Positions 1-64,000 of a stretch of DNA of 64,000 bases are shown piece by piece; positions within the stretch are counted from its first letter, which is position 1; every line of letters begins with the position of its first letter. Made by a program: the position numbers and the translations under genes. This DNA comes from Alphaproteobacteria bacterium. GTDB taxonomy: Bacteria; Pseudomonadota; Alphaproteobacteria; CACIAM-22H2. The DNA is taken from positions 46,296 to 110,295 of the forward strand of contig JAFKFM010000010.1 of assembly GCA_017308135.1 (NCBI GenBank). The letters are read 5' to 3'. The notes below the pieces were generated by a model. That model made no database searches. It was not told the DNA's origin and saw only the letters and a program-made list of their open reading frames with translations.

Positions 1-1265
1 TCGAACTCCGCGCGGCGCGCAAAGGGCACGCAAGCGTCGATGCCCATGCGGCCCCAATGGTCCTTGTGCGGATCGCGATAGAAGGTCGGCGTTTCCGGCA
101 CGATGATCGTGTCGCGATCGGGACGCGCACGGGTCAAGATCGCCCAGAAAACGTCGTTGAAATCGTAAAGATCGACGTCTTCGTCGACGACCGTGACGTA
201 TTTCGCCCAGGTCGGCTCCGCCCCCAGCACCGCCTGCAGCACTTGGCGCGCGTGGCCTTCGTATTGCTGACGGATCTGCACCACCGCATGGAAGGCGAAG
301 GGCAGGCAGATGACGTCGATGATGCCGGGCAGGATCGCGTTGATGCGCTGGAAGATGTTCGCCGCGATGGTGATTTCCAGCGTCAGCACTTCCTCGGGCG
401 AGCCGCACAGGATGCTGTGGAACACCGCGTTCGGCCGGGCGGTCACGCCCAGCACTTCGAACACCGCGTTGTTGTCGACCGGCACGTAATAACCCATGAA
501 CTCGCCGAACGGGCCTTCGGGGCGGCGTTCGTTGGGCAGGAAGCGGCCTTCGATCACGATCTCGGTACTCGCGGGAACTTTCAGATCGATATGCTTGCAG
601 GGGCGCATCTCGATCGGCTTGCCGCGCAATTGGGCGGCAACCTCGACCTCGTCGGCGTCGTAAGGCAGCGGCGTGGCCGCCGTCAGGAACAATTGGGGCG
701 GCGGGCCGATCAACATCGCCGCTTCCAGCGGCTTGCCCATCTTCTCCGCCTTCTCGTGATACATCGTCAAATGATGGCGCGGGGCGAGGCGTACGCGCAG
801 TTCCTCGTCGCTCACATACATCGAGCGATGGAAGGACAGGTTGCGCACCTTGGTTTCCGGCTCCTCGGCCAGGAAGATCGCCGAGGTGAAATAGGGGCCC
901 GCGTCGCGCTCGGAATAGGTGATGAGCGGCAGATCGCTGACCTTCACGTCCTCCAAATCCTTGGGCAGCGGCACCTGGCGGATCGGCGGCTCCTTCAGCT
1001 TGGTGCCGAGCGTGGTGAGTTGATGCCATTTGCGGCAGAAATCCGTCGGCTTGATGCCCAGGATCTGCGCCAGCCGCGTACGATTGCTGTAGATCGACGT
1101 CAAAACCGGAAAGCGCGAGCCCGTGACCTTTTCAAACAGCAGCGGCTTGTCGTGCTTCTTCTGCACGAGGTCCGTGATTGCGGCGAGCTGGTGCTTGGCC
1201 TGCACCTCGCGCTCCACCTTCAGAAGCTGGCCTTGGGATTGGAGGGATTTCATAAACTCGCGCAT
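1..1265 (-). CDS. UbiD-family (prenylated-FMN-dependent) decarboxylase, N-terminal ~420 aa; C-terminus lies beyond window edge
   Basis: Manual translation of the minus strand from ATG at 1265 gives an uninterrupted frame to position 1, starting MREFMKSLQSQGQLLKVEREV... This is UbiD/3-octaprenyl-4-hydroxybenzoate-carboxy-lyase-family sequence. It is absent from the ORF track because it runs off the edge. The + strand ORF 57..1283 is its antisense shadow. Confidence 0.75.
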   Translation of the reverse strand, partial: MREFMKSLQSQGQLLKVEREVQAKHQLAAITDLVQKKHDKPLLFEKVTGSRFPVLTSIYSNRTRLAQILGIKPTDFCRKWHQLTTLGTKLKEPPIRQVPLPKDLEDVKVSDLPLITYSERDAGPYFTSAIFLAEEPETKVRNLSFHRSMYVSDEELRVRLAPRHHLTMYHEKAEKMGKPLEAAMLIGPPPQLFLTAATPLPYDADEVEVAAQLRGKPIEMRPCKHIDLKVPASTEIVIEGRFLPNERRPEGPFGEFMGYYVPVDNNAVFEVLGVTARPNAVFHSILCGSPEEVLTLEITIAANIFQRINAILPGIIDVICLPFAFHAVVQIRQQYEGHARQVLQAVLGAEPTWAKYVTVVDEDVDLYDFNDVFWAILTRARPDRDTIIVPETPTFYRDPHKDHWGRMGIDACVPFARRAEF

Positions 1266-1286
1266 CGCGACTTTCCTTTTTGAGCC

Positions 1287-2090
1287 TTATCTCGTGAACG
1301 CCGACAGGCCGACCATCCGCTCCACGGCGAAGATCAGCAGGATCGAAAACAGGATGGTGATGGTCGAAACCGCGGCGATCAGCGGTTCGAATTGCCATTG
1401 CAGATAAAAGAAGATTTCGACCGGCAGCGGCGCGAATTCCGGCGTCGAAAGGAAGATCGACAGCGGATAATTGTTCCAGGACACGATGAAGCTGAGCAGC
1501 GCGCCGCCCGCCACGCCCATGCGCACTTGGGGGAAGGTGATCTTGAAGAAGGCGCGCACCGGGTGCTCGCCCAGCATGATCGCCGCTTCCTCCAGCGACG
1601 GATCGGTGTTCTGAAGATTGGCCATGATGGTGCGCAATGGGAAGGGCAGCGTGATGATGATGTGCCCGATGGTCAGCGCCAGGAACGAGCGGCCAATACC
1701 AACCGTGATCGCCGCCTGATAGATCGCAAGGCCGATGACGACCGTGGGGATCAGCAGCGGCGACATCAAAAACTGCGTGACGACACCTTTGCCGCGGAAG
1801 GGGTAGCGCACGATCGCCATGGCGGCGCACAGCGCCACGCCGGCCGACACGGCGGCCGCGACGATGCCGATCTGGATGCTGAGAAAGAACGCGCGGACGA
1901 AATTGTCGGCGGCGAAAGCGCGCTTGTACCAATCCAGCGTGAAGCCTTCCGGCGGGAAGACGATATGCCGGGGATTGAACGACGACGCGACGATCACGAC
2001 GATCGGTGCGATCATCACCGCGATCCAGAACAGGCCGAAGATGGCGAGTGCGATGCGGGCGGGGCTGCGGAAGCCGGAATCGGCGTACAT
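1287..2090 (-). CDS. ABC transporter permease (spermidine/putrescine PotC/PotI-like)
   Basis: 267-aa ORF, multi-TM, binding-protein-dependent transport inner-membrane signature region, immediately downstream of a second permease and an ATPase. Confidence 0.85.
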   Translation of the reverse strand: MYADSGFRSPARIALAIFGLFWIAVMIAPIVVIVASSFNPRHIVFPPEGFTLDWYKRAFAADNFVRAFFLSIQIGIVAAAVSAGVALCAAMAIVRYPFRGKGVVTQFLMSPLLIPTVVIGLAIYQAAITVGIGRSFLALTIGHIIITLPFPLRTIMANLQNTDPSLEEAAIMLGEHPVRAFFKITFPQVRMGVAGGALLSFIVSWNNYPLSIFLSTPEFAPLPVEIFFYLQWQFEPLIAAVSTITILFSILLIFAVERMVGLSAFTR

Positions 2091-2092
2091 GG

Positions 2093-2986
2093 TTAGCGTC
2101 CTCCGGCGGCGCGGTTGAGCGCCAGCGTCACGACGGCGAGGGAGATCAGCGTCGCGCCGAGCAGGATGAAGCTCATCGCCGACGCGAAGGCGACGTTGCC
2201 GGAGACGTTGGCGGTCCGATAGATCAACATGCCCAGCATGGGCACTTTGCCGCCGCCCAGAAGCTGCGGAATGGCGAAGGATGCGATCGAAATGCAGAAG
2301 ATCAGCACGAAACCGCTGAGCACGCCCGGCAGGGTCGCCGGAAAGATCACACGGCGGAAGACGTAGGGGCCGCTCGCGCCCAGGGAATAGGCGGCTTCGA
2401 CTTGGCGTTGGTCGATCTGCTCGATCACACCGATCATCGCGATGACGAAGAAGGGAATGGCGAGATAGGTGAGACCGATGACGACCCCCGTCTCGTTATA
2501 GAGAAGTTGCAAGGCGGGCAGGCCGATATACTGCGCCAATCCCACGACCGGTCCGTTGTCGAACAGCAGCAACATGATGCCGAAAACGCGGATGACGGTG
2601 TTGAGCCAGAGCGGGCAGACGATCGCCGCGATGAGCGCCGCCTTGAACTTCTGATTGCGCGTCTGCGCCACGAAAAAGGCGAGCGGATACCCGATCAACA
2701 CGGCGAGAAGGCAGGACAGCAGCGATACGCGTACCGTCGTCCACAGGATGCGCTCGAGATAGAAGACGTCGCCCAGGAAACGCGTGTAATTCTCCGCGCT
2801 CATGGGGCCGAGGAAGACCGGCTGCTGTCCGGGGGGCGTGACGCTGAACTGGGCGAGCCACGCGAGCGGAAAGCCGAACAGTCCGATCAGGATAAGCGCG
2901 GACGGCAGAAGCAGCAGCCAATGCGGCCTGATCGCCGGCAAAAAGCGCCGGGGCGGTGCGGCGATAATCGGGGTGGGGGCGGTCAT
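2093..2986 (-). CDS. ABC transporter permease (PotB/PotH-like)
   Basis: Real start taken at MTAPTPIIAAPP (cat at 2984-2986), which gives a 297-aa hydrophobic permease. The upstream Arg-rich 270 aa of track ORF 2093..3793 is read-through overlapping the ATPase gene. The start overlaps the ATPase stop by 4 nt. Confidence 0.85.
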   Translation of the reverse strand: MTAPTPIIAAPPRRFLPAIRPHWLLLLPSALILIGLFGFPLAWLAQFSVTPPGQQPVFLGPMSAENYTRFLGDVFYLERILWTTVRVSLLSCLLAVLIGYPLAFFVAQTRNQKFKAALIAAIVCPLWLNTVIRVFGIMLLLFDNGPVVGLAQYIGLPALQLLYNETGVVIGLTYLAIPFFVIAMIGVIEQIDQRQVEAAYSLGASGPYVFRRVIFPATLPGVLSGFVLIFCISIASFAIPQLLGGGKVPMLGMLIYRTANVSGNVAFASAMSFILLGATLISLAVVTLALNRAAGGR

Positions 2987-4056
2987 TGCACCGCCTTGGG
3001 GACAAGGCAGCCGCCATCGAAGCGGACATGAACGAACTCGCCGCCACCCAGCGGGGTGCGGCTGTCGAAGAATACGTCGCCGCCATTGTCGAGCATCAGT
3101 TGGTAGCGATAGACATTGCCCAGGAACAGAAACTCCACGATACGCGCCCGCATCGCGCCGGCTTCGCCGGACGAAGCGAGGACCACTTCTTCCGGCCGGA
3201 CGGCCAGAAGGGCGCGGTCGCCGCGCGCGAAAGCCTCGATGCGGCGCAGCTTCGGCACGCTGACTTCCATGCCGTCTGTCGTGCGCAGCCACGCGGTTCC
3301 GTCGGCGCCCGCACCGTCGAGCCCCACGTCCAGGAACGTCGCCTTGCCGATGAAGCGTGCGACGAACTCGGTGCGCGGCTCGAAGTAAATTTCGTGCGGC
3401 GAGCCGTGTTGCTCGATCTGGCCGAGATTCATGACGACGACCTGATCGGACAGCGATAGCGCCTCGTCCTGGTCGTGGGTGACGTAGATGGTCGTTTGGG
3501 CGATGCTGCGCTGAAGATGCTTCAACTCCAAGCGCATGTCTTCGCGCAGCTGACGATCCAGATTGCTGAGCGGTTCGTCGAGCAACAATAGCGGGGGATT
3601 GATGACCAGCGCGCGGGCGAGCGCCACGCGCTGCTGCTGGCCGCCGGACAATTCGCGTGGTGTACGCTGGGCAAGGCCGCCGAGATGCAAACGTTCGATG
3701 GCGGAGGTGACGCGTGTGGCGATCTCCGCTTCCGGTAGTTTGCGCACGCGCAAGCCGAACGCGACGTTCTCGAACACACTCATATGCGGCCACAGCGCGT
3801 AGCTTTGGAACACCATGCCGATGCCGCGATGGCGCGGCGAGACATTGGTCATGTCCTGGCCGTCGATATGGATCGAGCCGCTATCGGCCTTCAGAAATCC
3901 CAGAACGATACGCAATGTCGTCGTCTTGCCGCAGCCGCTATGCCCGAGAAGCGATACGAACTGGTTGCGCTTGATGTCGAGCGACACGCCTTTCAGGACA
4001 CGGACGGGGCCGTATCGTTTCTCGAGATTGCGGACGGAGACGAAGGAGTCGGACAT
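2983..4056 (-). CDS. ABC transporter ATP-binding protein (PotA/PotG-like, with C-terminal TOBE-like extension)
   Basis: Walker A GHSGCGKTT, signature LSGGQQQRVALARAL, Walker B LLLDEP, H-loop; 357 aa. Confidence 0.9.
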   Translation of the reverse strand: MSDSFVSVRNLEKRYGPVRVLKGVSLDIKRNQFVSLLGHSGCGKTTTLRIVLGFLKADSGSIHIDGQDMTNVSPRHRGIGMVFQSYALWPHMSVFENVAFGLRVRKLPEAEIATRVTSAIERLHLGGLAQRTPRELSGGQQQRVALARALVINPPLLLLDEPLSNLDRQLREDMRLELKHLQRSIAQTTIYVTHDQDEALSLSDQVVVMNLGQIEQHGSPHEIYFEPRTEFVARFIGKATFLDVGLDGAGADGTAWLRTTDGMEVSVPKLRRIEAFARGDRALLAVRPEEVVLASSGEAGAMRARIVEFLFLGNVYRYQLMLDNGGDVFFDSRTPLGGGEFVHVRFDGGCLVPKAVQ

Positions 4057-4149
4057 CGGGATGATCCAGTGACTGCAAAAGCGTATCGGGGAAGGCTCAC
4101 GGCCGGCGCATCATGGGGAACGCGCCGGCCGCGATCGCGAGGTGGCGCT

Positions 4150-5169
4150 TCAGCGGAAGGCGACTTCCTTGTTCCAGCGCTCTTCCCAGGCGCGGTTATT
4201 GGCGTCGATATATTCCCAATCGACGTTGATCAGGCTTTCGATCGCATCCTTGCCGTGCGGCACGCGCGCGGCAATTTCGGGCTCGAGCACGGCTTTCGAA
4301 TTGGCCGTGCCGTAGTTCATGATCTTGGCGAGGTTTGCCGCGATCTCGGGGCTCAGCAGGAAGTTGACGAGCTTCATCGACAATTCCGTGTTGGGACGCC
4401 CGGCGACGACTTGCAGCGTGCCGATCAACGCGAACCCGCCCGGCTTCGGATTGACGAACTTGACCGGCAGGTTCTGGTCGGTCGCGAGCCAGTTGGCGCG
4501 GCCATTGGTGCAGGTCGAGGCCCAGACCTGGCCGGTGCGGAACAGCGTCGAGAGATCGCCCCAATTCTCGTAGTATTTGGCGACGCTGGGTGCCAGCTCG
4601 GCCATCTTCTTGAACCCGGCATCGGGCTTGCGTTCGTCGCCGCCGTTCAACTTGGCCATCGTCACCAGCAGGCTGATCGAATCGACGCGATAGCTGCGGA
4701 TGCTGACGCGGCCTTTGAGATCATTGCGCCACAGATCGGACCAGTTCTCGATCGGACCCGTGCGGCCGGGCAGGTAGCAAACGCCGAAACTGCCGTAGAA
4801 CAAGCCGACCTGATAGGGATCCATCGCCGCGACGGGGTAAAGATCCGCCATGTTGGGGATCTTCGACTTGTCGAGCGGAACCAGCAGCTTCTCCTTCTGC
4901 ATTTGATAGGAGTAGACCGGGTCGGTGATCAGAACATCGACCTCCTTGTTGCGTGCCATCGTCACCGTCGGCGCGCCGAGCCCCGCGACGATGTTGACGC
5001 GCACGTTGTTCTCGCGTTCGAATTTCGGCAGATGCGGCTCGAACACGGCCTTCATGGGGCCGAGTTCCGTGGCGTTCATGGTGATCGTCGTCTGCGCGGC
5101 GGCGGTACCGGACATCTGGCACGCGAAAGCTGCTGCGAAGGCGACGGAAAGGCTTCCCTGTATGCGCAT
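4150..5169 (-). CDS. ABC substrate-binding protein, family 1 (polyamine/PotD-PotF-like)
   Basis: 339 aa with an N-terminal signal peptide (MRIQGSLSVAFAAAFACQMSGTAAAQ). Sits upstream of the ATPase and permease genes on the same strand. Confidence 0.8.
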   Translation of the reverse strand: MRIQGSLSVAFAAAFACQMSGTAAAQTTITMNATELGPMKAVFEPHLPKFERENNVRVNIVAGLGAPTVTMARNKEVDVLITDPVYSYQMQKEKLLVPLDKSKIPNMADLYPVAAMDPYQVGLFYGSFGVCYLPGRTGPIENWSDLWRNDLKGRVSIRSYRVDSISLLVTMAKLNGGDERKPDAGFKKMAELAPSVAKYYENWGDLSTLFRTGQVWASTCTNGRANWLATDQNLPVKFVNPKPGGFALIGTLQVVAGRPNTELSMKLVNFLLSPEIAANLAKIMNYGTANSKAVLEPEIAARVPHGKDAIESLINVDWEYIDANNRAWEERWNKEVAFR

Positions 5170-5207
5170 TTTCCTTCCTCCTTGCCTGATCGGGTGGTCG
5201 GTTTAAT

Positions 5208-6401
5208 TCACGCGGCGGTATCGGACGGGGCCGTGGCGCGCGCGGCGTTTTCGAACGCCGCGAGAAACTGGTCGTTATCTTCCGCATGGCCGATGCTGAC
5301 GCGTAGCCATGTCGCGAAATTCCCGCCCCACGGTTTGACGATCACCCCGTGGCGAAGCAGCGCTTGGGCCATGGCGGCGGCCGGACGCTTGGCATCGAAG
5401 AACAGGAAATTCGCCCGGCTTGGCGCCGGTTCGTGGCCCATCGCCGTCAGCGCGCGGGCGACGCGATCGCGCTCCGCGAGCGTGGCGGAAACGGATTTGG
5501 CGACCGCCGCTTGATCGGACCACGCGGCACGCGCGGCGATTTGGGCGAGGCGATTGACGTTGAACGCCGTGCGTACGAGATCGAGATGCCGCGCGAAAGC
5601 GGATTCGGACGCGACGCCATAGCCGACGCGCAGCCCCGCAAGTCCATAGGCCTTCGAGAAAGTCCGCAGGGCAAGATAGCGTTTGCCCATCCGGTCGAGC
5701 ATCGGAATGCTCTCGGGGTAGTCGCCGCCGCGCGCGTATTCGTAATAGGCCTCGTCGGCGACGATTACCGTGTCTGGATGGGCGGCGGCGCAGATGGCTT
5801 CGAATTCCGCCGCCGGAATGGCGTTGCCGGTCGGATTGTTCGGATTGCACAAAAACAGGAGCTTCGTGCGCGCCGTCAGGGCGGCGATCGTTGCGGCGGC
5901 GTCGAGCGAAAGATCGGCCTTGCGCGGTACGTCGATGACCGTCGCCCCCATCACGATCGCGTTATCTCGATAGACGGAGAAGGTGGGGGAGGAAAGTACG
6001 ACCTCGTCGCCCGGATTGATGAAGCAGCGGCAGGCGAAGGCGAGAATGTCTTCCGATCCGTTGCCGAAGATCAGGCGATCGGTGGCGACGCCCAGCGAGC
6101 GCGCGATATCTTCACGCAGATCCCGGCAATTCGGATCGGGATAATGTTCGAGCGAAGCCGCTTCCGCCAAAGCGGCGCGCACGCGCGGGCTGGGGCCATA
6201 CGGATTCTCGTTGCTACCGAGCTTGGCGATGCGCGGCGGCGCATAGAGGCGGCGGATTTCCTCCACCCCCAAGCCGGCATTATACGGCACGAGGGTCGTG
6301 ACCGCCTCGCGATACAGCGCGCGCGCTCCTGTTCCGTCGTCGGCATTTTTTGTGATCGAGGTCACGTGCCGCACTGCCCTGCTTATGTATGTCGAGGGCA
6401 A
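5208..6401 (-). CDS. PLP-dependent aminotransferase, class I/II (histidinol-phosphate aminotransferase HisC-like)
   Basis: LVPYNAG...NENP motif region typical of HisC-family proteins. The true start is probably an internal GTG/ATG roughly 10-15 codons downstream of the ORF-track start. Confidence 0.7.
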   Translation of the reverse strand: MPSTYISRAVRHVTSITKNADDGTGARALYREAVTTLVPYNAGLGVEEIRRLYAPPRIAKLGSNENPYGPSPRVRAALAEAASLEHYPDPNCRDLREDIARSLGVATDRLIFGNGSEDILAFACRCFINPGDEVVLSSPTFSVYRDNAIVMGATVIDVPRKADLSLDAAATIAALTARTKLLFLCNPNNPTGNAIPAAEFEAICAAAHPDTVIVADEAYYEYARGGDYPESIPMLDRMGKRYLALRTFSKAYGLAGLRVGYGVASESAFARHLDLVRTAFNVNRLAQIAARAAWSDQAAVAKSVSATLAERDRVARALTAMGHEPAPSRANFLFFDAKRPAAAMAQALLRHGVIVKPWGGNFATWLRVSIGHAEDNDQFLAAFENAARATAPSDTAA

Positions 6402-6438
6402 TTAGGTCAGATATTCCCGCCGTCGTCAATGAGTGTTA

Positions 6439-6450
6439 TATACTAGTATA
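6439..6450. promoter_or_regulatory. Perfect 12-bp palindrome TATACTAGTATA in AT-rich divergent promoter region
   Basis: Self-complementary sequence seen directly in the 60-bp gap between the aminotransferase operon (-) and the FGase-ubiX pair (+). The local AT content is strikingly above background. Confidence 0.4.
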
Positions 6451-6460
6451 GGGTATATGG

Positions 6461-7273
6461 TTGGGATCGATGGAACCGCTCTATAAATTCACGTCCGGCG
6501 ACGCGCCGGTTTTGGTGAGCGTGCCGCATGCGGGCACGCATATTCCCGCAGAAATCGCATCCACGATGACACCGGCGGCGCTGCGAGTCGAGGATACGGA
6601 TTGGTTCGTGGATGCGCTTTACGATGTCGCGCCGGCGCTCGGCATCGGATTGTTGACGGCAACGCATTCGCGCTATGTCGTTGATCTCAATCGCGCGCCC
6701 GACGACGTTTCGCTTTATCCGGGAAAGAGTGTGACGGAGCTCGTGCCGACCACGACATTCGCGCACCAGCCGATCTATGCGCCGGGCCATGTCCCGGATG
6801 CGGACGCGATCGCGCGGCGCGTCGCGCGCTATTGGCGGCCCTATCATACGCTGCTGCGCGACGAACTCGATCGCCTGACGGCGAAATACGGCGCGGTAGT
6901 GTTGTGGGATGGGCATTCGATCCGCAGCGTCGTGCCGCGTTTCTTCGACGGCGTGCTGAGCGATATGAATTTTGGCACCGCCAAAGGCCAAGCGGCAAGC
7001 GCGTCGCTCGTCGCGGCGGTGTCCAGCGCCGCGAACTCGGAAGACGCTTTCGGCGCCGTTTGGGACGATCGTTTTATCGGCGGCTACATCACGCGGACCT
7101 ACGGCAAGCCGGCGGCGCGAGTTCATGCCATTCAACTGGAAATGACATGGCGGACCTATATGGTGGAGCAGGCGCCATATAAACTCGATCCGGGCCGCGC
7201 CGCCAAAGCGCGCGCCTATATCGCCGCCTGTTTGCGTGCCGCCCGCGATTGGGCGCGCGCGCAACGCGCGTAA
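6461..7273 (+). CDS. N-formylglutamate amidohydrolase family protein (HutG-like)
   Basis: SVPHAGTHIP...DLNR...WDGHS motifs characteristic of the FGase family. TTG start at 6461, alternative ATG at 6470. Confidence 0.75.
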   Translation: MGSMEPLYKFTSGDAPVLVSVPHAGTHIPAEIASTMTPAALRVEDTDWFVDALYDVAPALGIGLLTATHSRYVVDLNRAPDDVSLYPGKSVTELVPTTTFAHQPIYAPGHVPDADAIARRVARYWRPYHTLLRDELDRLTAKYGAVVLWDGHSIRSVVPRFFDGVLSDMNFGTAKGQAASASLVAAVSSAANSEDAFGAVWDDRFIGGYITRTYGKPAARVHAIQLEMTWRTYMVEQAPYKLDPGRAAKARAYIAACLRAARDWARAQRA

Positions 7274-7287
7274 TAGGAAAGGGTGCG

Positions 7288-7866
7288 ATGACGCAACGGT
7301 TGATCGTCGGCATTTCTGGCGCATCGGGCGCGATCTACGGCATTCGCTTGCTGCAGGTGGCGCGCGCCGCAGGATTGGAAACGCACCTCGTCGTCACCAA
7401 AACGGCGGCGCAGACGATCGCCTGCGAAACCGACCACTCCTTGAAGGACGTCTGCGAAATGGCGGATGTCGTGCATTCGGCGGCCGATCTTGGTGCGGCG
7501 ATCTCCTCGGGATCGTTCCGCACGCTCGGCATGATCGTGGCGCCGTGTTCGATGCGTTCGCTGTCCGAAATCGCCTACGGCAACACCGGCGGTCTGTTGA
7601 CGCGCGCGGCCGACGTGCAACTCAAGGAGCGCCGCCGCGTGGTTTTGCTGGCGCGCGAGGCGCCGCTGCATCTGGGGCATTTGCGCGCGATGACGCAGGC
7701 GACGGAGATCGGCGCCGTTGTCTTGCCGCCCGTGCCGGCCTTCTACAATCGGCCGCAGACTCTCGACGATATCGTCGATCACACGGTCGGCCGTGCGCTC
7801 GATCTTTTCGGCGTCGAGAGCGGGATCGTGAAGCGTTGGAAAGACTCGGGATCGTCGTGCTCGTAG
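7288..7866 (+). CDS. ubiX: UbiX-family flavin prenyltransferase (prenylated-FMN synthase)
   Basis: MTQRLIVGISGASGAIYG N-terminus and overall UbiX/Pad1 similarity. The track ORF begins 13 codons earlier at a non-ATG start. Confidence 0.85.
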   Translation: MTQRLIVGISGASGAIYGIRLLQVARAAGLETHLVVTKTAAQTIACETDHSLKDVCEMADVVHSAADLGAAISSGSFRTLGMIVAPCSMRSLSEIAYGNTGGLLTRAADVQLKERRRVVLLAREAPLHLGHLRAMTQATEIGAVVLPPVPAFYNRPQTLDDIVDHTVGRALDLFGVESGIVKRWKDSGSSCS

Positions 7867-7912
7867 GATGGCTTCGTGGGCGATTCCACATCCGGACGTT
7901 TGAATTGAGAAG

Positions 7913-7932
7913 CTGACGCTCCGCTGCGTCAG
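7913..7932 (+). terminator. Hairpin CTGACGC-tccgct-GCGTCAG downstream of ubiX
   Basis: 7-bp perfect stem seen in sequence, followed by TTTCC. Immediately precedes repeat copy 1. Confidence 0.35.
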
Positions 7933-8117
7933 TTTCCACAAAAGGCCTCAAAATGCTTCGATATTGTGGAAAACAATATTGAAACAATTGAATTCTATAC
8001 GGTCTGGGGGACTGGGCTCGCGGCGATGCCGCTCGGGATTCGAATCCCGCCGCTCCGACCACTCGCAAGAGACGAAGAAGCCCGCCCTGGGAAATCAGCG
8101 GCGGGCTTCGGCGTTTT
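7933..8117 (+). repeat. Dispersed element copy 1 (variant): conserved 5' box + AT-rich spacer + tRNA-like 3' module (7999..8061, ends ACCA) + terminator hairpin (8077..8118)
   Basis: Shares TTTTCCACAAAAGGCCTCAAAATGC, ACGGTCTGGGGGACTGGG, TTCGAATCCCGCCGCTCCGACCA and GAAGCCCGCC..GGCGGGCTTCGGCGTTTTT with the three other copies. Differs by a ~22-nt replacement (CTCGCGGCGATGCCGCTCGGGA) inside the tRNA-like module. Confidence 0.8.
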
Positions 8118-8432
8118 TCGACGGCCGTGGACGCGTGGTGCACGCTCATTCCAAAAGATAGCTTCAGATGGAAAAGGTGGCTTGCGAATATTATGAACAA
8201 AGGCGCATTCGCTGTTCGACGGCATATGCAACAGCGTCTCGCATGACGCCCCAGACCAAGCGGAGCCTCCCTCACGAGCCGCGTCTGAAGCGTTAAGCAA
8301 GCCAAGCGCGTTATGGGCACCGCAACTCGTCGCGATCGCGGCGCCGACAGCGACGATCGCAAAGATAAAATCAGCTTGTCGATGGCGTAAAACTATCATT
8401 CTTTCCGAAACTCAACAGCCTCATCGGTTCGC

Positions 8433-9113
8433 ATGAACGATTCAACGTCCCCCACGGCAGACGTAAGATCTGCCGGTCGTTACATTCTCATTGGTATTCT
8501 CACCGTTGCGCCACTGACGGTTACCTGGATTATTCTCGATTTTCTTTTTGCGCAGTTATCGAGGGTCGGGAAGCCTTGGGTCGCGACGATTGCGCGCGGA
8601 ATCGCTCCGGAAAGTCCAGGCACAGCCCAGTTATTGCAGAATGAGACGTTCCAATCGTTTGTTGCCGTTGGCGTTGTTTTATTGGGATTGTGGCTGCTCG
8701 GCTGGGTGGCGAGCCGCGTCATCGGGCGGCGCTTAATCGGAATTTTCGAACGCCTGATTGGGCTCATTCCCTTTGTAGATAAGGTATATCACGCGACCCA
8801 ACGCTTCTTGACCATCGCCGGTGGTACGCAAGACGGCGCGCGCCGTGTGGTGTTAATCGAATTTCCGTCGCGCGATATGAAAGTAGTCGGGTTTGTGACG
8901 AAGACGCTTGTCGATGCGAATTCGGGTACCCAATTGGCAGCTGTTTATGTGCCGACGGCGCCGAATCCGACTTCGGGTTATGTCGAGATTGTGCCAATCG
9001 AGAATCTGGTATTCATCGACTGGACATTCGACGAGGCGATGGCCTTCATCGTGACTGGTGGCTCCAGTGCGCCGGATCGGATCGCATACAGCCACCCACC
9101 GCCACGCGGCTAA
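8433..9113 (+). CDS. DUF502-family membrane protein
   Basis: 226 aa, two N-terminal TM helices, and the VPTAPNPTSGYVEIVP motif typical of DUF502. Confidence 0.75.
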   Translation: MNDSTSPTADVRSAGRYILIGILTVAPLTVTWIILDFLFAQLSRVGKPWVATIARGIAPESPGTAQLLQNETFQSFVAVGVVLLGLWLLGWVASRVIGRRLIGIFERLIGLIPFVDKVYHATQRFLTIAGGTQDGARRVVLIEFPSRDMKVVGFVTKTLVDANSGTQLAAVYVPTAPNPTSGYVEIVPIENLVFIDWTFDEAMAFIVTGGSSAPDRIAYSHPPPRG

Positions 9114-9342
9114 CCCACCATGCATTTTTAAAGTGCGGCAGCAACGCCATCGGGCGTTCGCGCCGGAAACGGCAAGATCGACTTGGGGTTTTCGCCGAAA
9201 TTTTTCGTACCTACGATGAACGCAGACGCATCCGATTGACCCATGACGAGTCGCGCAGCGCGAGGCGCGATATAGTCGATGCCGGCGACGTTCTCGGAAA
9301 CCGTGGCCAAGATGCGACTTTGGAATTGCGAGGTTCGACGCT

Positions 9343-10971
9343 ATGCCGCCGACCGACACGATCGCGTCCGCGCTGGGCGGAATTGGGCTGTTTCTGCTCG
9401 GCATGTCGATGATGACCGAGGGACTCAAGGCGGCCGCAGGCGGTGCGCTACGCGACTGGCTGGCGCGAGCCACGCGGACGGTGCCGCATAGTTTGGCGGC
9501 CGGCTTCCTGATTACGGCTTTGGTTCAATCGTCCAGCGCGGTGACGGTCGCCGCGATCGGGCTCGTCAACGCCGGACTGCTCGGCTTGACACAGGCGGTA
9601 TGGCTGGTGTTCGGCACCAACGTGGGCACGACGATGACCGGCTGGATCGTCGCGTCGATCGGAGTAAAGGTCGATGTCGCGGCGCTTGCTTTGCCAATGA
9701 TCGGTTTGGGCATGGCCTTGCGCATTGCGGCGGGCGGCCGGGAAAGGATCACCGGCGGCGGCGGCGCGATCACGGGATTCGGGCTGTTCTTCCTTGGCAT
9801 ATCCTTTCTTCAGAACGGCTTCGCGCACGCCGCCGACACGCTGGTGCTGGGCTTGCCGGCGGAGGGCGGAATCACCAAAACGGCGATGCTCGTCGCCGTC
9901 GGCACCGCCCTGACTGTGCTGATGCAATCGTCCAGTGCCGCGCTCGCGGTGACGCTCGCCGCCAGCGCTGGCGGCGGTCTCGGTATCGAAGCGCTCGCGG
10001 CGGTCGTCGTGGGCACAAATATCGGCACGACGTCGACCGCATTCTTCGCGGGTCTTGGCGCGACATCGGCTGCTCGGCGCGTGGCGGCGGCGCATATCAT
10101 CTTCAATGTTGCGACGGCGGCGGTCTCGCTAACGATCCTGCCGCAACTCGTCGCGGTCTCGGCATTTCTCGTCGATGTCGTAACTTCGGCGAACGCGCCG
10201 GCAGCGACGCTGGCCGTGTTTCATACCGTCTTCAACGTTCTCGGCGTTGTCTTGATGCTGCCCGTAGGCGGCCTGCTCGTCCGCTGGCTCGCGCGGATGT
10301 TCGCGAGCGGCGATGAGGCCGTTGCACGGCCTAAATTCTTGGACGCCGGCCTCGAGGCCGTGCCGGCGCTCGCGGCGGGCGGTTTGATCCGCGAAAGCGA
10401 ACGGCATTTGGCCGCTGCGGCTGCAGCCGTTCTTGCCACCGGCGATGCGCATCGACGCGAAAGCGAAGGCGGCAAGTTGAAGGGGCCCGCGGCGGTTCGA
10501 AGCCTTGGCGTCGCAATCCGGACGTTTCTGATTCGCCTCGGCAAGTCGCCGCTTCCCGCCGATATGGCCCGCGCGCTGCCGCATGTTTTACGCGCCAGTC
10601 AGCACACCGACGCGCTCGCCGGGATCGCGTTGCCAGCGATGCCGCCGTCGATCGCCGCCGGTTCTCCGCTCGCCGGCGGCGTCGAGCTTATCGAGAAGGC
10701 GACGCGCGGCTGCCTCGCTTTGACCGTCGAGAGCGGCGGCGATACGGCGCGGATACGGGCCGCGACCGGCGAGGTGGAGGGCGCTTACGAAGCGTTGAAA
10801 ACGACGCTTCTGTCGGCGACGGCCGCCGGCGTTATGGATGTCCAAGAATTCGACCAGATGCTTGATCGCGCGCGGTCGTACCGGGAGGCGGCGCGGTTGG
10901 CGTGGAAGGCGCACAACCGGCTGGCCGCCGCTCGCGCGGCGATGGGCGTAGCCGGGGACAGGCGCGTGTAA
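9343..10971 (+). CDS. Na/Pi-cotransporter family protein (NptA/YjbB-like) with C-terminal PhoU-like region
   Basis: Duplicated QSSSA motifs (LVQSSSAVTVA, LMQSSSAALAV), polytopic, 542 aa. Confidence 0.85.
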   Translation: MPPTDTIASALGGIGLFLLGMSMMTEGLKAAAGGALRDWLARATRTVPHSLAAGFLITALVQSSSAVTVAAIGLVNAGLLGLTQAVWLVFGTNVGTTMTGWIVASIGVKVDVAALALPMIGLGMALRIAAGGRERITGGGGAITGFGLFFLGISFLQNGFAHAADTLVLGLPAEGGITKTAMLVAVGTALTVLMQSSSAALAVTLAASAGGGLGIEALAAVVVGTNIGTTSTAFFAGLGATSAARRVAAAHIIFNVATAAVSLTILPQLVAVSAFLVDVVTSANAPAATLAVFHTVFNVLGVVLMLPVGGLLVRWLARMFASGDEAVARPKFLDAGLEAVPALAAGGLIRESERHLAAAAAAVLATGDAHRRESEGGKLKGPAAVRSLGVAIRTFLIRLGKSPLPADMARALPHVLRASQHTDALAGIALPAMPPSIAAGSPLAGGVELIEKATRGCLALTVESGGDTARIRAATGEVEGAYEALKTTLLSATAAGVMDVQEFDQMLDRARSYREAARLAWKAHNRLAAARAAMGVAGDRRV

Positions 10972-11008
10972 TTCCGTGCGCTTCCGGCGCCCATCGCCCG
11001 GCGACCGT

Positions 11009-11869
11009 TCAAGCGCGCACGACGATCGTATCCTGCGCGAGAAGCGCGGTCAGCGTTTCCGCGACGCTTCCGAACACGAGGCTATCGATACCGATCCGCC
11101 CATGCGTTCCAAGAACGACGAGATCCGGCGACATGCGTGGAAGCTCTTCAAGCAGAATCCCGGCTGCTCGACCTTGCGCGACACGGATGGAACGGAGCCC
11201 GTGCCCATAGGCCGCGGCCCGTCCGGTATCGGCAACGCATTCGGCGGTTAATTGCTCGAGCCGACGCCGGAGCGCCGCCTCATCGGCAGCATCTCCGCCT
11301 TCGTCGATATGGACGACTTCGATCGCCGCGTCGGGAAATGCCTTCAGCGCGAAGGTCAGCGCCTTGCGCGACGACCCTTCCAAATCGACGGCGGCCACGA
11401 TCTTCGCGTAAGGGCGCCGCGCGCGCGCCTTGACGACGAGAATCGGGCAATTCGCTCTCCGGATAATGTTATCGATGACGGTACCGCGAATCATACCCAT
11501 CAAAGTCATGTCGCGCGGGCTGCCGACGACGACAATCTCGGCGCCCATCGTGCCTGCGGCACGGACGACTGTGTCGTCGATCGCGCCCTGAAGAACTTCG
11601 CCCGTCACGACGATCCGTCCGGCCGGAGTATTTTCTATGATTTCGGTGGTCAGCCGCGTCATGGCCTCCCAGAGCCGGCCGATCGCGACCCCATCGGCGG
11701 GCGCCGAGGGTTCGGCAACATGTACGAAATGGACGGCGGCGCCTTGCGCGGCAAGCATTAGCGCTCGATCCGCAGCCCGATCCATGCAAACGCCGAGATC
11801 GACGGCGACGAGAATACGCTGGAGCCTGTACGGCTCTGCGCCGCGCTCGCCGATTTCCGTGTTCTTCAT
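11009..11869 (-). CDS. Universal stress protein, tandem UspA domains
   Basis: Two Usp-like halves, each with the VVLGTHGR / VVVGSPRD ATP-binding-type motif; 286 aa. Confidence 0.8.
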   Translation of the reverse strand: MKNTEIGERGAEPYRLQRILVAVDLGVCMDRAADRALMLAAQGAAVHFVHVAEPSAPADGVAIGRLWEAMTRLTTEIIENTPAGRIVVTGEVLQGAIDDTVVRAAGTMGAEIVVVGSPRDMTLMGMIRGTVIDNIIRRANCPILVVKARARRPYAKIVAAVDLEGSSRKALTFALKAFPDAAIEVVHIDEGGDAADEAALRRRLEQLTAECVADTGRAAAYGHGLRSIRVAQGRAAGILLEELPRMSPDLVVLGTHGRIGIDSLVFGSVAETLTALLAQDTIVVRA

Positions 11870-12738
11870 TCTTCAGTCTCCCGTTCCGGCGGCGGCAATA
11901 CGAGGACGTCGATCGACGCCGAAGCGAGTACCCGTTCCGCGACGCTTCCCAGTACGGCCCGCGCCAATGTCGTGCGGCTTTGCGTGGATACGACAAGGAG
12001 ATCGGCTCGACGCGCGACGGCTTCCTCTAGAATTTCCACGGCGGGCGCCGCCGCTTCGTGGCGGACGAGGCACTCGGCGCTGGCGGCGCCGATCTCAGTC
12101 GCGAAAACAACTAGATCGCGCCGTGCGTCGGCGCGCAGCCCATCAAGATAGTCTTCGCGGTCGCGTTCCGCGACGAACGACGACATCGCCAGCCGCAAGG
12201 CCGGTGCATCGAACACGTTCAGTATGGATCGCCGGCCACTGAAATAGTAATCCAGCCGGACGAGCCGTTTGAGTGCTTTGCGCGAGCCCTCGGAGAGATC
12301 GGTCGTCAGCATGACATGGCCGTAATCCCCGAAGGGCGGGCCGTTCGCCATCAGGACCGGGCACGTGGCCGCGCGTATCGTGCGTTCGGCCGTCGTGCCG
12401 GTGAACGCATCGCGTAGAATTTGACGCCGATGCGGACCGATGACGAGCATGTCGGGGGCCGGATCGTCCACCGACTTCAAAATCCCCGCGAACGGATCGG
12501 CGAGTTCGATGCGAATCGTCGAGGCGACGCCATCGACGCTTTTCAACGACCCGGCGAGTTCCGTCAGCAGCAGCCACGCCTCGTGCTTCTCTTGCTCGAC
12601 AATGCGGCGGGGACGATCGTCGTCGATCACGTGGACTAGATCGATCACGGCGCCGCTACGCCGCGAGAGAAGTACGGCGCGCCGCAACGCTCGATCGGAG
12701 CGTTCCGAGAAATCCGTCGCTAGTGCCAGTCGCTTCAT
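11866..12738 (-). CDS. Universal stress protein, tandem UspA domains
   Basis: 290 aa tandem Usp. Its stop overlaps the start of the downstream usp by 4 nt. Confidence 0.8.
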   Translation of the reverse strand: MKRLALATDFSERSDRALRRAVLLSRRSGAVIDLVHVIDDDRPRRIVEQEKHEAWLLLTELAGSLKSVDGVASTIRIELADPFAGILKSVDDPAPDMLVIGPHRRQILRDAFTGTTAERTIRAATCPVLMANGPPFGDYGHVMLTTDLSEGSRKALKRLVRLDYYFSGRRSILNVFDAPALRLAMSSFVAERDREDYLDGLRADARRDLVVFATEIGAASAECLVRHEAAAPAVEILEEAVARRADLLVVSTQSRTTLARAVLGSVAERVLASASIDVLVLPPPERETEE

Positions 12739-12796
12739 GCGTTGATCACCCGCTTCAGTGAAGTGCGTATTCGATCACAAGTTACAAGTGCCGTAC

Positions 12797-12810
12797 TTGA
12801 TGCAGGTCAA
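12797..12810. promoter_or_regulatory. FNR/FixK-type box TTGATGCAGGTCAA (TTGAT-N4-GTCAA)
   Basis: 9/10 match to the TTGAT-N4-ATCAA consensus. Centred ~65 bp upstream of the usp start at 12738, in the divergent usp / CPA2 promoter region. Confidence 0.45.
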
Positions 12811-12833
12811 TGAATGCGACGCTTGTTCGTCTA

Positions 12834-12848
12834 CGTTGACGGTCAACG
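12834..12848. promoter_or_regulatory. 15-bp palindrome CGTTGAC-g-GTCAACG
   Basis: Perfect 7-bp arms seen in sequence, 24 bp downstream of the FNR-like box in the same intergenic region. Confidence 0.3.
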
Positions 12849-13063
12849 CCAATTCGCAGTGAGGTGGCGGTTAAAGAGTTTCCCGTCTTCGTGATGTAGA
12901 AAAATATCGATATGACAAGCTCAAATCGGTCATTTGACATCCGTATCGAAAGCCCTTGCAGCCAGAAAACAGGGCATTTTCGCCAACTAAACCTCGGGAC
13001 GGCGTTTGCGGCGCAACTACGCAAACACCATCCGAGATATGGGTATGTCTCGGGTTTTCACGG

Positions 13064-14773
13064 ATGATAAATTTCGCAGAAGTTGCATTGTTGCTGGCGG
13101 TGGCGGCTGCGGTCGGTTTGGCCGGCAGCATTTTGCGCCAGCCGTTGATCGTCGGATTCATCGCAGCCGGGCTGCTTGCCGGACCGTCGGCATTGAATAT
13201 CGTCGCCGCAACGGGCTATATCGAGTTGATGTCCGAGCTTGGCATCGCCGTCCTGTTGTTTTTGGTGGGCATCAAGCTCGATGTGGCGCTGATCCGCTCT
13301 TTAGGTTACGTCGCCGTCGTCACGGGGCTCGGCCAAGTCGCTTTCACGTCTTTCTTCGGCTATCTCATCGGTCTTGGCCTCGGCCTTGATCATGTGACGA
13401 GCTTGTATGTCGCGGTCGCGCTGACATTCTCGTCAACGATCATCGTCGTCAAACTCCTCTCCGACAAGCGCGAGATCGATTCCCTTCACGGGCAAATCGC
13501 GCTGGGCTTCTTGATTGTTCAGGATCTGTGCGTAGTAGCGGCGATGGTCGCGTTGTCAGCGATCGGGATCGGCGCCAACGCCGAAGATGTTGCGGAGCCG
13601 GGATCTTGGTTCGCCATCTTGGCGGCGGGGACGGGCCTCGCCGCCGCTGTCTTCCTGTTCGTAAAGTTCTTCGCGACGCCGCTGACAATGTGGCTGGCGC
13701 GTTCGCCCGAGTTGTTGACGATCAGCGCAATAGCTATCGCGGCGATTTTTGCGGCGGCGGGCGAAGCGGCAATGCTCGGCAAGGAAATCGGGGGGCTGTT
13801 GGCGGGAATCGCTTTGGCCTCGACGCCGTACCGCGAAACAATCTCCGCGCGGTTGGCGCCGCTGCGCGACTTCCTTCTGTTGTTCTTTTTCGTCGCGTTG
13901 GGCGCGAAGCTCGATTTGTCGACACTTGGCGCGCACGCAACCGCCGCAGCGGTGTTTTCGGCTTTCGTACTGGTCGGCAATCCACTGATCGTCCTCGCGA
14001 TACTCGGGGCTATGGGTTACGCGAAGCGGACGGGCTTTTTGGCCGGTCTGACGGTCGCGCAGATCAGCGAATTTTCGCTGATATTCACGGCGATGGGAGT
14101 ATCGCTCGGGCATGTGGGCCCGGACGCTCTGGGGCTGGTTACGATGGTGGGGCTCGTTACGATCGCGGCATCGACCTATATGATCGTTCACTCCCATCGA
14201 CTCTACGCGCTGTTCGAACCTGCGCTCGGCGTGTTCGAGCGCGGCGGCGCGCATCGCGAAGAGTCGTTCGCTGGGCGCCGCATGTCGGGCGAATTCACGG
14301 TAGTCGTTTTCGGGCTCGGACGCTTCGGTACGGCAATCGGGACACGGCTTCGGCAACGCGGAATTCGCGTGCTCGGGATCGACTTCAATCCGCAAGCAGT
14401 AAAGCGTTGGCGCGAGCTCGGGTTGGACGCCGAATTCGGCGATGCCTCGGACCCCGAATTCGTCTCCGAGATTCCGTTCGGCCGGGCCCAATGGATCTTG
14501 TCCACCGTGCCGATCCACCCGGCTGGCCTCAGCCATGAAGACGCGCGGCGCACATTGATTCAGTTGACGCGGTCGGCGGGGTATCGCGGTCGGATCGCGG
14601 CGGCGTCGCATGGAGACTACGATCGCCGCCTGTTGCAGGAAGCGGGGGTCGATCTGGTGCTGGAGCCTTTCCAAGACGCCGCCGATCGCGCGGTCGAGTT
14701 GCTGTGCGGCGCAGAACCCGTCGAACGTATCGATGTTTCGCCGATCGCCGCCGAAGGCGGCAAGGCCGGGTAA
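13064..14773 (+). CDS. Cation:proton antiporter, CPA2 family (KefB/KefC-like) with C-terminal RCK/TrkA-N domain
   Basis: N-terminal Na_H exchanger-type TM core, then the VVVFGLGRFGTAIGTRL Rossmann (RCK) motif. Start taken at MINFAEVALL. Confidence 0.85.
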   Translation: MINFAEVALLLAVAAAVGLAGSILRQPLIVGFIAAGLLAGPSALNIVAATGYIELMSELGIAVLLFLVGIKLDVALIRSLGYVAVVTGLGQVAFTSFFGYLIGLGLGLDHVTSLYVAVALTFSSTIIVVKLLSDKREIDSLHGQIALGFLIVQDLCVVAAMVALSAIGIGANAEDVAEPGSWFAILAAGTGLAAAVFLFVKFFATPLTMWLARSPELLTISAIAIAAIFAAAGEAAMLGKEIGGLLAGIALASTPYRETISARLAPLRDFLLLFFFVALGAKLDLSTLGAHATAAAVFSAFVLVGNPLIVLAILGAMGYAKRTGFLAGLTVAQISEFSLIFTAMGVSLGHVGPDALGLVTMVGLVTIAASTYMIVHSHRLYALFEPALGVFERGGAHREESFAGRRMSGEFTVVVFGLGRFGTAIGTRLRQRGIRVLGIDFNPQAVKRWRELGLDAEFGDASDPEFVSEIPFGRAQWILSTVPIHPAGLSHEDARRTLIQLTRSAGYRGRIAAASHGDYDRRLLQEAGVDLVLEPFQDAADRAVELLCGAEPVERIDVSPIAAEGGKAG

Positions 14774-14807
14774 CGATGAAGAATTCCCAGAGTGGAGGCG
14801 CGCTGAT

Positions 14808-17432
14808 ATGAAACTCACCGATCCCCATGCGCGCGACGTCGAAACCTGCTTCGCGGCGTTCGCATCCGGCCCCGGCGGTCTGACGGCGGATGAAGCGGCA
14901 AGGCGGTTGGCCGAACATGGCCCCAACCGGCTGCCGCCGGCATCTTCGCGCGGGCCTCTTCTGCGCTTTCTGATCCAGTTTCACAACGTTCTGATCTACG
15001 TGCTGCTGGCGGCGGCGGCGGTGACGGCTGCTATGCAGCACTGGATCGATACCGGCGTCATCCTTGCGGTGGTCTTGGCCAATGCGATGATCGGATTCAT
15101 CCAAGAGGGTAAGGCCGAAGCGGCGATGGCCGCGATCCGGGACATGTTGGCGCCCCATGCGGCCGTGCTGCGCGATGGGCGGCGCATGACGATCGACGGT
15201 GCCGAACTCGTGCCGGGCGACATCGTCATTCTCGATGCCGGCGACAAGGTACCGGCGGATCTTCGCATCGTCGAGGCGCGCGGCTTGGCGGCGCAAGAGG
15301 CGGTTCTGACGGGCGAGTCCGTGCCCGTCGAAAAGTCTGTGGACGTCGCACGGCCGGATGCAGCGCTCGGCGATCGGCGATCGATGCTTTGGTCGGGCAC
15401 ACTGATCACGAGCGGTACGGCGCGCGGCTTGGCGGTGGCGACCGGGCGCGACACGGAAATCGGCCGTATCGGCGGTTTGTTGGAAGGCGTCGAACAATTG
15501 ACCACGCCGCTCGTCGCGCAGATGGACCACTTCGCGCGATGGCTGTCGTTTTTGATCCTTCTCGCGGCTGCTCTGCTGCTGGTCTATGGGTACTTCGTCG
15601 GGCATCACGACTTCTCCGAGTTGTTCATGGCTGTCGTTGGCCTCTCGGTCGCGGCAATCCCGGAGGGGCTCCCGGCCGTGATGACCATCACGCTGGCGAT
15701 CGGCGTGCAGGCGATGGCGCGCCGGCATGCCATCGTGAGACGGCTTCCCGCCATCGAGGCGATCGGCTCGGTCTCGGTCATCTGCACCGACAAGACCGGG
15801 ACGCTGACCCGCAACGAGATGACCGTCGCCGCCGCCGAGACGGCGGATGGTTCATTCGCCGTAACGGGCGAGGGATACGCGCCGTCGGGAACGATCGCTC
15901 CGGCCGGCGATCTGACGCGGCTGGCGCGCGCCGCGGCGCTTTGCAACGACGCCGAGCTTCATAGCGACGGCGCGCACTGGACCGTCGAAGGCGATCCAAT
16001 GGAAGGTGCGCTGCTGGCTTTCGCGGCGAAAGCGGGTGTCGTCCGCGACGGACGCCGATTGGACGCCGTTCCGTTCGATAGCCGTCACCGGTTCATGGCC
16101 GTTCTGACGGAGACCGCCGGCGAGCGTGTAACCTGTGTGAAGGGCGCTCCCGAGCGGGTCCTTGGAATGTGTGCTGGTATCGACGCTGGGCGATGGCAAG
16201 ATCGGGCCGACGCGATGGCGCGTCGTGGATTGCGGGTCCTCGCTTTCGCCGAGCGTGCCGAGGCGGGCGCGAATATCGATCACCTCGCGCTGGAAGGCGG
16301 CTCGACGTTCATCGGGCTCGTCGGATTGATAGACCCGCCGCGCCCCGAGGCGATCGCTGCGGTCGCCGAATGCCGTGCCGCCGGCATCCGTGTCAAGATG
16401 ATCACCGGCGATCATGCCGGTACGGCGGCGGCGATCGCCGCGCAGATCGGTTTGGAAAACCCGTCCCGCGTGTTAACGGGCGCCGATTTGGACAAGCTCG
16501 ACGATGCGCAATTGGCGCTCGAGGTTGCGAGCGCGGACGTTTTCGCGCGCACCAGTCCCGAACATAAACTGCGCCTGGTGACGGCGTTGCAGGCGCGCGG
16601 CCTGTCGGTGGCGATGACGGGCGACGGCGTGAACGACGCTCCGGCGCTGAAACGGGCCGACGCGGGAATCGCGATGGGGCTCAAAGGATCGGAAGCCGCC
16701 AAGGAAGCCGCCGATCTAGTGCTCGCCGACGACAACTTCGCGTCCATCGCGGCGGCGGTGCGCGAAGGCCGCACGGTGTGGGACAATCTCAAAAAGGTGA
16801 TCAGCTGGACGCTGCCGACCAACGCCGGCGAAGCCATGGTTATTGTGCTCGCCTTGTTGCTTGGCTTGGCCCTGCCCGTGACGGCGGTGCAGATCCTGTG
16901 GATCAACTTGATCACGGCGGTCACTCTCGGACTAGCGCTGGCGTTCGAGCCAACGGAACCCGGCACGATGGCGCGTCCGCCGCGCGCGCGGGATGCGCCG
17001 ATTCTAAGCGGTGAGCTGGTCTGGCATGTCGTTCTGGTCGCGGGCCTGTTTCTGGCGGCGGTGTTCGGCGTGTTCAGATACGCGATCGATCGCGGTTATC
17101 CGATCGAACTCGCGCAGACGATGGCGATGAACACACTGGTCGTCCTCGAAATCTACCATCTCTTCTTCATCCGCAACATTCACGGCGCGTCGCTGACCTG
17201 GGCGGCGGCGAAGGGAACGAAGGTCGTTTGGACGGTCGTCGTCGCGATCACGGCGGCGCAGTTCGCGGTGACCTATCTGGCGCCGTTGCAGGCCGTGTTC
17301 GGCACGCGGGCGGTCCCCGCGGGAGACGGCATTCTGATCGTCGCGATCGGCGCCGCGTTCTTCGTGGCGGTGGAGATCGAGAAGCAGATCCGGCTTGGGC
17401 TCGGCGCGCGGTTCGTCGGCAGGATTCCATGA
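14808..17432 (+). CDS. Cation-transporting P-type ATPase, P2-type (Ca2+/Mg2+/Na+-like)
   Basis: DKTGTLT phosphorylation motif, TGES, PEGLP (M4), MTGDGVNDAPAL hinge. GGAGG RBS at 14794. Start at MKLTDPHARD. Confidence 0.9.
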   Translation: MKLTDPHARDVETCFAAFASGPGGLTADEAARRLAEHGPNRLPPASSRGPLLRFLIQFHNVLIYVLLAAAAVTAAMQHWIDTGVILAVVLANAMIGFIQEGKAEAAMAAIRDMLAPHAAVLRDGRRMTIDGAELVPGDIVILDAGDKVPADLRIVEARGLAAQEAVLTGESVPVEKSVDVARPDAALGDRRSMLWSGTLITSGTARGLAVATGRDTEIGRIGGLLEGVEQLTTPLVAQMDHFARWLSFLILLAAALLLVYGYFVGHHDFSELFMAVVGLSVAAIPEGLPAVMTITLAIGVQAMARRHAIVRRLPAIEAIGSVSVICTDKTGTLTRNEMTVAAAETADGSFAVTGEGYAPSGTIAPAGDLTRLARAAALCNDAELHSDGAHWTVEGDPMEGALLAFAAKAGVVRDGRRLDAVPFDSRHRFMAVLTETAGERVTCVKGAPERVLGMCAGIDAGRWQDRADAMARRGLRVLAFAERAEAGANIDHLALEGGSTFIGLVGLIDPPRPEAIAAVAECRAAGIRVKMITGDHAGTAAAIAAQIGLENPSRVLTGADLDKLDDAQLALEVASADVFARTSPEHKLRLVTALQARGLSVAMTGDGVNDAPALKRADAGIAMGLKGSEAAKEAADLVLADDNFASIAAAVREGRTVWDNLKKVISWTLPTNAGEAMVIVLALLLGLALPVTAVQILWINLITAVTLGLALAFEPTEPGTMARPPRARDAPILSGELVWHVVLVAGLFLAAVFGVFRYAIDRGYPIELAQTMAMNTLVVLEIYHLFFIRNIHGASLTWAAAKGTKVVWTVVVAITAAQFAVTYLAPLQAVFGTRAVPAGDGILIVAIGAAFFVAVEIEKQIRLGLGARFVGRIP

Positions 17433-17565
17433 TTGGCCGGAAGTGGCAGACGGGCTGGTTTTCCGGCGTGGTGGTGTGGTTTCCGCGACAATTCATCGCT
17501 CATGTTGGACTTGCTGTCGCTAGCGCAGTCGCCAAATTTAGAACGAACGATTCGGGGAGGATAGA

Positions 17566-18303
17566 ATGACGATCGACAAAACGACCGCCAAGGACATCAT
17601 GACGACGCGCGTTGCATCGATCGCGCCGGACATGTCGGTGCGATTGGCCGCCAAGCTCATGTTGAAACGCAAAGTCAGCGCGCTGCTGGTGCTCGATTCG
17701 AAGCGCCGGCCGATCGGGGTGCTGAGCGAGGGCGACCTCGTGCACCGGATCGAACTCGACACGCGAAAGAAGGGCTCCTGGTGGCTCAATCTTCTGACCC
17801 CCGATCGCGATCTCGCGCGCGACTATGCGCGCGCGCATGGGCGTAAGGTCGCGGATGCGATGAGCCGCCAGGTCGTGACCATCACGCCGGACACGAAGCT
17901 GCCGGCGATCGTCGCGTTGCTCGACAAGCATCGCATCAAGCGCGTGCCCGTCGTCGGGGAAAGCGGCCGCGTGGTCGGCGTCGTCAGCCGAGCGGACGTG
18001 CTGAGCGCCTTCGCCAAGGCCGCGCTGGCGGCGGAAGGCGGCGTGGCACTCGGCGATGCCGAATGTTCTGCCGAGATCCGCAAGCGCCTGCGCAAGGAAA
18101 GCTGGAGCGACAGCGCCTTGGTTAACATCTCGGTGGATTCCGGGGTCGCGCGCGTATGGGGGGTGGTCGCTTCGCGCGCGCAACACGATGCGGTGCGGGC
18201 CCTTTGCGAGGAAGTTCCCGGCGTTCGGCACGTCGATCTCGACGCGTTGCAGGTCGCCCGAAGCGCGATCGCGCTGAAGCACAGCTTGCGTATCCCGATC
18301 TGA
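17566..18303 (+). CDS. CBS-pair domain protein with C-terminal BON-like domain
   Basis: Two CBS repeats (DIMTTRVASIAPD..., VADAMSRQVVTITPD...) followed by a BON-like C-terminus; 245 aa. Confidence 0.7.
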   Translation: MTIDKTTAKDIMTTRVASIAPDMSVRLAAKLMLKRKVSALLVLDSKRRPIGVLSEGDLVHRIELDTRKKGSWWLNLLTPDRDLARDYARAHGRKVADAMSRQVVTITPDTKLPAIVALLDKHRIKRVPVVGESGRVVGVVSRADVLSAFAKAALAAEGGVALGDAECSAEIRKRLRKESWSDSALVNISVDSGVARVWGVVASRAQHDAVRALCEEVPGVRHVDLDALQVARSAIALKHSLRIPI

Positions 18304-18356
18304 CGGGAGCTTAGATGGGCCGAATATCTCGCTTTGTGGATTCCAGATTAGGCGTA

Positions 18357-18535
18357 TTTTCCACAATAGGCCTCAAAATGCTTCGATATCGTGGAAAACA
18401 TTGTTGATATTTAATGATTTTACACGGTCTGGGGGACTGGGGGTCGTGGGTTCGAATCCCGCCGCTCCGACCATCACGTGAGAGACGAAGAAGCCCGCCC
18501 TGGGAAACCAGCGGCGGGCTTCGGCATTCTGCATC
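18357..18535 (+). repeat. Dispersed element copy 2: 5' box, AT-rich spacer, tRNA-like module 18424..18473 (ACGGTCTGGGGGACTGGGGGTCGTGGGTTCGAATCCCGCCGCTCCGACCA), terminator hairpin
   Basis: The 50-nt module and the 40-nt hairpin region are identical to copies 3 and 4. Lies between convergent genes. Confidence 0.85.
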
Positions 18536-18607
18536 ACAAGTCTTGCGCTGGCCGCTTGCCTGAAAGGGCGAGCCATGGGCGCCGAAGCACCTTTCCCAAT
18601 ATGCGGG

Positions 18608-18925
18608 TCAAGGAACCACCAAAGACAGCAATGGGGCGTATTGTTGCGCGCCGAAGATATCGCCGTCCCCTGGAGACCCCGACGGTCTTTCCCGCAACAT
18701 TGTGAACTTAATCGCGAATGCCGGATCGAACGCGACGAAGTCGGTGATCCGGGCTTCGTCGATCCCAAACAGTGCCGCGACGCTTGGCCGGGTCAGCACG
18801 TTCGATTGGAGGACGCGCCGATAGTTATCGCGATCGGTGAAAATGATATCGAACGTGATCTTGTCCGTCCCCGCGTTCTTGGAGCGGATCGTCTTGGCGA
18901 GGCTGGAAAGGGTCGTGGACGACAT
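18608..18925 (-). CDS. DUF4387-family small protein (usual partner of AtuA/DUF1446)
   Basis: 105 aa, IRSKNAGTDKITFDIIF...GAQQYAPLLSLVVP pattern, directly downstream of the DUF1446 gene. Confidence 0.6.
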   Translation of the reverse strand: MSSTTLSSLAKTIRSKNAGTDKITFDIIFTDRDNYRRVLQSNVLTRPSVAALFGIDEARITDFVAFDPAFAIKFTMLRERPSGSPGDGDIFGAQQYAPLLSLVVP

Positions 18926-18940
18926 TGTTGATCTCCGCTT

Positions 18941-20293
18941 TCAGGGGCCGACCGTCGCGATGTGACAGGGAAAAAGCTCCAGCGGATCGTCGACGGCAAC
19001 CGTGTGGTTGAGAGTCCAGCGATAAGCGGCGCTGGCCCGCAACACCTCGTCGAGCGCGAAGGCCACGGAACCGGCGGTTCCCTTCACATCGGGCAGCCGG
19101 GCATAGAACATCTGGCGCGTGCCCGTCATGCAGACTTCCTCGGCCATCTCGGCCGTCGGCGCGATACCCTGGACCATGACGGCGAGCTCGTGGGCGGGCT
19201 TGTCGCGGTCCGGATCCATCGTGCCCATCACGCCGTCACGCCCATATACCGTGTAGTGCAGCTCATGGTTCGCATTGCCGAAGCGTTCGCGCGCTTGCTG
19301 GCGGGCCCATTCGATGACTTTGTCGACATTGGCGATCGTGTAAGGGTCGCGAATTCCGACGATCCCCACATATCGTTCGCCGATCTTCCCCGCGCCCTCG
19401 AGCTTGACGCGCACGCGCGCCGCCGGCTCGAACTGTGGCCCGGTTACGCGCGTCGTCTTGGGGCCAACCTGTTCGTAGTGGCAAGCACTCATGTCCAAAC
19501 GGCCGCCCGCGACATACTCGTAGAACGGGTTGGATCGCTCGTACATCGCGTGCCCGGCGACCGATGCCACCGTGCAGCGCTGCTCCGGATGCATCGCGGT
19601 GACGCGTACCGCGTCGTCGGTGATCTCGCCCAGAACCGTTTCCTTGCCGCCATAGGGTTCGGCGCAGAACGAGGCGCATTCCAGCACTTTGCCGAGATAG
19701 TAGGATAGCGCCTCCGGATATCCGGCCCGGATCGCAGGCGCCGCGAAGATCGCGCAATCGCTCGAGCGTCCGCCGATGATCACATCGGCGCCCATGTCGA
19801 GCAGTTTGATGAACGGATGGACCCCGGCCATCGCCACCACGCGCTCCGTCGCGTCGAGTTCCGCTTCCGTCAGATTCTCGCGCGCATCCAGGCCGGTGAC
19901 CGGATCGTCCGAGCGCATTTTTCCGCGCAGCCACTCCTTATCCACCTCGGAATAGAAGTATCCGAGTTTGAAAGGCGCGAGTTGGTGCTTGCGCGCCAGC
20001 TCCCGGATGATCCGGACATACATATCCACGCGGCTGTTCGTGCCCGTGTCGCCCGCCGATCCGATGATCATCGGGACGCCCTTGCGCCGCGCGGCGAGCA
20101 ACATCAATTCGAGATCGTGGGTCTGCCAGGCGAGCGGGCTGGTCGAGGTGTCCGAACCGAGCGGTCCCGGCCCCACATCGTCGCTGCCCGAGTCGGCGGC
20201 GATGATATCCGGATCCGCTTCCACGCCGATCGCGAAGCTCGCGGTCTTCGAGGGTGCGAAACCGAGATGTCCATTCGGGCATATGACCTTCAT
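18941..20293 (-). CDS. AtuA-like protein (DUF1446 family), function unknown
   Basis: ~450 aa. Family assignment comes from overall sequence character and conserved synteny with DUF4387. Start taken at MKVICPNGHLGF. Confidence 0.6.
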   Translation of the reverse strand: MKVICPNGHLGFAPSKTASFAIGVEADPDIIAADSGSDDVGPGPLGSDTSTSPLAWQTHDLELMLLAARRKGVPMIIGSAGDTGTNSRVDMYVRIIRELARKHQLAPFKLGYFYSEVDKEWLRGKMRSDDPVTGLDARENLTEAELDATERVVAMAGVHPFIKLLDMGADVIIGGRSSDCAIFAAPAIRAGYPEALSYYLGKVLECASFCAEPYGGKETVLGEITDDAVRVTAMHPEQRCTVASVAGHAMYERSNPFYEYVAGGRLDMSACHYEQVGPKTTRVTGPQFEPAARVRVKLEGAGKIGERYVGIVGIRDPYTIANVDKVIEWARQQARERFGNANHELHYTVYGRDGVMGTMDPDRDKPAHELAVMVQGIAPTAEMAEEVCMTGTRQMFYARLPDVKGTAGSVAFALDEVLRASAAYRWTLNHTVAVDDPLELFPCHIATVGP

Positions 20294-20315
20294 CGAGCGT
20301 GACACGACTGCCTCC

Positions 20316-21350
20316 TCAAGCTTTATCGATGTTCCCGGCATCGGTGAGGCCGAGCCGCTTCATTTGGTGGCGTAGAGCGTGGCGGGTCAGGCGCAGCGAA
20401 GCCGCCGCCCGCGCGACATTGCCGCCCGCGTTCTCCAGCGCCTGCCGGACAAGTTCGCGCTGAAATTGCTGGCTGGCGGCGTGGAAATTGACGGGTGCGT
20501 CGGCGCGCAAACCGGGCATCGCGATGCCTTCGGCCTCCGGCGTCGAAAGCCCCGTCCGCGGCGTCCTGACGTCACGCAGAACGCGGGCTGGAATGTGGCT
20601 CAGTTCGATCCGATCGGCCTCTTCGAGGGCCACGATCCGCTCGAGAAGGTTCTCGAGTTCGCGCACATTGCCGGGCCACCGATAGGCGGTGAAAAGCGCC
20701 TCCACCTCAGCCGAGATCGCCATGGGTGAGCGCTCGTAACGGACACATAGTTCCGCAAGGAAGTGCCGGGCCAGATAGACGATGTCGGCCCCACGCTCGC
20801 GCAGCGGCGGCAGGTTGATCGCGATCACCTGCAGCCGGTAGTAGAGATCCTCGCGGAACCGCCCTTCGCGCACTTCGGCGAACAAGATCCGGTTCGTGGC
20901 GGCTATGAAGCGCACATCGACCGTGATGGGCGCGACCGACCCGATCCGGCGGAATCGCTGCGTATCCATCAAGGTAAGGAGTTTCGCCTGCAGGACCGGA
21001 CTCAACTCGCGAATTTCGTCGAGGAACAGCGTGCCGCCATCGGCCGCCTCGACGAGCCCGATCTTCTTCGTCGTCGCACCTGTGAAGGCGCCGCGCTCGA
21101 AGCCGAACAGCTCGGACTCAACTAGTTCCGCAGGCATCGCGGCGCAATTGATGTCGACGAAGGGCGCACCCGCCCGATTCGACTCTTCGTGAATCGCCCG
21201 GGCGACCAGGCCTTTGCCCGTCCCCGTTTCGCCATAGATCAGAATGGTCCGGGCAGGGCTCCGAGCCGCCTTCCCGATGAGACGCCGCGCATCTTCGATG
21301 GCTGGATGCCGGCCGAGGATCTGTCGGAGCGCAGGAATACTCGGCTTCAT
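20316..21350 (-). CDS. Sigma54-dependent transcriptional activator (EBP) lacking an N-terminal sensory/receiver domain (PspF-like architecture)
   Basis: Walker A GETGTGKG, GAFTGA sigma54-contact motif, Walker B, R-finger, C-terminal Fis-type HTH. Only ~30 aa precede the AAA+ core when the start is taken at MKPSIPALRQ. Confidence 0.85.
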   Translation of the reverse strand: MKPSIPALRQILGRHPAIEDARRLIGKAARSPARTILIYGETGTGKGLVARAIHEESNRAGAPFVDINCAAMPAELVESELFGFERGAFTGATTKKIGLVEAADGGTLFLDEIRELSPVLQAKLLTLMDTQRFRRIGSVAPITVDVRFIAATNRILFAEVREGRFREDLYYRLQVIAINLPPLRERGADIVYLARHFLAELCVRYERSPMAISAEVEALFTAYRWPGNVRELENLLERIVALEEADRIELSHIPARVLRDVRTPRTGLSTPEAEGIAMPGLRADAPVNFHAASQQFQRELVRQALENAGGNVARAAASLRLTRHALRHQMKRLGLTDAGNIDKA

Positions 21351-22432
21351 ACGCGTGCCTCGCGCGTCAACGTACGAAGATCCGCGACTTCTCTTGGCGA
21401 TTGGCAGGGCGCGCCTCGGGAGAACAGAATTGCTAGGTCGATCGTCCGGTAAACGACGGTCGATACGGTATGGGATCCGTCTTCCCCGCCGTGACGGCAA
21501 AGTCCCTCACGCCGCTCGTCGCCATGATCGGCCATCGCGCGCATGATCGTTTCGGGCTCATCCGGGGCGCCCCCGGCGCCGAGCATCGCGCCCAGCGTTT
21601 CGCGCCGTCCAAGAGTCGATCTGAGCGCGGCGGGCGAAAGACGGGAGCGAACGGTGTCCGGATTCTCGCACCAGAAATGATTGCTGCGGAAGGCGGGCGC
21701 ATGCCGCGAGATTCGCGCGCCGTCATGGAGCAGTTCGACCACCGCCACGTCGCCGCTTGCATCGGCTAGGATCAGACTGCCGCCGCCAGCATGGCGTAAG
21801 GCTGCGATCGTTGCGCAGACTTCCTCCACGTTACTGCAGGAATTCAAAAGCCGCGTCATGAGGAAATAGCGAAGCCAGCCGATGCCGTGCGTTGGCGCTT
21901 GGATCGACGTGTCGGCCAGCGCAAGTCCGGCCGCATTCATCCCGGATGAATAAGCGCCCGGCGCTCCCAGTGTTCCCACGCAGAAGAAGGGGCCTCCGGC
22001 AGACTTTGGATCGACATGGAGGAACGTTTCCTGCCCGTCGCGGTGCGGACCGGAGAGGTCCCGGTTCTTGGCCAGCACCGCGCCGCCGGCGGGGGACGGC
22101 CGCGCCCACGCCGAACACCCGTCGGTCTCGTGGATCCCCGAAAGGTTTGACAGGTGAAACAGCGCGAACACCTGGTCTTCGTCGATGCGGAAGCCTTCGC
22201 AAATGCCCCGCATCTCCGCAAGCTCTGGCGCGGCGTGCTCTTCGGCGAACGCCCGTTGTTGCGCGAGGTAGCGTCGCGCCGATACGGTCTCGAGCACCGA
22301 GCGGGCGGCGGAATGGCGTTGCGCCACGGTCGAAGCCACGGCCGCTGCATCGACACCGTGCAAGCGCGACTGGGCAAGCCCCCGCGTATAGGCATCGCCG
22401 GTCAAGACGCGTGGATGCAGAGGTTTCGTCAT
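21347..22432 (-). CDS. C45-family Ntn-hydrolase (acyl-CoA:6-aminopenicillanic-acid acyltransferase / linear-amide hydrolase-like)
   Basis: ETDGCSAWA region fits the autoproteolytic N-terminal-nucleophile Cys of the AAT/C45 family; 361 aa. Confidence 0.65.
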   Translation of the reverse strand: MTKPLHPRVLTGDAYTRGLAQSRLHGVDAAAVASTVAQRHSAARSVLETVSARRYLAQQRAFAEEHAAPELAEMRGICEGFRIDEDQVFALFHLSNLSGIHETDGCSAWARPSPAGGAVLAKNRDLSGPHRDGQETFLHVDPKSAGGPFFCVGTLGAPGAYSSGMNAAGLALADTSIQAPTHGIGWLRYFLMTRLLNSCSNVEEVCATIAALRHAGGGSLILADASGDVAVVELLHDGARISRHAPAFRSNHFWCENPDTVRSRLSPAALRSTLGRRETLGAMLGAGGAPDEPETIMRAMADHGDERREGLCRHGGEDGSHTVSTVVYRTIDLAILFSRGAPCQSPREVADLRTLTREARV

Positions 22433-23430
22433 GGTGTCTGTCCGTGCAGATGGCAGGCGACGTTATGTCCGGGCCCCATGTTCGTGATCGACGGCGCCTG
22501 CGTCGCGCAGATCGGCATCGCGTTCGGACACCGCGTATGGAATCGGCAGCCGGACGGCGGGGAAAGCGGTGAGGGAAGGTCGCCCGTCAGCCGCAGCCGC
22601 TCGGTGGTATCGCCCCTCTTCAGACGGGGTGCGGCGGCGATCAATGCCCGCGTGTAGGGGTGTGCGGGCGATCCGAGGATGGCGTCGCGCGGACCGATTT
22701 CGACGATCTCGCCGAGATACATCACCGCGATCCTGTCGGCGAGGCGTCCCACAACCGCGAGGTCGTGACTGATGAACAGATAGGTGAGGCCGAACTCCTG
22801 CCGGAATCCGAGGAGAAGCTCGAGAATCTGCGCCTGGACCGACACGTCGAGCGCCGATACCGGCTCGTCGCACACGACGAATTCAGGCTTGAGGATCAAC
22901 GCGCGGGCGATCCCGATGCGCTGCCGCTGACCGCCGGAGAATTGGTGCGGATAACGGCGCAGATGGTCGGGCGAGAGCCCGACCTTCGGCAGAAATGACG
23001 CTGCTCGTTGTTCCGCCTCGCGCGACTTCGCGCCCTCGTGCAGCCGGATGGGCAAGCCCACAATCTCGCCGACCGAGCGACGCGGGTTGAGCGAAGCGTA
23101 GGGGTCCTGGAAAATGATCTGCATGCGGCGCCGATACGGCCGGAATACCTCGTCCGGCATCCGCGAGATCGAAACGCCGTCAAACGTCACTTCTCCCGCG
23201 TCGGCCCTATGCAGGTTGAGTACGGTGCGCCCGAGCGTCGACTTGCCGCAACCGGACTCCCCGATCAAACCCAGAGTCTCGCCGCGTGCGATGGAGAAGC
23301 TGACTCCGCTCAAGGCACGAACCAATACCGGCGGACGGCGTGCGATCCGCTCCAGCAAGGGGGTGGCGAGCGGGAAGGCTTTCGTCACCGACGCCGCGGT
23401 CAACAGTGGGGCATTCGCGACCTCAGACAT
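22429..23430 (-). CDS. Peptide/nickel-type ABC transporter ATP-binding protein (DppF/OppF-like)
   Basis: GESGCGKST Walker [16 protein letters not shown] signature, and the C-terminal oligopeptide-ABC extension with HPYTR. Confidence 0.9.
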
Positions 23431-24418
23431 TGCCGATCTCCAATGCCCGCAGGCACCGCGACTGGCGGTCGTCGTTCGGCCGCGCGAGAGCGACGGGAAC
23501 GCGACAGGTTTCCAGCGCCATGTCGCAGCGATCGAGGAATCGGCAATGTGCCGGCAGGCTCGTCGCTGCCGGAACCTGCCCCGGAATTGGACGGATGGGT
23601 TGGTCCAGCGTGTCGAGGCTGGGCATCGACCGCAGTAATCCTCGGGTGTACGGATGCATCGGCCGGTCGATCACCGCCGCCGTCCGTCCTTGTTCCACGA
23701 CCTGTCCGGCATACATCACCATCACGCGGTCGGCCTGCTCGGCGACCACGCCGAGATCGTGGGTGATGAGGATGACGCTCATTCCCAGTTCGGCGCGAAG
23801 ATCCCGGATCAGATCCAGCACCTGGGCCTGGATCGTCACGTCGAGCGCGGTTGTCGGCTCGTCGGCGATCAATAGGCGCGGACGGCAGGCGAGCGCCGTG
23901 GCGATCATGATGCGTTGGCGCATACCCCCAGAGAACTGGTGGGGGTAATCGTCGAGCCGCGCCGCGGCGGCCGGAATGCCGACAAGCCGCAGCATGTCGA
24001 TCGCCTTGCTGCGCGCCTCATCCGTCGAGCGTGCGCGCCCGTGGGCGAGCATCACCTCTGTGATCTGCGTGGCGACGGTAAAGCCGGGATTCAGCGCGGT
24101 CAGCGCATCCTGCATCGTGATCGCGATGTCTCGTCCGCGGATCGCACGTCGCTGTCCTTCGTCGAGCGACAGAAGGTCGACGCCGTCGAACCGGAGCATT
24201 CGCGCCACGACGCGGCCCGGCGGCCGGACGAGACCAAGCACGCTGAGAAAGGTGACGCTCTTCCCCGATCCCGATTCGCCGACAACACCGAGGCATTCGC
24301 CGGCGTGGACCGTCAGCGACACGTCGTCGACTGCTTCGACGAGACCGGCGCGGGTCGGGAAGGTCGTCCGCAGACCCTCGACGACGAGCAGCGGGCTCCG
24401 GTCGGGCGTCCCGTTCAT
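23423..24418 (-). CDS. Peptide/nickel-type ABC transporter ATP-binding protein (DppD/OppD-like)
   Basis: [10 protein letters not shown] Walker [16 protein letters not shown] signature. Start taken at [16 protein letters not shown]. Confidence 0.9.
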
Positions 24419-25302
24419 TCCTGGATCCTTGGATCGAAGGAGTCGCGCAGCGCTTGGCTGACCACATTGATCGCCATGACCAGCAGCAGGATCGCGATGC
24501 CGGGAAATGTCGATACCCACCACGCGTCGATCAGAAACTCGCGCCCGTCTGCCACCATCGATCCCCAGGAGGCCGTCGGCGGCTGCACGCCAAGTCCCAA
24601 AAAGGAAAGACTGGCTTCCAGAATGATCACGTGAGCGACGCGCACCGTGGCGACGACGACGACGGGCGACACGATGTTGGGCAGGATCTCACGCAGCATG
24701 ATGTGCGCGCGCGACGCGCCGAGCGACTTCGCGGCTTCGACATATTCGATCTCGCGTGCCGCCAGCGTCTCGCCGCGAACGATGCGGCATGGAACGACCC
24801 ATTCCTTGTAGACGAGCGCCAGCACGATGTTCTGCAAGCCCGGGCCCATCATCGCCATCAGGCCGATGGCGAAGATGAGATAGGGGAAGCCCAGCAGGAT
24901 ATTGACGACGCCCGAAATAAGGGTATCGACCCAGCCGCGCAGGTAGCCGGCGGCCAAACCGGCGACAATTCCGGTTATCGTCGCGATCAGTACCACGATC
25001 GCGCCGACGAGAATCGATACGCGTGCACCGTAGATCAACCGCGATAGGATATCCCGCCCCAGCGCGTCGCACCCCAGGGGAAATGCCCATTCTCCCCCCA
25101 GCCACGCCGGCGGCTGGAGACGACGAAACAAATCGGCTTCACCGGGATCATGCGGCGCGATCCACGGCGCGAACGCCGCGGCGAACACGAACAGCAGCGT
25201 GATGCCGGCGGCCCACAGCGCAAGATGATTCTCGCGGAAGCGGGCGACTCCGAGTTGCAGCGGAGATTCCGCGTCGCGGGCGAGGACGGCGCCAGCGCTC
25301 AC
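24415..25302 (-). CDS. Peptide/nickel-type ABC transporter permease (DppC-like)
   Basis: GTG start at 25302 overlaps the dppB stop (GTGA) and is preceded by a GAGGG RBS. 296-aa polytopic permease. Confidence 0.8.
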   Translation of the reverse strand: MSAGAVLARDAESPLQLGVARFRENHLALWAAGITLLFVFAAAFAPWIAPHDPGEADLFRRLQPPAWLGGEWAFPLGCDALGRDILSRLIYGARVSILVGAIVVLIATITGIVAGLAAGYLRGWVDTLISGVVNILLGFPYLIFAIGLMAMMGPGLQNIVLALVYKEWVVPCRIVRGETLAAREIEYVEAAKSLGASRAHIMLREILPNIVSPVVVVATVRVAHVIILEASLSFLGLGVQPPTASWGSMVADGREFLIDAWWVSTFPGIAILLLVMAINVVSQALRDSFDPRIQE

Positions 25303-26306
25303 AACCGGACCCTCGGGTTGAGCTTGGTGTAGAGCAGATCCGCGAGGAAGTTCAGCATCACATAGGTCACCGCATAGAGCAGCACGGCGGCCTGAACGAG
25401 CGGATAGTTGCGGCTGAAGATGGCCTCGACGACGAGCCGCCCCAAGCCGGGCCACCCGAAAACCGTTTCGACGATCATGTTGCCGCCGAGTAGCGATCCG
25501 GTCTCAAGCGCCGCGACCGTCACTGTCGGGATCAACGCGTTTTTCAGAGCGTGCCGGCCGATGACCCGCGCGCGGCTCAGTCCCTTCGCCTCGGCGAACA
25601 AGACGTAATCCGACCGGAGCACCTCGATCATCGAGGAGCGGGTCACGCGCATGAGCACGGCGGCCATCGGCAGCGCGAGCGTCACGGCGGGAAGCGCGAT
25701 ATGTCGTAGCGCCTGCCAAAAGCTATCGAATCGCCCCGCTAACAGCGCGTCGGGCAGAAGCATCCCGGTTATCGCGGGTACCTCGCTCGCGTAACCGATG
25801 CGGCCCGCCACGGGGAACCATCCCAGCTTCACCGAGAATAGAAGGATCAGCAGAATTCCGAACCAGAATCCCGGCATCGAGACACCGAAGAGCGAGGACA
25901 CGGTCGCCAGCCGGTCGAGCCAGGAGTTCTTCCGGACCGCCGCAAGAACACCGAGCGGGATCGCGATGACGAGCGACAAGACGAGGGCCGCGAGGGTCAA
26001 CTCGATCGTCGCCGGAAGCCTTTCTCCGATCACCTCAATCACCGGCCGGCGATGAAAGAACGACAGTCCGAACTCGCCGCGTGCCGCATTTCCGATGAAC
26101 AGCACGAACCGCTCGTGGAGTGGACGGTCCAGTCCCATGTCGTGGCGCAGCGCGGCTTCCTGTTCGGGCGAGGAGCGCGAGTCACCAAGCATGATCTGCA
26201 CCGGGTCGCCGGGCGTGAGCGTGATCATCAGGAAGACGATCACGCTCACACCGAGCAGAACCGGAACGAGGCCGATCAGTCGCTCGACCAGTCGCGCCAT
26301 TCGCAT
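25299..26306 (-). CDS. Peptide/nickel-type ABC transporter permease (DppB-like)
   Basis: 335 aa. N-terminal MRMARLVERLIGLVPVLLGVSVIVFLMITLTPGDP is typical of DppB/OppB. Confidence 0.9.
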   Translation of the reverse strand: MRMARLVERLIGLVPVLLGVSVIVFLMITLTPGDPVQIMLGDSRSSPEQEAALRHDMGLDRPLHERFVLFIGNAARGEFGLSFFHRRPVIEVIGERLPATIELTLAALVLSLVIAIPLGVLAAVRKNSWLDRLATVSSLFGVSMPGFWFGILLILLFSVKLGWFPVAGRIGYASEVPAITGMLLPDALLAGRFDSFWQALRHIALPAVTLALPMAAVLMRVTRSSMIEVLRSDYVLFAEAKGLSRARVIGRHALKNALIPTVTVAALETGSLLGGNMIVETVFGWPGLGRLVVEAIFSRNYPLVQAAVLLYAVTYVMLNFLADLLYTKLNPRVRL

Positions 26307-26336
26307 CGAAGTGAACCCGCCTTTCGAAGCGCCGCG

Positions 26337-27914
26337 TTAGTCGACGCTCGCGTCATGCAGGTTGATGCGCGAATCGGCCGAAGGCGACCAGCCCTTCAGG
26401 CGCTTCGAAACGCCGTAGAGATCCTGCGGCAGCCACAGGAAAATCCACGGCGCCTGCGCGTTCACGATCACTTGCGCCTCCTTGTACATATCCGCCCGCT
26501 TGGCGGGGTCGGCTTCCGTTTCGGCCGCGTCGAGCAACGTATCCACCCTCGCGTTCGAGAAGCCGGCATAGTTTCCGCGCCCTTTGGTGCGCAGCGTCGG
26601 GACCATGATGTCCGAGGGGTCGAGCGCCCCGTTGCCCCACGAGGTCAGATAGGCGTCACGCTCCGCGCGTTTGTCGGCGGTAGCCCACATCGGCGAGATT
26701 ACGGCGCCTTCCCACACCTGAACTTTGGCCCTGATATTCGAGCGGCCCATAAGTGCTGCGATCGCTTCGGCCGTCGATTTGAACGCGCCGGTCGTGTCGA
26801 TGGTGAACTCGATGCCGTTCGGATAGCCCGCTTCGGCAAGCAGCTTCTTCGCCTGTTCGGGATCGTATTTGTACTCGGGCAACGCGCTGTTGAAAGCGAA
26901 CGCGTCGGGGCTCATGACGCCGTTGAGCGCGGTCGCCTTGCCCTCGAGAATCCGGTCGATGATGAGCTTGCGGTCGACCGCGTGATTGAGCGCCTTGCGA
27001 ACGCGCGGGTCGTCGAACGGCTTGCGCGCCATGTTCAGCGCCACAAAGAACGTGCGGGTGCCGTTCACGGCCATGACTTTTGCACGGTCGCTCGCCTCGA
27101 CCTGCCGGATCGACGAAGCCGGCAACTCGTTGATGATGTCGACTTCGCCGGCCAGCAGCGCCGCGACGCGCGACGCGTTCTCCGGGATGATTTTGAAGAT
27201 GACGCGATCCGGCTTCGCGGGGCCGACGGGCGGAATCGCCGACGAACCGCCATAGTAGTTCGGATCGCGCGCCATGATGATGGAATCACCGCGGCGCCAT
27301 TCCACCAGCTTGTACGGGCCGGGGCAGTCGACGCTCGTCGCCAGCGCGGCATCGCCGACCTTCTTCGCGTGTGCCTCGGAGACCATCTCCTGGAACGGCA
27401 GCATGGCCGGCAGGATCGCCCACGGCGCCGACAGCTTCAGGCGCAGGGTCCGCGCATCGACGATTTCGGTATCCGACAATGGCCCAAGCAGGCTTTGGCG
27501 CGGGCTGGTCTGGCCGCCCATGGCGTTCGGCTTGGTGAGCCGATCCAGGTTGAACTTCACGTCCGATGCCGTGAAGGGCGCGCCGGAGTGGGATTTCACA
27601 CCCTCGCGGATTTTGAACTCCCAAGTCTTTTCGTCGATCTGCCGGTAGGACTCGGCAATTTCTGGAACGACCTTCATCGCCGCGTCGCGGGTCAGCAGAC
27701 CGTCGCACATATTGCGAATGATGGTCTCCGTTTCCCTGTTGCGATGATTGGCCGGATCCAGCGTCTGCGCGTCCTGGCTGAAACCGACGCGAATTTCTCC
27801 GCCGGCATGGGCTCCGCCAGCGGCCGCGATCGTTGCGATACCAATGCCGCCGAGGAGCATCATCATCGGCTTCAGCGCAGTGGCATGCTTTGTCTTGTGA
27901 TGTGCGACAGCCAT
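26337..27914 (-). CDS. ABC substrate-binding protein, family 5 (DppA/OppA-like)
   Basis: Start at MAVAHHKTKHATALKPMMMLLGG (cat at 27912-27914), preceded by an AGGGAGGC RBS. Signal peptide, ~525 aa family-5 SBP. Confidence 0.85.
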   Translation of the reverse strand: MAVAHHKTKHATALKPMMMLLGGIGIATIAAAGGAHAGGEIRVGFSQDAQTLDPANHRNRETETIIRNMCDGLLTRDAAMKVVPEIAESYRQIDEKTWEFKIREGVKSHSGAPFTASDVKFNLDRLTKPNAMGGQTSPRQSLLGPLSDTEIVDARTLRLKLSAPWAILPAMLPFQEMVSEAHAKKVGDAALATSVDCPGPYKLVEWRRGDSIIMARDPNYYGGSSAIPPVGPAKPDRVIFKIIPENASRVAALLAGEVDIINELPASSIRQVEASDRAKVMAVNGTRTFFVALNMARKPFDDPRVRKALNHAVDRKLIIDRILEGKATALNGVMSPDAFAFNSALPEYKYDPEQAKKLLAEAGYPNGIEFTIDTTGAFKSTAEAIAALMGRSNIRAKVQVWEGAVISPMWATADKRAERDAYLTSWGNGALDPSDIMVPTLRTKGRGNYAGFSNARVDTLLDAAETEADPAKRADMYKEAQVIVNAQAPWIFLWLPQDLYGVSKRLKGWSPSADSRINLHDASVD

Positions 27915-27972
27915 CTTTGTGCCTCCCTGTTTGACGAATGTGTTGCCGACCCTGTGTCTCGGCCTCGACAAT

Positions 27973-27988
27973 CGCAAGCGCTGTGCCA
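27973..27988 (-). promoter_or_regulatory. Sigma54 (RpoN) promoter: TGGCAC-agcgc-TTGCG on minus strand
   Basis: The minus-strand reading gives the canonical -24 GG / -12 GC elements with the correct 5-nt spacing, ~60-75 nt upstream of the dppA start. The operon it drives encodes its own EBP. Confidence 0.6.
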
Positions 27989-28058
27989 TCGCTGTGTTGG
28001 GGAATAAACGTTGAATTCCAAATAATTGATCAATCTTGATCGCAACATTCTTCTTCTT

Positions 28059-28098
28059 TTGCGTGATATTCACGCGGATTTGCGTGAGATTAGCGCAA
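28059..28098. promoter_or_regulatory. Candidate EBP upstream activator sites: TTGCGTGA-tat-TCACGC palindrome plus second TTGCGTGAGATTAGCGCAA
   Basis: Two TTGCGTGA half-sites and inverted partners lie 70-110 bp upstream of the sigma54 -24/-12 element. This is the usual geometry for EBP binding. Confidence 0.4.
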
Positions 28099-28564
28099 TA
28101 GATGAGAGCCGTCGCCCAGCTTATCGGACCTCGATGTTGCTATCCCACAGCGCGCAGTTGCCAGAGCCGCGTTGGGGCAGAACGATCGGCAATAGTGCCT
28201 TCTGTCAGCGCCAATAGGACAGTCTGAGTATTTTGCGAGATGGCAGGTTTTGGGCTCATCGTAGCCTTTGAAAGGAACGAGGATGAGACCCGTGAGGTGA
28301 ACGCCGCCGAACGGCATGGCCGTGCGTTCCGCCGAAGTTCAAGATGGACTCGTCGGAAGAGAATATCCGAACAGAGATCTCGGTTTCGCGCGGCAAGCAT
28401 CAAATTGCGAAGCTGCGCCGGCAGTCAAGCAATGCGCCGGAGAAGTTTCCCAGGCGACGAAAAAAAGGAATGCTGAGCTAGGCGTAAACTTCGCGAAGGT
28501 CTCGGAGGACAGAATCCGGCGGGCGCTAGTGTCGCCCGCCGGTTCCGAGTTTTATGCGCCGTCT

Positions 28565-28774
28565 TCAGCCGCCGAAACCGAAGCCGGGCGGCATGTCGGT
28601 CAGTTCGATGCCGAAGGGCTTCAGGCTGTCCAGGATCCAGGTCTGGTTGTTGCCGATGCGGCGATTGTATTCGGCCCAAGCCGACACGAAGCTTTTGAAA
28701 ACTTCGTCGCCCTTATAGTTTACCGCGATCACCGAGGGCGTCGAAAGCTCGTCCGTGGTGACCTGCCTCGACGG
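28565..28774 (-). pseudogene. Orphan C-terminal gene remnant (...VIAVNYKGDEVFKSFVSAWAEYNRRIGNNQTWILDSLKPFGIELTDMPPGFGFGG*) followed by GC hairpin 28515..28541
   Basis: Genome-typical GC3-rich codon usage over ~60 codons with no ATG. Its frame is bounded by stops and it abuts the truncated tctA on the opposite strand. Confidence 0.25.
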
Positions 28775-30101
28775 CTACAAGCTCGCGCGCCAGGGCAGGG
28801 CGGGGGCTGCCTTGGCGATCGCGGCTCTTGCTTCGCTGTTTGCGGGAGTTGTCGCCACGCTGTTCATTGCCTTGTTCGCCCCGCCGCTTGCCCAACTCGC
28901 TTTGCTGTTCGGACCGGCGGAATATTTCTCGCTGATGGTATTGGGCCTCATCGCCGCGATCGTGTTGGCCCAAGGCTCGATCCCCAAGTCGCTGGCGATG
29001 ATCGTGCTCGGCCTGCTGCTTTCGGCCGTCGGCACCGATCTCAATTCCGGCGTGCCACGCAGGACGTTCGGTCTCACGGAGCTGATCGACGGCATCAATT
29101 TCGTTCCGTTGGCGATGGGTATTTTCGCGGTTGGCGAAATCATCTGCAATCTCGAGAAGCCGGAACAGCGCAGCGTGTTCTCCAGCAGAATTTCCGGATT
29201 GTGGCTGACGCGCGAGGATTTCCGCCGCTGCTGGCCCGCGACCTTGCGCGGCACCGCGCTGGGCTCTGCCTTGGGCTTATTGCCGGGCGGCGGCACAATG
29301 CTTAGCTTCTTCGCCGCCTACGCGGTTGAAAAACGCCTGTCGCGCACGCCCGAGCAGTTCGGCGAAGGCGCCGTCGAAGGTGTGGCCGCACCCGAAGCGG
29401 CGAACAACGCCGGTGCGCAGACCTCGTTCATTCCGTTGCTGACGCTGGGCATTCCCTCGAATGCCGTCATCGCGCTCATGGCGGGTGCGATGATGATCCA
29501 GGGCATCCAGCCCGGTCCGCAGATCATGGCCAAGAACCCCGAACTGTTATGGGGCGTGGTCGCATCGATGCTGATCGGCAACGTGATGCTGGTCATCATC
29601 AATCTGCCGCTGATCCGCATCTGGGTGACACTGTTGCGTATTCCATACCACTATCTCTATCCCGCGATCCTGGTGTTCTGCTGCATCGGCGTCTACACGG
29701 TGAATCGCGCGGTCTTCGACGTGGTGTTGTTGCTGGTGTTCGGAGTGTTCGGCTATCTGTTTCAGAAGCTGAAGTTCGAACCTGCGCCGCTGTTGCTCGC
29801 TTTCGTGCTCGGGCCGCTGATGGAGGAAAGCCTGCGCCGCGCCATGGTGATCTCACGCGGCGATCCGACCGTTTTCGTCAGCCGCCCCATCAGCGCCAAG
29901 CTGTTGGCGGTCGCGGCGGTGCTCCTGGTTTTGGTGCTGCTGCCGCTTTCCGCCGCACGCGCGCGACCGCGTTTCAGGAGAACGTGTGAAAGGAAGGGGG
30001 TCGCGTTAAGGCTCGTTCCAACATTGCTGATCAACGGTTCCGATGAAATAGAGCCCCGGTTTTCAATCGGGCCTCTTTGTCGGGTAGGAAAGTTCGCATA
30101 G
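28716..30101 (+). pseudogene. tctA: 5'-truncated tctA (tripartite tricarboxylate transporter large permease), ~90 N-terminal residues missing, no tctB/tctC nearby
   Basis: The reading frame opens only after a TAG at 28716. The product aligns to TctA from the conserved ...SSVVTCLDGY(K/Q)(L/M)ARQGRAG block onward. No upstream frame contains the TctA N-terminus. Confidence 0.6.
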
Positions 30102-30117
30102 ATTCGCTCGTGGCCGC

Positions 30118-31158
30118 CTATTTCCCGCGCATCGCGGCGAGTTGCGGACCTAGCCGCGGATAGACGCGCAGCGCGTTCTTGAAGAAGATCTTGTCCTGAT
30201 CGTCCTTACTCAACGTCGTGATCTGGTCGAGATAGCGCTTGGTGTCGTCGAAATTATGGCCGGTTTCGGGATCGATGCCTTTGACCGCGCCCACCATCTC
30301 CGACGCGAACAGAATATTGTCGATCGGGATCACCTTGGTCAGCAATTCGATACCCGGCAGATGGTAGACGCAGGTATCGAAGAACACGTTCTTCAGCAGG
30401 TGTTCTGACAGCGGCGGGCGATTCAGATTCTGCGCTAGGCCGCGATAGCGTCCCCAATGATAGGGGGCGGCCCCACCGCCATGCGGGATGACGAATTTCA
30501 AGGTCGGAAAATCCTTGAACAGATCGCCCGTTAAAAACTGCATGAACGCGGTTGTGTTGCCGTTGATGTAGTGCACGCCGGTCGTATGGAAACACGGATT
30601 GCACGACGCGCTGACATGCACCATCGCGGGCACGTCGAGTTCGACCATCTTCTCGTAGAGCGGATACCACCAGCGATCGGTCAGCGGCAGCTCCTTCCAA
30701 TAACCGCCGGAAGGGTCGGGATTGAGATTGAGCCCGACGAAGCCAAGCTCTTTCACGCACCGCTCGAGCTCGGGGATCAGCGTCTTGGGCGATACGCCGG
30801 AGACTTGCGGCAATTGCGCGACGCCGACGAAACTGCCGGGATAAAGCGTGCAGACGCGATGGATCAGGTCGTTGCAGAACCGCGCCCAGACGCTCGATAC
30901 TTCGAAATCGCCGATATGGTGGCCCATGCCGAGCGCCCGCGGCGAGAATAGCGTTACGTCGGTGCCGCGTTCGCGCTGCTGCTTCAACTGCGCGCCTTCG
31001 ATTCCGGGCCGGATCGCCGCGTCGGGAATATCGGGAACCGCCGGCGGCCGGTTGTTTTTGGGATCGGCGGCATAGGCGATCTGCAGATCGCGGAAAACCT
31101 GCAACGCCGTGGGCGCGGTCGTGTAGTGGCCGTGGCAATCGATAATCATGTCGTGCAT
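30118..31158 (-). CDS. Amidohydrolase-2 family protein (ACMSD / LigJ / gamma-resorcylate-decarboxylase-like)
   Basis: MHDMIIDCHGHY N-terminal metal-binding motif, 346 aa. Confidence 0.8.
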   Translation of the reverse strand: MHDMIIDCHGHYTTAPTALQVFRDLQIAYAADPKNNRPPAVPDIPDAAIRPGIEGAQLKQQRERGTDVTLFSPRALGMGHHIGDFEVSSVWARFCNDLIHRVCTLYPGSFVGVAQLPQVSGVSPKTLIPELERCVKELGFVGLNLNPDPSGGYWKELPLTDRWWYPLYEKMVELDVPAMVHVSASCNPCFHTTGVHYINGNTTAFMQFLTGDLFKDFPTLKFVIPHGGGAAPYHWGRYRGLAQNLNRPPLSEHLLKNVFFDTCVYHLPGIELLTKVIPIDNILFASEMVGAVKGIDPETGHNFDDTKRYLDQITTLSKDDQDKIFFKNALRVYPRLGPQLAAMRGK

Positions 31159-31180
31159 CCTTGTTGCCCGGTGAAGCCGT

Positions 31181-31963
31181 TCAGAAGACCCCTTCGTAGG
31201 ATCCGCCGTCGAGTTGGAAATTCTGGCCGGTCATGAAGCCGGTATAGGTGCTGCAAAGGAACGCGCAGGTGGCGCCGAATTCCTCGGTCCGGCCGAAGCG
31301 GCGCGCGGGCAGACTGTCGGCGATGCGCTGGCGCGCTTCTTCCATCGTGATGCCCTCGGCCTTCATGATGCGCTCGGCCATGAAACGCTGCCGATCGGTA
31401 TCGATACGCTCGGGCAGCATGTTGTTGATCGTCACGTTGTCGACGATCGCTTCGCGCGATACGGCCTTGCACAATCCGGTCAACGCCGTACGCGCCGCGG
31501 TCGACAGGCCCATGTCGGGAAAGCGCGGCGATTTCACCATCGCCGACGTGATGTTGACGATGCGCCCGAACTTTCGCGCCCGCATGCCCGGCAGTACCGC
31601 GCGGATCATGAAGATCGGTGCCAGCATATTGGCTTCGAGTGCGCCCATCCATTCGGCGCGGCCCCAATCCTGGAACTTGCCCGGCGGCGGTCCGGCATTG
31701 TTGTTGATCAAAATGTCGGGTTCCGGGCACGCCGCGACCAGTGCCGCGCGCCCCTCGTCTGTCCGGATATCGGCGCGCACGGCGACGACCGCGCCGCCGC
31801 TCAGGGCGCGGATTTCGGCGGCGGTTCCTTCCAAACGGTCGGGGTCGAGGCCGTTGACGACGACGGCGCAGCCCTCCGCCGCCAATGCCGTCGCGCAGGC
31901 TTTGCCGAGACCGCGCGACGACGCGCAGACGATCGCGCGCCGGCCTTTGAGTCCGAGATCCAT
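31181..31963 (-). CDS. SDR-family oxidoreductase
   Basis: Gly-rich NAD(P)-binding motif (IVCASSRGLGKA), NNAG, catalytic S-Y-K spacing. Start at MDLGLKGRRAIV overlaps the upstream stop (TGATG). Confidence 0.85.
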   Translation of the reverse strand: MDLGLKGRRAIVCASSRGLGKACATALAAEGCAVVVNGLDPDRLEGTAAEIRALSGGAVVAVRADIRTDEGRAALVAACPEPDILINNNAGPPPGKFQDWGRAEWMGALEANMLAPIFMIRAVLPGMRARKFGRIVNITSAMVKSPRFPDMGLSTAARTALTGLCKAVSREAIVDNVTINNMLPERIDTDRQRFMAERIMKAEGITMEEARQRIADSLPARRFGRTEEFGATCAFLCSTYTGFMTGQNFQLDGGSYEGVF

Positions 31964-32982
31964 CAATTTTCTCCCATCGTGACGTTCGCCGCCGTGCCGC
32001 GCACGGTTCCTTCGGGGCAGTCGCCCGGCATTAGCGTGTAGTTGCCGCGCATGACCTGGACGGGGCGGCGCAAACCCTCCGCCGCCAAGCGCAAGCGCAG
32101 ATCGCGCGCCGCTTCGCGCTTGTCTTGCGGCAGCCAGGATCGCTCGTGGCCCCATAGGCTGGGACCTTCGTGGCGTTCGCTCGCCGTCCATGTCGCGGGA
32201 TCGATCAGCCGGCCGCCCCAGCCATGTTCGATCAGAAAGCCCGATGGCGTGCGCGTGTAGTACGAGGTCATGTAGTCGCCGCAATGGCGGCCCAGCGTGA
32301 CCGCCAGACGATCCGGGTCGAGCAAGGCGAGATCGTAGCCTTGGCCCACATCGTCGAAACCGAAATGCTCCAGCATCAAGTGATGCACGCCGTTCGCGCC
32401 GTTGACGAAAGCGAGGCTGTGATGGCGCGCGTTGACGTGCAGGAAATAGGCGGGAAAGGGTTTGTTGTAGAAATCGCTTACCCCGAAGCCGAGCACGTCG
32501 CGATAGAAGGCGGCCATGCCGGCGGGATCGGTCGTCGTCATCACGACATGGCCAAGACCAAGGGCGCCGGTCCGGAAGCCCGATTGCGCGCGCCCCGGCG
32601 CGAAAGCCAGATCCGCCAGACGCGCGCCGTAGCCGATCTCCAGCCGGTTGCCCAGCGGATCCTTCAATACGATCATATCGGCGACGTCGCGCCTTGCGGC
32701 GAGGGCGCGATCGCCGCGTGCGACCGCGATGCCCGACGCTTCGGCGCGCGCGGCCAAGGCGTCGAGCGATGCGGCGTCGGCGACCTCCCAGCCGTAGACG
32801 GAGATTCCGTCGCCGCCGTCCGCTTCGACGAACAGGCGTTGGCGGCGCTCGTCCGCGCGGAACGACAACACGCCCCCGGCGCGGTCGCCGGCCTGTAGGC
32901 CGACCATACGCGTTCCGTAATCGGCCCAGTCGTCGAGGTTCTTCGCGCGAAGACCGAGATAGGAAAGTGCCGTAACGCGCAT
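31963..32982 (-). CDS. Extradiol ring-cleavage dioxygenase, VOC superfamily (catechol-2,3-dioxygenase / BphC-like) with ~40-aa C-terminal extension
   Basis: Two glyoxalase-like modules. Start at MRVTALSYLGLRAKNLDDW (cat at 32980-32982). The track ORF extends 45 codons further upstream. Confidence 0.7.
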   Translation of the reverse strand: MRVTALSYLGLRAKNLDDWADYGTRMVGLQAGDRAGGVLSFRADERRQRLFVEADGGDGISVYGWEVADAASLDALAARAEASGIAVARGDRALAARRDVADMIVLKDPLGNRLEIGYGARLADLAFAPGRAQSGFRTGALGLGHVVMTTTDPAGMAAFYRDVLGFGVSDFYNKPFPAYFLHVNARHHSLAFVNGANGVHHLMLEHFGFDDVGQGYDLALLDPDRLAVTLGRHCGDYMTSYYTRTPSGFLIEHGWGGRLIDPATWTASERHEGPSLWGHERSWLPQDKREAARDLRLRLAAEGLRRPVQVMRGNYTLMPGDCPEGTVRGTAANVTMGEN

Positions 32983-32998
32983 ATGTGGTTCCCCCCGC

Positions 32999-34015
32999 TC
33001 AGGCCGTTCGCGCGGCGCGCGGTTGCGCCGCTTCGATCGCTTCGAAATGGTGGCAGGCGACTTGATGGCCGTCGCCCGCCAAGCGCAGCCCCGGGCGTTC
33101 GGCGGCGCATCGCGCATCGGCGAACCGGCACCGCGTGCGGAAATGGCAGCCGCTCGGCGGATTATGCGGATCGGGTAATTCGCCGCTGCCCAGGCGCTGG
33201 CTGCCGAAAGGTTCGCGCATCGACGCGACCGTCACGAGGCGTCGCGTATAGGGATGCAAAGGACGGCCGAGCACGGAATCGGCGGAGCCGATTTCGACCA
33301 TGCGGCCGAAATACATGACGCCGACGGATGTGCTGATGTGATTCACGATCGCCAGATCGTGACCGATGAACAGATAGGTGAGGCCGAGCCGCGCCTGCAT
33401 CTCGACCAGAAGATTGAGGATCTGCGCGCGGATCGACACGTCGAGCGCCGAAACGGGCTCGTCCAGCACCAGCAGGCGCGGATTGACCGAAATGGCGCGT
33501 GCGATGGCGACGCGTTGGCGCTGCCCGCCGCTGAATTGGTGCGGGTAACGCGCGCCCGCTTCGCGGGCGAGGCCGACGGATTCGAGCAGACGCGGCACGG
33601 CGGCATCGATCGCGGCTTGCGTCTCGCCTTGGGCGCGCATCGGCTCGCCCACGATGTCGCGCACGCGCAAGCGCGGGCTCAGCGCGCCGTAGGGGTCCTG
33701 CAAGACCGCTTGAACCATGCGGCGATTGGCGGCGCGTTCGCGCGCATCGTGCGCCGCGATATCGCGGCCGGCGATTTCGATGGTGCCGCCGCTGGGCTTC
33801 TCCAGCTTCAACATCATATTGGCGACGGTCGTCTTGCCGCTCCCGGATTCCCCGACCAGCCCGAATGTCGTGCCGGCGGGAATATCGAACGATACGTCGT
33901 CGACGGCGACGACCGGCCGCGTGGCGCCGAACAAGCCGAGGCCGCGCGCCTGGAACTGTTTGGTCAGGCCGCGCACGCGCACGAGCGGCATGGCGATTGT
34001 CGTCTCGCCGCTCAT
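32999..34015 (-). CDS. Peptide/nickel-type ABC ATP-binding protein (DppF-like)
   Basis: [31 protein letters not shown]. Start at MSGETTIAMPLVRVRGL. The 610-aa track ORF 32999..34831 is a fusion artefact running across two genes. Confidence 0.9.
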   Translation of the reverse strand: MSGETTIAMPLVRVRGLTKQFQARGLGLFGATRPVVAVDDVSFDIPAGTTFGLVGESGSGKTTVANMMLKLEKPSGGTIEIAGRDIAAHDARERAANRRMVQAVLQDPYGALSPRLRVRDIVGEPMRAQGETQAAIDAAVPRLLESVGLAREAGARYPHQFSGGQRQRVAIARAISVNPRLLVLDEPVSALDVSIRAQILNLLVEMQARLGLTYLFIGHDLAIVNHISTSVGVMYFGRMVEIGSADSVLGRPLHPYTRRLVTVASMREPFGSQRLGSGELPDPHNPPSGCHFRTRCRFADARCAAERPGLRLAGDGHQVACHHFEAIEAAQPRAARTA

Positions 34016-34986
34016 GGCCGTGGCACCAGATCCCAGCAAAACGCGCGGTGGTCGCCGGCGATCCGCGTTTCGCGCGGGATCTCGGTCCGGCAACGCGCCT
34101 GGACGCGGGCGCAGCGCGGCGCGAAGGCGCAGTTCTCGCCGGCGTCGGCGAGGCTCGGCACCTGTCCCGGAATCGTACGCAAGGCGCCGCGCTTGCCATC
34201 GATGCGTGGAATCGATTCCAGAAGCGCTCGCGTATAGGGATGTCGCGGCGATTCGAAGATGGTTTCGACCGGCCCTTCTTCGACGATGCGCCCCAGATAC
34301 ATGATGACGATCCGGTCGCAGAGGCGGCGGATGACGCCCAGATCGTGCGTGACGACCACGATCGCCGTGCCGTGGCGGTCGCGGATCTCGTTGAACAGGA
34401 CCAGGATCTCCTCTTGGATCGTCGCGTCGAGCGCGGTCGTGGGCTCGTCGGCCAGCAGCAGTTTCGGCGCGGCGGCGCTCGCCATACCGATCAGCACGCG
34501 CTGGCGCATGCCGCCGCTGAGCTCGTGCGGGTATTGATGGACGCGCCGTTCGGGGGCCGTCAGGTGAACAGCACGCAGAACATCGACCACGCGCCGGCCG
34601 CGCTCCGCCGCCGATACGCCCGCACGGGTGGTCAGCACCTCGCCGAGCTGATCGCCGATCGTGAACAGCGGATCGAGCGAGGTCATCGGATTTTGCAGAA
34701 TCATCGAGATTTCGCGGCCGCGCAGGCGGCGCAGCTCGGCCGCACCCATCGCGTTCAACGAGCGACCGGCGAACACGATGTCGCCCGCGACCCGCGCTTC
34801 GTCGGGCAAGGCGCGGATCATCGCCGAGCACAGCGTGCTTTTCCCGCTGCCTGACTCACCGGCGATCCCGATGATCTCGCCGGGGCGGATGGCGAGGTCG
34901 ACATGCGCCACCGCCGGCAGCGGCCGTTCCGGCGTGCCGTAGGAAACGCAAAGGTCGCGCAGTTCGAGAAGATCGCTCGTCGTCAT
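34012..34986 (-). CDS. Peptide/nickel-type ABC ATP-binding protein (DppD-like)
   Basis: [23 protein letters not shown], start MTTSDLLELRDL. 4-nt overlap with the downstream gene. Confidence 0.9.
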   Translation of the reverse strand: MTTSDLLELRDLCVSYGTPERPLPAVAHVDLAIRPGEIIGIAGESGSGKSTLCSAMIRALPDEARVAGDIVFAGRSLNAMGAAELRRLRGREISMILQNPMTSLDPLFTIGDQLGEVLTTRAGVSAAERGRRVVDVLRAVHLTAPERRVHQYPHELSGGMRQRVLIGMASAAAPKLLLADEPTTALDATIQEEILVLFNEIRDRHGTAIVVVTHDLGVIRRLCDRIVIMYLGRIVEEGPVETIFESPRHPYTRALLESIPRIDGKRGALRTIPGQVPSLADAGENCAFAPRCARVQARCRTEIPRETRIAGDHRAFCWDLVPRP

Positions 34987-35858
34987 AATTGTCCGCGCGG
35001 ATCGAGACGGCGCTTGGCCCAACGGCCCAGCGTGTTGAAGGCGAGAACCGTCACCACGATGGCGAGACCGGGCAGGGTCGTGAGCCACCAGGCGAAGCCT
35101 AGGAAAGTGCGGCCGTCGGCGAGCATCAAACCCCACGAGACGTCGGGCGGCTGGATGCCGACACCCAGGAACGACAGCGACGATTCGAGGATGATCGCGC
35201 GGCCGACATCGAGGATCGCGAGTACGGCGACGGAATTGAGCGCGTTGGGCAGTACGTGGCGCAACATGATGATCGGCGGCGACACGCCCGCGATGCGCGC
35301 CAGGGTGACGTAGTCGCTTTGCTTGATGCCGATCACTTCGCTGCGCACCAGCCGGGCGTAGCGTGGCCAGTTGGTGATGATGATGACCAGGACGATATTC
35401 GCGAAGCCCGAACCCAGTGCGGCCACGACGGCCAGCGCCATCAGCACGAAAGGCACGGCCAGGAAGGCGTCGACCAAACGCATCGCGATCGATTCGACGA
35501 TCCCGCCGACGTAGCCCGCGATCAGCCCGACCATGACGCCGATCGCGCCGCCGATCAGCGTCGCGGCGGCGGCGGTGAATAGGGACACGCGCGCGCCCGC
35601 GATCAAGCGGCTCAGCGTGTCGCGCCCCAATTGATCGGTGCCGAACAGATGGCCGAGACTGCCGCCATTCTGCCACGCGGGCGGCAAAAGACTGTCGGCC
35701 AGCGACACGGCATCCTTCGCGTAGGGCGCGAAATATTCGCCGACCGTCGCGGCGGCAATCATGAACGCGCAAATCGCGAGGGCGATCGGCGGAACGCCGC
35801 CCGCGCGCCGGGCTTTGGCCGTCCAGCCGAAGAATCCGGTCGGGGTACTCGCGCTCAT
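34983..35858 (-). CDS. Peptide/nickel-type ABC permease (DppC-like)
   Basis: Start MSASTPTGFFGW; ~291 aa polytopic. The upstream 400 aa of the track ORF is antisense/read-through. Confidence 0.85.
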   Translation of the reverse strand: MSASTPTGFFGWTAKARRAGGVPPIALAICAFMIAAATVGEYFAPYAKDAVSLADSLLPPAWQNGGSLGHLFGTDQLGRDTLSRLIAGARVSLFTAAAATLIGGAIGVMVGLIAGYVGGIVESIAMRLVDAFLAVPFVLMALAVVAALGSGFANIVLVIIITNWPRYARLVRSEVIGIKQSDYVTLARIAGVSPPIIMLRHVLPNALNSVAVLAILDVGRAIILESSLSFLGVGIQPPDVSWGLMLADGRTFLGFAWWLTTLPGLAIVVTVLAFNTLGRWAKRRLDPRGQL

Positions 35859-36769
35859 TTGCGCAGCCTCGGATCGAGGATGAGATAGACGAGATCGACG
35901 AGCAGATTGATCATCATGAACAGGAATGCGGTCAGGACGACGATGGCCTGCACGACCGGATAGTCGCGATTCAGAATCGCTTCGACCACGCGCTGGCCGA
36001 TACCGGGCCACGCGAAAATGCGTTCGGTGACGATGGCGCCGCTCAAGATCAGCCCGAACTGCAGGCCCAAATAGGTGACGATCGGCAGCGACGCGTTGCG
36101 CAAAGCGTGTTTGAGCACGATACGCGGTGCCGAAAGCCCCAACACGCGCTCCATGCGGATGAAGTCGCTTTTCAAAGCTTCCTCCACGTTCGCCAGCGTC
36201 AATCCGGCGATCGCCGCACCGGTCGGGATCGACAAGGTCAGGGCCGGCAGCACGTAATGCCGCGGCGCGCCGTAGCCCGAGGTCGGCAGCAAGCCGAATT
36301 CCAGCGCCAGCAGCGACACCAGCATCAGCCCGACCCAGAAGGCGGGCATCGCTTGGCCGAGACTCGCCAACCCGTTGACGAACTCCTTCACCGTTTCGTT
36401 TCGGCTGGCGGCCGCCGCGAGGCCCAGCGGCAAGCCGACGGCGATCGACAGCGCCATCGCGACGGCGGTGAGTTTGAGCGTCGGCCCCACCGCTTGCAGC
36501 GCGATATCGATGGCGGGCTCCTTGAAACGGAAGGATTCGCCGAACTGACCGTTCGCGACATCGGCGATGAAGATCGCGTATTGCTCGAAAACGCTGCGGT
36601 CGAGCGCATAGTACTCGCGGAAAGCCTGACGCATCTCCTCGGTCGCTTCGGGCGCGAGCAGCAGCGGGGTCGGGTCGCCGGTCAGCCGTGCCAGACAAAA
36701 GACGATCATGGTGACGAGCAGCAGCGTCACCAGCGTCTCCCCCAATCGTCGAACAACGAAATAAAGCAT
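35855..36769 (-). CDS. Peptide/nickel-type ABC permease (DppB-like)
   Basis: 304 aa, MLYFVVRRLGETLVTLLLVTMIVFCLARLTGDP. Confidence 0.9.
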   Translation of the reverse strand: MLYFVVRRLGETLVTLLLVTMIVFCLARLTGDPTPLLLAPEATEEMRQAFREYYALDRSVFEQYAIFIADVANGQFGESFRFKEPAIDIALQAVGPTLKLTAVAMALSIAVGLPLGLAAAASRNETVKEFVNGLASLGQAMPAFWVGLMLVSLLALEFGLLPTSGYGAPRHYVLPALTLSIPTGAAIAGLTLANVEEALKSDFIRMERVLGLSAPRIVLKHALRNASLPIVTYLGLQFGLILSGAIVTERIFAWPGIGQRVVEAILNRDYPVVQAIVVLTAFLFMMINLLVDLVYLILDPRLRK

Positions 36770-36793
36770 TTCGGACTTTCCGATTCTCCGCTG

Positions 36794-37624
36794 TCAGCCC
36801 GGAGCCGCTTCGCGCGCGCGCGCGGACATGTACCGGCGCGTGACGTCGAAGGCGTGTTGCGCCCAGACTTCCGGGACGACGGGAGCGTCCTGCGGGGGCA
36901 TGAGTTCGACGCTGAGCGGCAACCCGGCGGGCAAGGCGTCGAGTATCGCGGCGAGCGGCAGATTGCCTTCGCCCGGTAAAGCGCGCGTACCGGGTCCCAT
37001 TTCCGCGCGGCCGATCTTCGCGGGATCGGCTTCGCCCGGCGCCACGATTCCGTCGGTCCATTGGGCGTAAGGCAGAAGCTTGCGATCGACCTTGGCGAGG
37101 GCGGCGGGAGTCCCGCCTGAGCGGGTCAAATGCAACGGATCGATACAGATGATCGCGTTGGATCGGCCGCTTTCCTCGATCAGCCGCAACGCCAGTTCCA
37201 GAGTCGACAGGGTGCGCGCGGGCATGAATTCCAGCGCCGCAACCATGCCATTGTCGGCCGCGCGATCGCAGAACGCCATGAAATTGCGCCGCATGCGCGT
37301 CCAGTCGGGATCGTTGCCTTGGACGATCGCATAACGCGCACCGAACGTGGCGCCGACCGCCAAGGCTTTGCCCATATCGGCGAGGTCAGTCGTGGGCAGC
37401 ATGTAGAAGCTGAGAAGATCGAGCACGCGCATCTTCGAACGCGCCAGGATCGCCTTCATCGCGTCGATCAGCGCGTCGTCGTCGACGACCGGGAAATAGG
37501 GCAGATTTGGCGAGCGATAGAGGCGCAAGCCGACGCCGTCATAGCCCGCCTTTTCGGCCGCCATCAGGAACTCCAGCGGCGGCGTGTGCATCAATGTCGT
37601 GGGCGCGAGATAGAGCTCGTTCAT
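36794..37624 (-). CDS. Sugar-phosphate isomerase/epimerase (xylose-isomerase-like TIM barrel) family protein
   Basis: Start MNELYLAPTTL. Paralogous to the adjacent upstream gene (both begin ...LAPTTL...GYDGVGLRL). Confidence 0.75.
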   Translation of the reverse strand: MNELYLAPTTLMHTPPLEFLMAAEKAGYDGVGLRLYRSPNLPYFPVVDDDALIDAMKAILARSKMRVLDLLSFYMLPTTDLADMGKALAVGATFGARYAIVQGNDPDWTRMRRNFMAFCDRAADNGMVAALEFMPARTLSTLELALRLIEESGRSNAIICIDPLHLTRSGGTPAALAKVDRKLLPYAQWTDGIVAPGEADPAKIGRAEMGPGTRALPGEGNLPLAAILDALPAGLPLSVELMPPQDAPVVPEVWAQHAFDVTRRYMSARAREAAPG

Positions 37625-38454
37625 TCGCGCGCCTTCGCCGCGTAGTAGCCGGACAGGAAGCCGCGCACATTTGCGACGGTCACGCGCGCCCAATCGCCTG
37701 GCGCGTAGACGCGATCGGTCTGGTTCGGCAATTCAATGCTGAGCGGAATGCCGGCGGGCAGCGCATCGAGAATCTCCGTCATCGGAATGACACCTTCGCC
37801 GATCAAGCGGCGCTGATTCGGCCCCATGTGGCCCAGCAAGGCGGGGTCCGGCTCGCCGGGCCCGAGCAGTCCGTCGGAGACCTGCGCGTAAGGCAGAAGT
37901 TTGGGATCGATGGCGCGCAGATCGTCCGGCTTTTCGCCCGCGCGGATGAAGTTCAACGGATCGACGCAGACCGCGACATTGTCGCGTCCCGATTGCCGGG
38001 CCAGCTGAACGCTCTGCTTGATGCTCGCCAAAGGCCGGTGGACGGCCGGTTCTAGCGTGGCGACCAAACGATAGCGCGCGGCGAGGTCGCAGAACTTCGC
38101 GAAATTATCGACCAAGCGCGGCCAATTGGCGTCGGCGCCCATCGTCAAAACGTGACTCGCGCCCAGTTCGGCGCCAAGCGCCAAATAGGGTTCGAAATCC
38201 TCGACCTTCGTGTCGGGCTGCAGATAGCAGCTCAGCATGTCGACGACTTGCAGACCCGATCCGGCAAGACGGCGCTTCATCTCCGCGATCAGCGGCGCAT
38301 CGCCGAGGACGGGATGGAACGGAAGGCCGGGCGATTTGACCAGCCGCAAACCCACGGCGTCGTAGCCGCCCGCGATCGCGGCATCGATATAGTCGAGCGG
38401 CTTGGTATCGGGCAGGGTCGTCGGCGCCAGGGCTATCTTGTTCATTGCGGTCAT
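37621..38454 (-). CDS. Sugar-phosphate isomerase/epimerase (xylose-isomerase-like TIM barrel) family protein
   Basis: Start MTAMNKIALAPTTL. Tandem paralogue, 4-nt overlap. Confidence 0.75.
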   Translation of the reverse strand: MTAMNKIALAPTTLPDTKPLDYIDAAIAGGYDAVGLRLVKSPGLPFHPVLGDAPLIAEMKRRLAGSGLQVVDMLSCYLQPDTKVEDFEPYLALGAELGASHVLTMGADANWPRLVDNFAKFCDLAARYRLVATLEPAVHRPLASIKQSVQLARQSGRDNVAVCVDPLNFIRAGEKPDDLRAIDPKLLPYAQVSDGLLGPGEPDPALLGHMGPNQRRLIGEGVIPMTEILDALPAGIPLSIELPNQTDRVYAPGDWARVTVANVRGFLSGYYAAKARE

Positions 38455-39404
38455 GCGGTGCACCTGTCCAGCGCGTCCAATTCGTCCTGCGTCAGCTTGA
38501 TGCGCGCGGCGGCGACGTTCGCCGCGACTTGCTCGACCTTGCTCGCACCCGCGATGACGCAGGCGACGACGGGCCGCGACAGCAGCCAACCGATCGCCAA
38601 TTCCAGCAAGCGCCGTCCACTTTGATGCGCGAGCGCGCGCAACGCTTCGATGCGGAATTCGCTGGCGGGGCGCATGAACTTGAACTTCATGCGCAGCGTT
38701 TGCGCGACGGCAAGACGCGTATCGGGCGGCGGCGGCATGCCGGCATCGAAGCGACCAGTCAACAAACCGCCGGCGAGCGGCATATAGGGCAGCAAGCCCA
38801 TATCGGCCGCGCGGATCGCGGGGATCAGATCGGCTTCGGCATCGCGCGCCAGAAGCGAATACTCGTCCTGGCAGGCGACGAAGCCGGGCAGATCCGCCGT
38901 GCGCGCGGCACCGGCCGCTTCGGCGATTTGCGCCGCGGGCAGATTGGAGCATCCCGCGAAACGTATCTTGCCTTGGCGGGTGAGATCGTCGAGCGCGCGC
39001 AAAGTCTCGTCGAGCGGCACGTCGGGATCGGGATGGTGGAGCTGATAGAGATCGATCCAGTCGGTGTTGAGACGTTTGAGACTCGCCTCGACCGCCGCCA
39101 TCACGTAGGCGCGCGAAGCGCCTTTCAGCTTTCCCGCATCGTCCATCTGCGAGCCGAACTTGGTCGCCAGGACGACATGTTTGCGCCTTGCGCCCAACGC
39201 GGTGCCGAGCACCTGTTCGGCCCGGCGCGCGCCGTAATTGTCGGCAACGTCGAACAAAGTGACGCCCAAATCGACGGCACCATGGACCAGCCGTTCGGCG
39301 TCGGCGCCGTCGACCCGGGTGCCGAAATTGCTGCAACCCAGGCCGACCGCCGATACCGAAGGTCCGCGACGCCCGATCGGGCGCATCGCGGAGCCGTCAG
39401 CCAT
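38451..39404 (-). CDS. Aldo/keto reductase
   Basis: 317 aa, AKR-type (LGCSNFG..., tandem catalytic D-Y-K-H context). Confidence 0.85.
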   Translation of the reverse strand: MADGSAMRPIGRRGPSVSAVGLGCSNFGTRVDGADAERLVHGAVDLGVTLFDVADNYGARRAEQVLGTALGARRKHVVLATKFGSQMDDAGKLKGASRAYVMAAVEASLKRLNTDWIDLYQLHHPDPDVPLDETLRALDDLTRQGKIRFAGCSNLPAAQIAEAAGAARTADLPGFVACQDEYSLLARDAEADLIPAIRAADMGLLPYMPLAGGLLTGRFDAGMPPPPDTRLAVAQTLRMKFKFMRPASEFRIEALRALAHQSGRRLLELAIGWLLSRPVVACVIAGASKVEQVAANVAAARIKLTQDELDALDRCTA

Positions 39405-40968
39405 TCTCGATGTCGCGCAAGATCGTGAACGGATAATAGGGCGGCACCGAGAAACGCACCGACTTTTTGGTCGCGTAGAGCGTGTCGTTCGACCAAAGCG
39501 GCAGCACGAAGGCTTCGTCGTGCTGGCGGCGCAGAATCGAATTCATGAAGTCGTCGCGCGCCTTCATGTCGGTGAAACCGTCGATCTTGGCCAGCATCGC
39601 GTCGTTTTCGTCGTCCTTGACCCATGACGGAATGGCGCCGCCCTTCGTGTTCACCTGCAGCTTGTAGGCGACGTCGCGCGACGGATCGGGCGAGGTGGCG
39701 AAGATCATGCCGACATTGGGATCCTTGGGATGGCGCGCGTTGAGGATCGCGTTCCACGCGCCGAATTCCAGGATCTGCAGATCGACCTGCACGCCGATGC
39801 GCTTGAGATATTCGGCGATCGCTTCGCAAGTCTCCTTGCTCGCGGCCACGCGGCCGGGGGCTTGTCCGACGAAGCGGAACGGTTTGCTGAAATCGAACTT
39901 CGCTTCCTCCAACAATTTCCGCGCGCGCGCGGGATCGTATTTGTAGGAAGTCACGCCGGCCATCGAGCAGGCGGGCTGCGCGTCGGTGCACCACAATTCC
40001 TGGCCGCCGGCATAGCCCATCATGATCGATTTCAGCATCGCTTCCTTGTCGATGGCATGGCTGATCGCCTGCCGAACGAGGCGCTTGGACGCTTCCGGGT
40101 GGTTGTAGTTGAACTTGATCACGACGTTGAGGAAGGCCGGTACGCGCGCGACGTTGATCGGCCCGTTGCCCATACGCGCGGCGATGACCGGCGAGACGGG
40201 CGTGGCGACGTCGGCCTCGCCGGCCATGACTTGGGCGAGGCGGCCTTGTTCCTCGGGCACGACGCGCACCACGATTTCCTGCGATTTGGGTTTGCGGCCC
40301 CAGTAATCGGCGAAAGCGCGGATGCGGAAGAACTCGCCCGGCTTGCGTTCGACGAACTGGAAGGGGCCGGTGCCGACCGGGTTGCGCGCGAAGGCCTCGT
40401 CGCCGACGGATTCGATGTACTTCTTCGGCTTCACGTGCCAGTAGAGGCCGAGCTTTTGCAGCGTCTGGGAATCGACGCGCTTCAGCTTCACGACGAAGCT
40501 GCGTTGGTCGATCGGTTCGATGCCGTCGAGATTTTCGCCCAGCAGCATCGCGCGTTGCGCGCGCGTCGCCGGATCCAGCGTGCGCTTCAGGCTGAAGACG
40601 ATATCGTCGGTCGTAACCGGGTCGCCGTTATGGAATTTGACGCCCGCGCGCAGCGTAAAGCGATAAGACAGGCCGTCCGCGCTCGGCTCGATCTTTTCGG
40701 CCAAACCCGGCTCCAGATCGCCCTTGTCGCCGGGAACCAGCAGGCCTTCGAACATGTTGCCGTAGGCCCAGTAGTCGTTCCAGCTCGCGTACTTGTCGGG
40801 GTCCATCGACACGATATCGGTGCCGATCGCGACCACCAGCGGTTTGCCGTCGGCGGCGTTGGCGTGGCGCAAATCCCAAAAATTCGGCGTCGCCGCGAGG
40901 ATCGGGGCTGCACCGGCGGCCTGCAGAAGGCGGCGGCGCGAAACGACGTTTTGAACGATCTTGGGCAT
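39397..40968 (-). CDS. ABC substrate-binding protein, family 5, Tat signal peptide
   Basis: SRRRLLQAAGAAPILAA twin-arginine signal, 523 aa. First gene of an 11-gene minus-strand operon. Confidence 0.85.
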   Translation of the reverse strand: MPKIVQNVVSRRRLLQAAGAAPILAATPNFWDLRHANAADGKPLVVAIGTDIVSMDPDKYASWNDYWAYGNMFEGLLVPGDKGDLEPGLAEKIEPSADGLSYRFTLRAGVKFHNGDPVTTDDIVFSLKRTLDPATRAQRAMLLGENLDGIEPIDQRSFVVKLKRVDSQTLQKLGLYWHVKPKKYIESVGDEAFARNPVGTGPFQFVERKPGEFFRIRAFADYWGRKPKSQEIVVRVVPEEQGRLAQVMAGEADVATPVSPVIAARMGNGPINVARVPAFLNVVIKFNYNHPEASKRLVRQAISHAIDKEAMLKSIMMGYAGGQELWCTDAQPACSMAGVTSYKYDPARARKLLEEAKFDFSKPFRFVGQAPGRVAASKETCEAIAEYLKRIGVQVDLQILEFGAWNAILNARHPKDPNVGMIFATSPDPSRDVAYKLQVNTKGGAIPSWVKDDENDAMLAKIDGFTDMKARDDFMNSILRRQHDEAFVLPLWSNDTLYATKKSVRFSVPPYYPFTILRDIENG

Positions 40969-41084
40969 CGGGTCCCTCCCATGTCGGGGCGATCGAGGGC
41001 AAAAATCGCCGTCGCCGCGCCCGTTTTTGCGGTTTTCCCGTTTCGGGTAGCGGAATTACATCATCCGATCCCACCGGAGTCAAC

Positions 41085-41132
41085 AAAATGATCGATTATT
41101 TTGTTTAAAACATAAAATGCTCGATTATTTTG
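41085..41132. promoter_or_regulatory. Two 19-bp direct repeats AAAATG(A/C)TCGATTATTTTG (41085..41103, 41114..41132) in divergent promoter region
   Basis: 18/19 identical, AT-rich, each containing the ATCGAT core. Located between the operon SBP gene and the divergent GntR regulator. Confidence 0.4.
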
Positions 41133-41184
41133 ATGCTGTCCGGCACGGCCCTGTACTAATGTATAGAAGGCGGAGAAGAGGCCT

Positions 41185-41916
41185 TTGATGCGCAACGAAC
41201 CTCAAACGAACGGGCCGAGCGCCGATCCGGAAGCCCGCGAAACGATGGCGTCGGTGATCGCCGACCGGTTGCGGCGTGAGATCATCGCCTGCGCCTTCGC
41301 GCCCGAAGAGCGGTTGCGCGTGCGCCAATTGGCGGAGCGTTTCGGCGTGGCGCTGAGCCCGGTGCGCGAGGCGCTGAACCGTCTGTCGAGCGAAGGTCTG
41401 GTGCGGCAAAGCGATCTGCGCGGCTTCTCGGTGATGCCGGTCAGCGAACAGGATCTGGACGAGTTGTCGCGCACGCGCTGCTGGCTGAACGAGCGCGCGC
41501 TGCGCGAGTCGATCGCGCATGGCGACGCCGCGTGGGAGGAAGGCGTGTTGATCGCCTATCACCGTTTGTCGCGCATCGATCGCGGCCCGTCGGAGCAAAT
41601 CAACGAGCCGTGGGAAGCCGCGCATCGGGCCTTCCATCGCAGCCTGATCGAAGCGTGCGGATCGCGCTGGATGATCGCGTTCTGCGAACAGCTCTTCGAT
41701 CAGGCCGATCGCTATCGCCGGATCGGGCGTGGCGCGCGCGACGCGCAGGAGCGCGTCCATCCCGACGAACACCGCGCGATCATGGAAGCGGCGGTGGCGC
41801 GCGACGCCGAACGTGCGGTGCGCTTGGGCAACGAGCACATCATGCGCACGACCGAATTGTGCCGCAGCGAATTGCCGCGGCTGGTGCCCGTCCGGCGCCG
41901 CCGCGCGGCGGGCTAG
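41185..41916 (+). CDS. GntR-family transcriptional regulator (FadR/FCD subfamily)
   Basis: N-terminal wHTH (RLRVRQLAERFGVALSPVREAL) plus a C-terminal FCD-like helical domain. Confidence 0.85.
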   Translation: MMRNEPQTNGPSADPEARETMASVIADRLRREIIACAFAPEERLRVRQLAERFGVALSPVREALNRLSSEGLVRQSDLRGFSVMPVSEQDLDELSRTRCWLNERALRESIAHGDAAWEEGVLIAYHRLSRIDRGPSEQINEPWEAAHRAFHRSLIEACGSRWMIAFCEQLFDQADRYRRIGRGARDAQERVHPDEHRAIMEAAVARDAERAVRLGNEHIMRTTELCRSELPRLVPVRRRRAAG

Positions 41917-42192
41917 TCGCGAAGTGACGGTGCCGGCCGTTGGATTTTTTCCGCCGCACCCGAAATCTCCCTTGGGGTTCAATCGGGATATGAGGTCCCG
42001 AGACGCCAAACTTTGGGAAAATTAACGTCATTTGACGGTTCTTCGTCAGCGGAACTGGCGTCGAGACGCTATTGAGAAGCTGAGGGAGTGAGACTCCCGC
42101 AGACCGATAACGTGCCTAGTCGCTCGTGCCTTGCGAATATGAGAGTGGTGTCCGGCTATTTATCGCCAGCTATAGAGAATCAGATGGTTTTG

Positions 42193-42367
42193 TTTTCCAC
42201 AAAAAGCCTCAAAATGCATCGATATTATGGAAAATATAATTGATATAAAAAGATTTTTCACGGTCTGGGGGACTGGGGGTCGTGGGTTCGAATCCCGCCG
42301 CTCCGACCATTACTCGAGAGAGACGAAGAAGCCCGCCCTGGGAAACCAGCGGCGGGCTTCGGCGTTT
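42193..42367 (+). repeat. Dispersed element copy 3: 5' box, spacer, tRNA-like module 42260..42309, terminator hairpin
   Basis: Module and hairpin identical to copies 2 and 4. The linker after ACCA differs (TTACTCGAGAGAGACG). Confidence 0.85.
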
Positions 42368-42406
42368 GAAGGGCTTGTATCGTGCCTTGAAGAGACGCAG
42401 AGCGCT

Positions 42407-43897
42407 TTAGTTCCGTTCTTGCGGCACTGCCGCTGCGGCCTTGTCGAGGGTCGCGTCGATGCCGCTGTCGTAAAGCGAAACGAGCCATCGTTGCGTCGCC
42501 GCGTTCAAGGCGGCATTGCGCCCAAGATCGCCGAACAGCGGCTCGATCGAAAGCAGCGGTCGCGGATCGGCGCCGCCCTCGATTGCTTTTTTGCGCAGCA
42601 GGGCAGCATGGGGATGCGTGACGGTCAGTGGGTTTCCGCGTCCGTCGATGCCGCGCACGCGGCGTAGCCATGCCGCAAGCGCCAGCGACAGGAAGGTGAT
42701 GTCGCCGCCGGACCGCAAGCGGTCGCGGATCGGGTCGAGCAAATAGTTGATCGGCGCGTCGGTGTTGACGCGTTGAACCGTGTCGCGGATCGCGGGATTG
42801 GCGAAACGCGCGATCAGCCGCGCCTTATATGTGCCGAGGTCGACGCCCGGAACCGCCGGCAAAGTTGGGCCGGTCTCGTGGTCCATGAGGGCGGTCATCA
42901 CGGCGCGGATGCGTGGATCGGCGAGCGATTCGTCGATCGTGATATAGCCCGCGAGCTGACCGAGCCCGGAGACTGCCAGATGACTGGCGTTCAGCAGGCG
43001 CAGTTTCATGAACTCGTAGGGTGTGACATCGACAACGAACTGCGCGCCAACATCATCCCAAGCGGGCCGACCTTGCGGGAAGCGATCCTCGATCACCCAC
43101 TGACTGAAATTCTCGGATACGACGGGCCAACGATCGGCGATGCCGTGGCGTGCGGCCAGCGCGTCGATATCCGCTTGCGACGTGACGGGCGTGATCCGAT
43201 CGACCATCGTCGACGGGAAGGCGACTTCGCGCTCGATCCAGGCGGCGAGCGCATTGTCCCGCAACGCCGCCAAGGCGAGGACGGCCGCGCGTAGGACTTC
43301 GCCGTTATGCTGGATATTGTCGCAGCTCAACAGCGTTGGCGGCGCCATACCGGTGATTTTGCGCCGGCGGAGCATTTCGACGATCGCGCCGATGGCGCTG
43401 CGCGGCGTCTCGGGCGCTTCGAGATCGGCGCGGATCAGCGGATGTCCGGGATCGAGACGCTTGGTCGCGGCGTTCAGGCAATAGCCATGCTCTGTGATCG
43501 TCAGACTGACGATACGGATCGCCGGATCGTCGAGCCGCGCCAGAAGCGGCCCACTCATTTCCGTCGCATCGATGAGGCCTGCGAGCGCGGCGATGATGCG
43601 CACGTGTTCGTCGCTGCCTTCGCGCTCGATCAGCGTATAGAGATTGTCCTGCGGTACCAGGCTGTCGCGCATGCGTCGATCGCCCGGCATCAGCAGGCAG
43701 CCGAGGATCCCCCAGTCGAGCGCCGCCGGGTCGCGTTCCATCAACTCGTGCGTGTAGCGCGCCATATGCGCGCGATGAAATCCGCCGAGCCCGAAATGCG
43801 CGATGCCGGCCACGACGCTGGCGGGCGCGAAGCGCGGGATTTCGATGGCGGCGCCGAGCGATGCCAGGGTGCCGCGATTCAGCGCGATCGGTTTCAT
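42407..43897 (-). CDS. Mannitol-dehydrogenase-family oxidoreductase (mannitol 2-DH / D-mannonate or fructuronate reductase-like)
   Basis: 496 aa, N-terminal Rossmann plus C-terminal mannitol_dh domain pattern (HFGLGGFHRAH...). Confidence 0.8.
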   Translation of the reverse strand: MKPIALNRGTLASLGAAIEIPRFAPASVVAGIAHFGLGGFHRAHMARYTHELMERDPAALDWGILGCLLMPGDRRMRDSLVPQDNLYTLIEREGSDEHVRIIAALAGLIDATEMSGPLLARLDDPAIRIVSLTITEHGYCLNAATKRLDPGHPLIRADLEAPETPRSAIGAIVEMLRRRKITGMAPPTLLSCDNIQHNGEVLRAAVLALAALRDNALAAWIEREVAFPSTMVDRITPVTSQADIDALAARHGIADRWPVVSENFSQWVIEDRFPQGRPAWDDVGAQFVVDVTPYEFMKLRLLNASHLAVSGLGQLAGYITIDESLADPRIRAVMTALMDHETGPTLPAVPGVDLGTYKARLIARFANPAIRDTVQRVNTDAPINYLLDPIRDRLRSGGDITFLSLALAAWLRRVRGIDGRGNPLTVTHPHAALLRKKAIEGGADPRPLLSIEPLFGDLGRNAALNAATQRWLVSLYDSGIDATLDKAAAAVPQERN

Positions 43898-44838
43898 GGT
43901 GTGAACGCCCTAAGTTCCGCCGATCTTGGCGGATCGGCGCCGAGACGCGAGCAGGTTATCGCGGATGCGGCTACGGCGAAGGCCAAAGCGTCGAACAAAA
44001 GTGCATCGTCGAGTGTCGCGACCGCGCGGCGCGACATCGCATCGAAGCGATCCAGACATGCGATCAACGCGGCGTGGAAACTATCGCCGGCGCCGACAGT
44101 ATCGACCAGTTCGACGTTGCGCCCGTCGACGATCATCGGGTCCCGGCCCGGGCGCCAAGCGACCGCACCCTTGGGGCCGTGGGTGACGACGCATAGAGTG
44201 ACGCCGGCCGCGAACCAAGCGGCCGTAAGATCTCGATGCGCGATGCCTGGGAAGGCGCAGTCGAGATCCTCGTCGCTGGCCTTGACGATTCCCGCACATG
44301 GCACGAACGCCGCAAATTGACGCCGCCATCGGTCGATATCGCGCGTTACCGTCTGCCGCAGATTGGGATCGATCGAGATCAAGCGCTGGCCCACCTCGCG
44401 CTGCGCGAGGGCAAGATGTGCTGCGGCGACGGGCTCGACCGCTAGGGTATAGGAGCCCATGACGATGGCGCGAGTATCGTTGTGCAGTGTGGCGGGAAGA
44501 TCGGCGATCCCGACGCTACGATCGGCTTTTCCTTCGCCGTGAAATGCGTAGGCGGGGCGGCCCGCCGCATCCGTGCCGACGACGCTGATCGTGGTCAGGC
44601 GATCGGTGGCGACGGCGTGACGTATGTCGACCTCCTCGGCAAGAAGCCGCGCGCGGATCGCCGCGCCGAATGAATCGGAAGACAGACCGCCAAAGAACGA
44701 CGTCGGCACGTCGAGCCGCGCAAGGCCGATCGCGACGTTGAAGGGCGAGCCGCCGAGTACCGGCTTTGCGCGCATTTCGCCTTCCGCGACATCGACGAAC
44801 AGATCGACGATTGCTTCGCCGCAGACGAGGACGCTCAT
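43894..44838 (-). CDS. PfkB-family carbohydrate kinase (fructokinase-like)
   Basis: Start MSVLVCGEAIVDLF, C-terminal DTVGAGDSF motif. Confidence 0.85.
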   Translation of the reverse strand: MSVLVCGEAIVDLFVDVAEGEMRAKPVLGGSPFNVAIGLARLDVPTSFFGGLSSDSFGAAIRARLLAEEVDIRHAVATDRLTTISVVGTDAAGRPAYAFHGEGKADRSVGIADLPATLHNDTRAIVMGSYTLAVEPVAAAHLALAQREVGQRLISIDPNLRQTVTRDIDRWRRQFAAFVPCAGIVKASDEDLDCAFPGIAHRDLTAAWFAAGVTLCVVTHGPKGAVAWRPGRDPMIVDGRNVELVDTVGAGDSFHAALIACLDRFDAMSRRAVATLDDALLFDALAFAVAASAITCSRLGADPPRSAELRAFTP

Positions 44839-45662
44839 CCTTTGACCGCACCCGCCGTCAAGCCGGCGACCAGGAAACGCTGCAAGGCCAAGACCACGAT
44901 CAGGATGGGCACGAGCTGGACGGTCGCGGCGGCGAACAAGATGCCGTAATTGGTGCCGGTGACCGAGTCCATCAGCTCGCTGAGAATGAGCGGGGTCGTC
45001 TTCGCGTTCTGGATCGTGAAGATGAACGCATAGACATATTCGTTCCAGGCGAAGACGAACACGAACACCGCGCAGGCGACCATCCCTTGCTTGGCAAGCG
45101 GTGCCACGACATAGCGCAAAATCTGACCTTCGCTGGCGCCGTCGACCGTGGCGGACTCGTCCAGTTCCTTGGGAATTTGATCGATGAATTCCTTCATGAT
45201 CAGCACGTTCAGCGGGACCCAAAATGTCGCGTAGAGCAGGATCAGGATCAAATGGCTGTCGGCGAGGCCGAGCTGATTGACCCAAGGGAATAGCGGGATC
45301 GTGATGACGAGGGGCGGTAGCAAGCGAACCGCGACGAGATAAAACGCCGACGCCGACAGGGCCGTGGAACGAAAGCGCGAATAGACATAACCCGCGCATG
45401 CGGCCGCAAAGACCGACAGCAAGGTCGCAAGAACCGCGATGAACAAGCTGTTGGCGACGAAGCCGAAGAAATCGGGGTACTTGCTCAGCAGATCGGCATA
45501 GTTGCGCAAAGTCGGCGTGAAGAACGCGCTGGGCGGGAAGGCGAAGATGTCGCGCTGGAACTTGAAGGAATTCAGCACGACATAGGCGACCGGAAAGATC
45601 GACCAAACGACGATTAGGCAAATCAGGATCGCCTTGCCGCCGATTTTGAGGAACTTAGTCAT
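44835..45662 (-). CDS. Sugar ABC transporter permease (CUT1, MalG-like)
   Basis: 275 aa, EAA-loop region (DGASEGQILRYVVAPLAKQG). Confidence 0.9.
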   Translation of the reverse strand: MTKFLKIGGKAILICLIVVWSIFPVAYVVLNSFKFQRDIFAFPPSAFFTPTLRNYADLLSKYPDFFGFVANSLFIAVLATLLSVFAAACAGYVYSRFRSTALSASAFYLVAVRLLPPLVITIPLFPWVNQLGLADSHLILILLYATFWVPLNVLIMKEFIDQIPKELDESATVDGASEGQILRYVVAPLAKQGMVACAVFVFVFAWNEYVYAFIFTIQNAKTTPLILSELMDSVTGTNYGILFAAATVQLVPILIVVLALQRFLVAGLTAGAVKG

Positions 45663-46521
45663 TGGCGAACGAAGCCCGGTACATGGTCCGCAGATAGAAC
45701 GACGCCAGCACCAGCGAGGCGATGACCATCAGCCAGCCGGTCGCCGCGGCGGCGCCGAAATCCGAAAATCGGAATCCGACGCGATAGAGGTAGGTGCCCA
45801 GCACTTCGGTCATCCGGACGGGACCACCTGCGGTCACGAGCCACACTTCGCTGAACATGCGGAAGGCAAAGACGTAGCGGAATAGGATCGCCAGCACCGC
45901 CGCCGGCATGATCAAGGGCAGGGTGACCTTCCAGAACGATTGCAAGGCGGTGGCGCCATCGATGCGCGCGGCTTCGTAAAGCTCGCGCGGCACCGAAATC
46001 ACCGCCGCGTAGAGGATGACGAAGGTGAACGGTAGATGGTGCCAGATGCTGATCGCGCAGATTAGCATCAAGGCGTCGGATACGTTGCGCGACCAGTTGA
46101 AACTGCCGCCGAAGGCGCGAAAGACGTTGGCGAGCAGGCCGATATTGGGATCGGCCAGGAAGCGCCAAGACAGCACGCCAACGACCTCGCTGATGCCGTA
46201 GGGCACGAGGATCACGGCGAAAAGGATCATCCGCCACCGGCCAAGGCTTGCGACCAGCAAGGCCATACCGAGTGCTAGGACGAGTTCGACATAGACGACG
46301 ATATTGACGATCAGAAACGTGTTCTTGGTCGCCGTCCAAAAATGGCGATCCGTCAGGACGTTCTCGTAATTCGCGAAGCCGACGAATTGGGGATCGAGGC
46401 CGTAATTGGAGGTCGTGAAGCTGAGCCACAGGACGTAGACCGCCGGGCTAGCGAGCATCAGCGTCGTCAGCGATTGCGCGGGAGTCAGCAGCAGAAAATG
46501 GAAGAAGGATAAGCGGCGCAT
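45655..46521 (-). CDS. Sugar ABC transporter permease (CUT1, MalF-like)
   Basis: 288 aa, ARIDGATALQSFWKVTLPL EAA motif. Confidence 0.9.
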   Translation of the reverse strand: MRRLSFFHFLLLTPAQSLTTLMLASPAVYVLWLSFTTSNYGLDPQFVGFANYENVLTDRHFWTATKNTFLIVNIVVYVELVLALGMALLVASLGRWRMILFAVILVPYGISEVVGVLSWRFLADPNIGLLANVFRAFGGSFNWSRNVSDALMLICAISIWHHLPFTFVILYAAVISVPRELYEAARIDGATALQSFWKVTLPLIMPAAVLAILFRYVFAFRMFSEVWLVTAGGPVRMTEVLGTYLYRVGFRFSDFGAAAATGWLMVIASLVLASFYLRTMYRASFAND

Positions 46522-46596
46522 GGCTCTGCCGATCGGTCGCGTCGTTCGACGCCGGGAAGGAGAGGGCCCGGCGGTGTTTCGCCGGACCCCGGTAGA

Positions 46597-47868
46597 TTAC
46601 TGCTTTTTGGGCAGCAACGGTTCGATACGGCGCTGAATATTGGCCGCCGCCTTTTCCGCCGTCTGCTGGCCGAGCAGGAACGAGTCGGCCTCTTCGCTCA
46701 AAATCGCTTGGGCGCGCGTGGTCTCGTCGAATCCCGGCAGCGCGAGGCTCGCCGACGCGACCGAGCGGGCCTGCTCGGCGGCGGAGGGAAGAACCGCTTG
46801 CACGCGCGGGTCCTGATAGGCCGCGGGCCGCGTGGCGCCGTTGCCGTTGAGGGTTTCGCGGATCGTCGCTTCGGGCGCCGAGAGCGTGCGGATGAGGTCC
46901 CACGCGCGGTCCTTCTGCTTCGAGTTCTTCGGGATCACGAGATACCAGACCTCGGTCTGGGTACGCAGAACGCCGTTCGCGCCCATCGGCACCGACGTCA
47001 CCTTGAAGGAGCCCGGATAGCGCGACAGCTTCGCGTCGTTCAGCCCGATTTCGCGGTTGAAGGGGCTCAAGCTCATCACCGCGCGGCCGTTCTGCATGTC
47101 GGAGATCAGCGAGTCCAGCGGCGTGCTGAGGTAATTGTCGATCAGACCGCCGTTATCGTAGAGGTCCTTGAGCGTCTTCAGCGCCGTGATGAATTCGGGC
47201 GTGTTGGCGTTGAGCTTGTAGTCGAGATCGAGCAATTGTTTGCCGCTCGCCAGCATCAAGCTCAGCAGGAATTCCGGGGAATCGCCGACCTGCGACAAGC
47301 CATAGACCTTCTGGCCGTTCTTGTCGGTGCGATGAAGCTTCTTCGCCATATCGACGAGTTCGGCATAGGTCTTTGGCGGACCGTTGAAGCCCGCTTCTTT
47401 GAGCAGCGTCTCGTTGTAGACCAGCGCCGTCGTGCTGTGGCGGAAGGGAATGCCGTAGAGCTTGCCGTTATAGGTCATGCCTTCCAGCATACCCTTGCTC
47501 AGCCCGGCGAAGTCCTGGATCGGCTTGGCGGCTTGGAAGGCGTCGAGCGGCTCAAGCTGCTCGAAGACCTTGGGCGAAGCGTAGCGGTTGAGGAAGAAGG
47601 CCGCGTCGATATTGCCCGATGGCAGCGTCATTTCGCGGCGGATGCGATCATGCAGCGGCGTCACGTCGGCCGTGATCCAGTTGATGGTGCCGTTGGCGGC
47701 CTGCCATTCGGCGGTGATGTCGCCGCCGGTCGTGCCGGGCGTGGCGCCGGTCGATACGATCTGATGGACCCTGTGCCCCAGCACGTTGATCGGCGTGTTC
47801 TGTGCGATGCCGGGCGCCGAGACGGCGATTACGGCTGCGGCCGTGACGGCAGCGATGACGAATTTCAT
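46597..47868 (-). CDS. Sugar ABC substrate-binding protein, family 1
   Basis: Start MKFVIAAVTAAAVIAVSAPGIAQ (signal peptide), GGAGGAAGAGGA RBS upstream. Confidence 0.85.
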   Translation of the reverse strand: MKFVIAAVTAAAVIAVSAPGIAQNTPINVLGHRVHQIVSTGATPGTTGGDITAEWQAANGTINWITADVTPLHDRIRREMTLPSGNIDAAFFLNRYASPKVFEQLEPLDAFQAAKPIQDFAGLSKGMLEGMTYNGKLYGIPFRHSTTALVYNETLLKEAGFNGPPKTYAELVDMAKKLHRTDKNGQKVYGLSQVGDSPEFLLSLMLASGKQLLDLDYKLNANTPEFITALKTLKDLYDNGGLIDNYLSTPLDSLISDMQNGRAVMSLSPFNREIGLNDAKLSRYPGSFKVTSVPMGANGVLRTQTEVWYLVIPKNSKQKDRAWDLIRTLSAPEATIRETLNGNGATRPAAYQDPRVQAVLPSAAEQARSVASASLALPGFDETTRAQAILSEEADSFLLGQQTAEKAAANIQRRIEPLLPKKQ

Positions 47869-48101
47869 TCCTCTTCCTCCCTTGGATTTTGCCTTTGGTG
47901 ATCGGTTCGTGTCCGGGCCTACAGTCGAACCGGTTCGCGTCCCGCCGGATAGACATTGAACAATATCGCTAATGTATTTCTGCATGACCTGTTTTGGGCG
48001 TCAACATGCATTTATTTATTTATTGATTTTATTTACTTTATTGAAATTATTTTACCGTTGTTAGGCTGATAGCGGATGCAAAATAAGCCGATTTATAGAT
48101 A

Positions 48102-48116
48102 ACGATAATGTATCGT
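48102..48116. promoter_or_regulatory. LacI-type operator candidate ACGATAATGTATCGT (6-bp inverted arms)
   Basis: The same site in inverse orientation recurs at 49419..49433. Sits in the divergent SBP / lacI promoter region. Confidence 0.4.
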
Positions 48117-48200
48117 CGGAATGCGGTTGCGCGTTGTGTTGGTCGGGCGTGTGGCCGCCGTTAGATTCGGAATTGCGCTACCAGTCGAGGAGTCGGGAAG

Positions 48201-49259
48201 ATGACGAATGCAGCGACCGGCCGTCGGCCGACCACACTTCAGGATGTCGCTGACGTCGTCGGGCTTACGCCGAACACCGTCTCGCGCGCGCTCAACGATC
48301 GGCCGGGCGTCAATCCGGCGACGCGGGCGTTGATCAAGGCCGAAGCGGAGCGGCTCGGCTACGTCCCCAATGTCCATGCGCGCTCGCTCGTGCTTGGCTC
48401 GCGCAAGACGATCGGTGTCATCGTCTCGAACATCTCGAATCCGTTTTTCTCCGATCTCATCAGCGAGGTCGAGCTGCGTGCGCGCGAGGCGGGTTACACG
48501 GTCGCGCTGCTCTTGTCCTACGAATCCGCGGAACGGGAGCGCGAGGCGATCGATCGCGCACTCCAAGCCGGGTTGGACGGATTGATCGCCGCCCCTGTGC
48601 AGGAACGTTCGAACGCCTGGGCGCCGGTCATCAAGGCGGGCATCCCGCTGGTGCTGGTAAGCCGCGAGTTGCCGGAACTGGGCGTCGATTTCTATTCGAC
48701 CGACAACGAAGCGGGTATTCGTCTGACGACCGACGCCGTCTTGTCGCTGGGTGCCAAGGATGTCGTCCTGATCGACGAGGACATGCCGTTCTCCACCATT
48801 CGGCTGCGCTTGGATGGGTTCCGGAAGTCCCTCGAGCGCCATGGCCTGCCATTCGATCCAAGGCAGAATTTGGCGCTCGTGCCGCCGCCGCGATCGTTTC
48901 GCGTTTCCCAATCGTGGCACGCGGACGACGCCTATCGCGTGGCGAGCGATTTCCTCGATCGCGGCCGCCGGCCCGACGCGTTCGTCGTCGGCGACGATTA
49001 TTACGCGCTCGGCCTTTATCGCGCGCTGCGCGATCGCGGCATTCGCGTGCCCGACGACGTGCTGGTGATGGGGTGGGGCAATCACCCGTTCACGCGCTTC
49101 ATGGAGCCGCCGCTTTCCACGTTGCTGCTTCCGTTCCAGGAAGTCGCGAGCCGCGCGACGCGCCGGCTGCTCGACCGAATCCAAGGGCTGGCCGAGGGCC
49201 CGGTCGTCACCGAGCGTATCGTTCCCGAACTCGTCATCCGCGCATCGACGACGCGTTGA
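48201..49259 (+). CDS. LacI-family transcriptional regulator
   Basis: N-terminal HTH (TLQDVADVVGLTPNTVSRALN) plus periplasmic-binding-fold effector domain. Confidence 0.9.
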   Translation: MTNAATGRRPTTLQDVADVVGLTPNTVSRALNDRPGVNPATRALIKAEAERLGYVPNVHARSLVLGSRKTIGVIVSNISNPFFSDLISEVELRAREAGYTVALLLSYESAEREREAIDRALQAGLDGLIAAPVQERSNAWAPVIKAGIPLVLVSRELPELGVDFYSTDNEAGIRLTTDAVLSLGAKDVVLIDEDMPFSTIRLRLDGFRKSLERHGLPFDPRQNLALVPPPRSFRVSQSWHADDAYRVASDFLDRGRRPDAFVVGDDYYALGLYRALRDRGIRVPDDVLVMGWGNHPFTRFMEPPLSTLLLPFQEVASRATRRLLDRIQGLAEGPVVTERIVPELVIRASTTR

Positions 49260-49418
49260 TCGCTGGCGTGCTGCTCCTTCGCTGAAAGTAATGAAAGATC
49301 ATTATCGTTATTTTTAATGTCTTGTGCTCGAGCTGTGATCATGTGGGCAAATTTTGAATATAATCCAATAAAATCAGCAAAATATAAACGTAATTGACGC
49401 CTCATGTTGTGACATGAC

Positions 49419-49433
49419 ACGATACATTATCGT
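49419..49433. promoter_or_regulatory. LacI-type operator candidate ACGATACATTATCGT, 15 bp upstream of FAD-oxidoreductase start; half-site copy CATTATCGTTAT at 49299..49310
   Basis: Reverse complement of the 48102 site. Embedded in an AT-rich 190-bp leader. Confidence 0.4.
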
Positions 49434-49448
49434 TATTGTAATGAGGCC

Positions 49449-50867
49449 GTGAAAAGCATGACTTCTGAATATTCGGCGACAATCCGAGAGCCTGCCAAGT
49501 ATTTGCGCGTGGCCGGCTATTACGACGTCGTTGTTTGCGGCGGCGGCCCCGCTGGCCTCATCGCGGCCGTCGCGGCGGCGCGCAACGGCGCCAAGACATT
49601 GTTGATCGAGCGCTACGGATTCGTCGGCGGCATGTCGACGAGCGCTTTGGTCACGCCGATCAGCGAATTCCGCCATTTCGGCAAACAGCATATCGGCGGA
49701 ATTCCATTCGAACTGCTGAAGAAGGCGGCCGATCTCGACGGCGCCAACGTGGCGTTGGAAAGCGGCAACTTCCCGGTGAACGACGAGATCCTCAAACTCG
49801 CCGCGCAGCGCCTGCTGCTCGAAAGCGGCGTGACGCTGCTCTATCACTCCTGGTTCTCGGATTGCGTGATGGCGGATGGCCGCGTCACGCATGTCGTCGT
49901 GCAAAACAAATCCGGCCGCGTGGCCTATGCCGCGCGCGTATTCGTCGACTGCACCGGCGACGCCGATCTCGTGCGCGCGGCCGGCTTCCCGACCGTGAAG
50001 GGCGATGTGCTGCAGCCGGCGACGTTGTGGTTCCAACTCGGCGGTGTGGATACCGACGCACTCGACTATTTGTTCCGCGACGCGGTCGACGGAATGCTTC
50101 CCGTTTCGGCGATCATCCGCAACCGGCTGCTCGAGCTCAACGCGCGCAAAGAAATCCCGATCTTCGGCGGCCCTTGGATCAACAAGTTCTTCCGCAACGG
50201 CATGGTGAGCATCAACTTGCTCCGCGAGGCTACGGACGCCAGCGATCCGGAATGGTTCACGCGGACCGAATGCAGTCTGCGCGAAAACCTCCATCTGATG
50301 ATCGACGTATTGCGCCGTGAATTTCCGGAATTCCGGAATTGCTGGCTGGCGAAATCGGGAATTCAGACCGGCGTGCGGGAGTCCTATCACATCGTCGGTC
50401 TCTACCAGCTTCAGAAGGACGACATTCTCGTCCCCAAGGCGTTCCCTGACACGATCGCGAAGGGGGCCCATGTTATCGACATCCATTCCAGCAGCAGCAA
50501 CGAACAAGATGGTCTCGTCGTGCCGCGTCAGGAATACAACGTGCCGCTCCGCTGCTTGGTGCCGCAAGGCAGCATCAATCTCGTGACGGCGGGCCGCTGC
50601 CTCAGCGCCGACGGGCCCGGCTTTGGTTCGGTCCGCGTGATGGCGACCTGCATGGCGATGGGACAGGGCGCGGGAACGGCGGCGGCGCTCGCGGTCAGTC
50701 ACGGCTACAGCATGTCGGCGATGAACTTCCAGCATCTGCGCGACACGCTGATCGCGCAAGGCGCCGTCGTCGATTTCGACAACGTCGTCAATCCGCAAGC
50801 GCCGATCGAGATTGTCGACTATCCGGCGGTCGGGAAAGCGCAGGCGGCCGCATTGGAAACCACGTAA
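49449..50867 (+). CDS. FAD-dependent oxidoreductase (FAD_oxidored / GidA-like fold family)
   Basis: DVVVCGGGPAGLIAAVAAA dinucleotide-binding motif, 472 aa. Paralogous to 56635..58053. Confidence 0.8.
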   Translation: MKSMTSEYSATIREPAKYLRVAGYYDVVVCGGGPAGLIAAVAAARNGAKTLLIERYGFVGGMSTSALVTPISEFRHFGKQHIGGIPFELLKKAADLDGANVALESGNFPVNDEILKLAAQRLLLESGVTLLYHSWFSDCVMADGRVTHVVVQNKSGRVAYAARVFVDCTGDADLVRAAGFPTVKGDVLQPATLWFQLGGVDTDALDYLFRDAVDGMLPVSAIIRNRLLELNARKEIPIFGGPWINKFFRNGMVSINLLREATDASDPEWFTRTECSLRENLHLMIDVLRREFPEFRNCWLAKSGIQTGVRESYHIVGLYQLQKDDILVPKAFPDTIAKGAHVIDIHSSSSNEQDGLVVPRQEYNVPLRCLVPQGSINLVTAGRCLSADGPGFGSVRVMATCMAMGQGAGTAAALAVSHGYSMSAMNFQHLRDTLIAQGAVVDFDNVVNPQAPIEIVDYPAVGKAQAAALETT

Positions 50868-50886
50868 CGGGCCGAGGCGCCCCGAC

Positions 50887-51696
50887 TTGTTTCGCGTGGT
50901 CCAGATTTCCGATACCCATATCGGGCGCGACCGTGCGCGTTTCGCACGTAATTGGGCGTCGTTGCGCGAGTGGATCGATGCGCAACAGCCGGATGCGGTT
51001 CATCATTGTGGCGACCTCACGTTGGACGGTGCGGACAATGAGGCCGATTTCGAGCTTTGCGCGCAGCTTGCCGGTACGTTGACGGCGCCGTTTCGGGCCG
51101 TTCCCGGCAATCACGATATCGGCATGCCGTGCAACGCTCGACAGATCGTCGACGATGTGCGGCTCGCGCGTTGGCGCCGTTATCTCGGCGCCGATCGATG
51201 GTTTCTCGACGCCGAGGACTGGCGTCTGATGGGCTTGAATACGATGCTTCTGGGCAGCGGTCGGGCCGAGGAAGAAGATCAGTATTCCTGGCTCGAAGCA
51301 CGCATGGCGGAGGCGGGGCCGCGCAGGATCGCCTGGTTCTGCCACCAGCCGCTTTTCATCCATGGCTTCGACGATGGCGACAACGGCTATTGGTCGGTGG
51401 TCCCGGAACCCCGTTCCCGCCTTGAGGCTTTGTCGAAGCGCTTCGATATCGGCTTGGTTTGTAGCGGGCATTTGCATCGTGAACGCCATGCGACGATCGG
51501 CGACACGCAATATGTTTGGTGCCCGTCGACGTCGTTCACGGTCGGGGACGCGCAGTCGCATTTACCGGGGACGGCGGTTCTCGGCGCCGCCATCCTCGAA
51601 TTCGATGGGCGCGCATTGCGGGTCCAGCAGGTCCGGCTGCCGAAGTTGCCGCATGTCTGGATCGAAGACGTGGCGGCCGAAATCTATCCGCGCTGA
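50887..51696 (+). CDS. Metallophosphoesterase (calcineurin-like)
   Basis: QISDTHIG, GDLT, GNHD motifs. The start is probably TTG at 50887 or GTG at 50896. Confidence 0.7.
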   Translation: MFRVVQISDTHIGRDRARFARNWASLREWIDAQQPDAVHHCGDLTLDGADNEADFELCAQLAGTLTAPFRAVPGNHDIGMPCNARQIVDDVRLARWRRYLGADRWFLDAEDWRLMGLNTMLLGSGRAEEEDQYSWLEARMAEAGPRRIAWFCHQPLFIHGFDDGDNGYWSVVPEPRSRLEALSKRFDIGLVCSGHLHRERHATIGDTQYVWCPSTSFTVGDAQSHLPGTAVLGAAILEFDGRALRVQQVRLPKLPHVWIEDVAAEIYPR

Positions 51697-53421
51697 TCAG
51701 ATGCCATCCGAAAGGATTTGATCGGCGATCTTCTCGCCGATCATAATCGTCGACACGTTCGTGTTGGCGCGCGGCACGGTCGGCATGATGGAGGCGTCGG
51801 CGACGCGCAAGTTCGCGATTCCGCGCACGCGGCCGGCGGGATCGACGACCGCCAGGCGGTCGTCGGCGGCACCCATGCGGCACGTACCGCAGGCGTGCCA
51901 GTTGCCGAGCACCGTTCGCGCGATCCAATCGTCGAGCATCGCGTCGTCCGTCGCCATCGCGTGGATGTCGTCGCCTTGCGGAAACGCGAGGCGCATGAGC
52001 GAACGGCGCGCGATCGCGCTGGCGTCGAGCGCGCCGGCGCCAAGCGTCAGGATCGCGTCGCCGATCGGTCCGGCGGATCGCAATGTGCGCAGGAAATCGG
52101 TATAGGCGCCGGCGAAGACCTGATGGCTGACGCGCCGGACGTGATCGCTCGTCAGCATCCGGTGGACGAAGCGCACGCCGTCGCGCATACGCTGCCGATC
52201 GCGCCCGTCGCCGAGCAGATTGAACGCGACGAACGGTTCGTCTTGCGCATCGGCGCTGCGCAGTTTCACGTAGCCTCGCGAGAAGGCCTTGTCGGGCCCG
52301 ACGCGTACGACCGCGAACTGATCGCCGATGGCGCTGGGATCGAAGCGGTTCGCAACCGAGAGCTTCATGTCTTGTGCCGGGCAGTCGGCAAGATGCGAAC
52401 TGAAGCGCGCATAGATCAAAAACGGATTTCGATGCCGCGGATTCATCCGGCCTTCGGGCTTCAAGTGAATGCCGATCCCGACAAGCGGATGATCCTGCAG
52501 ATTGCCGCCGACACCCGGCAGATCGGCCACGGGCGCGATGCCAAGCGCTTTGAGTTCCTCGGCCGAGCCAACGCCGGAGCGCAGCAGCAGGGCGGGGGAA
52601 TGGATGGCGCCGGCGGAAACGATGATCTCCCGCGCTTCGATCCGGCGCGGCGCGCCAGCGATTTGCGCGTGAACGGCGACGGCGCGGTGCCCGTCGAATT
52701 CGATGCGTGCCACGGCCGCATCGGCGACGACGGTCAAATTGGGCCGCAAGCGCGCGGCGTTGTCGAGATACGCGACCGCCGTCGTCACGCGCCGCCCATA
52801 GATGTTGTTGCGCGGGAACGGAAAGCAACCGTCGCCGGGCTCCGCATTGGCGTCGTCGTGATAGGCGACGCCGGCATCGGCTAGCGCGTCGCGGAATGCC
52901 AAGGCGAAGCCGCCCCAATCCTTTGGAAAGGTTCTGCGGATCGGAAACGGCCCTTCGCTGCCATGCAGCGGGCCGGTGAAATCCATGTCGCGTTCGAGCT
53001 TGCGGAAATAGGGAAGGCATTCGCGCCAGTTCCAACCATCGGCCCCCATCTGCGCCCATTCGTCGTAATCCGCAGGAATGCCACGCAACGCGATCTGACC
53101 GTTGACGCTCGATCCGCCGCCCATGACGCGCGCTTGCTCGTAACGCATCGGCTGCATCTCGGCGGCGATCTCGGCCATGGAGCGATTGCCGATCGGGCCT
53201 CGGAATACGGTGAGATCGGTCCAATACCGGCTCGGATCGAAGTAATCGGGGAGGTACTGCGCGCTGGAGATTGTTTCCGGCACCGATTCGGGCGGCGTAT
53301 CGGGGCCGGCCTCGAGCAGGCAGACGCGATATCGCCCGTTTGCGGAAAGTCGATTGGCGACGACGCATCCGGCCGATCCGCCGCCAACGACCAGAAAATC
53401 GTATCGATCAGAGTTGTTCAC
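51697..53421 (-). CDS. GMC-family oxidoreductase (choline-dehydrogenase-like)
   Basis: YDFLVVGGGSAGCVVANRLS N-terminus, GMC signature regions, 574 aa. Confidence 0.9.
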   Translation of the reverse strand: MNNSDRYDFLVVGGGSAGCVVANRLSANGRYRVCLLEAGPDTPPESVPETISSAQYLPDYFDPSRYWTDLTVFRGPIGNRSMAEIAAEMQPMRYEQARVMGGGSSVNGQIALRGIPADYDEWAQMGADGWNWRECLPYFRKLERDMDFTGPLHGSEGPFPIRRTFPKDWGGFALAFRDALADAGVAYHDDANAEPGDGCFPFPRNNIYGRRVTTAVAYLDNAARLRPNLTVVADAAVARIEFDGHRAVAVHAQIAGAPRRIEAREIIVSAGAIHSPALLLRSGVGSAEELKALGIAPVADLPGVGGNLQDHPLVGIGIHLKPEGRMNPRHRNPFLIYARFSSHLADCPAQDMKLSVANRFDPSAIGDQFAVVRVGPDKAFSRGYVKLRSADAQDEPFVAFNLLGDGRDRQRMRDGVRFVHRMLTSDHVRRVSHQVFAGAYTDFLRTLRSAGPIGDAILTLGAGALDASAIARRSLMRLAFPQGDDIHAMATDDAMLDDWIARTVLGNWHACGTCRMGAADDRLAVVDPAGRVRGIANLRVADASIMPTVPRANTNVSTIMIGEKIADQILSDGI

Positions 53422-53477
53422 CGGCCTATCCCGCTAACGCATTGATTTTCCGTCGAACGATTTATATCTCCAAATAA

Positions 53478-53495
53478 AAAATTACAACGTTGACA
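53478..53495. promoter_or_regulatory. 18-bp motif AAAATTACAACGTTGACA (contains 8-bp palindrome CAACGTTG), copy A
   Basis: An identical 18-mer recurs at 58124..58141. Both lie in divergent promoter gaps of the same locus, and one is directly upstream of the GntR gene. Confidence 0.45.
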
Positions 53496-53551
53496 TTTTG
53501 TGCGGGCGCGATAATTTAAGCCTCGGTTCCAAGCCATCGCGGAGCGCGCGC

Positions 53552-54319
53552 ATGACGAACACGCTGGACGATCTTCCGCCGGACGATGCGGCGCTTTCCG
53601 GCCGATTGGCGAGCGCCGTCTACGAGCAGATCGAGCGTCTGATCCGCCGCGGCGAGTTTCCCAAAGACGTGAAGCTGCCGCCAGAATCGGAACTCGCGCG
53701 CCGCTTCGGCGTTTCGCGGCCCGTGGTGCGCGAAGCGTTGGCGCGTTTGCGCGACGAAGGAATTATCCGCTCGCAGAAGGGGGCGGGGTCCTTTGTCATC
53801 CGGGGCATGACGCCGAGCGCCACGGCGCTGCCCACGATCCGCACCGTCGCGGATCTGCTGCGCTATTACGAATATCGCATCGATGTGGAGGCGGCGACCG
53901 CGGGTTTGGCGGCGGAGCGACGTGGCGCGGACGACGTGGCGGAGATGGCGAAGGTTCTGGCGGGCGCGGAGGAGATGCTCCGCCAAGGCCAGTATCTGCT
54001 GCTGTCGGACGCGAACTTCGCGTTCCATCGCTCTGTCGCGCAGCTGACGCGCAATCCGTTCTATGTCCGCACGCTGGAGATCATGCCGAATTTCATCGGC
54101 CGGAATCCCTTCGATCTCGTGACGTCGGACCGGAGCAATAACGAAGCCCATCTTTGGCGTATCCATCGCGAGCATGTCGCGATCTTCACCGCGATCGAGG
54201 CGGGTGATCCCGCGCGCGCGCGGGTCGAAATGCAGCGGCACATTCTTGCCGCGCGCGACGAGGTTCTAAATCGTCAGGCGCTCATGCAGAAGCTGCAGAT
54301 CGATCTGCCGAAGATGTGA
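53552..54319 (+). CDS. GntR-family transcriptional regulator (FCD subfamily)
   Basis: Start MTNTLDDLPP. wHTH (LPPESELARRFGVSRPVVREALARL) plus FCD domain. Confidence 0.85.
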   Translation: MTNTLDDLPPDDAALSGRLASAVYEQIERLIRRGEFPKDVKLPPESELARRFGVSRPVVREALARLRDEGIIRSQKGAGSFVIRGMTPSATALPTIRTVADLLRYYEYRIDVEAATAGLAAERRGADDVAEMAKVLAGAEEMLRQGQYLLLSDANFAFHRSVAQLTRNPFYVRTLEIMPNFIGRNPFDLVTSDRSNNEAHLWRIHREHVAIFTAIEAGDPARARVEMQRHILAARDEVLNRQALMQKLQIDLPKM

Positions 54320-54377
54320 CGGCGCCGGCCACGTCGGGCCGATCGACGAAAACAAAACGCAAAAACGGGAGGATAGA

Positions 54378-55640
54378 ATGCTGACGAGGCGTAACGCTCT
54401 TATCGGGGCGGCGGGGGCTGCGAGCATCGCAAGTTTTCGCGTCAAAGCGACGGAAAAAATCTCGATCGTATCGCACGCCGTCCATCGAAACGCTGCGACG
54501 ACCGGGCTTGGCGGCGACGTGACCGCGCCGTGGTGCGCCGCGAACAACGCGACGCTGGAATGGCTGACATTCGGCGTCGAAGCGACCAACGAACGCGCGT
54601 TGCGCGAGGCGAGTCTCGGCGAGAGCAGCATCAGCCTTGCCTTCGTGCTCAACGGTCTCATCTCGCCGCAATCCGCGCGGTTGTTCGAGGATCTGGGCGA
54701 ATGGCAGGCGCGTGATCCGATCGCCGCATTCGACGAGATTCCCAAAGCGTTGCTCGCGACCCATCTCTATGACGGCGTGTTGCGCGCAATGCCGTTCCGG
54801 CACGCGACGCACGGGCTGCATTACAACGCCGATATCTTCGCCGAACGCGGAATTGCCGGGCCGCCCAAGACGATAGAGGAAGCGATCTCGAGCGCCGAAA
54901 AGCTGAGCTTCGAGCGCGGCGATGGCACGCGGGTCAACGGCCTTGCCCTCATCATGGAGGATATCGGCTGTCTGATGGATTGGATTCGCGGCTTCGGCGG
55001 TGACTTCATCACCGCGGACATGAAGGTCGTGATCGACCAGCCCGCCGCGGTGCGCGCCGTGACGTTGCTGCGCGATTTCATGCGCAAGAACGTGCTGCCG
55101 CGCAACACGATGAACTTCAAGAACGAGGACGTTATCAGCGCCATGCAGCAGGGGCGAGCCGCGATGACGAACGGGCCGTTCGGGCGTTTTCAGACCTTCA
55201 ACGATCCGAAGGCGAGTAAGTATCCGGGCCGTATTCTGCCCGTATCATTGCCGAAGGGCTTCGACGGCAATCCGATGCCGGCGAAAACGTCGATGTGGGC
55301 GATGGCGATCCCGCGCAACGCCAAGAACAAGGCGCTCGCCTGGAGCTTGCTCAAGCATCTCAGCGCGCCGGAAAGCACGATCCTCGCGACGTTGAACGGC
55401 AACGGTCCGGTCCGGCCGTCGGCCTATGACGACGCGCGCGTACAGAAGCTGCTGCCCTACGCGTCGGCCGAACGCGAAGCGCTGGCGTCGGCACGCTTGA
55501 TCACGCCGAGCTTCCCCAACGCGCAACGCGCGATGGACGCGTTGATGGAGGAAGTCGGCCTTGCTCTGCTCGGCCGCAAGGAGCCTCAAGCGGCATTGAC
55601 CGACACGAAGAACCGCGTCGTTCCGCTGCTGGCGGGATGA
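54378..55640 (+). CDS. Sugar ABC substrate-binding protein, family 1
   Basis: 420 aa with an N-terminal signal/Tat-like segment (MLTRRNALIGAAGAASIASF). Confidence 0.8.
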   Translation: MLTRRNALIGAAGAASIASFRVKATEKISIVSHAVHRNAATTGLGGDVTAPWCAANNATLEWLTFGVEATNERALREASLGESSISLAFVLNGLISPQSARLFEDLGEWQARDPIAAFDEIPKALLATHLYDGVLRAMPFRHATHGLHYNADIFAERGIAGPPKTIEEAISSAEKLSFERGDGTRVNGLALIMEDIGCLMDWIRGFGGDFITADMKVVIDQPAAVRAVTLLRDFMRKNVLPRNTMNFKNEDVISAMQQGRAAMTNGPFGRFQTFNDPKASKYPGRILPVSLPKGFDGNPMPAKTSMWAMAIPRNAKNKALAWSLLKHLSAPESTILATLNGNGPVRPSAYDDARVQKLLPYASAEREALASARLITPSFPNAQRAMDALMEEVGLALLGRKEPQAALTDTKNRVVPLLAG

Positions 55641-55645
55641 CGCGT

Positions 55646-55680
55646 AAAGCGGCGGGCGCCGTGTGCGTCCGCCGCCTTTT
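55646..55680. terminator. Bidirectional rho-independent terminator AAAGCGGCGGG-loop-CCGCCGCTTTTCG
   Basis: 10-bp GC stem flanked by an A-run and a T-run, between convergent genes ending at 55640 (+) and 55685 (-). Confidence 0.55.
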
Positions 55681-55684
55681 CGCC

Positions 55685-56611
55685 TTAAGTGAGGTTCGTC
55701 AATTTCGCGGCGATGCTCGCGAAACAGGCGGCGGTCAACGCCTCGAATCCTTCAATCGATGCGCCGCCGATATGGGGCGTGGCCAGTACGCCCGGTTGAT
55801 GGGCGATCGCCGCTTCGGGTAGCGGTTCCACCGTGAAGTTGTCGAAACTCGCAGCCGCAAGACGACCGTCGCGTACCGCGTCGCGCGCGGCACGCTCATC
55901 CACCACATCCGCGCGCGCGATCGACACGAGGACGGCGCCGCGTTTCATGCGGGCGATCTGTGCCGCATCGACGGCACCGCGCGTCCTGGCATTGGACGGG
56001 AGCGACACGCAAACGATATCCGCGCTTGCCATGACATCGTCGATCGACAGAGGGCCGCGTATCGCGTCGGAAACGCCGTCGGGTCTGCGCAGATCGTGGA
56101 AGGTGACTCGGACGTCGAACGGGGCCAGCAAGTTCGTGAGGTCGCGGCCGATTGCACCGAACCCGAGCAGCCCGATGGTCTTGCCCGTCAATCGGCGATG
56201 CGGCAATCCCGGACGCGCCGTCAACCAGGTGCCGCGTGACCAGGCGACGGCGATATCCGGCAGATGGCGCAGCGCCGAAAGTATGGCAAGTAAAAGGAAT
56301 TCGGAGACGCTACGCGTATTGGCGCCGGGCAACTCCGCGGTCGCGACGCCGCGCCGCTCGACGGCGACAACATCGATATTGTCGCGCCCCGTTCCCCAAC
56401 GTTGGATCAGGCGCAGGCGAGGGGCCGCGTCGAGCAGCGCCTCGGGCACCGGCTGCGTGCCGACGACGAGTGCTTCGAGCGCGCCAAGACGTTCGGGCGT
56501 CTTAAAATCCGGATCCAAGAATTCGATTTCGAGATCGGACGGGCAGGCGGCGGCAATATGCCGCCGCCCTTCCGCCGGCAGATCGAGGGCGAACCCGATC
56601 CTGTGCTTCAC
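55685..56611 (-). CDS. D-isomer-specific 2-hydroxyacid dehydrogenase family protein
   Basis: GLLGFGAIGRDL NAD-binding motif and catalytic R/E/H context. Probable GTG start (VKHRIGFALD). Confidence 0.8.
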   Translation of the reverse strand: MKHRIGFALDLPAEGRRHIAAACPSDLEIEFLDPDFKTPERLGALEALVVGTQPVPEALLDAAPRLRLIQRWGTGRDNIDVVAVERRGVATAELPGANTRSVSEFLLLAILSALRHLPDIAVAWSRGTWLTARPGLPHRRLTGKTIGLLGFGAIGRDLTNLLAPFDVRVTFHDLRRPDGVSDAIRGPLSIDDVMASADIVCVSLPSNARTRGAVDAAQIARMKRGAVLVSIARADVVDERAARDAVRDGRLAAASFDNFTVEPLPEAAIAHQPGVLATPHIGGASIEGFEALTAACFASIAAKLTNLT

Positions 56612-56634
56612 GCGTGAAGGCTCCAGCGCGCGCG

Positions 56635-58053
56635 TCAGATCTTCGCGCCTTGCGCGGTCAACGCGGCTTGCAGATCGCCGATCGGCACTTTGCGCGCCTG
56701 AATCTTGCGGTCCGCAGCAATCGCGGCGGCGACGCCCGCCGCTTGCCCGGTGACGATGCACCCGGCCTGCTGGCGCACGGAGCCGCACGCCACGCGATCA
56801 GCGGAGACACAACGGCCGGCGACAAGGAGCCCGTCGACCGATTCCGGCACCAAGATGCGGTAGGGGATTTGGTAGAGACGCCCGCCCCGGATCGCCGACA
56901 TGCGGGTCGTGTTGCTGCCGTCGATGCTATGTACGTCGACGGTGGCGCCGCAATAGCCGATGCTATCGGCGAAGCTGCGCGCGTCCAGCACGTCCTCGCC
57001 CGTTAGCATGTATTCGCCGACGATGCGCCGCGTTTCGCGCACGCCGACATTATCGGCGATCTGCAGCACGAAGGAGTTTTCGTAGCCGGGCACGTATTTC
57101 TTGTAGAACTCACCGATCTTCAGCGTGAAGTCGCGCATCGATCCGATCGCTTCGCTCAGCGTTTTGTTGTCGGTCGCGTCAACCTTGTAGGCCATGTCGA
57201 CGTTATGCATGGTCGTGTCGCTGACGACTCGGCCATTGCGGAAGATCGGGCGCAGGATATTGTTATGCGCACGGGGATTGAGCGTGGTTGATCCGAAGGC
57301 GGTCGGATAGTCGCCCGCCTGCGCCGCGGCTTCGCGCAAGCGCGGAAAGCCCGGAATCGTCAGCGGTTTGCCTTCGGCGAACAGCATTTTCAGTTTGCGC
57401 ATATAGCCTTCGGAGAATTCCTCTCGGCCGCTGCAGGCGTAGTCGACGGTTTTGGCAAGGTCCACGCCGCCCATCAGGAAGTAGAGCGTGATCGGCTGCA
57501 CGTAGGTCGGGTCGCCGTTCTCGCCTTGCTCGTAGCGTGCACCCGCCAGCCAAGCGACATGACCGTCGCCGGTCGCGTCGATGACGACGTCGGCCGCGAT
57601 CTCGTTGCCGTAATTCGCCTTGATGCCGGTCACGCGATTGCCGTCGCGCATGATGGCCGTCACCTTTGTGTGGTACTCGATCGACACGCCCGCCTCGCGG
57701 CACATCTTGTCGATGACGACCTTCATGATCTCCGGGTCGAACGCGACGCGGATCGTGGCTTTACCTTTTTCGCCATAGGCGCCGCCGGCGGCGACGAGAC
57801 GATCAATCATCTCCTGCGCGATGCCTTGCACGACCTGATCGCCGGAGTAGGAAGTCTCCATCTCGACCAGGGTCTCCTGATCGCGCCAGGGCTGATGGCG
57901 CAGCGAAACGATCCCGGGAACGAGTCCGCCCGTCATGGTGCCACCCAGATAGCTCGATTGTTCGAGCAAGGTCGCATGCGCACCCGCGCGTGCGGCCGCG
58001 ATCGCGGCGGCAAATCCGCTGGTTCCCCCGCCGACCACCACAACTTCAGACAT
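56635..58053 (-). CDS. FAD-dependent oxidoreductase (FAD_oxidored family), paralogue of 49449..50867
   Basis: Start MSEVVVVGGGTSGFAAAIAAARAGA (cat at 58051-58053). The 537-aa track ORF includes a 65-codon upstream read-through. Confidence 0.8.
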   Translation of the reverse strand: MSEVVVVGGGTSGFAAAIAAARAGAHATLLEQSSYLGGTMTGGLVPGIVSLRHQPWRDQETLVEMETSYSGDQVVQGIAQEMIDRLVAAGGAYGEKGKATIRVAFDPEIMKVVIDKMCREAGVSIEYHTKVTAIMRDGNRVTGIKANYGNEIAADVVIDATGDGHVAWLAGARYEQGENGDPTYVQPITLYFLMGGVDLAKTVDYACSGREEFSEGYMRKLKMLFAEGKPLTIPGFPRLREAAAQAGDYPTAFGSTTLNPRAHNNILRPIFRNGRVVSDTTMHNVDMAYKVDATDNKTLSEAIGSMRDFTLKIGEFYKKYVPGYENSFVLQIADNVGVRETRRIVGEYMLTGEDVLDARSFADSIGYCGATVDVHSIDGSNTTRMSAIRGGRLYQIPYRILVPESVDGLLVAGRCVSADRVACGSVRQQAGCIVTGQAAGVAAAIAADRKIQARKVPIGDLQAALTAQGAKI

Positions 58054-58123
58054 CGTCTCGATCTCCCATGAAAGCAAATGGCCGGTCGAATGCCGGCCGC
58101 ATGAACTTACAAGGCTATAATTC

Positions 58124-58141
58124 AAAATTACAACGTTGACA
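58124..58141. promoter_or_regulatory. 18-bp motif AAAATTACAACGTTGACA, copy B
   Basis: Identical to 53478..53495. Lies in the divergent gap between the FAD-oxidoreductase (-) and ABC permease (+) genes. Confidence 0.45.
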
Positions 58142-58217
58142 ACATAGATTCGAAGATTTACACAAGCGCATCTGCCGCGCACGCAGAGGGGAGCGACGTG
58201 AGACGAACAAATCAAAG

Positions 58218-59153
58218 ATGCCGTTTTCCGCCAAGCGTGTCGTTTCAATGATCGCCGCGACGGATCGAAAGGCGAGTTATCGCTCGGATAATCGGCACGG
58301 CGCCTATGTGCTGTTGCTGTTGCCCGCCGTGCTGCTGTTGCTCGGCTTTCTTGCCGTGCCGGCAGTCTATATTTTTTGGCTGAGTTTCCAGAAATCGACC
58401 TTCGGCGTCGATCCGGAATTCGTGGGCTTGGCGAATTATTGGGGACTGATCGCGGATCGCGCGTTCTGGCGCGCGTCGTGGAACACGATCGTCGTCGTTA
58501 ATGCCATCGTCTATGCCGAGCTTGCGCTGGGGCTGGGCGTCGCTGTGCTCGTGCGCGGTATCCGCAGCGGACGCAAGATCGTGATCGCCGCGATCCTGTT
58601 GCCTTACATCATCACCGAGAGCAGCGGGATCGTGATGTGGCGATTCATGATGGAGCCGGAGTTCGGCTTGCTCACACGGCTTATCGATCGCTCCGGATTG
58701 CCGCCGCTGCCCTGGGATTTCGAGCCGTGGGCCGCGCTCACATTGTCGGGCACCATTGCGATCTGGCACCACATGCCGTTCACGTTTCTGATTCTCTATG
58801 CGGCGCTGCTGGCTGTGCCGAAAGATACGCTGGAGGCCGCGTCGATCGACGGTGCCGGGCGCTGGCAGAGCTTCTGGCGCGTCGAGGTGCCGATCATCAT
58901 GCCGGCGATCCTCGTCGCAATCCTGTTTCGGTACATATTCGCCATCCGCTTGTTCGGCGAGGTTTGGCTGCTGACGCGCGGCGGTCCGGCGCGATTGACC
59001 GAAGTGCTCGCGATCTATCTGTATCGCGAGACGTTCCAGTATCGGAATTTCGGCTCCGCATCGGCCGCCGGCGTATGCATGTTGCTGTTGTCGCTGGCGG
59101 TCGCCACCCCCTATCTGATCCGCATGGCGCGCGAGGTGCGGCGCGATGCATAA
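58218..59153 (+). CDS. Sugar ABC transporter permease (CUT1, MalF-like)
   Basis: 311 aa polytopic, EAA region ASIDGAGRWQSFWRVEVPI. Confidence 0.85.
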   Translation: MPFSAKRVVSMIAATDRKASYRSDNRHGAYVLLLLPAVLLLLGFLAVPAVYIFWLSFQKSTFGVDPEFVGLANYWGLIADRAFWRASWNTIVVVNAIVYAELALGLGVAVLVRGIRSGRKIVIAAILLPYIITESSGIVMWRFMMEPEFGLLTRLIDRSGLPPLPWDFEPWAALTLSGTIAIWHHMPFTFLILYAALLAVPKDTLEAASIDGAGRWQSFWRVEVPIIMPAILVAILFRYIFAIRLFGEVWLLTRGGPARLTEVLAIYLYRETFQYRNFGSASAAGVCMLLLSLAVATPYLIRMAREVRRDA

Positions 59154-59979
59154 GCACAGTTGTATTTCGGCGTTGGCGCGTTTTGTGGCGCTGGTTGCCG
59201 TGCTCGCATGGAGCGTCGGGCCAATCGCCGTCGTGGCGCTGTCGTCGTTCAAGGAACCGAAGGATATCTTCGAGATTCCCTTCCGGCTGTTCTTCGTACC
59301 GACCTTCGACAATTACCGGATGCTCGCTCGATTCAATCCGGAGTTCTTCACCGGATTGGTGAACAGCCTTATCGTCACTGTGTTCGCCGTGCTGGCGACG
59401 TTGCTCGCATCGTTTGGCGCGGGCTACGTTTTCGCGCGGGCGAAGGCGGCGGGCTACAAAGCCTCGGCTTTATTCATGATTGTCGTGCGCATGCTGCCGC
59501 CGATCGTCGTCACCGTGCCGCTTTTCCCGGTCTTCAACCGTCTAGCGCTCAACGATACGCATCTGGTTCTGGTGCTTCTCTACGCGGCGTTTTATGTCAG
59601 CCTCGGTGCCTGGATGATGCGCTCGTTCGTCGCGCAGATCCCCATCGAGCTCGAGGAGGCGGCGGCGATCGACGGCGCAACATTGTGGCAGACGCTGCGC
59701 ATCGTGATCCTGCCGCTGTGCGCCCAAGGCCTGGTGGCGCTGACGCTTTTCGTCGTCGTCTTCGCGTGGAACGAATATGTCTTCGCGATGATCTTCACGA
59801 CGACAGAGGCACGCACGGCACCGGTTGTGATCGGTGAGATGCTGAGCACAGCCGAAGGTGTCAAGTGGGGCGCCGTCTTCGCGGCGGCGACGATCCAGCT
59901 GGTGCCCGTCGTCGTCGTCGTCCTGGCACTTCAGCGCTTCCTGATCGCCGGCCTTACTGCCGGGAGCGTCAAAAGCTGA
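59146..59979 (+). CDS. Sugar ABC transporter permease (CUT1, MalG-like)
   Basis: 277 aa, EAAAIDGATLWQTLRIVILPL. Confidence 0.85.
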   Translation: MHKHSCISALARFVALVAVLAWSVGPIAVVALSSFKEPKDIFEIPFRLFFVPTFDNYRMLARFNPEFFTGLVNSLIVTVFAVLATLLASFGAGYVFARAKAAGYKASALFMIVVRMLPPIVVTVPLFPVFNRLALNDTHLVLVLLYAAFYVSLGAWMMRSFVAQIPIELEEAAAIDGATLWQTLRIVILPLCAQGLVALTLFVVVFAWNEYVFAMIFTTTEARTAPVVIGEMLSTAEGVKWGAVFAAATIQLVPVVVVVLALQRFLIAGLTAGSVKS

Positions 59980-60067
59980 AAGTATCGACCAGTCCAAAAA
60001 CTGATCCGCTACTTGCGGAGTATTCCAAAATGTCGGCATGCGATACTCGACGTTTACTATGTCGCTA

Positions 60068-60238
60068 TTTTCCACAAAAGGCCTCAAAATGCCCCGACAA
60101 TTCGGAAATTAATATTGAAATAACTAAGTTTTATACGGTCTGGGGGACTGGGGGTCGTGGGTTCGAATCCCGCCGCTCCGACCATCACACGAGAGACGAA
60201 GAAGCCCGCCCTGGGAAACCAGCGGCGGGCTTCGGCGT
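60068..60238 (+). repeat. Dispersed element copy 4: 5' box, spacer (with CCGAcaatTCGG palindrome instead of TTCGATATTGTGGAA), tRNA-like module 60135..60184, terminator hairpin
   Basis: Module and hairpin identical to copies 2 and 3. Confidence 0.85.
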
Positions 60239-60371
60239 TGTGCTCGTCACGGACCTAGCATAATGACGCACGATAGCTAACCTAGCCTACGCGACGAAGA
60301 CGAGTATTGTTGGACGCGACGCGTTTCTCGATGATTCTGAATGTAGACACATTCGAATCAGCAGGATGGCA

Positions 60372-61250
60372 TCAGGCGGCCTTGCACGCGCGCGCGACCT
60401 GTTCGTGCGTGGCGAACCAGCAGCCGCCTTTCGCCTTCATATGGGCGATCAGTTCCTCAAGGATGAAGATCCGCGACCGGTAGCCGATCACATGCGGATG
60501 CATGGTCAGCAGGAACAATCCGCCTTCTTCCCAGGCGCGGTCGAATTCGCGCCGGAAAATATCGAGCACGGCGGGCGGCGGCGTATAGGGCCGCAAGGCC
60601 GCGAAACGGTTCATATTGAAATAAGGCGCATCGTCGCGGATCCATTCGACCGGCAGCTCGACGATGCCGGTCGGATCGCCATCTTCGATCAACTCGTAGG
60701 GATCGTCGTCGGCCATCAGCGAGGAATCGTAGAGCAAGCCCATCTCGCGCTGGATTTTCAGCGTCGCGGGCGAAAAATCCCAAGACGGCGTGCGCATGCC
60801 GACGGCGCGCTTGCCGAGCAGCTTTTCCAGCGTATCGGCCGACCGCAAATGCAGATCGCGTTCGACCGCTTCGGGCAGGTTGGAATTGAGCTCGTGAATC
60901 CAGCCATGCAGACCGATCTCGTGGCCTTCGCCGATCACGCGCTGCTGTTCCTCGGGATGCAGCAGGGCGGCGACGGCGGGCACGAAGAAGGTCGCGGGCA
61001 CGCTCGACTTCGCGAGTGTCGCAAGAATACGGGGCACGCCTTGGCGCACGCCGTATTCGCCCCACGACATGCGCCCGATCGACACGCCGCCGTCGCGCAG
61101 CTCGTTCGTTTCGTGGTCGCTATCGAAGGAGAGTGCGACGGCGCAGCGCGCCCCGCCGGGCCAAGTCTTGGGCATCAGGCGGCGTCCGGCGCGGACTTTC
61201 GCCACGCGCTTGCGCCATTCGGCTTCTTCCCATTGCCACGGTTCGGTCAT
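60372..61250 (-). CDS. Polysaccharide-deacetylase-family protein (PuuE/allantoinase-like divergent NodB fold)
   Basis: Start MTEPWQWEEAEW (cat at 61248-61250). HGWIHE and DSS motif context. The upstream 420 aa of the track ORF is read-through across the ATPase gene. Confidence 0.75.
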   Translation of the reverse strand: MTEPWQWEEAEWRKRVAKVRAGRRLMPKTWPGGARCAVALSFDSDHETNELRDGGVSIGRMSWGEYGVRQGVPRILATLAKSSVPATFFVPAVAALLHPEEQQRVIGEGHEIGLHGWIHELNSNLPEAVERDLHLRSADTLEKLLGKRAVGMRTPSWDFSPATLKIQREMGLLYDSSLMADDDPYELIEDGDPTGIVELPVEWIRDDAPYFNMNRFAALRPYTPPPAVLDIFRREFDRAWEEGGLFLLTMHPHVIGYRSRIFILEELIAHMKAKGGCWFATHEQVARACKAA

Positions 61251-62242
61251 GACGGAACTTCCTTCAGCGGGTGATGGCAGGCGACGCCGCCCTCCAAGAC
61301 GGGCGCGATGCTGCGGCATGTCGCGTCCGCATAAGGGCAGCGCGCATGGAAATGGCAGCCCGGCGGCGGATCCATGGGCGAGGGCAATTCGCCCCGGATC
61401 GGCTTGAACCCGGCGGCGTCTTCGCCATCGAGCCGTAAGGCCGGCGCGCTGTCGAGCAGCGCGCGCGTATAGGGATGGCGCGGCGCGGCGAAAATCTCGC
61501 GCGAACTTCCGATTTCGACGATGCGGCCCAAATACATGATCGCGACGCGATCGCTGACATGCCGGACCAGCGACAGATCGTGGCTGATGAAGATCATCGT
61601 CAGCCCCAATTCGCGGCGCAATTTCAGGAACAGATTGACGATCTGCGCTTGGATCGACACGTCGAGCGAGGCGACGGGTTCGTCGCAGATGATCGCGTCG
61701 GGGCGCATCGCCAATGCCCGCGCGATCGCGATGCGCTGGCGTTGCCCGCCGGAGAATTGGTGCGGATAGCGCTGGGCCGCCGATGGATCGAGCCCGACCA
61801 TCGCAAGCCAGCGCGCCACGTCGGCCGCCGCCTCGCTTTGCTTGATCAGGCCGTTGGCGACCGGTCCTTCGGCGATGATGTCGCCGATGCGCATGCGCGG
61901 GTCGAGCGAAGCGAAGGGGTCCTGGAACACCATCTGCACGCGCGTGGTGGTCTTCACGGGGCGCGCGCCGCCGCTCATCGCGGGGACGCCGTCGATCAAT
62001 GCCGCTCCTTCGCTGGGCGGCAGAATACCCGCGATCATCCGGCCGAGCGTGGATTTGCCGCAGCCGGATTCGCCGACGAGGCCCAGCACTTCGCCTTTGG
62101 CGACCGACAGCGAAATGCCGTCGACCGCATGCACCGCGCGATCGTCGCCACCGGCCCCGACCAGACGCGCGATCCGCTCGCCCAAGCTTGGCGCTTCGCG
62201 GAAGCGTTTGGCGACGGCGCGGGTTTCGATCAGCGCGTTCAT
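61247..62242 (-). CDS. Peptide/nickel-type ABC ATP-binding protein (DppF-like)
   Basis: [24 protein letters not shown], start MNALIETRAV. Confidence 0.9.
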   Translation of the reverse strand: MNALIETRAVAKRFREAPSLGERIARLVGAGGDDRAVHAVDGISLSVAKGEVLGLVGESGCGKSTLGRMIAGILPPSEGAALIDGVPAMSGGARPVKTTTRVQMVFQDPFASLDPRMRIGDIIAEGPVANGLIKQSEAAADVARWLAMVGLDPSAAQRYPHQFSGGQRQRIAIARALAMRPDAIICDEPVASLDVSIQAQIVNLFLKLRRELGLTMIFISHDLSLVRHVSDRVAIMYLGRIVEIGSSREIFAAPRHPYTRALLDSAPALRLDGEDAAGFKPIRGELPSPMDPPPGCHFHARCPYADATCRSIAPVLEGGVACHHPLKEVPS

Positions 62243-63210
62243 GCCGGCACCGCGACCAACGGATGATGGCAGCGCCAGCCGCGTTCGCCGTCGCGCTGCG
62301 TGGGCGGCGCGACCGTGCAAGCCGAATCGGCATACGCGCAGCGCGGGGCGAAGGCGCAGCCCGGCGGCAGATTGGCGAGCGAAGGCATGCTGCCCGGAAT
62401 CTGGCGCAGTTCTTGGCCGGGGGCGGCCATCGACGGCAGAGAGTCGAGCAGCCCGCGCGTATAGGGATGGCGGGGGACCCGCAGGATCGCGCCGATCGGG
62501 CCGTCTTCGACGATGCGCCCCGCATACATCACGATCAAACGGCTGGCGAGGACGGATACGGTCGCAAGATCGTGGCTAATCCAGATCAGCGCCGTGCCGA
62601 AATCGCGCGCCAGATCGCGCATCTCCGCCAGGATCTGCGCTTGGATCGACACGTCGAGCGCCGTCGTCGGCTCATCGCACACGATCAGCGACGGGCGATT
62701 GAGCAATGCGATCGCGATCGCCACGCGCTGGCGCATGCCGCCCGAAAGCTGATGCGGAAAGGCGTCGAGCCGCTTCGCGGGCTCGGGAATGCCGACGCGC
62801 GCCAACAAATCGCGCGCGCGCGCGTCGGCCGCGGCGCGGCTCACGCTTTCATGCGCGGCCAAGGCCATACGCATCTGCTCGCCGATCGACAGAACGGGAT
62901 TGAGCGCGGTCGACGGATCCTGGAACACCATGGCGATGCGCTTGCCGCGCAGCTTGCGCAACTCGCTTTGCGGCAAGCCGACGAGCTCGCGCCCTTCGAG
63001 CTTGATCGAGCCCGCGACGATGCGCCCGGGCGCATCGATCAGGCCGAGGATCGAGAATCCCGTGATCGTCTTGCCGGAGCCGGACTCGCCGACCAAGCCG
63101 ACGATCTCGCCCGCATGGACGTCGAACGACACGCCGTCCACGGCCTTGACGGCGCCGGTGGCGGCCGCGAAATGCGTCGCGAGATCGCGGATTTCCAGCA
63201 ACGCGCTCAT
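62239..63210 (-). CDS. Peptide/nickel-type ABC ATP-binding protein (DppD-like)
   Basis: GESGSGKTIT, LSGGMRQRVAIAIAL, start MSALLEIRDL (cat at 63208-63210). Confidence 0.9.
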   Translation of the reverse strand: MSALLEIRDLATHFAAATGAVKAVDGVSFDVHAGEIVGLVGESGSGKTITGFSILGLIDAPGRIVAGSIKLEGRELVGLPQSELRKLRGKRIAMVFQDPSTALNPVLSIGEQMRMALAAHESVSRAAADARARDLLARVGIPEPAKRLDAFPHQLSGGMRQRVAIAIALLNRPSLIVCDEPTTALDVSIQAQILAEMRDLARDFGTALIWISHDLATVSVLASRLIVMYAGRIVEDGPIGAILRVPRHPYTRGLLDSLPSMAAPGQELRQIPGSMPSLANLPPGCAFAPRCAYADSACTVAPPTQRDGERGWRCHHPLVAVPA

Positions 63211-64000
63211 CGCCGCAGCCTCGGGTTCAACTGGTCGCGCACTTGATCCCCGACCAGATTGATCGCGACGATCAACACGATCAGCGCGACGCCGGGGTAG
63301 ATCGAGATCCAATAGCGGCCCGAGAGCAGCACTTGGAAGCCGTTGGCGATCAGCATGCCCAGCGACGGCTCCGTCACCGGCAGGCCAAGGCCGAGGAAGG
63401 AGAGCGTGGCTTCCAGCGCGATCGAGTTCGCGACCTGCACCGTCGCGACGACGATCAGCGGCGGCAGGCAGTTGGGCAGGATGTGGCGGAACACGACGCG
63501 TGCCGACGACAATGGTGTGGACAATGCTGCAGCCACGTAATCCTTGGCGCGCTCGGCCGTTGCCGCGCCATGCGCCGTGCGCGCGAAATACGCGTATTGC
63601 GCGGTGACGAGGGCCGCGATCAATTGCCATTGGCCTTGACCCAGCAGCGCCACGAGAACGAGGGCCAGCAGGATCGCCGGGAAGGAAAGCTGCAGATCGA
63701 CGATCCGCATGATCAGGATTTCGATCTTGCCGCCCATGAAGGCGGCGAGGGCGCCCAGCGTCGCGCCCAACACGAAGGCGACGGCCCCCGCGGCGAGCCC
63801 GACCTTGAGCGAGACGCGCAACCCGTAAAGGATCGCGGAGAGCAGGTCGCGCCCTTGCGCGTCGGTGCCCAGCCAATGGGTGAAGCCCTTCGACCCGACA
63901 TAGCCGGGCGGCCGACGCGCATCCATCAACACGAGATTGGCGAGGTCGTACGGGTTTTGCGGCGCATAGAGCGGGGCGAACACGGCAAGCAGCACGATCG
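63207..64000 (-). CDS. Peptide/nickel-type ABC permease (DppC-like), N-terminus beyond window
   Basis: C-terminal 262 aa of a DppC/OppC-like permease. The frame is open to the window edge. Confidence 0.8.
   Translation of the reverse strand, partial: IVLLAVFAPLYAPQNPYDLANLVLMDARRPPGYVGSKGFTHWLGTDAQGRDLLSAILYGLRVSLKVGLAAGAVAFVLGATLGALAAFMGGKIEILIMRIVDLQLSFPAILLALVLVALLGQGQWQLIAALVTAQYAYFARTAHGAATAERAKDYVAAALSTPLSSARVVFRHILPNCLPPLIVVATVQVANSIALEATLSFLGLGLPVTEPSLGMLIANGFQVLLSGRYWISIYPGVALIVLIVAINLVGDQVRDQLNPRLRR

Follow-up and report, generated by a model that had tools for sequence, protein, structure and literature searches.

The first 7866 positions of the 64,000-nucleotide stretch of alphaproteobacterial DNA analyzed here (hereafter, the window) are best explained, if still tentatively, as the right-hand end of an extended histidine utilization (hut) locus of a Tagaea-like alphaproteobacterium (Rhodospirillales), in which a UbiD-family decarboxylase dependent on prenylated FMN (prFMN) would act as an accessory enzyme. 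The bulk of the cluster is the classical histidine-utilization pathway. The recurrent pairing of UbiD/UbiX with hut genes in unrelated bacteria suggests a reaction of imidazole metabolism that has yet to be described.

Gene content of the locus

Every gene listed in the initial annotation of this region is present, and the identities given there are right. On the minus strand, the gene for a HisC-like class-II aminotransferase (6401 or 6365..5208; Pfam Aminotran_1_2) is followed by those for a periplasmic solute-binding protein (SBP) of the PotD/PhnS fold class (5169..4150; SBP_bac_8/6/11/1), a PotA/PhnT-like ABC importer ATPase with a TOBE domain (4056..2983; ABC_tran and TOBE_2), two importer permeases that resemble PotB (2986..2093) and PotC (2090..1287) in fold (both BPD_transp_1), and the UbiD protein (1265..1). 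The successive gaps in this operon are 38, 93, -4, 2 and 21 nt, the ATG of the potB-like gene overlapping the stop codon of the potA-like gene as ATGA. Divergently, on the plus strand, lie hutG (6461 or 6470..7273; Pfam FGase), encoding N-formylglutamate deformylase, and, in the same operon and starting 14 nt past the hutG stop codon, ubiX (7288..7866), encoding the flavin prenyltransferase that synthesizes prFMN. The UbiX protein scores 259 bits with NF004685 (cut-off 188); the TTG at 7249 that opens the longest ubiX ORF is probably too early a start. The role originally proposed for this gene, divergent from ubiD together with the FGase gene, was that of a partner of the UbiD-family protein, and it holds: UbiX would supply prFMN to UbiD. 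No tRNA gene or Rfam family was detected in the region.

The edge of the window conceals the key context of the UbiD operon, so that the original description of its setting was correct in the gene list but stopped short. A contig (L001) that is 98.97 % identical to window positions 1-8016, where the synteny ends, shows the operon running on beyond ubiD into genes for an M20 deacylase, HutU, a UxaA-like lyase split into SAF and GD_AH parts, HutC, HutH, a 429-aa protein (x) and HutI; the L001 DNA examined, which ends inside hutI, shows no gene for HutF, the enzyme that provides N-formylglutamate. In this contig, HutU reaches 796 bits with TIGR01228, HutC 281 bits (equivalog cut-off 220) and HutH 654 bits (cut-off 539), and the terminal amidohydrolase is 56-57 % identical to the confirmed HutI of Tagaea relatives. 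The urocanase of the locus falls in a divergent, M20-linked clade. Because the operon continues into hut genes, the protein previously described only as an FGase-family hydrolase can be assigned a narrower role within that family, that of an ordinary, bona fide HutG: it scores 298.5 bits with the TIGR02017 equivalog (cut-off 278.75), and hutH, hutU and hutI share a locus with hutG both in the near-identical contig and in Tagaea relatives.

One promoter region would drive two divergent operons, hutG-ubiX and aminotransferase-SBP-ABC importer-ubiD-M20-hutU-(SAF/GD_AH)-hutC-hutH-x-hutI. HutH, urocanase, HutI and HutG would turn histidine into glutamate by the known route, into which the aminotransferase, M20 deacylase and UxaA-like lyase would feed further histidine-related compounds. 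The earlier statement that no described pathway fits this gene combination applies to the decarboxylase but not to most of the cluster. Compared with the classical hut operons of Pseudomonas and Klebsiella (hutH, hutU, hutI, hutF/hutG and hutC), HutG, HutU, HutH, HutI and HutC are all recognized here with their equivalog models, whereas ubiD, ubiX, the HisC-like aminotransferase, the M20 deacylase, the split UxaA-like lyase, the PotD-fold importer and the 429-aa protein go beyond the reported HutC regulons. The aminotransferase exceeds the cut-off of TIGR01141 (309.5 against 276.55) but not that of its best-scoring model, NF003496 (444 against 540), and its gene sits in a catabolic rather than a his operon. 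Its start is probably the GTG at 6365, the codon called as the start of this gene in the near-identical genome.

Family assignment of the UbiD protein

The window contains 421 of the 441 ubiD codons, so that only the 20 C-terminal residues are absent; the initial annotation had called for recovery of this end, and the complete 441-aa protein, which terminates in ...FERKRLVGADEINLEQWLSQA, was obtained from L001. It scores 324-325 bits with the family model TIGR00148 (cut-off 244.85) and matches the three-domain architecture of the family (UbiD_N, UbiD and UbiD_C; PF20695, PF01977 and PF20696). It has the catalytic residues R147, E250 and E255, with the E-x4-E loop reading PEGPFGEF; all 80 orthologs share R147 and E255. 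Within this orthologous group, which we denote UbiD-H, sequences from Proteobacteria, Rokubacteria and Methylomirabilota are 63-72 % identical; we found no characterized member, and the sources label the group merely 'UbiD family decarboxylase'.

Family membership alone would be compatible with a housekeeping UbiD/UbiX pair of ubiquinone biosynthesis, the probability of which we consider negligible. In line with the initial proposal that this is not a ubiquinone-pathway enzyme, the protein scores 192-193 bits with NF008175, the model for 4-hydroxy-3-polyprenylbenzoate decarboxylase, against a cut-off of 788, comprises 441 rather than about 497 residues, and has its gene placed after those of an ABC importer within a catabolic operon. 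It is also below the cut-off of the menaquinone decarboxylase model and that of the model for VdcC, the phenolic acid decarboxylase subunit C (NF041204; 273-278 bits against 650), and no VdcD-like small subunit is found among the gene calls of the UbiD neighborhood.

The closest match in the PDB is HmfF (6h6v/6h6x; E = 4e-71), aligned over residues 1-438, which bears out the suggested kinship with UbiD enzymes of heteroaromatic acids. The two proteins share the short architecture of about 440-450 aa (441 and 448 aa, respectively), the same catalytic R/E/E residues and a UbiX-type prFMN synthase as a partner. The full-length match could even be taken to indicate that the protein is an HmfF/HmfG ortholog, that is, a 2,5-furandicarboxylate decarboxylase. 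However, the identity is about 40 % (an estimate from the alignment), and the UbiD-H group is linked to hut rather than hmf genes, the latter being absent from all ortholog neighborhoods examined. Furthermore, the positions of H296, R304 and R331, to which we ascribe binding of the second carboxylate by the HmfF of P. thermopropionicum, are occupied by E292, V/I and V/A, respectively, in 80 of 80 orthologs, which makes orthology with HmfF extremely improbable. A further glutamate, E297, is conserved in 79 of the 80 orthologs, and a pocket containing E292 and E297 fits a substrate with a cationic or N-H donor group at the distal end. Judging from the conserved residues, the protein is best explained as a catalytically intact decarboxylase that is HmfF-like but neither HmfF nor the ubiquinone-pathway enzyme.

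Genomic neighborhoods of the UbiD orthologs

We compared the neighborhoods of 80 species-level loci encoding UbiD orthologs with 63-99 % identity, with hut genes and ubiX counted within 10 kb. At least one hut enzyme gene was present in 19 of these loci and none in the other 61; for a random gene, a rough estimate of such proximity is below 1 %. UbiX is encoded near ubiD in 53 loci, and an adjoining HutC-type regulator, of which the one representative scored reached 256 bits against the equivalog cut-off of 220, is found in 34. The combination of flanking genes was also traced through these loci as a gauge of co-conservation. UbiX, importers, HutC-type regulators and hut enzyme genes recur, but the exact set does not: it is specific to the Tagaea lineage and partly shared by one other MAG. 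The aminotransferase is encoded in 9 of the 80 loci, and 14 encode a Pot-type SBP.

The hut enzyme genes form operon-like arrays with ubiD in several lineages. A Casimicrobiaceae-type arrangement of overlapping genes reads hutU | ubiX-hutH-hutI-ubiD-SBP-ABC (hutH product, 682 bits against 539; hutI product, 445 against 298), and that of SAR270 reads SBP-potABC-ubiD-M20-CoA-transferase-hutU...hutH-hutI. Additional hut-linked loci are found in Castellaniella, two MAGs (L035 and L040), Paracoccus, Chelativorans, Rubellimicrobium, Salipiger and Microvirga.

This distribution also bears on a different, in our judgment rather unlikely, explanation, namely that UbiD, UbiX and the importer constitute an autonomous mobile module for the import and decarboxylation of an acrylic or heteroaromatic acid that has no link to histidine (e.g., the carboxylate of a pyrrole, pyridine, indole or aminoaryl compound), the module having merely come to lie in or next to the hut loci of some lineages. 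Such a module would account for the minimal context that is the most common one (31 of the 80 loci), in which ubiD is accompanied by an NMT1-type ABC importer only, with or without an IclR regulator, in the order (IclR)-ubiX(-DUF2390)-ubiD-NMT1 SBP-ABC. The other neighbors are diverse, including aldehyde dehydrogenase (26 loci), a TPP enzyme (15), an HcnABC-like dehydrogenase (14-15) and CoA-transferase/ACAD (6-7), the UbiD sequences are much alike whatever their context, and the nearest characterized relatives use furan and indole acids. Such an incidental placement is nevertheless hard to reconcile with the frequencies of hut enzyme genes and HutC-equivalog-type regulators, both far above chance, and with an integration that is operonic and arose independently several times, as seen in the overlapping ubiX-hutH-hutI-ubiD frames and the adjoining ubiD-M20-hutU genes. 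Even the NMT1-type importer may itself carry histidine. A histidine system, 'HisXYZ', has been predicted in HutC regulons. Presumably, that system belongs to the NMT1-type importer family.

The same neighborhoods contain recurrent genes for enzymes that form 2-oxo acids (aminotransferase in 9, DAO in 15 and DAO2 in 15 of the 80 loci), which could be read as a sign that the UbiD substrate, derived from His, Arg or Lys, is a cyclic ketimine or a 2-oxo acid in its enol or enamine tautomeric form. The precursor would come from the HisC-like aminotransferase or a DAO/HcnABC-type dehydrogenase, and the aldehyde product would pass to aldehyde dehydrogenase, which, like the TPP enzyme, is encoded divergently from hutC'-ubiD-ubiX; the CoA-transferase III and acyl-CoA dehydrogenase of the 6-7 loci mentioned above resemble those of a glutarate pathway. 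We regard this scheme as distinctly improbable: UbiD would be redundant wherever a TPP-dependent 2-oxo-acid decarboxylase occurs, and the compact hutU | ubiX-hutH-hutI-ubiD operons that contain no such partner are left unexplained. Moreover, in the context of Fdc1, enol-phenylpyruvate acts on prFMN enzymes as a mechanism-based inhibitor and not as a substrate.

Possible substrates of the decarboxylase

Under the preferred interpretation, an accessory decarboxylase of the extended hut pathway, UbiD would remove CO2 from an sp2-bound carboxylate. Our best guess for the substrate is an acid that bears an imidazole and is unsaturated or heteroaromatic, urocanate or one of its derivatives being examples. 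Urocanate is the imidazole analog of cinnamate, and the presence of an aromatic amino-acid ammonia-lyase next to a UbiD/UbiX pair resembles the combination of PAL/TAL with Fdc1/Pad1, which converts cinnamate or coumarate to styrene or vinylphenol, although Fdc1 represents another branch of the UbiD family (E about 1e-32 to 1e-35).

There is chemical precedent for the imidazole ring as well. The xanthine-8-carboxylate decarboxylase (XCDC) of Cupriavidus sp. LA-1, a described UbiD-family enzyme that, as predicted for UbiD-H, depends on prFMN and UbiX, decarboxylates the imidazole ring of a purine; compared by description only, it differs in size (about 55 kDa), is remote from other UbiD members and is not hut-linked. 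HudA (PA0254), the pyrrole-2-carboxylate decarboxylase, is likewise dependent on prFMN and UbiX and acts on an N-heteroaromatic acid; it forms a covalent adduct with imidazole and slowly decarboxylates imidazole-4-carboxylate, but is a distant relative (E = 1e-31) of about 500 aa from the dimeric Fdc branch and, again, is not hut-linked.

With urocanate itself as the substrate, UbiD would yield 4-vinylimidazole and would be in competition with urocanase, both of which argue against this particular choice. We know of no catabolic fate of 4-vinylimidazole, and neither a urocanate decarboxylase nor biological 4-vinylimidazole was found in the literature searched. Alternatively, the substrate could be a carboxylated or otherwise derivatized urocanate or histidine imported by the adjoining transporter; to our knowledge, there is no natural example of ring-carboxylated histidine or urocanate.

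The ABC importer

The designation of the importer as polyamine-type in the initial annotation is valid for the fold but not for the specificity. All four components fall well short of the cut-offs of the Pot equivalog models (PotA, 345 against 482; PotB, 137 against 348; PotC, 140 against 326; PotD, 70 against 582), and the PotA/PhnT-like ATPase is below every equivalog cut-off. Among the positions that we take to be the polyamine-binding residues of PotD, with numbering that agrees with the 1POT sequence, six of the seven differ in the SBP (S83 to D, Y85 to V, D168 to Y, W229 to T, W255 to L and D257 to G), E171 to D being the sole conservative change. On the strength of these substitutions, the predicted ligand of the SBP is not a polyamine.

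A conserved palindrome in the divergent promoter

The perfect palindrome TATACTAGTATA reported for the divergent promoter is present at 6439-6450 and, written as TATAC-N2-GTATA, represents a candidate operator. The 64 kb window contains no other match even when up to two mismatches are allowed, with approximately 0.04 matches expected by chance. The gap between the divergent genes is 59 bp long with 40.7 % GC when measured between the longest ORFs, or 104 bp with 48 % GC when the start codons of the near-identical genome are used, in surroundings of 62 % GC. In five related loci, as in the window, this promoter retains the arms of the palindrome, while the 2-nt spacer varies (TA, TG, CG and AG). 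In one of these related loci (L068), where an extra operon is inserted, there are two copies of the palindrome, one before each operon.

As in classical hut operons, the candidate operator at the promoter has a palindromic 4-N2-4 layout, the same as that of the proven Pseudomonas HutC site, TGTA-N2-TACA, with the half-site ATAC in place of TGTA. HutC, the sole regulator encoded in the locus, would probably bind this palindrome. The HutC-like regulators that adjoin ubiD in Rhizobiales are associated with a different operator, A(A/G)TGATATCA(C/T)T, and may sense another ligand.

A prFMN synthase/decarboxylase pair within a histidine utilization locus

Genes were delineated from the six-frame list of open reading frames and their translations and assigned to families using Pfam and NCBIfam, which agreed for every gene in the window. 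The minus strand carries a tightly packed operon that encodes a HisC-like aminotransferase (6401 or 6365..5208), a solute-binding protein (SBP; 5169..4150), an ABC ATPase (4056..2983), two permeases (2986..2093 and 2090..1287, the second PotC-like in fold) and a UbiD-family decarboxylase that starts at 1265 and runs past the window end at base 1; the successive intergenic gaps are 38, 93, -4, 2 and 21 nt. On the plus strand, a gene of the FGase family (6470..7273) is followed after 14 nt by ubiX (7288..7866), the gene for the synthase of prenylated FMN (prFMN). All the genes listed in the initial annotation were recovered with the packing described there, and scans for tRNA genes and Rfam families detected none in the region.

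An exact protein match to the PotC-like permease among NCBI contigs identified contig VFQR01000021.1 (assembly GCA_006365015.1; L001 hereinafter), which is 98.97 % identical to window positions 1-8016; related loci were found in genomes of Tagaea sp. Because UbiD is 441 aa long in L001 (10826-12151), the window copy is short by only 20 residues, and the truncated C-terminus could be restored in full from this contig. Beyond UbiD, the L001 operon runs on with genes for an ArgE/DapE-type M20 deacylase, a urocanase (TIGR01228, 796 bits), a small SAF protein and a GD_AH protein that together resemble a split UxaA/GarD-like lyase (L001 15032-16542), the HutC regulator (281 bits against a cut-off of 220), HutH (654 bits against 539) and an amidohydrolase with 56-57 % identity to confirmed HutI. 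Between hutH and hutI, to the left of the region covered by the window, lies a gene for a 429-aa protein (L001 18918-20207) that had no match in Pfam, NCBIfam or the PDB; in Tagaea relatives it is kept within the hut operon at 76-92 % identity. The M20 and GD_AH proteins produced family-level matches at most in the PDB, galactarate dehydratase being the only one for the SAF and GD_AH pair, which also lies inside the hut operon and has a small-plus-large two-subunit layout that we take to be that of sulfolactate sulfo-lyase SuyAB.

The FGase-family gene clears the HutG equivalog model (298.5 against 278.75), so that the locus is an extended histidine utilization (hut) cluster within which an intact prFMN synthase/decarboxylase pair is located. 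The hydrolase, previously thought to act on formyl or formimino amides in an unmatched pathway, is HutG and calls for no new explanation. Synteny with L001 ends at window position 8016, just beyond UbiX, which is therefore the edge of the conserved block; no tRNA gene was found at this junction. Past it, the L001 strain carries mannitol dehydrogenase, PfkB kinase and sugar ABC genes, and the window unrelated ORFs, including those for membrane proteins of 226 aa (8433-9113) and 542 aa (9343-10971).

The UbiD orthologous group

The decarboxylase clears only the general UbiD-family model and scores under the cut-offs for canonical UbiD (192 vs 788), VdcC (278 vs 650) and menaquinone decarboxylase (245 vs 496). 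A role in the ubiquinone pathway can accordingly be rejected, as the initial annotation had supposed. The nearest solved structure is the furandicarboxylate (FDCA) decarboxylase HmfF (E = 4e-71); Escherichia coli UbiD and AnInD, an indole-3-carboxylate decarboxylase, rank next. Thousands of relatives were returned when 5.8 billion proteins were searched; the best 120 are 68-99 % identical and belong to the Alpha-, Beta- and Gammaproteobacteria, Rokubacteria and Methylomirabilota, and none bears a name more specific than "UbiD family decarboxylase". The orthologous group retains 63-72 % identity across phyla and is environmentally abundant. One member from a metagenome contig (protein P0065, L093 10001-11929), adjoining creatinase/M24-fold genes, has 642 aa, about 200 residues over the usual length, and may result from a fusion or from an error in gene calling.

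In an alignment of 80 orthologues with HmfF, the catalytic arginine and the glutamate of the EGPFGE motif are invariant. The positions of H296, R304 and R331, presumably the residues that hold the second carboxylate in HmfF, are occupied by E (80/80), V/I and V/A, respectively, and an extra glutamate, E297, is present in 79 of the 80 sequences. Together, the invariant catalytic residues and the replaced triad indicate that the enzyme is probably active and that it is not an FDCA decarboxylase; its distal pocket would be acidic, in contrast to the basic one of HmfF.

Repeated linkage of UbiD to hut genes

We compared 80 species-level loci with 10-kb flanks, clustering the ORFs and labelling them by Pfam, NCBIfam and BLAST. 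UbiX is encoded in 53 loci, a regulator of the HutC-equivalog type directly upstream in 34 (256 against 220 in one representative), an NMT1-type ABC importer directly downstream in 31, an aldehyde dehydrogenase in 26, a TPP enzyme in 15, an HcnABC/opine-dehydrogenase-like trio in 14-15, a Pot-fold importer in 14, a HisC-like aminotransferase in 9 and an M20 deacylase in 7. In 19 of the 80 loci, one or more hut enzyme genes are found; we estimate that well under 1 % of random genes would have such a gene within 10 kb. The linkage takes several unrelated forms. Apart from the Tagaea layout (the window and five fetched loci), there are a SAR270 layout, SBP-potABC-ubiD-M20-CoA-transferase-hutU...hutH-hutI, and a Casimicrobiaceae-type layout, ubiX-hutH-hutI-ubiD-SBP-ABC-permease, with a divergent hutU that encodes a canonical urocanase and with bona fide, overlapping hutH (682 vs 539) and hutI (445 vs 298) genes. 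Further hut-linked UbiD genes were detected in Castellaniella, two more MAGs and five alphaproteobacterial genera. Thus, this UbiD clade is coupled repeatedly, at the operon level, to hut genes and HutC-like regulators. The co-conservation of the flanking genes on which the initial annotation had staked its proposal is borne out in part, as UbiX, importers, hut enzyme genes and HutC-type regulators recur with UbiD; the exact Tagaea gene combination is lineage-specific, and many of the 80 loci have no hut gene nearby.

Several other associations were observed. DUF2390 (TIGR02444; L088 8713-10008, among others) travels with UbiX and UbiD in 34 of the 80 loci and is fused to UbiX in Rhodoligotrophos defluvii, which suggests that it serves prFMN supply or the decarboxylase system. 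A second UbiD paralogue, 38-39 % identical, occurs in Bosea, Beijerinckiaceae and Rhizobium (L078, L079 and L081), adjoining genes for an ABC importer, a HisC-like aminotransferase and a split D-glutamate-cyclase-like pair (DUF4392 and an Asp/Glu-racemase-fold protein). In Casimicrobiaceae, this module is found ahead of ubiX-hutH-hutI-ubiD. Pairs of CoA-transferase and ACAD genes recur near the UbiD of the main orthologous group in 6-7 loci.

Possible substrates and significance

Our literature search found no report that ties UbiD/UbiX to urocanate, hut operons or HutC regulons, no urocanate decarboxylase, nothing on DUF2390 and no family-wide sequence similarity network study of UbiD. In a comparative study of 113 HutC regulons, the only members listed are hut enzymes, HutD and transporters. 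Both components of the locus, the UbiD/UbiX decarboxylase system and the hut operon, are of known kinds, and it is their combination for which we found no report; to this extent, and with the FGase gene set aside as HutG, the earlier statement that the gene set matches no described pathway still stands.

Our best guess is that the UbiD substrate would be an imidazole-bearing acid. Cinnamate, of which urocanate is the imidazole analogue, is the classic substrate of prFMN cycloaddition; the placement of an ammonia-lyase gene next to UbiD/UbiX mirrors the PAL/Fdc1 arrangement; and the acidic distal pocket would fit an imidazole N-H. Moreover, imidazole rings are within reach of UbiD-family enzymes: XCDC is a xanthine-8-carboxylate decarboxylase, and HudA, which forms an adduct between imidazole and prFMN, shows slow decarboxylation of imidazole-4-carboxylate. 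The candidate reactions are a prFMN-dependent (de)carboxylation of urocanate or of a ring-carboxylated imidazole that would feed the hut pathway; more radically, prFMN might transform urocanate by acting as the electrophile where urocanase uses NAD+. Among the weak points of this guess, we know of no fate for 4-vinylimidazole and of no carboxylated histidine or urocanate in nature. Another is the recurrence of minimal loci with only an importer and UbiD/UbiX, which point to a product that is processed by enzymes encoded elsewhere and are consistent with UbiD/UbiX being an autonomous heteroaromatic-acid module. To this explanation, as to decarboxylation of a 2-oxo-acid enol or ketimine, we assign lower weight. 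That the hut-linked UbiD clade catalyzes an undescribed reaction of histidine or imidazole metabolism seems to us possible, if rather doubtful.

The textbook pathway of histidine utilization is regarded as complete, and UbiD/UbiX enzymes, being reversible (de)carboxylases, are in demand for biocatalysis and CO2 fixation, hence the interest of a highly conserved UbiD group that has been built into hut operons repeatedly. If any of the candidate reactions took place, it would add a new branch to this pathway and a new class of UbiD substrates. A functional hut link would reveal a missing reaction in imidazole metabolism and a new heteroaromatic substrate class for prFMN enzymes, for which imidazoles are considered difficult substrates. 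It would also give a starting point for work on the accessory genes: DUF2390, the M20 deacylase, the clade of divergent urocanases and the HutC paralogues, which have an operator of their own.

Importer and urocanase

All four importer components score far under the Pot equivalog cut-offs, the binding protein reaching 70 bits on the PotD model against 582. In the alignment with E. coli PotD (1POT), S83, Y85, D168, W229, W255 and D257 are replaced by D, V, Y, T, L and G, and E171 to D is the sole conservative change among the residues that we take to bind polyamines, whose numbering matches the residue types in the 1POT sequence. Judged from these scores and replacements, the importer is not a polyamine system, contrary to its initial annotation. 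PDB searches with the PotD-fold and NMT1-type SBPs gave only distant matches and no informative ligand.

The urocanases of these loci form two clades. Canonical urocanases are 69-84 % identical to each other; those of the second clade (L001 13369-15027; L090 13782-15437; L035 2995-4650; L040 2656-4800), always encoded beside an M20 gene, show 61-78 % identity between lineages and 48-56 % to the canonical clade, and score 782-796 bits on the HutU model compared with 955-972 (about 175 lower). The MAG L035 carries both. The Tagaea urocanase, a member of the M20-linked clade, may be a genuine urocanase that has diverged in sequence, or an enzyme for a urocanate derivative. The combination of M20, urocanase and SuyAB-like lyase led us to consider an ergothioneine/thiourocanate pathway, which was not supported: the urocanase stays under the cut-offs of both thiourocanate hydratase models (655-721 against 880 and 930), from which the M20-linked clade is about equidistant, and HutH has the score of a true histidine ammonia-lyase. 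The accessory genes may nevertheless serve such a pathway.

Putative operators

The perfect palindrome initially noticed between the divergent operons, TATACTAGTATA, is present at window positions 6439-6450 and is the sole match in the 64-kb window even with up to two mismatches (about 0.04 expected by chance). The gap measures 59 bp (41 % GC) between the longest ORFs and 104 bp (48 % GC) with the starts called in the near-identical genome, in a region of 62 % GC; a strict sigma-70 scan detected no promoter in it. The arms of this hutG/aminotransferase promoter site, TATAC and GTATA, are kept in the window and five related loci, with a variable spacer (TA, TG, CG or AG). In a more distant Tagaea-like MAG (L068), hutG and the aminotransferase gene are separated by an insertion that encodes an acyl-CoA dehydrogenase and a family-III CoA-transferase, and TATAC-N2-GTATA occurs twice (2468 and 4889), once per resulting promoter, so that each operon has its own copy. 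As the locus encodes no regulator other than HutC, we infer that TATAC-N2-GTATA is a candidate HutC operator; it has the same layout as the proven Pseudomonas HutC site, TGTA-N2-TACA, but a different half-site.

A single operator common to all hut-linked UbiD loci was rejected, because the HutC paralogues encoded beside UbiD in Rhizobiales and Rhodobacterales are associated with another, strongly conserved site, A(A/G)TGATATCA(C/T)T. It occurs 40 times, compared with about 6 expected, and 25 of the 40 occurrences precede ubiD at a fixed spacing, 700-1300 nt ahead of it; this site probably serves a HutC paralogue as its operator. It is often doubled, as in L059 (9009 and 9217) and L063 (9012 and 9218), in the interval between the HutC-like regulator gene ahead of ubiD and a divergent gene for aldehyde dehydrogenase.

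Follow-up and report, generated by a model that had tools for sequence, protein, structure and literature searches.

Chromosomal integrons are long co-oriented arrays in which structured attC sites keep a fixed orientation to replication and cassettes, promoterless genes of ~1 kb, are excised as circles and reinserted. In streptococci, CIMEs form integrase-less, att-bounded modules in tandem, which lie beside a live ICE at the 3′ end of a defined gene and are mobilizable only with a recombinase from another element; phage–ICE accretion has reportedly also been described in one study. REP/BIME and MITE repeats are short, contain GC hairpins, lie downstream of genes with enrichment between convergent genes and act as rearrangement substrates. 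The Tycheposon islands of Prochlorococcus enlarge through recurrent integration at a tRNA gene, have partial tRNAs between their cargo modules, often lack a live integrase and carry nutrient-uptake and metabolic genes (bioRxiv 10.1101/2020.12.28.424599). The Sinorhizobium phage phiLM21 integrates into tRNA-Pro(GGG), and its positions 6–51 are described as attP (PMC12429752).

The window (the whole 64,000-nt stretch of DNA analyzed here) holds four copies of a repeat of ~180–300 bp at the boundaries of gene modules. Judged from sequence, these boundary repeats appear to be a form of att-site/tandem-island architecture. The element contains the same tRNA 3′ segment as phiLM21-type tRNA-Pro(GGG) att sites (anticodon-loop class), and both occur as direct copies around variable DNA. 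Att-like fragments at three other loci (L011, L036 and L057) have an upstream non-tRNA arm with repeated motifs, as the element does. Compared to these att sites, however, the element copies have no adjoining integrase or excisionase, their arms show no homology to the phiLM21 arms, they are two-armed and complete at every junction, the first included, their cargo consists of ordinary metabolic operons and their crossovers fall in three places.

The other systems resemble the locus in part. Like the window arrays, Tycheposon islands consist of modules split by partial tRNAs with metabolic cargo, but they adjoin an intact tRNA gene and contain fragmented integrases, neither of which was seen in element arrays, and their repeat is just a partial tRNA, whereas the element is a conserved 180–300-bp cassette with arms and a hairpin. 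CIME accretion shares the tandem integrase-less modules between att-type sites, although this locus showed no ICE, relaxase or integrase. Integron arrays share co-orientation, replication polarity and structured sites, including, in the long form of the element, a hairpin that keeps its pairing by compensatory change; in contrast, the modules here are operon sets of 7–43 kb, the site is tRNA-derived rather than attC and no IntI/attI platform was found at array heads read over 3–16 kb. With REP/BIME and MITE repeats, the element has in common its short length, GC hairpin and bias toward convergent genes, but it lacks inverted termini and target duplications, is clustered instead of dispersed and includes a tRNA half and an AT-rich arm.

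Anatomy and placement of the repeat

Repeat search and alignment located four direct copies, all on the + strand, with pairwise identities of 77–91% over 175–190 nt, and an nhmmer profile built from 34 family members recovered the same four window copies and no further ones. Start-to-start spacings are 10425, 23836 and 17875 nt, in agreement with the 10.4, 23.8 and 17.9 kb given by the first-pass annotation of this DNA. Every copy is made up of an AT-rich arm, positions 27–76 of tRNA-Pro(GGG), a short variable spacer and a GC hairpin. Copy 1 (7932–8116) is the long form and comprises the left AT-rich arm (7932–7998), which adjoins the UbiX terminator hairpin, the tRNA-Pro-like segment with a 13-nt extra hairpin (7999–8061), and the spacer with the GC hairpin (8062–8116). 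The other three are short forms. Copy 2 (18357–18529) has its left arm at 18357–18423, with TTTTCCACA at 18357–18365, followed by the tRNA-Pro(GGG) segment (18424–18473), the spacer (18474–18489) and the hairpin GAAGCCCGCCCTGG-GAAA-CCAGCGGCGGGCTTC (18490–18522). Copy 3 (42193–42367) is preceded by a left extension common to about 14 family members (42084–42192, its start being approximate), which brings it to 42084–42367 in all; its left arm, tRNA-like segment, and spacer with hairpin lie at 42193–42259, 42260–42309 and 42310–42367, respectively. The corresponding parts of copy 4 (60068–60240) lie at 60068–60134, 60135–60184 and 60185–60240. Family copies are mosaics in which the type of left arm, the short or long form and the type of spacer reassort. 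Left and right element ends are sharp; terminal inverted repeats were not found, the ends (C/T)ATTTTCCAC and GGGCTTCGGCGTTT not being inverted copies of one another, and the flanks of the four window copies share no target-site duplication.

The flanking genes were assigned with Pfam. To the left of copy 1 are a UbiX/Flavoprotein gene (7249–7866, +), UbiD and an ABC/aminotransferase block. Module 1 (8433–18303), between copies 1 and 2, is an ion and stress block with DUF502 (8433–9113, +), a Na/Pi cotransporter, two Usp genes, a Na/H exchanger with TrkA_N, a P-type ATPase and CBS/BON, the last ending at 18303 (+) left of copy 2. Module 2 (18608–28073, −) contains DUF4387, which ends at 18608 (−) right of copy 2, AtuA, a sigma54 activator, AAT and a dpp-type ABC transporter operon. 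Upstream of dpp lies a rearrangement scar (28141–30101) at the place where relatives have a fifth element; 371 nt of unique DNA unrelated to the element stand in its stead, followed by a terminator and the 3′ remnant of an SBP gene (28511–28764, −) and a 5′-truncated TctA gene (28755–30101, +). Module 3 (30118–41916) is a minus-strand catabolic/ABC operon of ~11 genes (30118–40968; amidohydrolase, SDR, extradiol dioxygenase, two ABC ATPases, two permeases, two xylose-isomerase-like TIM proteins, aldo/keto reductase and SBP_bac_5) plus a divergent GntR/FCD regulator left of copy 3 (41185–41916, +). The sugar locus, module 4 (42407–59979), runs from a mannitol dehydrogenase ending at 42407 (−) right of copy 3 through PfkB, a sugar ABC transporter, LacI, FAD oxidoreductases, GntR and a second ABC transporter to an ABC permease ending at 59979 (+) left of copy 4. 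Module 5 begins with a polysaccharide deacetylase (ending at 60372, −) and peptide-type ABC ATPases (60372–64000, −). Copies 2–4 thus lie between convergent genes and copy 1 between tandem genes; the earlier claim that the copies sit at functional module boundaries, mostly convergent, was confirmed by Pfam and the gene tables.

The repeat family was seen only in Tagaea-like Rhodospirillales. It is strictly intergenic, and 22 of 31 placeable copies are flanked by convergent gene pairs, with six in tandem co-oriented, three in tandem anti-oriented and none in divergent contexts (binomial p = 1.6e-4 against a conservative background). On every contig, copies are clustered 7–43 kb apart in one orientation (window, 4/4; VFQN01000087.1, 4/4; VFQU01000176.1, 3/3; VFQU01000134.1, 3/3). 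The 5.3-Mb Tagaea chromosome OZ245798.1 carries five copies in two clusters, three at 1.585–1.637 Mb (−) and two at 5.070–5.083 Mb (+), and copies always lie on the leading strand. Between genera, elements are 78–91% identical, with arms, core and hairpin kept, compared to about 65–70% at the DNA level for the genes there. The element being a multi-copy repeat, k=31 assemblies break within it.

Module differences among relatives

The first-pass annotation had proposed asking whether modules between copies behave as units in close relatives. In relatives 88–98% identical to the window, all of them metagenome assemblies, modules were found present, absent or permuted as units. In VFQR01000021.1 (L077), UbiX and mannitol dehydrogenase flank a single copy, and window positions 8117–42192 (modules 1–3, 34.4 kb) are absent. 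This single copy is a hybrid with the left arm of copy 1 and the spacer and right arm of copy 3, and its position is precisely the one expected of a product of recombination between these two copies; its left half is orthologous to the copy 1 left arm (flank identity 98.5%), and it has an 18-nt deletion of its own. VFQU01000176.1 and four independent Logan assemblies read element, module 2, junction, module 1, element, whereas the window reads element, module 1, element, module 2; the junction between modules 2 and 1 is repeat-free and was found in five assemblies. At L052 and L067, an element is also found at the right end of module 2, and elements flank this module on both sides. The left neighbor of module 2 differs among the window, JACVCP010000002.1 (L061) and VFQU, other neighbors are found at copies 2 and 4 in L061 and L039, and VFQU01000134.1 has two copies 41.5 kb apart, with extra DNA, at the position of window copy 4.

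In these relatives, homology to the window stops no more than 1–2 nt from the element ends, and levels of identity shift across copies. Identity to VFQR is 98.5% in the block left of copy 1 compared to 87.7% in module 4; across copy 4, the left side shares 93.7% identity with L050 and module 5 shares 98.0% with L040. Copy 4 itself, over the part that starts at the T loop and extends to the right, matches L039 at 100% and L040 at 98% identity. Crossovers are not limited to the anticodon loop and were placed at three conserved blocks of 18–54 nt, namely in the core (L033/L060, and copy 1 with copy 3), between the variable region and the spacer (copy 4/L039) and in the hairpin block (copy 2/L061). 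A strict single-core att site was rejected, as strand exchange is seen at three places and not in one short core; the three blocks favor homologous exchange or a trans-acting recombinase over one fixed site.

Metagenome joins across a repeat can be chimeric, and a hybrid copy with identity shifts matches the appearance of a chimera. We disfavor this explanation because exact identity between window copies extends over at most 54 nt, the repeat-free junction of modules 2 and 1 recurs in five assemblies and the hybrid has a deletion of its own. Taken at face value, the rearrangements indicate that the repeats mark module junctions and probably mediate module shuffling.

The same comparisons bear on the possibility that the element is a selfish MITE- or REP-like repeat that inserts itself near gene ends, is tolerated mostly between convergent genes and only offers homology for rearrangements now and then, so that its link to modules would be a by-product. 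The strictly intergenic and predominantly convergent placement, the multi-copy nature of the repeat and its sharp ends would suit such a repeat, as would a strong conserved hairpin with replication strand polarity, which is seen with single-strand-DNA transposons. However, among the relatives compared there was no case of element-only presence or absence between unchanged flanks, and every polymorphism found includes kilobases of flanking genes. Moreover, no transposase was seen, the window copies have neither terminal inverted repeats nor a target-site duplication, and the copies are clustered, as the two clusters on the 5.3-Mb chromosome illustrate. We therefore regard a self-inserting repeat as improbable.

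The tRNA-Pro(GGG) half and a proposed attachment-site origin

The tRNA-derived part of the element spans positions 27–76 of tRNA-Pro(GGG), from the anticodon arm to the CCA. The first-pass annotation had recognized a T-arm–acceptor–CCA module, which is correct for those parts but too narrow, as the whole anticodon arm is included. Copy 2 and the S. meliloti tRNA-Pro(GGG) gene, which ARAGORN confirmed as such, share all 34 nt from the variable loop to the CCA. Phage phiLM21 has the same 45–46 nt as attP, adjoining its integrase and excisionase, and the element segment is 93.5% identical to phiLM21 positions 6–51 over 46 nt. Where the 18-mer ACGGTCTGGGGGACTGGG was matched outside Tagaea and tRNA-like sequence followed on, the match was in every case a 3′ fragment and never an intact tRNA gene. 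At L036, two fragments lie downstream of an intact tRNA-Pro(GGG), and at L057 the fragment adjoins an integrase 55% identical to phiLM21 Int. In the manner of att sites, the element thus contains the tRNA 3′ part from the anticodon stem to the 3′ end and, among relatives that are metagenome assemblies, forms direct repeats around DNA variable between strains.

These features fit with an attachment-site-like cassette that enables the gain, loss and reordering of modules as units, a reading that we hold with about even confidence. The cassette would descend from the attP or att junction of an integrative element targeting tRNA-Pro(GGG), with an AT-rich protein-binding arm, the tRNA 3′ half and a post-CCA sequence ending in the GC hairpin. 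The anticodon stem, at which the tRNA half starts, would correspond to the crossover place of such integrases. In Tagaea-like Rhodospirillales, the cassette would have persisted as a conserved repeat that forms co-oriented arrays and sits where accessory modules of operon size adjoin one another. When two direct copies recombine, the intervening modules would be looped out as a circle with one copy, and the reverse reaction would insert the circle at any resident copy, so that whole modules could come, go or change order. Of this scheme, we infer the circular intermediate and the enzyme.

The original spread would have been integrase-mediated. Regular expressions, tblastn and a three-seed HMM, applied to about 650 kb of related loci, found no integrase within about 5–10 kb of 36 of 37 copies, and the sole nearby integrase (L023) pairs with a tRNA-Met fragment; the window itself contains none, as stated at first pass. 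Given the crossovers in three conserved blocks and the lack of a nearby integrase, we think that present-day exchange would be mostly homologous (RecA-type) or catalyzed by a recombinase encoded elsewhere.

An att origin could also have left the copies as passive scars, that is, attL/attR remnants of successive integrase-mediated insertions of complete islands into one tRNA-Pro(GGG) gene; the islands would later have lost their integrases, and the copies would be inert today. A tRNA fragment whose start at the anticodon stem matches that of known att sites and direct repeats in arrays with island-like spacing agree with this, and in the distal copies L035 and L040:12129 similarity fades shortly past the CCA, like in a P-O-B′ junction. 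Tycheposon islands likewise have scattered partial tRNAs (bioRxiv 10.1101/2020.12.28.424599). However, no intact tRNA-Pro was found in the window, in any Tagaea-type locus read or at any readable array end, and the 16.6 kb left of copy 1 in L077 contain neither tRNA nor element. Copy 1, the leftmost in the window, does not have the form of a B-O-P′ junction, and its left arm is already complete. Integrase remnants were absent from the five window modules and the ~650 kb of related loci, modules are reordered and not merely stacked, and arms, core and hairpin are conserved between genera far above gene DNA identity, as scars would not be. Inert scars are hence an unlikely explanation. Of the first-pass interpretation, which is partly supported overall, the recombination or att-like reading is largely borne out by the unit-wise modules, the L077 hybrid copy and the attP-type tRNA fragment; stepwise accretion at one intact tRNA conflicts with the readable array ends, the leftmost arm, the conservation of arms between genera and crossovers in at least three places.

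Hairpin and RNA features

The remaining first-pass suggestion, of insulator/terminator cassettes that also express a small RNA, is weak as a whole. In a small-RNA gene or RNA cassette family, the arm would be a regulated promoter and a tRNA-half-like transcript would end at the hairpin, having an RNA function or serving as a stop or insulator between convergent operons. The tRNA-like part, CCA and hairpin are nearly invariant, RNA spanning ACGG through the hairpin has a more stable predicted fold than shuffled sequences (−54.1 kcal/mol, z = −2.7) and the sense strand coincides with the leading strand in every case, as it does for tRNA genes. In contrast, promoter prediction gave no sigma-70-type promoter on the + strand at the copies, RNAalifold gave no covariation in the arm or extension (covariation term, +2.33), no Rfam family reached its gathering threshold in the window and an RNA role leaves the module polymorphism unexplained. 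We consider a small RNA possible at low probability.

Candidate tRNA and tmRNA genes were rejected, with no gene called by ARAGORN in the window and best Rfam tmRNA scores of 11.6–15.2 bits against a gathering score of 47; the copy 3 match (15.2 bits, 42084–42309) rests on the T arm and acceptor. The bidirectional intrinsic terminator proposed at first pass is unsupported, because the strong stem-loop is followed by GGCGTTT on the + strand and TTCGTCTCTC on the − strand, no copy having an adjacent T-run on either strand, and a terminator scan called none of the four.

The extra hairpin of the long form, the one part in which covariation was seen, keeps its pairing through three compensatory double changes, with a score reached by 0 of 500 shuffles, which speaks for an RNA role. 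A plain att-site model predicts neither these changes nor the leading-strand polarity. The boxes TTTTCCACA and TGTGGAAAA do not covary as a stem; they are conserved and inverted and resemble a regulator site, and the AT-rich arm also contains a conserved TG-N-TATA-like motif about 25 nt ahead of ACGG.

A tRNA-Pro(GGG)-derived repeat between functional modules

A repeat search of the 64-kb window returned a family of four direct repeats starting at 7932, 18357, 42193 and 60068, whose contiguous second repeat block ends at 8116, 18529, 42367 and 60240, respectively, with start-to-start spacings of 10425, 23836 and 17875 nt. Alignment delimited 175–185 nt common to the copies, with sharp ends, and a profile search of the window using 34 family members recovered the same four copies and none further. 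These results confirmed the positions and spacings of the four element copies proposed in the first-pass annotation. Its placement of the copies between functional modules was borne out by Pfam annotation of the window and by the gene tables of near-identical contigs, which gave the same gene context. Copy 1 lies between UbiX and DUF502 with the ion/stress block (module 1, 8433–18303); copy 2 between CBS/BON (+) and DUF4387 (−)/AtuA/sigma54 activator/dpp (module 2, 18608–28073); copy 3 between GntR (+), divergent from an ~11-gene operon (module 3, 30118–41916), and mannitol DH (−) with the sugar locus (module 4, 42407–59979); and copy 4 between an ABC permease (+) and a deacetylase (−) with a peptide ABC transporter (module 5, from 60372). 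Separately, repeat families D1, D2, D4 and D6–D9 of the window correspond to three paralogous pairs of dipeptide-type ABC ATPase genes (22429–24523, about 33000–35000 and 61247–63876). One pair is located in each of modules 2, 3 and 5, which thus each bring their own peptide-type transporter.

On the + strand (5′ to 3′), each copy opens with a 67-nt AT-rich arm that starts with TTTTCCACA and contains, about 24 nt beyond it, an inverted TGTGGAAAA. The arm is followed by ACGGTCTGGGGGACTGGG, unchanged in all copies, then by GGTCGTGGGTTCGAATCCCGCCGCTCCGACCA, a variable spacer of 8–14 nt and, at the right end, the hairpin GAAGCCCGCCCTGG-GAAA-CCAGCGGCGGGCTTC and GGCGTTT. The middle 50 nt fold as the anticodon arm of tRNA-Pro(GGG) (stem CGGU/ACUG, loop CUGGGGG), beyond which come a variable loop, a T arm, the 3′ acceptor strand CGCUCCG, A73 and CCA. 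Over its final 34 nt, this tRNA-like part does not differ from the tRNA-Pro(GGG) gene of S. meliloti, the identity of which was confirmed by ARAGORN. The 5′ tRNA half is absent from the element, and ARAGORN and Rfam called no gene at the copies, the tmRNA score being no higher than 11.6–15.2 bits. Copies 2–4 represent a short form with the exact tRNA half. In the long form, represented by copy 1 and most relatives, the variable region is enlarged by a palindromic insert of 13 nt and the T stem is altered. A further ~110–130 nt on the left is common to about 14 copies, copy 3 included. At the outer edge of this extension, ~190 nt left of two elements, reversed tRNA-like 3′ ends (TGGCG..CTAG.GGATTCGAA) were seen in the retrieved loci L032 (about 2760–2800) and L056 (about 3530–3570), neither called as a tRNA.

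Several other identities were considered for parts of the element. A tmRNA or two-piece tmRNA was rejected, as the weak Rfam matches come from the T arm and acceptor, and the acceptor end CGCTCCG-A-CCA is of the tRNA-Pro type with C1-G72 and without G3-U70. A sigma-54 promoter in the arm was rejected because the GG-N9-GC spacing is 1 nt short and is not kept between copies. Inspection of the element by eye for IHF and dif/Xer sites gave no match to either consensus.

Module differences and exchange points in relatives

The first-pass annotation had asked whether modules vary as units, and in relatives they were found to be absent, inserted, swapped or next to other neighbors at the copies. All relatives compared are metagenome assemblies, in which joins across a shared repeat can be chimeric. 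This concern is reduced by the short exact identity between window copies (at most 54 nt), by a repeat-free junction between modules 2 and 1 that recurs in five assemblies, by private changes in a hybrid copy and by the agreement of variable neighbors at elements across different projects. In VFQR01000021.1 (L077), window 1–8116 is matched at 98.5% and window 42194–46368 at 87.7%, the two alignments overlapping in one 156-nt element (L077 4003–4158); window 8117–42192, comprising modules 1–3 and copy 2, is missing. This single copy combines the left arm of copy 1 with the unusual spacer (C/T)TACTCGAGAGAG and the right flank of copy 3, and the switch falls in the tRNA-like core. Its private changes, an 18-nt deletion of the T arm and CCAACCA in place of CCGACCA, suggest decay of the tRNA-like part after recombination, or assembly collapse.

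Other contigs differ in other ways. In VFQU01000134.1, the two flanks of copy 4 are found apart: the left one adjoins a long-form copy at 39.9 kb, the right one a different copy, of the short form, at 81.4 kb. In VFQU01000176.1, as in four Logan assemblies, a junction of 386 nt containing remnants of an SBP gene connects module 2, at its dpp end, to module 1, at its DUF502 end; the order is element, module 2, junction, module 1, element, compared to element, module 1, element, module 2 in the window. An insertion at copy 2 was rejected for VFQU01000176.1, as the contig stops at an element and the true difference is the swapped module order. At the right end of module 2, JAESFZ010000033.1 (L052) and a second locus (L067) carry a full element, L052 with an intact SBP gene as well, where the window has an element-free rearrangement scar (28141–30101). 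The scar consists of 371 nt of DNA matched nowhere else, a terminator hairpin with the last ~250 nt of the SBP gene (minus strand) and, abutting this remnant, a TctA gene without its first ~70 codons. A clean empty site upstream of dpp was rejected, since local alignment shows unrelated DNA in that place. TctA paralogues beside elements in two loci (L038 and L048) were likewise rejected as mobility genes; Pfam identifies them as transporters, and their position is a coincidence. Copy 2 and module 2 are present in JACVCP010000002.1 (L061) with another module on the left, which in a Tagaea locus (L007) also ends with an element, and VFQQ010005270.1 (L039) shares with the window the right side of copy 4 alone. 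Across L077, VFQU01000134.1, VFQU01000176.1, L052/L067, L061 and L039, window homology ends ≤1–2 nt from the outer element ends.

Exchange points were located by comparing pairs having a single flank in common. Loci L033 and L060 are about 99% identical across the left flank, arm and 18-mer (the exact core sequence used to retrieve loci) and unrelated beyond it. Copy 4 and L039 are 100% identical rightwards from the T loop and differ in form (short versus long) and left arm. Copy 2 has the spacer and left flank of L038, and the post-hairpin and right flank of L061. These pairs place switch points in the core, the T-loop/acceptor block and the hairpin block, which are three 18–54-nt stretches identical between copies. 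All combinations of left-arm types, short and long forms, and spacer types were seen. Both the reassortment and the switch points fit recombination wherever identity allows, and fit poorly with a single fixed crossover. The earlier proposal of att-like recombination sites is therefore upheld as to modules varying as units and the att-type tRNA-Pro(GGG) half, and is weakened by switch points at three places.

Relation to tRNA-Pro(GGG) integration systems

The tRNA-Pro segment of the element is also found in Sinorhizobium phage phiLM21, at positions 6–51, adjoining the integrase and excisionase of the phage. Locus L057 encodes an integrase 55% identical to that of phiLM21 beside a fragment starting with the same ACGG, and L036 contains an intact tRNA-Pro(GGG) gene, with TCAGTC at the ACGG point, followed by two tandem ACGG fragments. 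In all three, tRNA homology thus starts where it does in the window element, at the anticodon stem, which is the place of strand exchange for integrases of this class. Integration of phiLM21 into tRNA-Pro(GGG) through a 64-bp attP has been reported (PMC12429752). L036 (Ga0182024_10055510, 610–4445) is a textbook case, its two 3′ fragments being 0.7 and 3 kb apart. This locus and L011, L043, L046 and L053 belong to other phyla, including WPS-2; their upstream arms contain direct repeats (CTACAACAG), and all their fragments read ACGGTC versus TCAGTC in the intact gene.

In agreement with the first-pass annotation, no integrase was found near Tagaea-type copies, with the sole exception of L023 (Tagaea OZ245798.1, about 1.637 Mb; 4838–8000). 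There, at the upstream end of a three-copy array, a 3′ fragment of tRNA-Met(CAT) lies 110 nt from the element and is followed by a tyrosine integrase (5144–6307; Pfam Phage_integrase, 3.8e-22) and low-GC island DNA. This region constitutes a genomic island of its own that adjoins the element. A phage or plasmid origin was rejected, as BLAST of the element against phage and plasmid collections matched the tRNA part alone; the one IMG/VR match to the element is a Tagaea-like contig without an integrase. A match on Methylocystis iwaonis plasmid pSS37A-Re-2 (L076 4990–5050) is a truncated tRNA-Pro(GGG), D arm to CCA, which lacks the arms of the element and received no gene call.

The best reading is that the element is an att-derived cassette of integrase-type origin that now serves as junction and exchange point of operon-sized modules, exchange today being probably homologous or mediated by a trans-acting recombinase. 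Tandem islands at tRNA genes are known; here the junction has turned into a conserved cassette, self-contained and persisting without an integrase, which is polarized with replication and bounds ordinary metabolic operons differing between strains 88–98% identical. Should closed genomes confirm the comparisons, the element would serve as a simple marker, at the sequence level, of the flexible genome portion in Tagaea-like bacteria and as a tractable case of operon-sized module exchange without dedicated mobility genes in cis.

Distribution, replication polarity and hairpins

One genome per species was scanned for the exact 18-mer, together with a metagenome scan. Three Tagaea MAGs (Rhodospirillales), and no other genomes of the one-per-species scan, carried the element; the remaining matches were mostly chance occurrences in unrelated sequence, and those continuing as tRNA-like were att-type tRNA-Pro fragments from other phyla. 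The metagenome scan added 20 element-bearing contigs, several 92–98% identical to the window. Sequence from sample SRR13325165 agrees with the window at 100%. Between Tagaea and the window, elements are 78–91% identical and genes about 65–70% at the DNA level. Retrieval by the exact 18-mer biases this census in favor of intact cores; two of the full copies detected by similarity alone have core substitutions.

By contig coordinates, copies on the Tagaea chromosome OZ245798.1 lie at 1.5849, 1.6025 and 1.6366 Mb (all −), with a second cluster at 5.0705 and 5.0829 Mb (both +). Further arrays were found in VFQN01000087.1 (11.8, 19.1, 62.6 and 85.5 kb), VFQU01000176.1 (9.7, 50.7 and 71.1 kb) and VFQU01000134.1 (39.9, 81.4 and 92.2 kb), and every array keeps one orientation throughout. 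The flanks of 31 of 35 copies show positive GC skew on the element strand, and those of the other four a skew of about zero; with the transcription-linked component separated out, the replication-linked component is positive in 11/11 loci. The skew of the flanks therefore identifies the tRNA-sense strand as the leading strand. Among 31 placeable copies, 22 lie between convergent genes and none between divergent genes.

The DnaA-box consensus TTWTNCACA is matched four times in the window (0.89 expected), once inside each element (7965–7973(−), 18357–18365, 42193–42201 and 60068–60076) and nowhere else. The family consensus has a second, inverted box, TGTGGAAAA, about 24 nt away, and GANTC (CcrM) sites are present in the T loop, frequently also 15–20 nt upstream. 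These motifs and the leading-strand polarity may point to a connection with replication or the cell cycle. An RNA stem formed by the inverted boxes was rejected, given mismatches in many copies and inconsistent compensation.

Folding of the ACGG-to-hairpin segment gave −54.1 kcal/mol (z = −2.7 versus shuffles), and RNAalifold of 11 extended copies found invariant pairs only, with an unfavorable covariation term. Real covariation is confined to the extra hairpin of the long form, in which three pairs have changed on both sides (9:9, 15:5 and 14:4), a score reached in 0/500 shuffles. Such compensatory changes indicate selection for pairing or for a palindrome, in the form of RNA, single-stranded DNA or a symmetric protein site. 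The suggestion that the shared GC hairpin acts as a bidirectional terminator was not sustained, as a terminator scan called none of the four window hairpins on either strand; promoter calls on the + strand were also nil.

Strand polarity, the inverted DnaA-box-like motifs, the maintained extra hairpin and the near-invariant tRNA half suggest a role for the site beyond that of marking old integrations. An unlikely, more far-reaching possibility is that the elements are working recombination sites of a whole-operon cassette system, an 'operon integron', with its recombinase encoded elsewhere in the genome. Modules of 7–43 kb, with one tRNA-Pro-derived site each, would leave as excised circles and re-enter at any other site of the replication-oriented array. 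The recombinase might act on folded single strands, which would account for both the leading-strand polarity and the compensatory hairpin pairing. If true, Tagaea-like bacteria would trade and reorder catabolic and transport operons in this way.

Assemblies of eight sequencing runs at k=31 all break within the element. Two loci of the same Tagaea MAG, L005 (84–276) and L007 (1955–2133), have both element flanks in common and differ in form (long versus short), with a few differences in arm and hairpin; the difference in form is either a gene-conversion patch or the result of two strains in the bin.

Follow-up and report, generated by a model that had tools for sequence, protein, structure and literature searches.

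The window, by which we mean the whole 64,000-nt stretch of DNA that was analysed, carries an operon of nine genes on its minus strand: dppABCDF, a C45 hydrolase gene, a gene for a sigma-54 enhancer-binding protein (EBP), and one gene each of the AtuA/DUF1446 and DUF4387 families. Listed in transcription order, with a hairpin that follows the last of them, they are:

26337..27914, minus strand: dppA-like periplasmic solute-binding protein (SBP), 525 aa, with signal peptide (Pfam SBP_bac_5, 4.3e-82)
25299..26306, minus strand: dppB-like permease (Pfam BPD_transp_1, BPD_transp_1_N)
24415..25302, minus strand: dppC-like permease (Pfam OppC_N, BPD_transp_1)
23423..24418, minus strand: dppD-like ATPase (Pfam ABC_tran, oligo_HPY)
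22429..23430, minus strand: dppF-like ATPase (Pfam ABC_tran, oligo_HPY)
21347..22432, minus strand: C45-family autoproteolytic Cys-Ntn amidohydrolase/acyltransferase, 361 aa (Pfam AAT, 1.8e-15)
20316..21350, minus strand: sigma-54 EBP, 344 aa (Pfam Sigma54_activat, 3.5e-65; AAA_lid_14; HTH_8)
18941..20293, minus strand: CmlA-like large subunit (AtuA/DUF1446 family), 450 aa (Pfam AtuA, 4.2e-23)
18608..18925, minus strand: CmlB-like small subunit (DUF4387), 105 aa (Pfam DUF4387, 1.5e-34)
18490..18522, minus strand: GC-rich hairpin, then UUCGUCUCU (-34.4 kcal/mol, z = -3.3 against shuffles)

Families were called from HMM matches scored against curated cut-offs (Pfam, and NCBIfam for some); every Pfam match lies above its cut-off, which upholds the assignments made in an earlier note on this DNA. 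The genes are closely packed. Gaps separate dppA from dppB (30 nt), the EBP gene from the AtuA-like gene (22 nt) and the latter from the DUF4387 gene (15 nt); the remaining junctions are overlaps, of 4 nt (GTGA) at dppB/dppC, ATGA at both dppC/dppD and C45/EBP, 8 nt at dppD/dppF and 4 nt at dppF/C45. The nine-gene operon that the note had described is confirmed. The dppA ATG, at 27914, has GGGAGG ahead of it (27922-27927). For dppC we chose from the sequence a presumed GTG start that overlaps the dppB stop. M17 (20293) is the likeliest start of the AtuA-like gene, which therefore has no overlap with the EBP gene. The hairpin at 18490..18522 is the probable terminator of the operon; a simple terminator scan does not flag it because its T run is too weak.

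Upstream of dppA there is an exact TGGCAC-N5-TTGC element, TGGCACAGCGCTTGC (27974-27988, minus strand), which reads TGGCAC-AGCGC-TTGC and places the GC of its -12 element 60 nt from the dppA ATG. It is the only exact match on either strand of the 64 kb (0.13 expected), and nearly all full orthologous clusters have an equivalent sigma-54 element at this position ahead of dppA. The -24/-12 promoter that had been proposed here is thereby borne out as a site; its start is 27974, not 27973. Analysis of direct and inverted repeats revealed two further sequences upstream, TTTGCGTGATATTCACGC (28058-28075) and TTTGCGTGAGATTAGCGC (28079-28096), with starts 21 nt apart, each of them a dyad of the form GCGTGA-N3-TCACGC. 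We annotate the region as follows:

28060..28076, minus strand: UAS-1, the proximal of two candidate enhancer dyads, CGCGTGAATATCACGCA; its GCGTGA-N3-TCACGC core is perfect, and 88 nt separate it from the -24 element downstream
28081..28097, minus strand: UAS-2, the distal candidate enhancer dyad, TGCGCTAATCTCACGCA; 109 nt separate it from the -24 element downstream
28019..28031, minus strand: IHF-like site GATCAATTATTTG, which differs from WATCAANNNNTTR by a single mismatch and falls within the AT-rich spacer between enhancer and promoter

In UAS-2, 10 of 12 positions agree with TGCGTG-N5-CACGCA; the tandem layout of the two dyads recurs at orthologous loci. A dyad motif score of at least 9/12 is reached in 26/28 dppA and 27/29 cmlA upstream regions versus 11.6% of control windows; usually there are two sites, 19-21 nt apart, upstream of both promoters. 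This recurrence of tandem TGCGTG-N5-CACGCA dyads before orthologous promoters supports the earlier suggestion that the repeats act as an enhancer. IHF may contribute at 28019-28031, judging by the sequence; one-mismatch IHF-like matches number only 8 in the window, both strands counted.

The nine-gene order is shared by about 35 alphaproteobacterial loci, a synteny upheld by independent gene calls, and these relatives retain both the sigma-54 promoter before dppA and its two upstream dyads, about 20 nt apart. In most of them another sigma-54 promoter, likewise accompanied by dyads, precedes the AtuA/cmlA gene. The distance from this second element to the cmlA start codon is 62-72 nt, reaching ~99 nt at a few loci, and every cluster with an EBP-cmlA gap of 140-300 nt has it. 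The joining of the AtuA and DUF4387 genes to a single transcript is special to the window's clade, which lost the second promoter as the gap narrowed to 22 nt. In 11 loci, about a third, rpoN adjoins the operon; these include 9 Rhodobacterales loci and Paenochrobactrum.

The EBP consists of an AAA+ core with GAFTGA, a lid and a C-terminal Fis-type HTH. Its Sigma54_activat match starts ~10 residues after the protein start, the core begins no more than 10 residues from the start in all orthologs, and a sensor domain is absent from every ortholog examined. The protein aligns colinearly with PspF over its whole length (model positions 3-335 of 336), and comparison with NtrC4 and NifA shows nothing inserted in it. 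We also considered a longer EBP and rejected it: upstream there is just one in-frame start, which is not conserved and would create a 150-nt overlap with the C45 gene. The start that we use is common to 33/33 aligned orthologs and 120/120 database homologs (321-346 aa), and so the description of this EBP as sensor-less withstands a check for a hidden N-terminal extension. Its association with the neighbouring genes is close: three homologs chosen by sequence alone all lie between C45 and AtuA genes, and orthologs with 57-58% identity adjoin cmlA on Cupriavidus and Ciceribacter megaplasmids; the next best EBPs reach at most 46.5%.

Autoregulation, also proposed in the note, stands in part. An EBP gene inside the sigma-54 operon is general in alphaproteobacterial clusters, and bearing in mind that in this lineage it lies within the operon that it presumably activates, induction would be self-reinforcing; the generalization is incomplete in that three betaproteobacterial loci have a stand-alone EBP gene. 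In Cupriavidus sp. KK10, Polaromonas and an uncultured Burkholderiales bacterium, the stand-alone gene lacks dyads of its own as well as any convincing sigma-54 promoter. At the window locus we found no signal input to the EBP and no PspA- or HrpV-like partner gene, and a simple scan of the coding strand gave no sigma-70-like site that could prime the loop. A sensor-free, purely self-activating loop would be uncontrolled, which counts against the explanation that we favour below.

The C45 hydrolase scores 140.6 bits against NCBIfam C45_proenzyme (cut-off 85), with Gly105-Cys106 as its predicted cleavage site and nucleophile; 31/32 orthologs retain DGC[ST], and across 34 homologs C106 never varies. 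Its AlphaFold model (pLDDT 93.7) has isopenicillin N acyltransferase 2X1C as best PDB match (TM 0.76, E = 9e-20). The nearest solved relatives of the dppA-like SBP are, in order, the unnamed SBP 5U4O, the glutathione binder GsiB/YliB (1UQW), the unnamed peptide SBP 8UPI and HbpA (3M8U); it reaches no equivalog cut-off, including that of GsiB (202 vs 594 bits). As for the last two genes, the AtuA-like protein aligns with 9ERQ_A, 'citramalate lyase subunit A', at E = 8.5e-75 (residues 14-466 against 2-451, 32% identity), and the DUF4387 protein with 9ERQ_B, 'citramalate lyase subunit B', at E = 6e-23. PDB entries 9ERQ/9EVF thus label exactly the AtuA/DUF4387 pair as citramalate lyase subunits CmlA/CmlB. 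The statement that DUF1446/DUF4387 lacks an established function is therefore outdated: the pair has full-length homology to a solved, CoA-independent citramalate lyase, and the Raoultella enzyme has been put to use as a lyase that turns citramalate into pyruvate and acetate (bioRxiv 10.64898/2026.01.16.699985).

We hypothesize, with reasonable confidence, that these genes form a sigma-54-dependent catabolic operon with its own sensor-less EBP and an importer, amidase and C-C lyase acting in sequence. The EBP would bind the two dyads, about two helical turns apart and roughly 90-110 nt upstream of the promoter; DNA looping, probably IHF-assisted, would then allow all nine genes to be transcribed as a single unit. 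The Dpp-type ABC importer would bring in a peptide-like amide conjugate, its SBP being closest to glutathione-type binders, and the C45 Cys-Ntn hydrolase would cut the amide bond. The two-subunit CmlAB-family lyase would finally split the freed tertiary hydroxy-(di/tri)carboxylate into a 2-oxo acid and acetate, products that we propose by analogy with citramalate cleavage. The primary signal would have to reach the EBP by a route other than self-activation. We infer the three-step pathway from co-location, given that most genomes provide cmlAB with a separate promoter and that cmlAB often occurs where there is no amidase.

Those same facts would suit two independent modules, a dppABCDF-C45 peptide importer with peptidase and a cmlAB organic-acid lyase, that merely share a regulator and were fused into one transcript by an accident of gap loss. 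Cupriavidus plasmids and Polaromonas carry EBP-cmlAB without dpp/C45, and elsewhere cmlAB orthologs adjoin TctC/TctCBA-TctDE, DctM-type, sodium:solute symporter or Fe3+-type ABC carriers with no amidase. However, the dppA and cmlA promoters carry the same dyads and therefore constitute one regulon; Devosia keeps the C45-cmlAB adjacency without the EBP, and Paenochrobactrum holds both transporter types within one locus. Furthermore, the combination of Dpp, Cys-amidase and cmlAB recurs in Alphaproteobacteria, Desulfobacterales and Firmicutes, and in other phyla the C45 slot is held by a non-homologous C26 gamma-glutamyl-hydrolase-type enzyme (Peptidase_C26, in Desulfobacterales, Moorella and Desulfallas). 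This recurrence in three phyla supports the functional link between importer, amidase and AtuA/DUF4387 that had been suggested, and we regard two unconnected modules as unlikely. It is very improbable that the -24/-12 match arose by chance, with the operon run from an unrecognised sigma-70 promoter and the EBP acting elsewhere. Of 100 shuffled versions of the window, 13 do contain at least one exact match, and a one-mismatch match at 37186-37200, clearly due to chance, lies inside a gene; against this stand the conserved position of the element before dppA across several families, its duplication before cmlA along with the dyads, the rpoN linkage and the scan for sigma-70-like sites described above.

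A further proposal, compatible with the catabolic operon that we favour and modelled on RtcAB for RtcR and PspA for PspF, is that the AtuA/DUF4387 complex (or C45) doubles as a sensor, binding the EBP and gating its ATPase by substrate occupancy. RtcAB-RtcR is a precedent for operon enzymes that control their own EBP (PMC9650030). The lack of a sensor in all the orthologs would be explained, the EBP is met only beside cmlAB, and the stand-alone EBP genes of Cupriavidus sp. KK10 and Polaromonas, having neither a sigma-54 promoter nor dyads of their own, imply that EBP activity, not just amount, must be controlled there. On the other hand, cmlAB orthologs elsewhere are under LysR, GntR, RpiR or TctDE regulators and are therefore ordinary enzymes in those settings; C45 is not a universal partner, since it is missing from the EBP-cmlAB-only loci; and the PspA-docking patch of PspF (Y51/L52/W56, YLW) is replaced by E55, E56 and A60. 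We judge a sensor role for these enzymes to be quite unlikely.

Among known regulators, PspF of E. coli and HrpR/HrpS of Pseudomonas syringae resemble the window EBP in having an AAA+ core (GAFTGA) and a C-terminal HTH with nothing before the core. The window EBP falls below the PspF equivalog cut-off (261.6 vs 443.55 bits), its apparent target is an operon for catabolism, not one for stress or secretion, and, unlike PspF and HrpR/HrpS, it has an rpoN gene close by in some lineages. The importer has the five-component layout of GsiABCD/Dpp-type (PepT family) ABC importers. The C45 hydrolase shares its predicted fold and the Gly-Cys autoproteolytic/nucleophile position with acyl-CoA:isopenicillin N acyltransferase (IAT, MEROPS C45, 2X1C), from which it differs in sequence (~14% identity) and in being a bacterial protein encoded outside any antibiotic cluster. 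In isopenicillin N, the omega-amide that IAT cleaves belongs to an acidic amino acid, the delta-(L-alpha-aminoadipoyl) group.

The AtuA protein of the Pseudomonas acyclic terpene utilisation (atu) cluster belongs to the same Pfam family, PF07287, as the window protein, whose locus differs in having no atuB-H or atuR neighbours and in possessing a DUF4387 partner; the AtuA family name is historical and uninformative on the window locus. CmlAB of Raoultella planticola (PDB 9ERQ/9EVF) is likewise encoded by two adjacent genes, for an AtuA-family large and a DUF4387 small subunit, with D-GS-D-GP..LG, GGR..D.A.FAA, GK.LECA, H..YE.S.P and G.RDP as common motifs. The window CmlA-like protein nevertheless belongs to a separate ortholog group, 69-90% identical within and spanning Proteobacteria and Firmicutes. 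The methylaspartate-pathway genes for glutamate mutase, methylaspartase and mesaconase neighbour cmlAB in Enterobacteriaceae and not the window pair. Given this, and only 32% identity to CmlA, the lyase substrate may differ. Unlike CmlAB, the window pair is tied to an importer and an amidase, and to sigma-54 control.

The minus strand between 28097 and 18490 carries an uncharacterised and widely distributed sigma-54 regulon, centred on a lyase of the CmlAB family (after the citramalate lyase of Raoultella planticola) and on an enhancer-binding protein (EBP) that has no sensor domain. The nine-gene operon described in the earlier note is confirmed there, in the order dppABCDF, C45, EBP, cmlA-like, cmlB-like; its genes are joined by 4- to 8-nt overlaps or by gaps of 15-30 nt, with the cmlA-like and cmlB-like genes 15 nt apart. 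The family assignments also hold for the whole operon in HMM searches, every one scoring above the curated Pfam cut-off: SBP_bac_5, two BPD_transp_1 (with BPD_transp_1_N and OppC_N) and two ABC_tran plus oligo_HPY for the importer, and AAT (C45 hydrolase), Sigma54_activat with AAA_lid_14 and HTH_8 (EBP), AtuA and DUF4387 (lyase pair) for the rest.

Transcription signals of the operon (window coordinates)
28079-28096, 18-nt upstream repeat, TTTGCGTGAGATTAGCGC
28058-28075, 18-nt upstream repeat, TTTGCGTGATATTCACGC
28019-28031, predicted IHF-like site, GATCAATTATTTG, AT-rich stretch separating the repeats from the promoter
27974-27988, minus strand, sigma-54 element, TGGCACAGCGCTTGC
27914, minus strand, ATG of dppA, with ribosome-binding site GGGAGG
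18490-18522, GC-rich hairpin at the end of the operon (-34.4 kcal/mol, z = -3.3)

The sigma-54 element, defined by GG and GC doublets spaced ten bases apart in TGGCAC-N5-TTGC and located 5' of a gene, is the sole exact match to that pattern in the 64-kb window (0.13 expected), and it lies 60 nt 5' of the dppA ATG. The two upstream repeats start 21 nt apart, and each holds the dyad GCGTGA-N3-TCACGC; between them and the promoter is the IHF-like site, one of only eight one-mismatch matches to the IHF consensus in the whole window. In a simple scan of the operon's coding strand we found neither a sigma-70-like site nor a convincing internal terminator. Elsewhere in the window, a one-mismatch sigma-54-like match (TGGAACTGGCGTTGC, 37186-37200, minus strand) falls within the coding region of a TIM-barrel isomerase-like ORF, so chance is its best explanation.

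We mapped the nine window proteins onto loci that encode a CmlA-like protein. The full order dppABCDF-C45-EBP-cmlA-cmlB is present at about 30 alphaproteobacterial loci (their carriers include Beijerinckiaceae, Microvirga, Alsobacter, Paenochrobactrum and many Rhodobacterales and Rhodospirillales), and at four or five more that are cut by contig ends; gene calls made independently in databases agree on these nine genes, in Prosthecomicrobium among other genomes, and give the EBP a length of 326-346 aa. Shorter versions also occur: EBP-cmlAB without dpp or C45 in Polaromonas and an uncultured Burkholderiales bacterium, and C45-cmlAB without the EBP in Devosia. The EBP itself ranges over Alpha- and Betaproteobacteria and one gammaproteobacterial locus, on a contig that starts within the EBP gene, leaving its 5' content out of view. 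Megaplasmid EBP orthologs (57-58% identity) all lie directly 5' of cmlA; the next best EBPs reach at most 46.5%. At the nucleotide level the window resembles its closest relatives only as far as the operon boundaries, so the operon sits in different neighbourhoods, and this lack of synteny in the flanks suggests that the nine genes move as a unit. Related loci differ in the genes 3' of the operon: polysaccharide export, DAO oxidase, acyl-CoA dehydrogenase, transposase and other genes occur there without conservation and offer no hint of the substrate.

Several features of the flanks deserve mention in their own right. Just past the probable terminator hairpin is the 3' half of a tRNA gene (18424-18473, plus strand, …GGTCGTGGGTTCGAATCCCGCCGCTCCGACCA) that resembles the 3' end of tRNA-Pro and could be what remains of an integrative element's attachment site; ARAGORN found no complete tRNA in the whole window, and a scan of it at Rfam gathering thresholds returned nothing. 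Gene debris is present at 28100-30101, between the enhancer and the next gene, including a C-terminal fragment (~60 aa) of a binding-protein-like gene on the minus strand that ends near 28566. A tctA-like ORF at 28755-30101 (plus strand) was considered as a functional partner and set aside: ~100 residues are missing from its N-terminus, and relatives show no synteny for it. Some 5 kb from the operon, at 33000-36000 (minus strand), is a second, paralogous Dpp/Opp-type ABC transporter set; nucleotide comparison shows cross-matches (66-74% identity) between its ATPase genes and those of the orthologous loci. In one Rhodospirillales locus (L021, 10155-11513, minus strand) a DDE transposase gene immediately follows the cmlB-like gene, consistent with a mobile cluster.

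The transcription signals recur along with the genes. Nearly all full clusters have a sigma-54 element at the matching place 5' of dppA, and this conserved position, together with the exact match in the window, bears out the promoter proposed earlier. Wherever the EBP-cmlA gap measures 140-300 nt it always contains a second sigma-54 element, mostly 62-72 nt 5' of the cmlA start; in a few loci the distance reaches ~99 nt. In the window, five of its closest relatives and Prosthecomicrobium the gap is only 22-57 nt and there is no second promoter; in this clade the upstream transcript has thus come to include the lyase genes. A dyad close to TGCGTG-N5-CACGCA recurs 5' of both sets of promoters, mostly in pairs 19-21 nt apart. 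Its best score is at least 9/12 in 26 of 28 dppA regions and 27 of 29 cmlA regions, as against 11.6% of controls (random 170-nt windows from the same loci), and at least 10/12 in 13 of 28 and 14 of 29, respectively, as against 2.7%. The EBP-cmlA gap of Cupriavidus sp. KK10 holds three such dyads and a sigma-54 promoter. The suggestion that the upstream repeats would serve as an EBP enhancer gains from this recurrence. Taken together, the conservation of promoters and dyads, the adjacency of EBP and cmlA and the linkage to rpoN (see below) lend good support to reading these sequences as sigma-54-dependent and as controlled, via the dyads, by the EBP that the operon encodes. Comprising a pair of sigma-54 promoters, a single dyad motif and a single EBP, the regulon is compact and directly testable; its culturable carriers, among them Cupriavidus necator N-1, Microvirga, Paenochrobactrum and Ciceribacter, put experiments within reach.

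The earlier note held that the DUF1446/DUF4387 pair has no established function, a view now outdated: PDB entries 9ERQ and 9EVF name this AtuA/DUF4387 pair "citramalate lyase, subunit A (cmlA)" and "subunit B (cmlB)", and the window proteins are homologous to them over their full length (CmlA-like, E = 8.5e-75, residues 14-466 versus 2-451; CmlB-like, E = 6e-23). Identity between the CmlA-like protein and CmlA is only 32% over 447 aligned residues, with the conserved positions clustered in shared motifs; the window enzyme is therefore a member of the CmlAB family, an assignment that does not extend to its substrate. CmlAB itself breaks (S)-citramalate down to pyruvate and acetate; by analogy, the reaction of the window enzyme would be the cleavage of a tertiary hydroxy-acid, either citramalate or a related compound (citrate and 3-hydroxy-3-methylglutarate are examples), to acetate and a 2- or 3-oxo acid. 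NCBIfam has no model for either the AtuA-like or the DUF4387 protein. A scan with the CmlA-like protein, one genome per species, returned 80 loci with 69-90% identity, spread over Alpha-, Beta-, Gamma- and Deltaproteobacteria and Firmicutes (Moorella and Desulfallas among them); the closest relatives (83-90%) are in Beijerinckiaceae and Rhizobiales genomes. By sequence comparison these orthologs form a tight group, distinct from the enterobacterial CmlA type (31-33% identical). The locus thus gives the newly characterised AtuA/DUF4387 family of CoA-independent C-C lyases a concrete, widely conserved genomic context, and points to a second, highly conserved ortholog group within it, at 69-90% identity across phyla. 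Two loci (L059 and L070, ~8150-15450) carry two cmlA-like copies in tandem; in L059 the second copy is followed by genes for an acyl-CoA dehydrogenase, a family III CoA-transferase and an ETF-ubiquinone oxidoreductase.

The C45 protein scores 57.7 bits against Pfam AAT (cut-off 23.2) and 140.6 bits against NCBIfam C45_proenzyme (cut-off 85). At its Gly-Cys site, the predicted processing site and nucleophile, Cys106 is invariant, Asp104 and Gly105 are at least 90% conserved, and DGC[ST] is present in 31 of 32 orthologs. A sequence search of the PDB gave no match to this protein; matches were obtained with its predicted structure. The best Foldseek match of an AlphaFold model (built on 34 homologs, pLDDT 93.7) is isopenicillin N acyltransferase 2X1C (TM 0.76, E = 9e-20), followed by NAAA, acid ceramidase, penicillin V acylase and bile-salt hydrolases, all of the Cys-Ntn hydrolase superfamily. 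The model thus predicts an alpha-beta-beta-alpha Ntn fold, and the HMM scores place the protein in the C45 family of autoproteolytic Cys-Ntn hydrolases/acyltransferases. The exact protein occurs in one public read-set assembly only. The importer, a family-5 binding protein with two permeases and two ATPases that have an oligo_HPY tail, is a Dpp/Opp (PepT) set; its equivalog scores (DppA, OppA, GsiB, NikA) are all far under the cut-offs, the best being 202.5 bits for GsiB against 594. The nearest solved relative of the binding protein is an unnamed SBP, 5U4O, and the nearest with known ligands are the glutathione binders GsiB/YliB and HbpA.

The company kept by lyase orthologs elsewhere bears on the substrate. 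They lie beside TctC receptors in Betaproteobacteria and beside tctDE-tctCBA in Paenalcaligenes; beside a LysR regulator and an Fe3+-type ABC importer in Stellaceae, Hyphomicrobiales and on a Terrarubrum plasmid; and beside DctM-type permeases and sodium:solute symporters in Firmicutes. In Desulfobacterales, an orthologous-looking Dpp importer beside the lyase orthologs is followed by a Peptidase_C26 (of the gamma-glutamyl-hydrolase type) that replaces C45; in Moorella, Dpp importer and Peptidase_C26 genes are near them on the opposite strand. These contexts suggest a carboxylate as the substrate of the lyase, imported as such by some bacteria. Where a Dpp importer is present, it would be set free from an amide-linked precursor, as the occurrence of two unrelated Cys-amidases in the same slot suggests. 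The omega-amides of acidic amino acids are substrates for cleavage by C26 enzymes and by IAT, the C45 prototype; this specificity and the relatives of the binding protein make a gamma-glutamyl-like or acyl-amino-acid conjugate a reasonable guess at the imported compound, though only a guess. The Desulfobacterales and Firmicutes loci with Peptidase_C26 in the C45 slot (L035, L036, L043 (~9200-9950); L054, L055, L057, L063) have GntR/UTRA or RpiR regulators in place of the EBP.

The EBP combines an AAA+ sigma-54 interaction domain, with Walker A/B, a GAFTGA loop and arginine fingers (Sigma54_activat, 3.5e-65; motifs GETGTGKG (Walker A), DEIRE, ERGAFTGA and REDLYYRL) with a C-terminal Fis-type HTH (HTH_8). 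It aligns without insertions with NtrC4 and NifA, from the start of their AAA+ cores, and with the PspF model over its full length; only ~10 residues lie ahead of the Pfam domain. The earlier note had called it sensor-less, and had named a hidden N-terminal extension as what would overturn that reading. The core starts no more than 10 residues from the N-terminus in 33 of 33 aligned orthologs, and all 120 homologs listed for a Rhodobacterales ortholog have lengths within 321-346 aa; this uniform shortness makes the search for an unrecognised extension negative, and the sensor-less reading is upheld. We rejected an extension from the TTG at 21500, which overlaps C45 by 150 nt, consists of Arg-rich out-of-frame sequence and is missing in orthologs.

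Few EBP families are without any sensor domain, and this is one of them, which raises the question of what controls an activator of this kind in a catabolic context. Control of the PspA type is not expected, since the docking patch for PspA is replaced: residues Y51, L52 and W56 of PspF (PMC3791423) correspond to E55, E56 and A60 in the EBP, as placed via the conserved anchors H50, R55, F60 and I61 in the PspF alignment range. Nor did any of ~45 loci examined have a conserved extra gene nearby for a dedicated negative partner of the PspA or HrpV type. Positive autoregulation, as proposed earlier, stands in part: in Alphaproteobacteria the EBP gene closes the sigma-54-driven dpp transcript as its last gene, which makes a self-reinforcing loop, whereas at betaproteobacterial loci it stands alone. 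There it is preceded by no sigma-54 promoter in Cupriavidus sp. KK10 and Polaromonas and by a weak 8/10 match in the uncultured Burkholderiales, and by dyads in none of these three; control of EBP abundance alone therefore cannot be general. Candidate routes for the signal are the regulated enzymes acting on the EBP (for which RtcAB-RtcR offers a precedent, PMC9650030), a ligand on the AAA+ core, and a dedicated RpoN.

The last of these routes draws attention to Rhodobacterales, in nine loci of which rpoN immediately precedes dppA and shares its strand; the Paenochrobactrum operon has a full-length, divergent rpoN on its 5' side (L012/L013, 380-1780, minus strand). The related loci in which we noted rpoN 5' of dppA are L023, L025, L032, L034, L040, L041, L046, L047, L051 and L087-L089; the window has no rpoN gene. 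At both promoters of the Rhodobacterales loci GTGCATA or GCGCATA replaces TTGC at -12, and these variant elements together with the adjoining rpoN suggest a specialised sigma-54 paralog, for which the operon is a candidate function. One of the four DNA-binding EBPs of Cereibacter sphaeroides, RSWS8N_04525, has no N-terminal regulatory domain, and there is no information on either it or RpoN4 (PMC11999139); the rpoN-linked version of the operon is an obvious candidate for this orphan pair. Look-ups with the EBP toward RSWS8N_04525 matched only metagenome contigs and other Rhodobacterales. We also entertain a bolder reading, which we hold to be improbable: that besides PspF and HrpRS there is a third class of sensor-less sigma-54 activator, represented by this EBP and devoted to a catabolic lyase, with its activity gated by the CmlAB-like complex it controls or by a metabolite on its AAA+ core, and working in Rhodobacterales with a private RpoN paralog and the variant -12 element. 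Were it true, the operon could be the missing regulon of RpoN4 and RSWS8N_04525, and the lyase substrate would be other than citramalate.

We found no description of this combination of known-family components in the literature searched, and full-text searches returned no paper linking DUF1446 or DUF4387 to sigma-54. The nearest known systems each match it in part. The characterised type of CmlAB belongs to a methylaspartate pathway context (methylaspartase, glutamate mutase, mesaconase), with the DUF1446 gene 3' of methylaspartate ammonia-lyase in Enterobacteriaceae (PMC4682846), but genes for those three enzymes are absent from the window operon and from the mapped orthologous loci. Likewise, the neighbours typical of the Atu pathway (atuABCDEFGH and atuR) are found neither in the window nor in related loci. 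The EBP has the architecture of PspF and HrpRS, which also have no N-terminal regulatory domain, yet comes without their partners, and its 261.6 bits against the PspF equivalog fall below the cut-off of 443.55. In its layout, as predicted from sequence, the window operon resembles the classical catabolic operons that depend on sigma-54: a -24/-12 promoter preceded by a possible IHF site and, further 5', an enhancer.
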